Below are positions 1 to 25,158 of a DNA stretch of 25,158 nucleotides, in pieces. The notes under the pieces were generated by a model, which was not told the DNA's origin, made no database searches, and saw only the letters and a list, made by a program, of their open reading frames with translations. Location: the IMG/VR virus record IMGVR_UViG_3300016474_001122, positions 1 through 25,158 of that record. The stretch is one strand, 5' to 3'. Numbering within the stretch: position 1 is the stretch's first letter; each line of letters opens with the position of its first letter. The DNA comes from a virus (Duplodnaviria > Caudoviricetes). The position numbers were made by a program, and so were the translations under genes.

Positions 1-65
1 TTTTTCTCGTTGGTTCTAGGGGTTCAGGTTGGACTATGGGAGCGTGGATTAGAAGAATTATGTTA
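1..65 (+). CDS. 3' end of a hypothetical gene entering from the left edge (FLVGSRGSGWTMGAWIRRIM), ending at TTA 63-65
   Basis: Frame 3 is open from the window start. Its TTA lies 2 nt from the TTA of the convergent gene at 68-70. Only 20 codons are visible. Confidence 0.35.
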
Positions 66-67
66 TA

Positions 68-376
68 TAAACCTGATTTTGCAGTTAGCCCAAGTTTCGA
101 CAATACAAAATTAAGAACATAGGTGTCATCAGCGCCCCAAGAATCGTAATCAGGACCTTCAGCGAGAAGCGCTCCAGCATCGATCTGATTGTCATTCTTG
201 TCATACAACACCCAATGCACATTTGCGCTTCCTTCACTTCCAAATTTATTTATCCACGCCCCTATGACCCTTAGCATGGTTGCGGTTTGTGATAGCACTT
301 GAGTTGGATTTATTTCTATTTGTAGCGGCGGTGAGGTTTCAACTGGATTTGGTATGTCTGTTGGTAGTATTGGCAT
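68..376 (-). CDS. Small tail-fibre-associated hypothetical protein (102 aa, MPILPTDIPNPV...DYDSWGADDTYVLNFVLSKLGLTAKSG)
   Basis: Not in the ORF track because it runs off the window in code 11. ATG at 376 follows AAGGA and the upstream fibre gene. The WGxDDxY...KLGLT C-terminus resembles small phage tail-associated proteins (recollection). First in-frame TTA is at 70-68. Confidence 0.7.
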
Positions 377-391
377 TGTTTATCCTTGTTA

Positions 392-1258
392 TAAATCTGG
401 TCCGACCCACTCTTCCCACTGTTCACATTCAGCGGTCGTAAGTGCTCTATTGTATGCAGCGAATGAACGTATGTAACCTCTAAAATTTCCGTAATTTGAA
501 CCGTAATCTGCCCCCAATGTTGAATATGTTGCTGCGGTTGCAAAATTTCCAGTTCCAACAGGAGTGACTGGTGATCCATCTAGACGAGCAGTATAACTTG
601 TGGCAGAGGTACTGTCCACACCGTCATACGTAACAATCAATCTATGTCTATTTGTGTCTAGTGTTGCTGCGTATCCCACACCTGGGTTTGATGAACCTGC
701 GGGATAAATAAATCTCCAACATAGTGAAGTGTAGCCAGAATAGTTGGATGCATATATATCCGTCATATAATAATTTCCACCACTTTCTCCAACCAATCTT
801 GCCAACAACATAAATTCAGTGCCAGACCCTGGCAATTCTGTGAGTTGGAAATCAAAACATAGTGTCGATGCTCCGGATGTGAATCCCACGTAACCGCTGG
901 GCGCGTATGGCGCAAAATACATACCAGAAGTGTAAGGAGATTCTACGTCGCTTGCAAAATACGCCGAATCTACGGAACTGCCATTCACCGTTATCGCAGA
1001 AGTTTCATATCGCGGTCTTCTTTGAAGTGTACCACCAGTGGGTTCTGCGTGATAGCCATTTGAGCTATCATCCCTCCACCATCCTACTCTATCATTATCT
1101 GCTGGATATCCGCCGCTATTATTTGTATTAATTGACATGTTATTACTCCCATTAGGAGGGGACAACAATATAAATGCGTTGGATGGTGCGGATGGTGCAG
1201 GAGGTCCCGAGGGGGCTGCCTTTCCAAACGCAAATCTTCCTTGGAATGAGCTTAGCAT
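392..1258 (-). CDS. LamG/concanavalin-A-like lectin-domain tail fibre/receptor-binding protein
   Basis: Pro/Ala/Ser linker, then HRLIVTYDG and FRGYIRSFAAYNRALTTAE (LamG-type end motif). Ends TTA-TAA (standard end 389). Confidence 0.75.
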
Positions 1259-1268
1259 GTGATTACCA

Positions 1269-2606
1269 TAAGCCGAATGACGTCAATTGACCTAGCACAT
1301 CGTATGAACCTGACACGTTCAGTATGCTGAATGACACAACGTCTTTCTTATTAGCGGTGCCCGATGGAGCGGCGCTACCTTGCCAGTTCAGGTTAGTTGC
1401 CACGCCGCCAATCTGCACCGCGGTAGGAATGTAAGCCGTAGCGCTTTGCGAGACAATGAGCGTGCATGAAGTTCCGAATCCTGCCGAGGTGTCGAGGTTG
1501 GTGAAGTTTGCCGTCGTCCACGCAGAATCTGGAAGAACGTAGAAAATGTGTCCTGTGGAACAATCGAAGCTCATCGTAGCCACAGAAACAGATCCCGTAA
1601 GAACGTTAAACTTTTCCTTTATCCTCGCCAGATTTGTACTACCATCCAATACGTTCATCGATCCATTCTTGACAGAAAGTGAACCAGTGACTTGTACGTC
1701 TGTAGTATTTACACGTAGTATGTCCTGTCTGACACCAAATCTGCCCGGTGTTCCATTACCAACAACAAATAGTGAATCAAAATTTTCCAACGCATTATGT
1801 GAGCCTATAACATGTTGATATGATCCAGACGCAACGGTTCCATAACCGCCTGCATATGAATAATCACCAAATGCCTTTGTATCCCACCCAGCTGCATGTG
1901 AGTAATTTCCTTCTGCAATACATCCATTTCCTTCCGCATGTGAATAACCTCCCTCTGAACGGGCGGCGTAACCTTCCGCGTGTGAATTTACTCCAGATGC
2001 TATGGAATTAATTCCTTCAGCATGTGAGAAGTCACCACTTGCTATTGTGTATTCTCCCTCTGCATGCGAATAGTCTCCGCTGGCCGTTGTGTTATAGCCC
2101 TCCGCATGCGAGTAATCTCCCGACGCTGTGTTACTGTTGCCTTCACCGTGACAACTAATTCCTATTGTTGATATGTTGATACCTCGTGACAATGATCCGC
2201 TTATTACAATGTCTCCACCAAACAATGAAATTTTTCTTTCCGTTCCTGAAGAAACAGAATTTGATCCGCTAACATAGAAAAATACATCAGATCCTTTATT
2301 TGATGGACTTGTTATTACACCATATTCGACATCACCTCCAACAAATGCAGCGGATCCAGATGTATACAGAGAACCTGTTATTGATGAAAAAAAGAATTGT
2401 TCTGCGTTTGCGCCTTGTGGACCCGTCGGACCAGTGGGACCAGTCGCACCTGTTTGTCCCGTGACGCCTGTTAGACCAGTTGCTCCAGTAGCTCCGGTTG
2501 GACCTGCAGGTCCAGTTGGTCCTGTTGGCCCAATTGTGTTAACAACAGGTGGAGAGCGGTAGAAAGAGTATGTTTTACGTGATCTAGTGGAGTCATAATT
2601 TCCCAT
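1269..2606 (-). CDS. Tail fibre with collagen repeat and YadA-head-like (SHAEG) beta-roll repeats
   Basis: 14 Gly-X-Y triplets, about 8 14-aa ASGxxSHAEG repeats, and a C-terminal phage fibre domain ([19 protein letters not shown]). Ends GGC-TTA-TGG-TAA (standard end 1263). Confidence 0.8.
1815..2155 (-). repeat. Degenerate 42-bp coding tandem repeat (SHAEG 14-mers, about 8 copies)
   Basis: Translation [14 protein letters not shown] / [14 protein letters not shown] / [14 protein letters not shown] etc. Boundaries approximate. Confidence 0.85.
2406..2531 (-). repeat. Collagen-like (Gly-X-Y)14 coding repeat
   Basis: [42 protein letters not shown]. Confidence 0.9.
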
Positions 2607-2718
2607 AGTTTTTGCCCGTCTATCTAAAGATATTTATGTATCTATCTTAATAAATAAAAGTATCATATTCTCGTCTCTAGTGTACCATAATTTCTTAATT
2701 GAGGAGAAATTTGAATTC

Positions 2719-3063
2719 ATGAATTTTGATATTTGTGAATCTATTGAACAAGAAGTTAATTGTGAAACTAAGATTACCAGCAGCGTAGGCATACCTTGGC
2801 CTTCTGGTGATGGTATATTGCACATATATGATGATTATCAACCATTGTTTACGTCGGCAACATGGAGCGTAACTGCAAAATTGAATGGAAAAGTGATAAT
2901 CAACACAATACCAGCTTCAAAGCCACATGATCAAAGATTCATAAAACGTTGGGCACAATTTCTGATAAGAAATAAAAAAGACTGGTTGAGAAATCTTGGT
3001 GTTGATGTATTTTCTGAGTACCTCAAATGGGGTGGAAATATAGAGGATTTGAATGAGCCGTTA
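2719..3063 (+). CDS. Hypothetical protein
   Basis: ATG 2719 follows GAGGAG (2701-2706). The track's longer start at 2680 crosses a TTA. Ends at TTA 3061-3063 just inside the next gene (standard end 3081). Confidence 0.7.
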
Positions 3064-3274
3064 TTCTACTTGGTCAATTGATGCATTGAGAGGTTACATA
3101 GTCATGAATAAAAGTTTTATTTCAGGTAGTGTTTCTGAATCAATTATCAATACATACAAGAAAACAATAGATGATGTTACGGCGGAAATTGAAAAACGTG
3201 AGAATGAACAGAAAAATGAAGAAAAATTGATCGCTTTTCCAAAAACTAACGTTTCTGATAGTGTTCCATCATAA
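3053..3274 (+). CDS. Small hypothetical protein with a possible coiled coil
   Basis: ATG 3053 follows GAGGA, packs tightly between neighbours, TAA stop. Confidence 0.6.
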   Translation: MSRYSTWSIDALRGYIVMNKSFISGSVSESIINTYKKTIDDVTAEIEKRENEQKNEEKLIAFPKTNVSDSVPS

Positions 3275-3282
3275 ATATTTTT

Positions 3283-4059
3283 ATGAAAAATATCGATTTT
3301 GTCGAACCAGAAATTCATAAATCAGCATCAGATTTTATCGCAGAAATAAGTCGAGTTGATAGGAGTAAGCGTGAAGAAATAATTCTATCTTCGTTGCTCG
3401 AAGGACACGTGCCTTCTCATATGAAATATTACGTAAATGTTACTCAAACCTTCAAAGACTCGACTGGACAGGTTAGAACGTTGGTGTTTAGTGTGTTGCC
3501 TGATTTCTTGTCCATAGGAAATGATGTTGACTACGTCAGAATACCCATGAACCCCTTGACGGCACAGCACATATGTGATGCTTGGGGATGCATGATGCCC
3601 ACCACAAAAATATCTAATATTATTTGGGGTGCTGCAACACATAAATTGCAACCATTGCCTTGGGGGCCACCTTATGATGCATCAATGATGAGCGTTGACA
3701 GAATTGTCGTGCATAACAAGAGAATTCAGGATCAATTGAACAAGATCAGTGATTTTGATCCAAATAGCATTGTTGCAGGACACAAAAAAGACGTTGTGAT
3801 GACCAACAAACTTGCAAAACAACCTGCGCAAGTCGCGATATATGGATGGCACCAATCAAGTGGCAAACCAATTCAACCTCTATATTTGGGACACGAAAAT
3901 ACTTACGCTGATTATTCACATGGTATTAGACTAATTTCTTTGTCTTGTTTGGTTGATGATGTGCCCATGAACATTCAAGACGTTTTGAAAGATAAAAATC
4001 TTTGCGTTGGGATCAGCGATGAAGGTTCGATGGAATCTGCGAGGCAACCGGGAATATTA
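3283..4059 (+). CDS. Conserved hypothetical protein (GHKKDVV, VAIYGWH, YADYSHG motifs), possible enzyme
   Basis: Long ORF with His-containing motif blocks. 18 Leu codons with no TTA, then TTA at 4057-4059 (standard end 4086). Confidence 0.75.
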
Positions 4060-4094
4060 TTTGAAATATGTGATTTGATAATATAATTAAAACC

Positions 4095-4508
4095 ATGAGA
4101 GTAAGACTTTCCGAGCTAAAAAAAATAATTCGTAGTGTCGTTTATGAGTGCTATGGCTGGCCTGTTGAAAAGGAAATGCCACTTTATGGTGTCAAATCTA
4201 AGTCATGGGGTCCTGAAAACTCAGTAGATCCAGCCAATAAGAAGCTCAAGTTGCCAAAAGGTGATAACACCCGTTCAAAGAAAAATTTGAAAGAATCATT
4301 CAATAAGATTACTTCACGTGAACTTGCTGAGTGGTCGGCGGGTAACTATGGTTATATTAATGAAGACGATCAAGCTTCAGATGATGAAGAGAGCGAAATG
4401 AGCGAAATGGATGAAATGGAAGAGGGATCTTGCTCGCAGTGCGGAGGCATGAAGGAAGTTGATGAAGTCACTGGCGAAGCATCATGTTCGGAATGCGGCA
4501 CTTATTTA
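4095..4508 (+). CDS. Hypothetical protein: N-terminal 'RLSELKKIIR' motif, acidic linker, C-terminal CxxC...CxxC zinc ribbon
   Basis: CSQC...CSEC pairs. TTA-TTA follows the last CxxC-GTY directly (standard end 4559 runs up to the tRNA cluster). Confidence 0.7.
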
Positions 4509-4509
4509 T

Positions 4510-4540
4510 TAAACATTCCTATCTCTATAAAATATAGTAT
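4510..4540 (+). promoter_or_regulatory. Putative promoter for the tRNA cluster (TAAACA-17 nt-TATAGT)
   Basis: Sigma70-like spacing. TATAGTAT recurs upstream of the tRNA at 6962. Confidence 0.3.
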
Positions 4541-4568
4541 CAACATGTTGCTCAAATAAGTAACATAA

Positions 4569-4648
4569 GTCAGAGGCGGAAGCATACGCACCCGGAAAAA
4601 AACGGACGAAACAGAAATGTTTCTGAGGGTATCAAATCCCTCCTGACA
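4569..4648 (+). ncRNA. tRNA-like (degenerate class II) structured element
   Basis: GTCAG/CTGAC closing stem, GCG/CGC D-like arm, CCG/CGG arm with a GAAAAAAA loop, GAAACA-GAAA-TGTTTC variable-like arm, GAGGG-TATCAAAT-CCCTC T-like arm. First element of the tRNA cluster. Confidence 0.55.
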
Positions 4649-4669
4649 AAGTGAAAATTTGAGCAATGT

Positions 4670-4752
4670 GGAGGATACGGTCTCTGGGTAGACAACCGGC
4701 CTTGAACACCGGCGATACCGAAAGGTATGTGGTTCGACTCCTCTATCCTCCG
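4670..4752 (+). tRNA. trnS: tRNA-Ser(UGA), 8/4-type cloverleaf
   Basis: Acceptor GGAGGATA/TATCCTCC, D arm GTCT/AGAC, loop CT-TGA-AC (anticodon 4703-4705), variable arm ATACC-GAAA-GGTAT, T loop TTCGACT, discriminator G. CCA not encoded. Confidence 0.85.
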
Positions 4753-4781
4753 CAATTTAGCACATTTGTATTAAATTAAAT

Positions 4782-4856
4782 GGCCTCATCGTCTAAAGGT
4801 TAGGATAGCGGGCTTTCAATCCGTCAATACGAGTTCGAATCTCGTTGAGGTCACCA
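4782..4856 (+). tRNA. trnE: tRNA-Glu(UUC)
   Basis: GGCCTCA/TGAGGTC acceptor, loop CT-TTC-AA (4815-4817), ACGAG-TTCGAAT-CTCGT T arm, encoded ACCA. Confidence 0.95.
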
Positions 4857-4863
4857 TTTGCTC

Positions 4864-4948
4864 GCCACTGTGGTTGGAATAGGCAGACACGTTGGATTCA
4901 AAATCCGATGCTCGCAAGGGCGTGAGGGTTCGACCCCCTCCGGTGGCA
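4864..4948 (+). tRNA. trnL: tRNA-Leu(CAA)
   Basis: GCCACTG/CGGTGGC acceptor, TTGGA-TTCAAAA-TCCGA anticodon arm (CAA 4899-4901), long variable arm with GCAA loop, GAGGG-TTCGACC-CCCTC, discriminator A. Confidence 0.95.
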
Positions 4949-4980
4949 CAGTTTACCCACAAATACACATAGGTGTAACT

Positions 4981-5322
4981 ATGAAAAAAGTTGTATTGCT
5001 ACCTCTAATGTTTCTTTTGCTTTTTTATACATCATGTGGTGATTCCACATTTTGTAACAAAGACACAGATTGTACTCATGGTAGAGTTTGCAGTTTTGGT
5101 TCTTGTGTTGATCATGAACCAGTTCAAAACATTTCTAATCCACAAACAAGAAATTGTGGTGAAGTAAATATTGAGTGTAATTGCGCCACGACTAATGCTT
5201 ATCAAGGAACAGTTAGTATGACCAAAAACTGTGAATCTGGAAAGCAAATGTTTCAAATTTGTCCTGGAATTTGTGAGCCTGGATTTGGCGTACCGTGGCA
5301 AACAATTTGTTATTGCGAATGA
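4981..5322 (+). CDS. Cys-rich putative lipoprotein
   Basis: AGGTG then ATG 4981. MKK + hydrophobic stretch + TSC lipobox-like site. CxxDxDCxxGxxCxxGxC module. Its TGA overlaps the next ATG (ATGA). Confidence 0.75.
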   Translation: MKKVVLLPLMFLLLFYTSCGDSTFCNKDTDCTHGRVCSFGSCVDHEPVQNISNPQTRNCGEVNIECNCATTNAYQGTVSMTKNCESGKQMFQICPGICEPGFGVPWQTICYCE

Positions 5323-5873
5323 ATTTTTTTTCTATAATTAACCTTATTTCCTACGTTCTAGTATTTAATATTGCTACTTCACATAACGTTCCTAACACAA
5401 AAAAACAACCAAAGATTATAACTCCACTTACTGAAGTGGAATTGATGAACGTAATAAATGATTCACACGAAGAAGTGTTTGGATTTAAACCATCTGATGA
5501 GAGACTTTCAATGGCATGGGCCATGGTTGCTCTAGAGAATGGCAAAGGGAAACACATGTGGAATCACAATGTAGGAAACATAGGTCCAGGTCGTAATCAC
5601 GATTATTATGTTCATTCTTCAAAGACAACATACAGATCATTCCATAATTTTTTGGATGGTGGAATTGCTTACTGGAACACAATAAATAGATGTTCTGCCG
5701 TTCTGAAATATTTTGATGTTGGAGCTTCGAAAGAAGTGGCTTTGCAATTGAAACGTTGCAATTATTTTGGTGCAGATGTTGAAATATATATTAAAGGAAT
5801 TTCAAGTCTGTATTGGGAAGCTTCAGGTAAAATCTTGCCAAGATATAAGAGTACAAAAAGTGGAAAAAATTAA
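5319..5873 (+). CDS. Putative GH73/glucosaminidase (FlgJ-like) peptidoglycan hydrolase with N-terminal signal or anchor
   Basis: AMVALENGKG...NHNVGNI...YRSFHNFLDGGIAY...L...YFGAD follows the GH73 layout (AxLESG, NNxxGI, FRxY, YATD). Hydrophobic N-terminus. Confidence 0.55.
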   Translation: MNFFSIINLISYVLVFNIATSHNVPNTKKQPKIITPLTEVELMNVINDSHEEVFGFKPSDERLSMAWAMVALENGKGKHMWNHNVGNIGPGRNHDYYVHSSKTTYRSFHNFLDGGIAYWNTINRCSAVLKYFDVGASKEVALQLKRCNYFGADVEIYIKGISSLYWEASGKILPRYKSTKSGKN

Positions 5874-6327
5874 CAGATTTGTTGGAAATTATTCATTTCT
5901 AAATAATTTTTTTCCTTCTACCATTTATATTAATGGTCAATCATATCCAACCGTAGAACACGCCTACCAGGCACATAAAACCCTTGATCAATTTACTAGA
6001 GAAGTTATTAGGAATGCCAAAGATCCCATGTCAGCAAAAAAAATGGGCAAGGGACTTATACTAAGGGACGATTGGACTCTCATTAAAGTTGACTTGATGA
6101 GAACTTTTATAAAGTTGAAATTTGAAAATCCCATACTAAGAGAATTGTTGTTGGCAACGGGAGAAGCTACGCTAATACAAGAAAATTTGTGGAATGATAA
6201 ATTTTGGGGTGTTACCAAGGGCATTGGTGAGAATTGGTTGGGGAAGATTATTATGGAGGTAAGAGATGAGATACAAGCAGAAATTCTGGCCGATGATCAT
6301 TTGTGCGGCCATGACAATGGCATGTTA
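5860..6327 (+). CDS. NADAR family protein (YbiA-like)
   Basis: FLNNFF, YPTVEHAYQAHK, KFEN..LRELLLATG, DKFWG, GENWLGKIIMEVR are NADAR motifs. GTG start 5860. First TTA after the domain at 6325-6327 (standard ORF 5767-6411). Confidence 0.92.
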
Positions 6328-6463
6328 TGCCGAATGGGATTATCCTGCAATATCTCGTTCAAATTCATGTTTGAATCAAAAGAATGTGACAAAACAATAT
6401 TTTTATTATAATCCTCCCTGTAGAAAGTATTTTCCTCCGCCGCCTGAGACACCTCCTCGTTGA
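6266..6463 (+). CDS. Small putative lipoprotein with a Pro-rich tail
   Basis: GGAGGT 5 nt before ATG 6266. Basic N-region, hydrophobic region, Cys (MRYKQKFWPMIICAAMTMAC). No TTA. Confidence 0.5.
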   Translation: MRYKQKFWPMIICAAMTMACYAEWDYPAISRSNSCLNQKNVTKQYFYYNPPCRKYFPPPPETPPR

Positions 6464-6524
6464 AGGTATACAAGTATTGCGTAATGATAATTATTGATCG
6501 TAGCCAGTCATCCCGGAGGCGATC

Positions 6525-6911
6525 ATGAGTGAGATTAAGCAAGTTATTGTTGTTCGCAAAGACTTGAATATGAGAAAGGGAAAATTGGCATCCCAGGTAG
6601 CACATGCATCAATGAAATTTCTGCTAGATAACAATGAAGCAGAAAGAGGAGATGAAATAGTAATAAAACTAACTCCAGTTGAAGCCATGTGGCTAACAGG
6701 TTCTTTTACTAAGATTGTTGTTGGGATCGATTCTGAGGAAGCACTTAATAATCTGGTTTTTAAGGCTGAAATGGAAGGTATAGAGGTTCACACGATAGTT
6801 GATTCAGGTAGAACAGAATTCAACGGTATTCCTACCTTGACTTGTGCTGCGTTTGGTCCTTGCGAATCCAGGGTGATAGATAAAATCACAGGAAATCTTA
6901 AATTGATGTAA
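6525..6911 (+). CDS. pth2: Peptidyl-tRNA hydrolase, Pth2 family
   Basis: KQVIVVRKDLNMRKGKLASQVAHAS, TKIVV, IVDSGRTEF, TCAAFGP, IDKITGNLKL. GGAGG RBS. Confidence 0.95.
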   Translation: MSEIKQVIVVRKDLNMRKGKLASQVAHASMKFLLDNNEAERGDEIVIKLTPVEAMWLTGSFTKIVVGIDSEEALNNLVFKAEMEGIEVHTIVDSGRTEFNGIPTLTCAAFGPCESRVIDKITGNLKLM

Positions 6912-6961
6912 ATTGAAATGCCAACGGTATAGTATAACAACATACTGACAAGCTAATCAAC

Positions 6962-7034
6962 CCGACCAGGTAGGAGTGGTTCTTCTAACGATTCTTATAA
7001 AGTCGTAACTCTGGTTCAATTCCAGGTGGTCGGA
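6962..7034 (+). tRNA. trnI: tRNA-Ile(UAU) with non-canonical arms
   Basis: CCGACCA/TGGTCGG acceptor, TAGGAG/CTTCTA D stem, ACGATT-CTTATAA-AGTCGT anticodon arm (TAT 6996-6998), TCTGG-TTCAATT-CCAGG T arm, discriminator A. Confidence 0.8.
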
Positions 7035-7076
7035 CAACAAATATTACATGATTCATGATGTGTTATATATTTCATC

Positions 7077-7406
7077 ATGAGTGAAAAAGATAACTCAATA
7101 ATAATCTTGTCAAAAATAATCACAAAACATCAATTGATATTGAATTCAATGTCTAAGATGATTACTGATATGGCAACGATTATGATGTCATCACTTAAAA
7201 AATGTGACAGTGTTAATTGTGATTTGCCTGCAACCCTATTTAATAATGAAAAACATATGTGTGATAAACACACAACTGTTGACATAGTTTCAAAGTCTTC
7301 AAGTGAAGATGATTGGAAAGAGATTGCCAACGTTGAACAAGTCAGGTTCATTTCAGATTACTTGAAAATATCAAGTGAACTTGAAAAAACATCAATAGTT
7401 CATTGA
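7077..7406 (+). CDS. Hypothetical protein (possible small Cys/His metal site)
   Basis: 109-aa ORF with CDSVNC...MCDKH, no TTA, TGA stop. Confidence 0.65.
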   Translation: MSEKDNSIIILSKIITKHQLILNSMSKMITDMATIMMSSLKKCDSVNCDLPATLFNNEKHMCDKHTTVDIVSKSSSEDDWKEIANVEQVRFISDYLKISSELEKTSIVH

Positions 7407-7415
7407 GGTTTATTC

Positions 7416-7844
7416 ATGAAAAAAATTAGACTAGAATTGAAACCTCATGTTGAATCCAAAACAATCACTCTGTACGATTCACCTGAAGCATTGTATCTTA
7501 ATCTAGAAGACCCAGGTGAAATGGGAGCCATAGGTTCCATCCCGATAAAAATAAATATCGGTGAATTTATAGAAGCAGAATGGAGAGGCTGTGAATTTGT
7601 CAAAGATGGTGATGAATGGATTAGGTTTGATTCGATTAGAATGGCAAAAAACACGCCTACAAAAAATTCATCAGGCTCTTTGGTTAGCATATACTATGGG
7701 TGGGTAAATTCTAATATTTTGTCATTTAATGACAAAGAAGATGCTGACAGTTACACAATAAGATTGCTATCACCCGCAGATTGGAAGATGGATTTGGGGC
7801 TTCTTTTCATGGATGATAAAGAAGATTCTGAAATTGAAAAATTA
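7416..7844 (+). CDS. Hypothetical protein
   Basis: GAGGT RBS. First TTA at 7842-7844 (standard end 7865, TAG). Confidence 0.7.
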
Positions 7845-7877
7845 TTTCCAATACTTATGATTTAGGAGAGCATAACT

Positions 7878-8021
7878 ATGGTGATCACAATTGACGTCAT
7901 GGGAACAGGCGAAGAAGTGCGAGACCTAGAAATCAAAAAGATTGATGAAAAGAAGGAGGAATTGAAGAAAAGAAAATTTGTACTACCCCAAGTAGAAACA
8001 CAATTGATAATTGTGAAATTA
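7878..8021 (+). CDS. Small hypothetical protein (47 aa, MVITIDVMGTGEEVRDLEIKK...)
   Basis: AGGAGAG RBS at 7864-7870. Below the ORF track cutoff. TTA 8019-8021 abuts the stop of the convergent gene at 8022 (standard end 8054). Confidence 0.6.
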
Positions 8022-9257
8022 TCAGTAATATCCCAAACCCAACATATAAATTGATCTCAATTCGCTTTCAGTGAGAACTCTATTCTCAACGCTAGCAGCA
8101 CCTACCCACCCTGGGTATTTACTAAATGCGGTTGGACCTCCTACCATGTATTCTCCCAATGTACTTCCATAATCAATCGTACCAGGTAGGTTGTTTGTTA
8201 CGCCCAACGTTCCATTGTAATAACCTTTTAGGTTTGTGCCATCATACGTTAGTGCCAAAAATTGCCATTGGTCAACTACGAGTCCATAACCACTCGTGTA
8301 TAGTACCGTTGATGTGTAAAGTGTACCACCTTGTGCAATTCCAACAACCCAGTCTGATCCAGAACCACCTGCCTGAAATATGAATCCAACATACGGAGAA
8401 GTTGTTGGCGATCCGGCTGTGTAAACTTTTGAAAAAATCCAAGAGTAATCTGATACAATTTTAAAGGGTTTAAACCATATCCAAGCCGTCATTGTTGTGG
8501 TTGAGGGATTGGCGGGAACAGTCGAGGTCACAAGCGCAGTTGCTGAATTGTCTCTAAGAAAAATGCACGGGCCATACAATCCCGTGCTTCTATATACACC
8601 ACCGTATGAAACAGTCATATTTAGCGTATTTTGTGTTCCAGTGCTATAATACGGCGCAGATGATTCATCAAATTTGAACCTGACTAGGGTGTTACTGTCA
8701 GGGGCAGGATAACGAGTAGGCGCAGCTCCGGTAGCTCCAGTAGCGCCTGTTGGACCTGTTGGACCTGTAGCTCCAGTCGGTCCAACACCTCCTCCACCGC
8801 CACCAATTGTTTTCCATTCTGAACCATTCCAGTACACGGACAAACTTGAATATGCAGTATTTATAGCTTTGTAAGAAGCAGAATCTATCGTAGCACCACC
8901 TGATCCATAAACATTAATTGGTGACACACCAGCGGTTCCAAAAATATCTTTTATATAATGTAGCTGACCAATTCTTGGATTATTTGGAAGATTGACTCGG
9001 GCCGAAGCAAGGTCAATAGAACCACTAATTCCTATTATTGTATCATTACTACTTGCGTTGATAATTCCCAAATTAGAATTATTTGCCTTATATTCTTTAT
9101 TGTTAACTGACAATCTTCCCGTGAGCATGAGCTCTGACGGAACATTGTTGGTGCCGATTTGTACGTCTTCTGGAAATGCAATTCGGCTTATTTTACCGTT
9201 GTTTTCATCCTTCATCATGAGGACGAAAGATTTTTCTGCTTCTTCTTTTGTTGGCAT
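8022..9257 (-). CDS. Tail fibre/spike with short collagen repeat and C-terminal LamG domain
   Basis: Poly-Gly, then (GXT)n. WQFLALTYDG..LKGYYNG and VENRVLTESELRSIY LamG motifs. Confidence 0.8.
   Translation of the reverse strand: MPTKEEAEKSFVLMMKDENNGKISRIAFPEDVQIGTNNVPSELMLTGRLSVNNKEYKANNSNLGIINASSNDTIIGISGSIDLASARVNLPNNPRIGQLHYIKDIFGTAGVSPINVYGSGGATIDSASYKAINTAYSSLSVYWNGSEWKTIGGGGGGVGPTGATGPTGPTGATGATGAAPTRYPAPDSNTLVRFKFDESSAPYYSTGTQNTLNMTVSYGGVYRSTGLYGPCIFLRDNSATALVTSTVPANPSTTTMTAWIWFKPFKIVSDYSWIFSKVYTAGSPTTSPYVGFIFQAGGSGSDWVVGIAQGGTLYTSTVLYTSGYGLVVDQWQFLALTYDGTNLKGYYNGTLGVTNNLPGTIDYGSTLGEYMVGGPTAFSKYPGWVGAASVENRVLTESELRSIYMLGLGYY
8721..8783 (-). repeat. Collagen-like (Gly-X-Y)7 coding repeat
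   Basis: [21 protein letters not shown]. Confidence 0.85.
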
Positions 9258-9270
9258 CTTATATTACTCG

Positions 9271-12200
9271 TCAAATGAATATGTTGCCTGCGCCGTCTGA
9301 ACCAAATAGGACTTGTGTCGAAGATATGCCACCAACATTTATTTCGCCCCTATTCCTGGTTTCACCATCAAAATATGGCATCGATGATGTTGCTGCGAGG
9401 CTCAAGTTTTGTGACCAGGTATTTTCAGGCTTGACAACTTTATCATTTGAATCAACAAATTTGACCGTGACAGGTCCGTCAAACGTGGTAGATTGATTCT
9501 TGTCATTTACTGTTGTTTGAAATTTTGAATTATTGTAATACTTTGTAAAGGGTCTTTGTTCTAGCATATCCCTAAATTGTCCATATTTTCCTCTTCTCCA
9601 AATACACCTGCTGTATGTTGGAAGACCACTAACAACGCCATATTTCCATCCTCTAATCACCGGGCCAACTTGATAATCTATTGGAACTGTTACGGTACTC
9701 GTAGACCAATTTCTAAATTCAGGTAGGTGATTATTTCCTGCCCTTTTTGTCTTTGTTGAGTTGTCATAATTGATTGTATTCTTATCCCCAAATCCAAACA
9801 AACACTTGGTCAAATCTTCCTTATTCATTTGAACGTTGAGTGAACTTATCACGTTAATGTCAGATTGAATTTTTGGATAAAAATCATTTGAATTATTTTG
9901 ATGATTTATCATTATTGGGAAATAATTCTTGATCGTGATAGGATTTACGAATGATCCATTCCCGGTTGATAGGTCGTATTGAAATTTTGTAGTAAGCGAT
10001 GAAAAAACGTCTAGTATTCTTGTGACACCCGAATATCTTGGCTCAAATGGATATGACCAAGTCCATTTGTTATTATATAGAAGCGCGGTTTCATTAGCAG
10101 AGCTACCATACCCATCAAAGAAATTGAAACCATTATAAATGTCATTAGGAATTTTTGCACCATCAAGAAAGTTACCGGCGGCGTTTCTAAATGAAATTAT
10201 ACGATTTCCATCCTCCCTGAGACATTCAGTAAATGATGGCATTACTGAATCGTAATACCTTTCAGCTTCACAATTAATTGACACAAATCTCTGATTACCA
10301 ACTCTTTCAAACCATGGTTGCAACCTAAATGATTTTGAAGAATTAGAATTTGACTCATATGTTGATGTGTCGGGAGTACCCTTACTACGTGCTTTATGTT
10401 TGCTAAAAACCCTGCCTCTTGACTGGTAATAATTCTCACCTGGCCTCAGGTAAGTTCTATTGCTTATTTGAACCTGAACTAGCATACTACCAGTTATATA
10501 ATGATCAGTGTATGATCCCATGTAGGTTCCATCATATTCTGATTCGTATTGATCAAGTACAGGATTGTCTCCTATGAAACCGTGAATTTGGTTCGTATTT
10601 GTAGGTTGATTCAACCCTTGGTGATACTCAATTCCTGAAGACAATAGAGAACCATATAGGGTAATTTTTATACTACCTGTAGATATTGAAACATCATGTT
10701 TATATGAACCTGTAATGATGTCTAGAGGCGTACTGTCTAGTGGATTCGTACCTCTTGAAAATAGAACTGGTCTCATTTTTGAGATAGCCAAAGTCAATTT
10801 ATCACCTGGCATTACAAGATATGGTGATGGCACAGTTGACATTAGGGGTATGGCTGTGCTAACAGCAAATCCAGTTGGACTTTCATCTATAGCATCCTTT
10901 AGATAAGTTGGGAAATCTATTAGGCTCGATGATACGAACAGTGGATTTGGAAAACTTCCTCCTTTTTGACCTTGAGATTTTTGGAATGTGATATATTCTT
11001 TACCAAACACAGATCTACCTGATGGACTAGAACCTTTTGCGTTTCTGCCAAATGGATCTATATCTTTCACCAGTGTTGAAACTCCAACTCCCAACCCAAC
11101 TGCATTTACGTTTGTGAAAGGAGAAGTTAGATAACTCGTAATAAAATCTTGATTTATTTGCACCTGCGCGCCAGTGTTGTCAAAGTCAGAAGAGTAATCA
11201 AAAAAACTAACTATCGCACCATTTGATATTGCAGGAACACAGTTTATCTGTACGCTTCCTGTAAAAGTTGATCCTACGTTCGGGCTTATGACTGCGGCAG
11301 GCGTGGCTCCATAGCTCAAGAACCCTTCTGGCGAGAAGACGGTAAATTTATCGCCTGCAGCCAATGGCGCCGAATTTCCAGTCCTAGTGAGTTTCACATT
11401 AGCTACGTTATCACCTTCGGGTATTATTGTACCAGTGAGTATTAGGTCTCGATAGACGCTATCTTCGGAAACAATTTGGTTAAACAGGGACACTGTTATT
11501 GCAGGCCCAGCAAAATCAAATACATCTCTGTCTACTCCGAATGGTTGATAAAGTATGTTATCAATACCATCAACTGGGGATCCTGATGTGGTTTTATCAT
11601 TAAACCAGTCGCCTCCCATTGTGAAAGGAATTTCAATTATTGCTTTTTCAATCAAAAATGGGTGATTTATAGGAATGGTAAATTGCTCAGATGATTGTGC
11701 GTTATAATCTGAATTATTTTGTACGCTTTTAGCAAAATATTTCGTTAGAACGCCAGTTTGATCATCCATCGTAAAACCGTTGCCGTTTTTAATTGAATTA
11801 TCAGACTGCCAGTTAGTCGTTACCGCTGATGGATTTGAACCTGAGGCTATCGAATTACCAATTGCACCAAATCCTCTGGCATCCTCCGGATATGATTCCA
11901 GTGTGAGATATATTGAAGGATCGTATACGACATCACTATATTTTGTACCTCGAGGCATGAAGAATCCCCGTGCAGTAGCATTATAATAATGTATTGTAGA
12001 GGTGACAGGTTGTAGGGTTGTTGGATAGTCTATTGGCAAACTTAGTTGTATTTGTGTTTTTGAACGCAAAGGAGAGGTTAGGCTAAACCCAAATAGAGAT
12101 ACATCTGATCCACTAAAAAAGCTATCATTTGTATTTGTTATGACGTATCTACCATCCTCCGAATAAGGTTGTATGTATTCTTTAGGTTCAGAATAGATGA

Positions 12201-13350
12201 AATTTTCAGAAGCATTTTTAGAAGCAGTCATATTAAATTCTATGCCTGATTGGCTAAAAAATGCCTGTCTTTCAGTAATTCCAGATTCTGTGTCGCCATA
12301 AAATCTGGGGATTGTTGTTGGAAAATTTGCTTTACTTGGAGTATATGCGATACTTTTTCTATCGTCAAACGCTCTCAAGAAATTACCAAGTCTTTTATCA
12401 CCTGTTCTTGCGACCAAGGGATACGAAGCTCTGGTATCTCTTTCGCCAATATCTTTTCTTGGAAGACCTTTCTTTCTATTGTAAGGTGGAATGAAAGTGT
12501 ATATGCAACCAGAATCATTCAATCCAGGCCAGTGTTGAGCAGGTTTCAATCTATAATTGTAAGGCAAAGTGCCATCAAGATATGATCCGTAAACAGAACC
12601 ACCATATTCATAAATTTCTCTATATTGATCATTATACCCCAAACCTGTAGAAAAATCTCTAAATCTCCAAGATCTATTATCATTTAGGAATATTCCTACC
12701 GTAGCTCCTTCTTGAGCACTTTCGGGTCCAATGTCTTTTCTATTTTGATATCTAAATTCTATTTTACCATTTTCGTATAGCACAACATCAAATCTTAGCA
12801 ATGAAGAAATACTAACACACGTCCACCTAATCACAAGGCACCTTTGTCCGTCAGGTGATGTTGTATTTTTATACTTTACTGCATATTCTGAATGACGGGT
12901 TGGATTGTATCCTATTCCTGGCAATTCGATTCCTGAGGCGATGTCACTAGAGTAACCTGTTTGGTTACTAACACCAGCCAAATTATCAAACCACGGGCAA
13001 AGCAACGCGTGTTGATTTGAGAATATATCACTAATAAAATCATTTCTATCCGGTCTGTTTGAGGTGAATATGTCAGTCAATGAAAATGATGATATACTTT
13101 TCTCTATTAGCGCGACCCAACCATCAGTTGCGGCAACAAACCCGGTATAAACTTTAGTATCAAAGTTAAAATTAAAACCTATTGGAATTATATTGCTAAC
13201 AAATTCACTGTACGTGCCACTCCCTGAGGCATCTTTCATGGATCTATATGCGCTTGGAAATAGTCCTGCGTCAGATGAAACAGTTCTAGTTAGAACATAA
13301 TTCTCAAAATAATTTGTTGGTGGAATTCTTGATGATTTTGTGCTTGCCAT
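9271..13350 (-). CDS. Large virion structural/baseplate protein with a NIDO-like N-terminal region
   Basis: 1359 aa, S/T/G/N rich. IPIGFNFNF...LLCPWFDNL...FDVVLYENGKIEFRY resembles nidogen-like modules. Inside the baseplate operon. No TTA in frame. Confidence 0.65.
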   Translation of the reverse strand: MASTKSSRIPPTNYFENYVLTRTVSSDAGLFPSAYRSMKDASGSGTYSEFVSNIIPIGFNFNFDTKVYTGFVAATDGWVALIEKSISSFSLTDIFTSNRPDRNDFISDIFSNQHALLCPWFDNLAGVSNQTGYSSDIASGIELPGIGYNPTRHSEYAVKYKNTTSPDGQRCLVIRWTCVSISSLLRFDVVLYENGKIEFRYQNRKDIGPESAQEGATVGIFLNDNRSWRFRDFSTGLGYNDQYREIYEYGGSVYGSYLDGTLPYNYRLKPAQHWPGLNDSGCIYTFIPPYNRKKGLPRKDIGERDTRASYPLVARTGDKRLGNFLRAFDDRKSIAYTPSKANFPTTIPRFYGDTESGITERQAFFSQSGIEFNMTASKNASENFIYSEPKEYIQPYSEDGRYVITNTNDSFFSGSDVSLFGFSLTSPLRSKTQIQLSLPIDYPTTLQPVTSTIHYYNATARGFFMPRGTKYSDVVYDPSIYLTLESYPEDARGFGAIGNSIASGSNPSAVTTNWQSDNSIKNGNGFTMDDQTGVLTKYFAKSVQNNSDYNAQSSEQFTIPINHPFLIEKAIIEIPFTMGGDWFNDKTTSGSPVDGIDNILYQPFGVDRDVFDFAGPAITVSLFNQIVSEDSVYRDLILTGTIIPEGDNVANVKLTRTGNSAPLAAGDKFTVFSPEGFLSYGATPAAVISPNVGSTFTGSVQINCVPAISNGAIVSFFDYSSDFDNTGAQVQINQDFITSYLTSPFTNVNAVGLGVGVSTLVKDIDPFGRNAKGSSPSGRSVFGKEYITFQKSQGQKGGSFPNPLFVSSSLIDFPTYLKDAIDESPTGFAVSTAIPLMSTVPSPYLVMPGDKLTLAISKMRPVLFSRGTNPLDSTPLDIITGSYKHDVSISTGSIKITLYGSLLSSGIEYHQGLNQPTNTNQIHGFIGDNPVLDQYESEYDGTYMGSYTDHYITGSMLVQVQISNRTYLRPGENYYQSRGRVFSKHKARSKGTPDTSTYESNSNSSKSFRLQPWFERVGNQRFVSINCEAERYYDSVMPSFTECLREDGNRIISFRNAAGNFLDGAKIPNDIYNGFNFFDGYGSSANETALLYNNKWTWSYPFEPRYSGVTRILDVFSSLTTKFQYDLSTGNGSFVNPITIKNYFPIMINHQNNSNDFYPKIQSDINVISSLNVQMNKEDLTKCLFGFGDKNTINYDNSTKTKRAGNNHLPEFRNWSTSTVTVPIDYQVGPVIRGWKYGVVSGLPTYSRCIWRRGKYGQFRDMLEQRPFTKYYNNSKFQTTVNDKNQSTTFDGPVTVKFVDSNDKVVKPENTWSQNLSLAATSSMPYFDGETRNRGEINVGGISSTQVLFGSDGAGNIFI

Positions 13351-14486
13351 AAATAAATCATGCCTCCAAAGGCTATCGAGTCAGTGCCAACCATGACGTT
13401 ATTATCATAATCCCAACCCGTTGTTGCTGACCTTTGTTTATTAGATAGATAGTTTTCCGTGCTTCCTGACATTGAGTTAAGGGCTGTTTTCATATCAATT
13501 TCGTAAGATCCTGTAAGGCCAGTAATTGTCTTTGATATTACAATATCGTCATAAGGTTTCAATTTCGTAGTTTCATTAATAAAGTAACCTGCGATGGGCA
13601 AACCAGTTTTTGTTACTTCTATCAAGTCCAAAAATGGAACAAAATCCGGGATGGATTCAAATTCATAAACGGTACAAACTTGGTCTGATGCTCTCTTGTA
13701 ATTTGGATTTCCTGACATGACATCCCCTCTAACGTCATGTGATTCAAACGGAAAATCTATGCTGGAGAATGTAGATTTTGCTCTAATTGTAAGAGGTTCT
13801 ATCGCACCATCAAACGCATAATTATATGTTATGTCATTGTCAATAACTTGATAGTTTCTTTCTCTTACTTCCAATATTATTTCTTGTTGACTATTGATGT
13901 ATGTAATTGGATTGAATTTTGATTTATTGTCAACGTAATAATCTACGTAATTTGACATATCGTAATCCGAACCAAAATTACATTTTCTTATAATGTGACC
14001 AACTTCACCAGCGTGAATTTTGACCATCATTCCATCCACAAAGTGACTAAACTTAGTCATTTCTACGCCTTGCCTATAACCATCAAATTTGCTAGTGTCT
14101 ATGCTAGATGTATTGACGTATATTGGTGTCGCAGTCTTTTTTGTTGATTTGTAAACTTGTTTTTGTGAACCTAGTACGGTTGGACTTTCCGCGAAAGTAT
14201 TATTTTTATTTACTGTTGCGCCATTCTGAAAAAAATTTGTGATTTGTTCCGCAGGAGTTACTTTTACAAATCCATTTTTTTGAATTATCGCATCGCTAAT
14301 TTCTGTTTTCGTAGCTGTCGTTTTTATGTCTGGGACTTGTTGCGCAGCATACTCAGAATAGTTACTTTGAAATGGTTTACTTACAGTGGTGTCATTACTT
14401 TGTGCGGCAATGGTTGCTTGTTCAACGTTATCAAAAGCTTTGTCACTAACGTATGTTTCTTTTTCTTGAATTTCGTTGTATGGCAT
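13350..14486 (-). CDS. Hypothetical virion/baseplate protein
   Basis: Ends GTDSIAFGGMIY then TTA, overlapping the next ATG by 1 nt (TTATG). The standard end at 13290 would overlap by 61 nt. Confidence 0.7.
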
Positions 14487-14487
14487 G

Positions 14488-17400
14488 TTAGTATTTCTTT
14501 ATGTTTCCAACGACTTGTTGTAGTAGCAACACGTCCTTAATTTTATTTCTGTCTGACTCTCCAAGATATATCTCTGAAGAATAGTATTCCAGCTTATTTC
14601 TCTCCAACATGTGAGATTCAATTACAAAATTTGTTCCTTTAAATTTTGTTTTTCTTGGAATCAATTGATCAATGATTGTCCCAATTGACCTGTCAAACCA
14701 TCTAAAGAAATTAAAGAATCCTTGAAAGTTAATCTTTTCACTAATTCGATTGAAATATATTTCTCTCAATTTTGCTAGATCGGGATAATCTGGTGAATAG
14801 ACTAGTTCAGGTGAGCCCAAGGCACTCTCAATTGTTTCAAATGTTGAAAACATTGTAACTATATCTTTATTCAACGAGTCTATGATTGAAAATTCTATTG
14901 ACAATCTGACATCATCGCTTGGTTTTTCTGAGGGATTCAATTCATTCACAGGTGCAGGCATTGCCCAAGGTTTTTCTTTTACAAGATCATAATCTTGATA
15001 TCCTCTAATTCTTATTTTTTCTGATGATGATGCCTCATCAAAATAAGGAGAAAGGTAACTATGATCGAATATTTCTCCTACTAGCGTTTGCTTATCAATT
15101 GGAAAGCCTGTGCCTGAAACGTGCAAATTATTCAAGCTAAAATCTAGGAATTTTATTGTTCCCAAATTTCCCAACGCGATATCGCTATTTGCGGTTCTTA
15201 CTTCTTGCTTCATTAGTGAATCTAGACGTAGTCTTTCCCAAGAACCCGTAGCGTTACTAACAAAATTCCAATTGCTATACGGATTATTCACCCCAAGAGA
15301 TTTATAATTTAGAATATGTTCCTTCCACTCAGATGCACTAAAAGATTTTGACCAAAATCTTAGGTTTGATACCTTACCATTAAAGGAAGTAATTCTTGAA
15401 GTGGTAGGAGAACGCACTGAGTCACTTAGAAATTTATAAGAAGGACCAGCATTAAAACTTTGATTATTGCCTATCGCAATATATGTTCCAGAAGCATTGT
15501 AAGTTGCGTTTATTGTTCTGAACACATTATCTTCAGCATACGGAGTTTCTTCGAAATATGATGAGGTTGTTTGATACCACGTCATTTCTCCATTAAGCTG
15601 TGAACCTGCTCTTAGATAATAAGATGATGAAACCCTAGAGCCAATGGAGTCATTTCTTGTGCATCCAAATGATATATTCCATCTGGATTCATCGAATAGG
15701 CCCATTGAAGGCATGGGCAATTCTAGTTTAAACAACGGAGAGTTACTATTAGTACCGGGTCTAACGTATAGTTCTATCCTAGAGCCTGATGATGAATATA
15801 TGCTTATTAGATTTGCAACACAAGACAATCCATCAGAACCTGTTACAAACATTCTACACAAACTTTGTTTGTCTGAATCTTGAAAAAAGTCCAAATTTTT
15901 TGGAAGATACTTGTATATTGCTTCTACACACCACGAACCAGAGGTTAGCAGACCATCGTTTATATTGTCTGAGACACCATGTGGTGGAAATTGTTTTTTA
16001 AATACCATATTCCCAATTGGATTTGGGTAACCTATTTCAATTCTAGAAGATGAAAGAAATGGTGTTATAGCAAGAGAAGACGTGGTAAATTGTGCCATCG
16101 CTCCGGCGTCTTGTTTTTTCTCTCTTGAATATGTCAATTGACGTTTTGTAGGTCCACCATATTCTCTTATTCTTAGAGAATTCTCGGGATCAATACCGAT
16201 TGAACGCAAAAATGATTTAATGGAATGTTGAGTGCCTTTCGATCTTAGTATGTCAGGTAGATTTATTAGCACTCTTTTTAGCAATTCATTTTGTATGTAC
16301 TTTAGTGGATATGTTGATGTTGCAATTTCTTCACCTATATTTTCAGCATCAACATATTGTTCGATGCTTGAATTTGTAAAAAGAGGAGGTATGTGAAATC
16401 CATTTTGTTTTGCAAGATCGAAAAGAAAGTTTTTTGGCATATTATCTACGCCAGCATAATCAACGTATCCATAATTTCCGAAAGTATCAATCGATATTTT
16501 AATTTCATCAAAAAATTTTGCCCATATGTAAAGAAATGATGCGATTATTTGTGATGAATTAAGTTTTCCTTGACCAGGAATTCCAGTGCCAGAGTAAGGC
16601 GTAAATGACTCATTATCAACGTTAATGCCCACTCCATCTTGAACTTCAGCTTCAACAAAATAATGTTGTGGAATTAGTCTGGTAATCAAATTAGGATTTT
16701 GTTTGTCATATTCAGAGGCCGAAAGCAACAAATCATTATTCAATGAAACTACACCGGGATATGCTGGGAAAAGAACGGGATAAGTTTCTGACTTTTCATA
16801 TATCATAAGGCTATTTTCATCAGTTGATGCATCTTGTCTCAAACTACCTGTGTAGTTTGTTATCAATGCATGCAATGAATTCCCGGAACTATCAAGAACT
16901 ATTGAATTTACTGGATCTGTAGAGATTGGTGTCAGGGGAGGTGGAGGCTCATTGAATCTGTAATAAAGTTTTAGTTCAGGAGACGCGTATATTGCTTTCT
17001 TCTCAAATAGTTTTTGTTGCTTTTCTGTTCTTATACCGTGAAAAATTCTAAATTCATCTATGCTTCCACTGAATGTTTGAGCAGGTACAAAATTTCCTCC
17101 ATCAATTGTTATTGTTGTACCCGTTCCAATCAAAATTTCTGATTGGCTAATTCCCATATCACCAATTTGATATTTGCTCTTTGATTTTTGTTTTAGTTCA
17201 GAATTTACAAAAAATTCTGCATAATCAACGCCACTACTTCTATTTAGCGTTGCACAAATATGATTAAATTTACCTTTTTCAAGAGTTACAAATGTAGTGA
17301 TATTTTTGTTATCATTGATTACGCTAAATGATACGTTGGCTTGAGTAACTGAAGTAGATTGGGAAACGTACAATGAAATTCCGTGTTTACTATCAGATGC

Positions 17401-17976
17401 TTTTTGAAAAATTACCTGATTATCATTGGCTTGTTCTGGTAGAAATACATGTGTTTCAATTGTGAATGATTTGTCACCACCGGGATCTATGATGGGATCT
17501 CCTGATTTTTTGCTCGATATATCTGGGTAAAGAAATCCAGCTTGGTCTTTAATTTTTATCCATGTTCCCAGTGTGCCATCATCATCTTCACCCGTAAGGG
17601 TTCCGGAAAAATGCAATTGACCCTTATATTTTGGGAAATTATCAAATACCCATTTTTCAAATCCAGTCAATTTTTCAAAGAATTTTTCAATTTCTTGTCT
17701 CGTACCATCAAATGGGTAACCATTAATAATTTGATCAAATGCAAGATTTACCTTAGCTTCTGCTGAAGAAAAAAAAGTATGATTTTCAAATTTTGACCAA
17801 TCAACATCTAGTTGCTGAGTATTTTTTATCGGATAACCAACCGGATCATACAGAAATGATGACGTGCTAGAAAAATTCGTGTTCTGCAGGTCACTAAATG
17901 ATGTCTCTGTTGTTTTGTTGTCCTCTAGCGCATGTTTTATGAATGAGGGAATGTAAGGTGAAATGTTGACTGGCAT
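14488..17976 (-). CDS. Baseplate wedge protein (gp7/tail-I-like) with LamG domain
   Basis: FSGSIDEFRIFH LamG motif. LINLPDILRSKGT..SIKSFLRSIG..LRIREYGG wedge-type motif. Lies downstream of the gp6-like gene. Confidence 0.7.
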   Translation of the reverse strand: MPVNISPYIPSFIKHALEDNKTTETSFSDLQNTNFSSTSSFLYDPVGYPIKNTQQLDVDWSKFENHTFFSSAEAKVNLAFDQIINGYPFDGTRQEIEKFFEKLTGFEKWVFDNFPKYKGQLHFSGTLTGEDDDGTLGTWIKIKDQAGFLYPDISSKKSGDPIIDPGGDKSFTIETHVFLPEQANDNQVIFQKASDSKHGISLYVSQSTSVTQANVSFSVINDNKNITTFVTLEKGKFNHICATLNRSSGVDYAEFFVNSELKQKSKSKYQIGDMGISQSEILIGTGTTITIDGGNFVPAQTFSGSIDEFRIFHGIRTEKQQKLFEKKAIYASPELKLYYRFNEPPPPLTPISTDPVNSIVLDSSGNSLHALITNYTGSLRQDASTDENSLMIYEKSETYPVLFPAYPGVVSLNNDLLLSASEYDKQNPNLITRLIPQHYFVEAEVQDGVGINVDNESFTPYSGTGIPGQGKLNSSQIIASFLYIWAKFFDEIKISIDTFGNYGYVDYAGVDNMPKNFLFDLAKQNGFHIPPLFTNSSIEQYVDAENIGEEIATSTYPLKYIQNELLKRVLINLPDILRSKGTQHSIKSFLRSIGIDPENSLRIREYGGPTKRQLTYSREKKQDAGAMAQFTTSSLAITPFLSSSRIEIGYPNPIGNMVFKKQFPPHGVSDNINDGLLTSGSWCVEAIYKYLPKNLDFFQDSDKQSLCRMFVTGSDGLSCVANLISIYSSSGSRIELYVRPGTNSNSPLFKLELPMPSMGLFDESRWNISFGCTRNDSIGSRVSSSYYLRAGSQLNGEMTWYQTTSSYFEETPYAEDNVFRTINATYNASGTYIAIGNNQSFNAGPSYKFLSDSVRSPTTSRITSFNGKVSNLRFWSKSFSASEWKEHILNYKSLGVNNPYSNWNFVSNATGSWERLRLDSLMKQEVRTANSDIALGNLGTIKFLDFSLNNLHVSGTGFPIDKQTLVGEIFDHSYLSPYFDEASSSEKIRIRGYQDYDLVKEKPWAMPAPVNELNPSEKPSDDVRLSIEFSIIDSLNKDIVTMFSTFETIESALGSPELVYSPDYPDLAKLREIYFNRISEKINFQGFFNFFRWFDRSIGTIIDQLIPRKTKFKGTNFVIESHMLERNKLEYYSSEIYLGESDRNKIKDVLLLQQVVGNIKKY

Positions 17977-17988
17977 TTTTTCCTGCTA

Positions 17989-19527
17989 TAATTGTGAGTT
18001 GCTAACTTTAAAGATTGGTGATACATTTTTATAAAGTTGGTATTCGCCTCCAATTAGAATTTTTATGTCAATTACGTAACTTTGTTCCTTGGCGAGATTT
18101 GATGTATCCACCCTAAAAAACATTCCCTTTGAATCACAAGAAACTCTTGTCGATCCTTTCAACGTATCAAATGGAATTACTACCTCTTGTGTATTTGAAT
18201 TTCTTATGCTATAAAAAGCACTTGTGACGATTCCCTGAAGGGCACCGGGTGATTCAACTGGGACTCTTGAAAGTTCGATTAGAGGTGATGTATAATCAAA
18301 TATGTTTACTCTAACGGGTATAATTTCATTATCTCCATGTATTGAATTAACGCCATAGATTGAAACATTGAATTTTTTAGGAGACAAATTAGAAGATCCT
18401 CTTGATATCACAGAAGGCGTAGAAAACTTGACTTGAGAACCTGTGTGATAAGCGACCTTACCATCGATCGATCCCCAAATTGGCGTCAGTTTTATCGTAC
18501 TGCCCGTTGATATAAGCGAATTTATAATATACTGATTACTAGACGACAAATAAATTGAGGCGGAGTAAACGCCTGTCATAAAATTTTTGCCGGCGGCATG
18601 TTGACTACCCGTAAAAATAAATTCTTCCACACCACCAGATTTTTCAAGTTGCAACTTTAGAATTATGCAATTACTTCCAGTTATTTGGATGTTATTGCTC
18701 CCTGAAGTTAGATTGCTTAGATTACCATGATCATAATTCCAAAGAAACATAGTTTCCTTAGAATCAAAGGTCATTCCTTGCGACGTGTCAATTATCGAAT
18801 CATCAAAACCAACTTCAAGTCTTGGATGCTTAGATTCATTGTATGCATGTCTTGATGCAAATCTTTTAACAAAGTAAGTGTAATTATTGTTTTCTTCAGA
18901 AGGTGAAAATGCTATTCTAAATCCTGAATCCGGTATTTGATTTGACAACGTGCTGGATATTGCTTTAGTTACATCTACGTACAAATCTTCTTCACCTGAT
19001 GTGAAGTATTGTGTTGTAGACAATTGACCCGTTGTCATAGATCCTGTGATATAATCACACAAATCATCAATAGTACCAGATTTATAACAGCCAATTTCCT
19101 TCCAAGTATTATTAGGAACAGAGGCGGTAACAAAATTACAAACATCCTTATCGCTGTAAAGGACTACGTCCTTACCTCTTCCTTCGTCAAATGACGCTGA
19201 GAGAGGCGATACTGCGATTGTATAATTGTTGGGTGTGGGTTGTCCTCCATATACATCAAATAGTTTTATTCGTGCAAAAAAACTACTGTGTGTGTAATCT
19301 ATTGAACCTGAAGACACCAATCCTCTCAATTCAGAAATGTCGAAGTGTATCAATATTCTTGACAATTCTCTTAGAGGAGTGCTACCGGACATCGACATTC
19401 CGTACAATTTGTAAAGATCAAGTGAACTAGCCAATCCTACATTTGAATTATAAGAGCCGGAAATTTTTCCTTTTATCACCTTATTTGTAATGTAGGTGTC
19501 TTTATCTGCTTTGAATACTTTAAACAT
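17989..19527 (-). CDS. Baseplate-associated structural protein (DNRLRE-like N-terminus)
   Basis: ADKDTYIT...SRILIHFD...HPRLEV pattern. TGATG coupling with the upstream gene. Ends TTA-TAG (standard end 17986). Confidence 0.65.
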
Positions 19528-21371
19528 CAGATTGCCTTTCCAACAATGTCAACTTCAGGATATCTAATTTCAAATATTCCTCCTGGTGGTGGGATGATTA
19601 CGCCTTTTTTAATGTTGTTTTGAACATCAAAAGTATAATCACTATAAGTTCTGTTATTGACTATCCCGTTCACATTTTTGAACAATTTGTTTTGATCGTA
19701 ATCAATTGACAATACTCCATTCACAGAAAATATCGTATTGATAACTTCCGATATTATTATTGGCTGATCAATGTGAAAATTTCTAATATCAAAGAAATTT
19801 TGCAACCTGTTGAGTATCTGTTGCAACAGGATGTTTTTATTCATACTTGGGTCAATTACAACATTGAATTGCAATTTCAAATTAATAACAATTGCATCCA
19901 AGATATCAATCGCATCAGATATCATTCTATATGGATCCAAATATTTGACCAAATTTTGTTTAAGAGTGTCTGATGATGTTGTCAATAGTTTTTGATCTGG
20001 TGATCTTGAAATTATGAAAAGTTGAGTTGCTAGAGGGTTATTTGGATTTGATCTTACAGTCGCTCTAAATACTCTACCAAAATTTGAAGGTAGAGTGTAT
20101 ACCCTCGCCAGCAAATCTTCTTTTGTTACGATTCTTTCTTGGGAATTTTTAACTGTAGGTATTAGTTGTCTTAGATCTTCAATTGTTGGAGAATCTTCTC
20201 CTCCACTCGCAGGTGATAGATTTGAAACTTGAATTGAATTTCTTACTGCTACAGCAAATTGCAAAGGCGGATTTTGAGGAAAAAATACGTTAATTGCTTT
20301 TATATTTCTTACACTATCTACAGGAACGTTGTGACTCAAACCGCCACCATATCTATAGGTTATATTCAGGGTCACGTCAGTGGCCGCTACGCCCAAAGTA
20401 TTCGTTTGTAGCAATTTTTGTGGATTGACAGAAATTCTTGAAAAGGTTTTTGTGTATGGAAATGAAATTGCAAATTCTGATGGATCAGGTATTACGTCAT
20501 CTTCAATTGTGTTTGCATTCCCACCACCAAATGTAAGAACTGTTTTTCTGTTTGAAATTTCAGTATTTGATATGAACCTGTAAGGAGCAGGAATTATTTT
20601 TATTGATTCTGGGACTATGCTGTTATCTTTTGACGTGTTTATAACATTTTTGTAAACTACGTCGTGTGTAAGAGCCTTTACTTCATAGTAAATATTTCCA
20701 GAGGTATCACTAACATTGACTACTTCTGTAACGTTAGGATTAGTCAACATTATTTGCCTAAATGGCACAAATGTTGACCCAATCACAAAATTTTCTGTTG
20801 TTTGTTTACCTGAAACGCAAACACCAGTTAGGGCCATAATATATGACGTTATCACTCCAGATGGAGACTTTGAACCTACTTTAATTTCAGCTTTATAACT
20901 ACCGTCAGAATTTGTCTTTGAAAAATCTACATCTTCAAGCAATATAAAATCAATATTACCAGTTGTGAAAATGCTATCAGCTAGCACTCTAGGGATACAA
21001 TCACTTCTTGGTGATGAACCAGTCGAATCTGCCGGAACTTCTATATAAATTGTTACTTGAACGGTAGCGGGTGAAGATCCAACTATGGGAACTCCTGCCA
21101 TACGTAGATGTTTTTGAATGTTGTTAGTTTCAACCGCAGTTTCATAATTTATCTCTCCATATTGATGGTCGAGATAAAATGACATGTTGTCACCAACATA
21201 TGCAGCCATATCCAAAAACAAACCTCCCAAAGAAGATTCAGAAAAATCTTTAAGTTTGTCTGGGTAATATGATTGCGCATATTCTAGAATTTGAGCTCTT
21301 AGCGCATCAAAGTCCTTTGCAAGATATTTTCTTTGTCTTACCGGTATTATATCAGTTTTCTTTAGCGCCAT
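19527..21371 (-). CDS. Baseplate wedge subunit (T4 gp6/baseplate J-like)
   Basis: KDFDALRAQI...DFSESSLGGLFLDMAAYVGDNMSFYLD, YRYGGG, ASGGED, QERIVTKED motifs. Confidence 0.9.
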   Translation of the reverse strand: MALKKTDIIPVRQRKYLAKDFDALRAQILEYAQSYYPDKLKDFSESSLGGLFLDMAAYVGDNMSFYLDHQYGEINYETAVETNNIQKHLRMAGVPIVGSSPATVQVTIYIEVPADSTGSSPRSDCIPRVLADSIFTTGNIDFILLEDVDFSKTNSDGSYKAEIKVGSKSPSGVITSYIMALTGVCVSGKQTTENFVIGSTFVPFRQIMLTNPNVTEVVNVSDTSGNIYYEVKALTHDVVYKNVINTSKDNSIVPESIKIIPAPYRFISNTEISNRKTVLTFGGGNANTIEDDVIPDPSEFAISFPYTKTFSRISVNPQKLLQTNTLGVAATDVTLNITYRYGGGLSHNVPVDSVRNIKAINVFFPQNPPLQFAVAVRNSIQVSNLSPASGGEDSPTIEDLRQLIPTVKNSQERIVTKEDLLARVYTLPSNFGRVFRATVRSNPNNPLATQLFIISRSPDQKLLTTSSDTLKQNLVKYLDPYRMISDAIDILDAIVINLKLQFNVVIDPSMNKNILLQQILNRLQNFFDIRNFHIDQPIIISEVINTIFSVNGVLSIDYDQNKLFKNVNGIVNNRTYSDYTFDVQNNIKKGVIIPPPGGIFEIRYPEVDIVGKAI

Positions 21372-21426
21372 TTACTCACCATTTATCTGTAATTATTTCA
21401 GTGTCCTAATAGACAACCTACACAAA

Positions 21427-21903
21427 TTACATAGCATATAGATTAATTTCTAGTTGTCCATTGGTGTATTCAAGAACAGGGATGCTATATGTAATTTTTA
21501 TATTAATGTGTGCTATAGAGTTATCATTCTTATCGTGACTTATTGTCGATGCATAATTTTCCAATGAAATATATGGCATCCAACGACTAACAGCACCAGA
21601 AATTTTTTCAATCGCCTTTGAATCAAAGTCGTCATCTGATATAAGCTCAGACATAGTGGGTTTCAAATTTGCGCCAAAGTCATACAACCCCACCCGTTCA
21701 CCCCAATTTGTCAAAATCAAGTTTCTTAGATTGTCTCTGGTTGTTTCAATCAAATTGTCGTATGTGATAAATATTTCTCCTTGTCCGGACTCATTTATTT
21801 GCAATGGAGTTTTTATACCAATGGGAGTTTTTTTACTCTCTAGTTGTTCTACGACTTTTTGTTCTTGCGTTTTACCTACGCTTTTAAAGTTATAAGTTGC
21901 CAC
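21427..21903 (-). CDS. Baseplate gp25/GPW-like protein (sheath initiator)
   Basis: DNLRNLILTNWGERV..DFGANL and VSRWMPYI. GTG start. Directly upstream of the gp6-like gene. Confidence 0.9.
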   Translation of the reverse strand: MATYNFKSVGKTQEQKVVEQLESKKTPIGIKTPLQINESGQGEIFITYDNLIETTRDNLRNLILTNWGERVGLYDFGANLKPTMSELISDDDFDSKAIEKISGAVSRWMPYISLENYASTISHDKNDNSIAHINIKITYSIPVLEYTNGQLEINLYAM

Positions 21904-21914
21904 GATTTAAATAA

Positions 21915-23588
21915 TAACTCTTGTGTTGGATTTGCAGATTCTTCAAGAACAAAGTCCGGGTTCCAAATTTTAGTTATCAATTTTGTTTTTGAAATTTTAC
22001 TAATAATTGAATTAGGTTTCCACGCACTCATATATTCTTTTTTATAAGCACGTTCTACAAGCTTATCCAGGTCTACCCAACCCAAAAGAATTGTATTACT
22101 TGGATTACTAGACTGTAGGTTGGCACCTTCTCCATTATCACCAACAAGTGTTCTTGTGTCCGGATGATAACTTTTTCTAACCCATGCTGTTTGTTGATTT
22201 GATGCAGGACCTTGACCAGCGTCCGCTGTCACAACTGAAATTTTACCACCATCAACCTTAACATCAGAAATAATACCAATGTGTGTAACATCATTTTTAC
22301 CTCTATTTCCAACAAAATAAATATCGCCAGATTTTGGTATCACGTCTCCCTTTGCAGGAACGTATGCACGAGCATATTTTCCTGTTATATAAACGCCTTG
22401 TGGGCCTGGGACAAGTGACAATTTTGATATATTATCTGGATTGGTGATGTCAGACAAGTCAAAATTTGGATCTTCCTTAACAAAATCCGAAAACACTGCG
22501 GCAGGAAGCATTCCACAAGTTGTCACTTTACTTCCTTTTATTATTCCTTCTGGAGCTGGGCCTGGTGTATATGTTGGCCACAAAGCCTTTCCGTTAGGGT
22601 GTGCACCAGGTTTTGCAACTGATTGTCTTCCTGAGTAATAAATTTCCTTACCTACTGTTCCCCATTTATTTTCCGGTCCCATATATTTTCTCAAAGAATT
22701 TAGAAATTTTTTCCTCACCCTTGTCAGATCTTCTGCACCTTTTTCTTTTGGTGGATTTTTTGCGAATTTGAAATAATCAGCCAAAAATCCCGTTGCACCT
22801 TTCCTACCCCCATCACCAATAACCTTTGCGGTGGCAGCAATTATTGCAGCTTGACCTGTGAACGTTGAAAGATCTTGAACAGCAACCACTTTAGTGAAAT
22901 CCCCAGGTTCACTTGGACCAAACATTTGTTTTTCTATTGCTTTTTCAATTGCAAAACAAGGATCAGGTATTGGAAATAGATTTAGCAAAATCTTCGGATC
23001 AAGAAGACTAAGCGCAATTTCAATAGCAACCTTTGGTAGTTTCAAAGCCCAAAGATCAAATTGAAACTTTTGATCAAAATTTGGTGGAAGATTGATACTA
23101 AGATCAATTTTTGGTTCTGGAATGTTGAACTTGGGAGGTACTTCTGGAATTAGCAGCGGAGGTACTTTCAATCCAAATTCCAAGGGAGATAGATCAAAAA
23201 TTAGCGCTAGTTCAGGCAACGTTATTATCGGAAGATCTAGAATGTTGAAATCAATGTCTGGTATGTTAAGGGCAACACTCAACGCAAAAGGATCTATAAA
23301 TGGGGGTGGCAATGAAAAACTGCCTTGAACGTCTAGAGCACGTGCAACATCTCGATATGTATTCATAATGACAGAATAAAATTCTGGGTACTTTTCCCTA
23401 TTTTCAAGATCATCAGGTATTAGGCCCGGTATGGGATTTATCAATTTACCTGTTTGACATGGGAATGGTGACGCACCTGCAAAACCTTTTTTGCCTATTT
23501 CCTTATATCGTTCTACGGTTGCATTTATAAATGCCTCTGTCAATTCATTATTTTCTAGCACACCTGTGCTATGCATAACGCCTGTCAT
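21915..23588 (-). CDS. Baseplate-associated protein with Pro/Leu-rich region and C-terminal CHAP/NlpC-P60-like amidase domain
   Basis: TTCG(Cys)...PKSGDIYF...THIGII(His)...DAGQG...LLGWVD. Ends TTA-TTA 11 nt before the gp25 start (standard end 21876 overlaps gp25). Confidence 0.6.
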
Positions 23589-23600
23589 GATATACCTCTA

Positions 23601-25103
23601 TAATTTAGCCCCAGTAACCAGTATCTTTTTAGCCCAAGTGCCTTGAGTTTTAATTCCCGTTCCACCAAACTTCCCTCCCATTGTGTTAGTAAGGGCGGGC
23701 GTTGTGGGATCAACTTCACCAAGACCTGACAATTTTGCAGGAAGATCTGTGCACAATAGTGCTCTGTCTGCGCTATCGTCTCCCAACTTAATGAAACCTT
23801 CATCTGATGGTTTAAAAACAATATCCCCATTACTTTTTATTATTATTGTTGAAAATAGATTCTTGTCTGTATTTTCAATAAACTCTCCAGCTGGGTTTGT
23901 GAACCCACCGGATACCATAATTTCAACGTCCTGTCTGGCTATAATTCTAACTTTGTCTGATTTAATGATAATTGCTCCATCGCCATTTGGACCATCTGAT
24001 ACATTGAAATTTTCTTCATTATGTTGAAATATTCCCAAACCACTATCTACAAATGTTTTTTGTGACAAAAGAATTCTACTTTTGTCACTAAACCAATCAG
24101 GATCTCCTTCAAATTGTTGCAATTTTGAAGGCATTTTTTCAAGTTCTTCTTTAAAGTTTGTTCCATCTGATATTTTCTTTGATGTTGCAACATTACCAGA
24201 AGTAGTTTCGGTTTGACCTCTGCCTACAACAATGTCAATTGCACCCGCGGCCCCTTTATTTTCTATAGCGTCTGAGACTGGTGTGATAGGAATCTTTCCT
24301 TTTGCTGAACCTTCTTGAACGTAGTTTGAAGCAGGCCCTATTCTATTTGTTCCCAAAGAAATTAGGGTATTATTACTACCCTCCAGGACTAGATCGGCAG
24401 GTCTTTTTCGATATCTTGGAACTGCCTCATAAGTGGTTACTTTTGATGCATCTGAATCTGTCAATAGGCTTTCGTACGCATTTGATTCTGCACCATTTAC
24501 ACCTCTCAAAACGGTAGTTTCAGGTATTGTATATCTTTGTCCGTTATCTTCTCCAGCTCTACCATTTCTAAATTCATAAATTGCGTCAGTATTTCCTTGA
24601 AATTTTTCTTTTGTGCCAGGCAAAAATGTTGATTCAAAAGCCCTAGGAGGATGTGTGTGATTAACGTCATCTACGTAACCAATTTCTGTTATTTTACAGA
24701 ACCAATAACCAATGTCCATTTTTATTGAACCTGGTGCTTCGAACATTACCCAGACGTGCTCTCCTGCTTTACATGGCAGTGCTAGGTGAGATGGAAAGAA
24801 TGGAAACAGAATCATTGGAGTTTCTGAAGCGGTTGACAAACCGTCAGATATTCTTTGTCCAATTATTGCATTTCTAGGTGGGTATGCAGCATACTTTATG
24901 TTAGATACGCCCAATGCCTCCCAATATGCAACTTTGTCAGTGTCAATTATTTGTGGATCAAATATTACATCTAGTACAACGTATCGATAAAAATTAGGAT
25001 GTTGATTTGTTGAACCTTGAAAATATGTCGCTCTTTCCTTTAGTATTCTTTCAGCATTACCTTCAGCAAAGTGCTTATCAATCTTTTCATATCCATTTTT
25101 CAT
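23601..25103 (-). CDS. Baseplate hub/central spike protein (gp5/VgrG-like)
   Basis: FPFFPSHLALPCKAGEHVWV OB-fold-like motif, DLVLEGSNNTLISLG, short beta-strand repeats at the C-terminus. Upstream of gp25. Ends TTA-TAG (standard end 23598). Confidence 0.65.
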
Positions 25104-25158
25104 AATCCACCACTCTTTATTCTTTCAAACATTTCTTCAGGATTAATTTCATCGCTTG
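25103..25158 (-). CDS. 3' end of an upstream gene (...SDEINPEEMFERIKSGG)
   Basis: Open frame ending GGA-TTA-TGA and overlapping the ATG at 25103. Confidence 0.5.

Follow-up and report, generated by a model that had tools for sequence, protein, structure and literature searches.

Features of the window

The window, i.e. the whole stretch of DNA analysed (25,158 nt), is 25 kb of the genome of an uncultured freshwater jumbo phage, whose public contig measures 37.4 kb; a near-complete relative has 309 kb. It includes four tRNA genes, a peptidyl-tRNA hydrolase gene, a baseplate/tail operon and 15 TTA triplets that close genes or frames, as listed below.

63 to 65, plus strand: TTA, end of a frame already open at the left window edge; gene status uncertain
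68 to 70, minus strand: TTA, end of a 102-aa protein; no homologue extending to the end
392 to 394, minus strand: TTA TAA tandem stop of a 288-aa LamG protein (gene calls, domain matches)
1269 to 1271, minus strand: TTA, end of a 445-aa collagen/YadA-head tail-fibre protein (gene calls, domain matches)
3061 to 3063, plus strand: TTA, end of a 114-aa protein (2719 to 3063); homologue stops compared
4057 to 4059, plus strand: TTA, end of a 258-aa protein (3283 to 4059); TAA in the same column in 2 of 3 homologues
4506 to 4508, plus strand: TTA TTA, end of a 137-aa protein with a CxxC..CxxC zinc-ribbon-like end (Pfam match below cut-off)
4670 to 4856, plus strand: tRNA-Ser(UGA) and tRNA-Glu(UUC), reading the main Ser and Glu codons TCA (316 uses) and GAA (335)
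4864 to 4949, plus strand: tRNA-Leu(CAA), reading UUG, the main Leu codon of the phage, and not UUA
6325 to 6327, plus strand: TTA, end of the NADAR gene (5860 to 6327); read-through would add 28 residues with three further TTAs
6525 to 6911, plus strand: PTH2-type peptidyl-tRNA hydrolase (domain match)
6962 to 7035, plus strand: tRNA-Ile(UAU), reading ATA (268 uses)
7842 to 7844, plus strand: TTA, end of a 142-aa protein; homology does not support this end
8019 to 8021, plus strand: TTA, end of a 47-aa ORF; abuts the TGA of an opposite-strand LamG gene
8022 to 25103, minus strand: baseplate/tail operon (gp25-like, gp6-like wedge and LamG proteins); its 1359-aa and 1162-aa frames are free of TTA
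13350 to 13352, minus strand: TTA, end of a conserved 378-aa protein (13350 to 14486); TTATG overlap with the ATG of the 1359-aa gene
17989 to 17991, minus strand: TTA TAG tandem stop of a 512-aa protein; homologues mostly end between -3 and +3, which is uninformative
21915 to 21917, minus strand: TTA TTA, end of a 557-aa protein; 11 nt to the next start, against a 28-nt overlap under table 11
23601 to 23603, minus strand: TTA TAG tandem stop of a 500-aa protein (gene-end count, homologue comparison)
25103 to 25105, minus strand: TTA, end of an edge-cut gene; TTATG overlap with the next start, in-frame TGA next

Rfam confirmed only the Glu member of the tRNA-Ser/tRNA-Glu pair. None of the four tRNAs within the 25-kb window is a tRNA-Leu(UAA), and no release factor gene was found within it.

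TTA within genes and at gene ends

The sequence-only reading of this DNA had proposed that TTA is a stop codon of the phage. All 15 TTAs on which it relied were confirmed on the strands that it gave; 13 of them end complete genes and two (63 on the plus strand, 25103 on the minus strand) end genes cut by the window edge. Its statements that no credible gene contains an internal TTA and that Leu is encoded by the other five codons were borne out by the codon counts of 23 credible genes (7,925 sense codons), in which the 523 Leu codons are TTG (208), CTA (149), CTT (110), CTG (33) and CTC (23), with no TTA. The ends of the same genes are TTA in 13, TAA in five, TGA in five and TAG in none, and thus TTA is the commonest end. 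Out of frame, TTA triplets occur in these genes 238 and 163 times.

When in-frame TTAs were placed by relative gene position, as had been suggested, 19 of 19 were at most 28 codons from the standard stop (table 11, chosen starts). The binomial probability of this placement is 4.9e-21, the last 30 codons making up 690 of 8,087 codons. In order to have a set free of choices, we took table-11 ORFs of at least 200 aa from the first ATG and left out the first and last 30 codons. The 12 ORFs of this set have no TTA in 397 Leu codons, and TTA is found in 8 of the 12 tails.

Re-calling genes with TTA as a stop made the stop-start spacing regular, and the four TTAs claimed for the NADAR tail are there if the stop itself is counted. 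TTAs were also said to lie in false 5' extensions; they do, but at 2695, 5310 and 5791, whereas the positions originally cited (2680, 5295 and 5767) are the false GTG, GTG and TTG starts. The TTAs at 392, 17989, 23601 and 25103 say little alone because a standard stop directly follows them. The base after TTA (+4) is T (U) at all 15 sites of the window.

Comparison with homologue stop columns

Alignment of C-termini, another proposed check, showed that TAA and TGA of homologues fall in the TTA column of the window, best in the 378-aa gene. A stop is present in this column in 78 of 88 distinct DNA homologues, and 117 of 119 homologous proteins have FGGxx[YHF] as their C-terminal end. The protein of the window ends in ...FGGMIY, and reading through its TTA would give a tail of 20 residues. 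The codon following this motif (150 matches) is TGA in 77, TAA in 64, TAG in one and other sense codons in seven; TTA occurs in the window only. Moreover, the TTATG at 13350 is TAATG or TGATG in many relatives.

For other genes the comparison is more varied. The 258-aa gene has TAA in the TTA column in 2 of 3 homologues, and the L083 homologue of the edge-cut gene at 25103 has TGA after the matching ...ERIKKGG. Among five homologues of the 114-aa gene, one stops in the TTA column, three one residue later and one three residues earlier, while the single homologue that reaches the end of the 557-aa gene is three residues longer. All seven homologues of the NADAR gene end one to six or more residues short of TTA. 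The TTA ends of two genes are not backed by homology: 13 of 15 matches of the 142-aa gene continue at least 6 residues past TTA, and the sole homologue found for the 137-aa gene (1 of 1) does the same. Four genes have no homologue reaching the end.

The sequence comparison rests on contigs only, and it could be argued that the TTAs reflect an assembly error or lead indirectly to a standard stop, by RNA editing of UUA(U) or by a frameshift onto an overlapping stop. Yet a contig of an independent study (run X5) spans 13350 with no difference listed at TTA, and other phages show the TTA-stop pattern. The X2 contig stops 14 nt beyond this TTA, run X4 has no contig over 13250 to 13450, X1 may be the run from which the window itself derives, and the run search listed no RNA sequencing run containing the phage. 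TTAT is found 151 times out of frame within genes and so is not an edited or cleaved motif. Nor would a frameshift reach a stop here, as the U at +4 makes the triplet UAU in the +1 frame and NUU in the -1 frame. We consider an artefact or indirect route barely credible.

Related phages

Alignment searches for relatives gave 234 loci. Codon use was surveyed in 83 loci (the best 80 of 354, plus 3), and in many of these 83 TTA makes up 10-40% of Leu. Two further phages of the family, L016 and the L002 lineage, show the TTA-stop pattern. In L016, a TTA at codon 419, followed by TCA ATG, divides an 807-aa frame whose two parts are separate genes in relatives (about 414-418 and 384-386 aa), and three more genes end in TTA. 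The L002 lineage has no TTA in 490 Leu codons and has TTA after ...KILVK, where most homologues end. The U at +4 is not a rule in these relatives: it follows 2 of 4 TTA ends in L016 and none of the 3 in the L002 lineage.

These observations bear on the possibility that TTA is merely an avoided or rarely read Leu codon ahead of short, variable protein tails, or a conditional read-through switch. Most in-frame read-throughs past TTA in the window are indeed short (0-27 codons), and high-GC relatives such as the 309-kb G001 shun TTA and yet read it as Leu. Avoidance, however, would not place TTA in the stop column of those 78 of 88 homologues, nor between two separate genes as in L016, and in relatives at 37% GC (loci of GC 0.36-0.39; n=60, duplicates included) TTA is at a median 37% of Leu codons, against 0 in the window. 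This makes avoidance very improbable.

In the maximum-likelihood tree, L016 and L002 are sister to L083 and L157, phages in which TTA is Leu (UFBoot 100). The window is on a separate branch. A single TTA-stop clade was rejected by the AU test (dlogL 73.6, p-AU 3e-5; fast constrained search, 5,000 replicates). Since the three TTA-stop phages do not form one clade, a code set by the host is favoured.

Several searches gave little. Matches of the wedge protein in annotated phages were only 27-31% and the 512-aa protein had none there, so that no isolate or host was pointed to. Viral contigs searched with the 512-aa protein as single query likewise gave no match, and GTDB contigs contained no relatives of it. 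The sole match to a DNA pattern of the 378-aa end plus TTA, L235, was unrelated and TTA-rich and was dropped.

G001 encodes a short class-I release factor adjoining NADAR and a tRNA array, and 3 of 35 further records carry it. This factor lacks domain 1, carries the motifs PPT and GGQ and is made by a prfB-type +1 frameshift; it is present in TTA=Leu phages as well. Two pattern matches to a CTT-TTA frameshift version of it were both due to chance. UUA could be a stop whose reader is borne by the phage, as a variant of this short factor or another factor, combined with removal of the host tRNA-Leu(UAA), in which case host proteins containing TTA would be truncated too. A mobile gene could also account for the scattered tree, the window is only 25 kb as opposed to 309 kb for the near-complete relative, and, in the part of bioRxiv 10.1101/2021.08.26.457843 available, phage release factors accompany stop-to-sense recoding. 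On the other hand, TTA is Leu in many of the 83 loci and in G001 itself, where it occurs internally 30 times among 77,228 codons, including once in the release factor gene, and the CTT-TTA version was not found. Non-structural genes that are probably early (NADAR) also end in TTA, and their expression would precede the action of such a factor. We regard a phage-borne reader as unlikely, though a good deal less so than an avoided codon.

Host and release-factor screens

A host with an altered release factor or loss of tRNA-Leu(UAA), as the sequence-only reading had envisaged, was sought in myxobacterial genomes, and no UUA-stop host was found there. The hint to the phylum Myxococcota came from weak atlas matches (below 0.9). 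The arm motif GACTTAAAATC of tRNA-Leu(UAA) was searched in 401 Myxococcota genomes, the only screen to sample classes other than that of G041. It was lacking in 102 of the 401, a number that over-calls absence as many have a GATT arm. In 96 of 96 genomes read out of the 102, the RF2 SPF/SPY motif was intact. Contig pieces (up to 20 kb) from 93 of these gave no clear TTA-stop genome, a test of little power should TTA ends be scarce.

No RF2 in which Ala, Gly or Cys replaces the SPF serine was found in the myxobacterial screens. A GTDB-wide RF2 pattern, with a codon starting in C or G replacing Ser, had 49 matches, and the lone myxobacterial one was due to chance. In 401 Polyangia genomes there was no CPF or GPF RF2, and 12 matches to a Cys/Gly/Trp pattern were all chance. 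Patterns of the normal SPF were without match in 14 of the 401 Polyangia and in 35 of 401 genomes of the order of G414; unmatched genomes with a readable RF2 mostly belong to an SKF/SRF group. This is the only group with a reshaped RF2 loop, and it retains tRNA-Leu(UAA). In one screen RF2 was not found with the query in 14 of 30 genomes. The 30 tRNA-motif-positive genomes without match in one normal-SPF screen were followed up in part, and G705, G729, G886, G1029, G1103 and G1112 enter the tallies as normal-motif rows only.

Interpretation

TTA is very likely a fourth stop codon of this phage. The codon counts and stop columns support the earlier proposal that UUA terminates translation, and we have high confidence that UUA would trigger peptide release. 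Clean release appears to be needed at UUA because structural genes and TTATG overlaps use it.

Tandem stops and the PTH2 gene would also fit another route, in which UUA is unassigned: with no tRNA in the host, ribosomes would stall and the chain be freed by rescue (ArfB-like release, or drop-off with PTH2). The window encodes PTH2 and a Leu tRNA for UUG only, and 4 of its 15 TTAs are backed by an immediate standard stop. PTH2 homologues, however, occur in TTA=Leu relatives too, and PTH2 is therefore not specific to this code. Furthermore, TTA is the end of 13 of 23 genes, including large structural genes and TTATG overlaps, whereas tmRNA tagging would destroy the products and drop-off of chains of 300-550 aa is inefficient. 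Although UUA behaves as a hungry codon in Streptomyces and in phages of this genus (available part of PMC10732093), we find rescue at an unassigned UUA distinctly unlikely.

We lean, by a small degree, towards an altered RF2-type release factor of the host as the reader of UUA, jointly with a code that would belong to the host and not to the phage. An RF2-like reader is assumed since Leu is still encoded mainly by UUG, which a change of the RF1 type should have captured as well; UUG and UCA stay sense (208 and 316 internal uses), with tRNA-Leu(CAA) and tRNA-Ser(UGA) encoded. The host would likely lack tRNA-Leu(UAA). Phage lineages shifting onto such a host would have purged TTA from gene bodies, while at gene ends TAA and TGA would have drifted to TTA, and the U at +4 probably strengthens a weaker stop. 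Whether the larger picture holds, in which a free-living bacterial lineage made UUA a stop, at least two branches of a jumbo-phage family separately rewrote their genomes on moving there and the code forms a host-range barrier against TTA=Leu phages, is in our judgement an even call.

If UUA is the commonest stop of a phage, a bacterial ribosome terminating at UUA is implied, and the idea of a relaxed RF2, derived from organelles, becomes testable in bacteria. It also suggests a natural genetic firewall, as such a host would be closed to phages in which TTA=Leu is abundant. Annotation is affected as well: the public protein record of the 378-aa gene has 398 aa, and false gene fusions arise in L016.

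Comparison with known systems

In our literature searches (open-licence PMC and bioRxiv only), UUA=stop was found just in mitochondria and plastids, in agreement with the earlier statement that no Leu-to-stop case was known from bacteria or phages. The same searches gave no sense-to-stop change in phages, the phage changes there all being stop-to-sense.

UUA is scarce and special in Streptomyces, where it is under bldA control, and has a role in phage translation in UUA-led bypassing in the terminase of phage phiHau3 (available part of PMC10732093). There, however, UUA stands for Leu within genes and is read conditionally, whereas the window has it at ends only and no internal or gap-heading UUA of this type, 19 of 19 in-frame TTAs lying within 28 codons of the end. 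Phages with stop-to-sense recoding (codes 4, 15 and 25; Lak, crAss-like, Jade, Agate) likewise deviate from table 11, with codes that arose repeatedly in a family, according to the part of bioRxiv 10.1101/2021.08.26.457843 at hand, which has 0 occurrences of TTA or UUA. The direction in the window is opposite (sense to stop) and involves no suppressor tRNA. Its genes showed no in-frame TAG or TGA recoding, the 1359-aa and 1162-aa frames being open under table 11 and TGA ending five genes.

The organelle cases were compared on the basis of the available part of PMC12574857. UUA and UCA are stops with an altered pRF2 in peDinoflagellate plastids, termed there the first sense-to-stop change outside mitochondria, and UUA and UUG are stops with an altered mtRF1a in Marsupiomonadales mitochondria. 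As in the window, UUA is found only at homology-defined 3' ends and the standard code leads to false gene fusions; in the window, by contrast, UCA (316) and UUG (208) stay sense and UUA alone is changed. The same source associates UUA as the only stop among these codons with an altered mtRF2a and UUR stops with an altered mtRF1a, and in mtRF2a of the Labyrinthulea type Ser204 is changed to Ala, Gly or Cys. The part of the earlier note that spoke of a candidate new genetic code is supported for the reading of UUA as stop and fails for the codon table, which is NCBI table 23 and here differs from table 11 at TTA only. The window, known from DNA alone, is of a bacterial phage with Shine-Dalgarno-like leaders and baseplate genes, unlike the mitochondria of Thraustochytrium and other Labyrinthulea that use table 23, but it shares with them the same codon table, in which UUG is still Leu.

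TTA at gene ends in the window

The window (25,158 nt, 37.5% GC) is part of a large tailed phage and carries the following features.

Window: baseplate wedge genes, gp25-like and gp6-like
Window: LamG proteins and collagen/YadA fibre proteins
Window: NADAR, PTH2 and four tRNAs
4975-5322, + strand: Cys-rich lipoprotein-like ORF, start codon uncertain

When positions 5200-25158 are divided into 30 bins, 28-30 of these are covered at 85% likeness or more by contigs of four runs, each from a different study (lagoon, reservoir, aquaculture, estuary), and the public record of the 378-aa gene (13350-14486, - strand) is a 398-aa read-through product carried on a 37,406-nt contig. The window DNA is natural. 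Its closest near-complete relative is G001 (309 kb, 91% complete); among annotated isolates, matches reach only 27-31%. Because GGAG/GAGG leaders precede several window genes, we infer that the host is a bacterium.

That TTA is a stop in this phage is, in our judgement, highly probable. All 15 triplets named as gene ends by the sequence-only reading are TTA, and its claim of no internal TTA held: 23 genes (7,925 sense codons) contain 0 TTA among 523 Leu codons. This contrasts with the A-ending codons that prevail in most of their other codon boxes and with the 238 and 163 TTA triplets counted in the remaining two frames. The 23 genes end on TTA (13), TAA (5), TGA (5) and TAG (0); TAG is the first stop of none of them, is present only after TTA, and is rare in relatives too.

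Since this gene set was defined with TTA taken as a stop, we performed two tests without that assumption. Under the standard bacterial code (table 11) and with the same starts, all 19 in-frame TTAs lay at most 28 codons from the standard stop (p = 4.9e-21), as expected from the proposed enrichment at gene ends. In table-11 ORFs of at least 200 aa, taken from the first ATG, bodies held 0 TTA among 397 Leu codons, and TTA was present in 8 of 12 tails. The median TTA share of Leu in related loci is 37% (60 loci of GC 0.36-0.39, duplicates included). Re-calling genes with TTA as a stop, which had been suggested as a check, brought five operon gaps to 10-15 nt and changed overlaps of 61 and 28 nt to -1 and +11. 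On the other side, four window TTAs directly precede a standard stop and count for little by themselves.

T is found at +4 after all 15 window TTA stops, compared with 47% (236/501) of standard stops in relatives (p near 1e-5; roughly ten of the stops are not fixed by overlap or tandem stop, and these alone give 5e-4). It is not universal among the TTA stops of two related TTA-stop phages.

Agreement with homologue ends

The motif FGGxx[YHF] is the exact C-terminus of 117 of the 119 homologues of the 378-aa protein, and the remaining two go on with Leu, for 1 and 17 residues. In 150 DNA matches, the codon past the motif is TGA (77), TAA (64), TAG (1), another sense codon (7) or TTA (1), this single TTA being that of the window. 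With duplicates removed, 78 of 88 homologues stop in the window's TTA column. The overlap with the following gene is TTATG in the window, TAATG and TGATG being common in relatives. A contig from an independent run across 13250-13450 has listed differences at 13401 and 13419 only.

For the other genes the predicted correspondence varied. The stop column agrees in 2 of 3 homologues of the 258-aa gene (3283-4059, +). Agreement is rough for the 114-aa gene (2719-3063, +), where one of five homologues stops exactly at TTA and three stop one later. All seven NADAR homologues end before the window's TTA (gene at 5860-6327, +), and the edge gene ending at 25103 (-) corresponds to a TGA end in L083, a phage reading TTA as Leu. 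Homology does not bear out the prediction for the 142-aa gene (TTA at 7842, +), past whose TTA 13 of 15 matches extend, or for the 137-aa gene (4506, +), whose sole match does the same. For four window genes, none of the homologues found reaches the gene end.

From this family, six public proteins (P0002, P0069, P0124, P0139, P0144, P0148) have a trailing Leu or a Leu-led tail where homologues end, and are candidates for products of further TTA-stop phages.

Related phages and phylogeny

Among 234 loci, two other genomes show window-like TTA behaviour. In L016 (GC 0.385), TTA at codon 419 cuts an 807-aa frame into two genes, presumably glycosyltransferase-like, that are separate in relatives; three further TTAs lie at gene ends, one as TTATG. 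The second genome (L002/L003/L087/L156, GC 0.48) has 0 TTA among 490 Leu codons and three TTA ends. High-GC relatives that only avoid TTA retain internal uses, G001 having 30 in 77,228 codons. A 76-aa ORF of the L002 lineage (L254:3752-3982, -) contains a single TTA in mid-frame. The ORF shares sequence with the read-through tail of the adjoining gene and is possibly no gene at all. In loci L151-L154 (GC 0.39-0.42) TTA makes up only 4% of Leu codons, possibly an intermediate stage of TTA loss.

In a maximum-likelihood tree (five genes, 14 taxa, 2,896 columns), L016 and L002 were grouped (UFBoot 100) as sister to the TTA=Leu phages L083 and L157 (100), and the window was placed on the far side of a branch with support 97, together with L001, L022 and L155, in which TTA is Leu. 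A constraint uniting the three TTA-stop lineages lowered the log-likelihood by 73.6 (p-AU 3e-5 with a fast search and 5,000 replicates). In this family, the code was therefore acquired on two or more occasions, or acquired and later lost. Repeated acquisition in separate branches would be explained most simply by a code set by the host.

Possible reader of UUA as a stop

Peptide release at UUA would account for where TTA is and is not found. A frameshift could not reach a standard stop at these sites, since the U present at +4 in every case makes the shifted frames UAU and NUU. It is also unlikely that a UUAU motif is edited or cleaved, given that the genes contain TTAT 151 times in other frames.

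For release at UUA, we lean towards a host RF2-type factor as the reader. UUG, served by a phage tRNA(CAA), is the main Leu codon and UCA the main Ser codon; in organelles, according to PMC12574857, altered RF1 reads UUA and UUG jointly and altered RF2 can read UUA alone. Both the retained sense codons and this precedent point to an RF2-type factor. The window tRNAs read TCA, GAA, TTG and ATA, the Leu anticodon being CAA and not UAA; these codons would be scarce in GC-rich hosts.

The phage family has a class-I release factor of short form (motifs PPT and GGQ, domain 1 lacking), produced through a prfB-type frameshift and found in G001 (L236), in 3 of 35 further records and in 354 viral loci. 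It is widespread in jumbo phages and present in many TTA=Leu phages (best 80 of the 354 loci, plus 3). In most of these 83 loci (L255-L337), a Shine-Dalgarno sequence goes with a CTT-stop site for the +1 frameshift, at which TGA, TAG or TAA serves as sensing stop; a pattern search found none with a CTT-TTA site. G001 also carries two tRNAs whose anticodon is CUA and one whose anticodon is UUA (amber- and ochre-reading; L248:8801-8949 and L251:8775-8850); it otherwise reads as standard code.

The closest atlas clusters of the lipoprotein-like ORF are mostly Myxococcota (scores 0.75-0.82, a lead only), which weakly suggests a host in that phylum. No myxobacterial RF2 with an Ala/Gly-type change was among 49 GTDB-wide matches, and no Cys/Gly variant was found in 401 sampled Polyangia. 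In the sampled RF2 screen, 102 of 401 Myxococcota genomes were without the tRNA-Leu(UAA) motif, and all 96 RF2s read from them were normal. Within these samples, examined through RF2, a myxobacterial host with a UUA stop was not found.

The RF2 codon-reading loop SPF is changed to SKF/SRF, with a 3-residue deletion, in at least 19 myxobacterial genomes (G784, G790, G814 and G750, loci L602-L605, and L697-L711; class and order samples around G041/G414). This group keeps tRNA-Leu(UAA) (4/4 that were read, 14/15 as judged from DNA matches), and TTA stands within genes of G790.

The RF2 change associated with a UUA stop in organelles is GPF in place of SPF. Four Armatimonadia MAGs (L361, L374, L383, L388) have it and use TTA as Leu inside genes, in L374 in SecA-like and transporter genes. 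Because internal TTA is kept there, the SPF to GPF change by itself does not reassign UUA.

Comparison with known codes

In searches of open-licence PMC and bioRxiv, UUA=stop was found only in mitochondria and plastids. In bioRxiv 10.1101/2021.08.26.457843, phage recoding runs stop-to-sense, whereas in the window a sense codon is very probably used as a stop; PMC10732093 describes UUA bypassing in a Streptomyces phage. The proposal of a new genetic code stands in part, since the codon table is the same as NCBI table 23 and thus not new. The pattern at gene ends is real, and the TTA stop that it very probably reflects would bring a codon table already known into a domain new to it.
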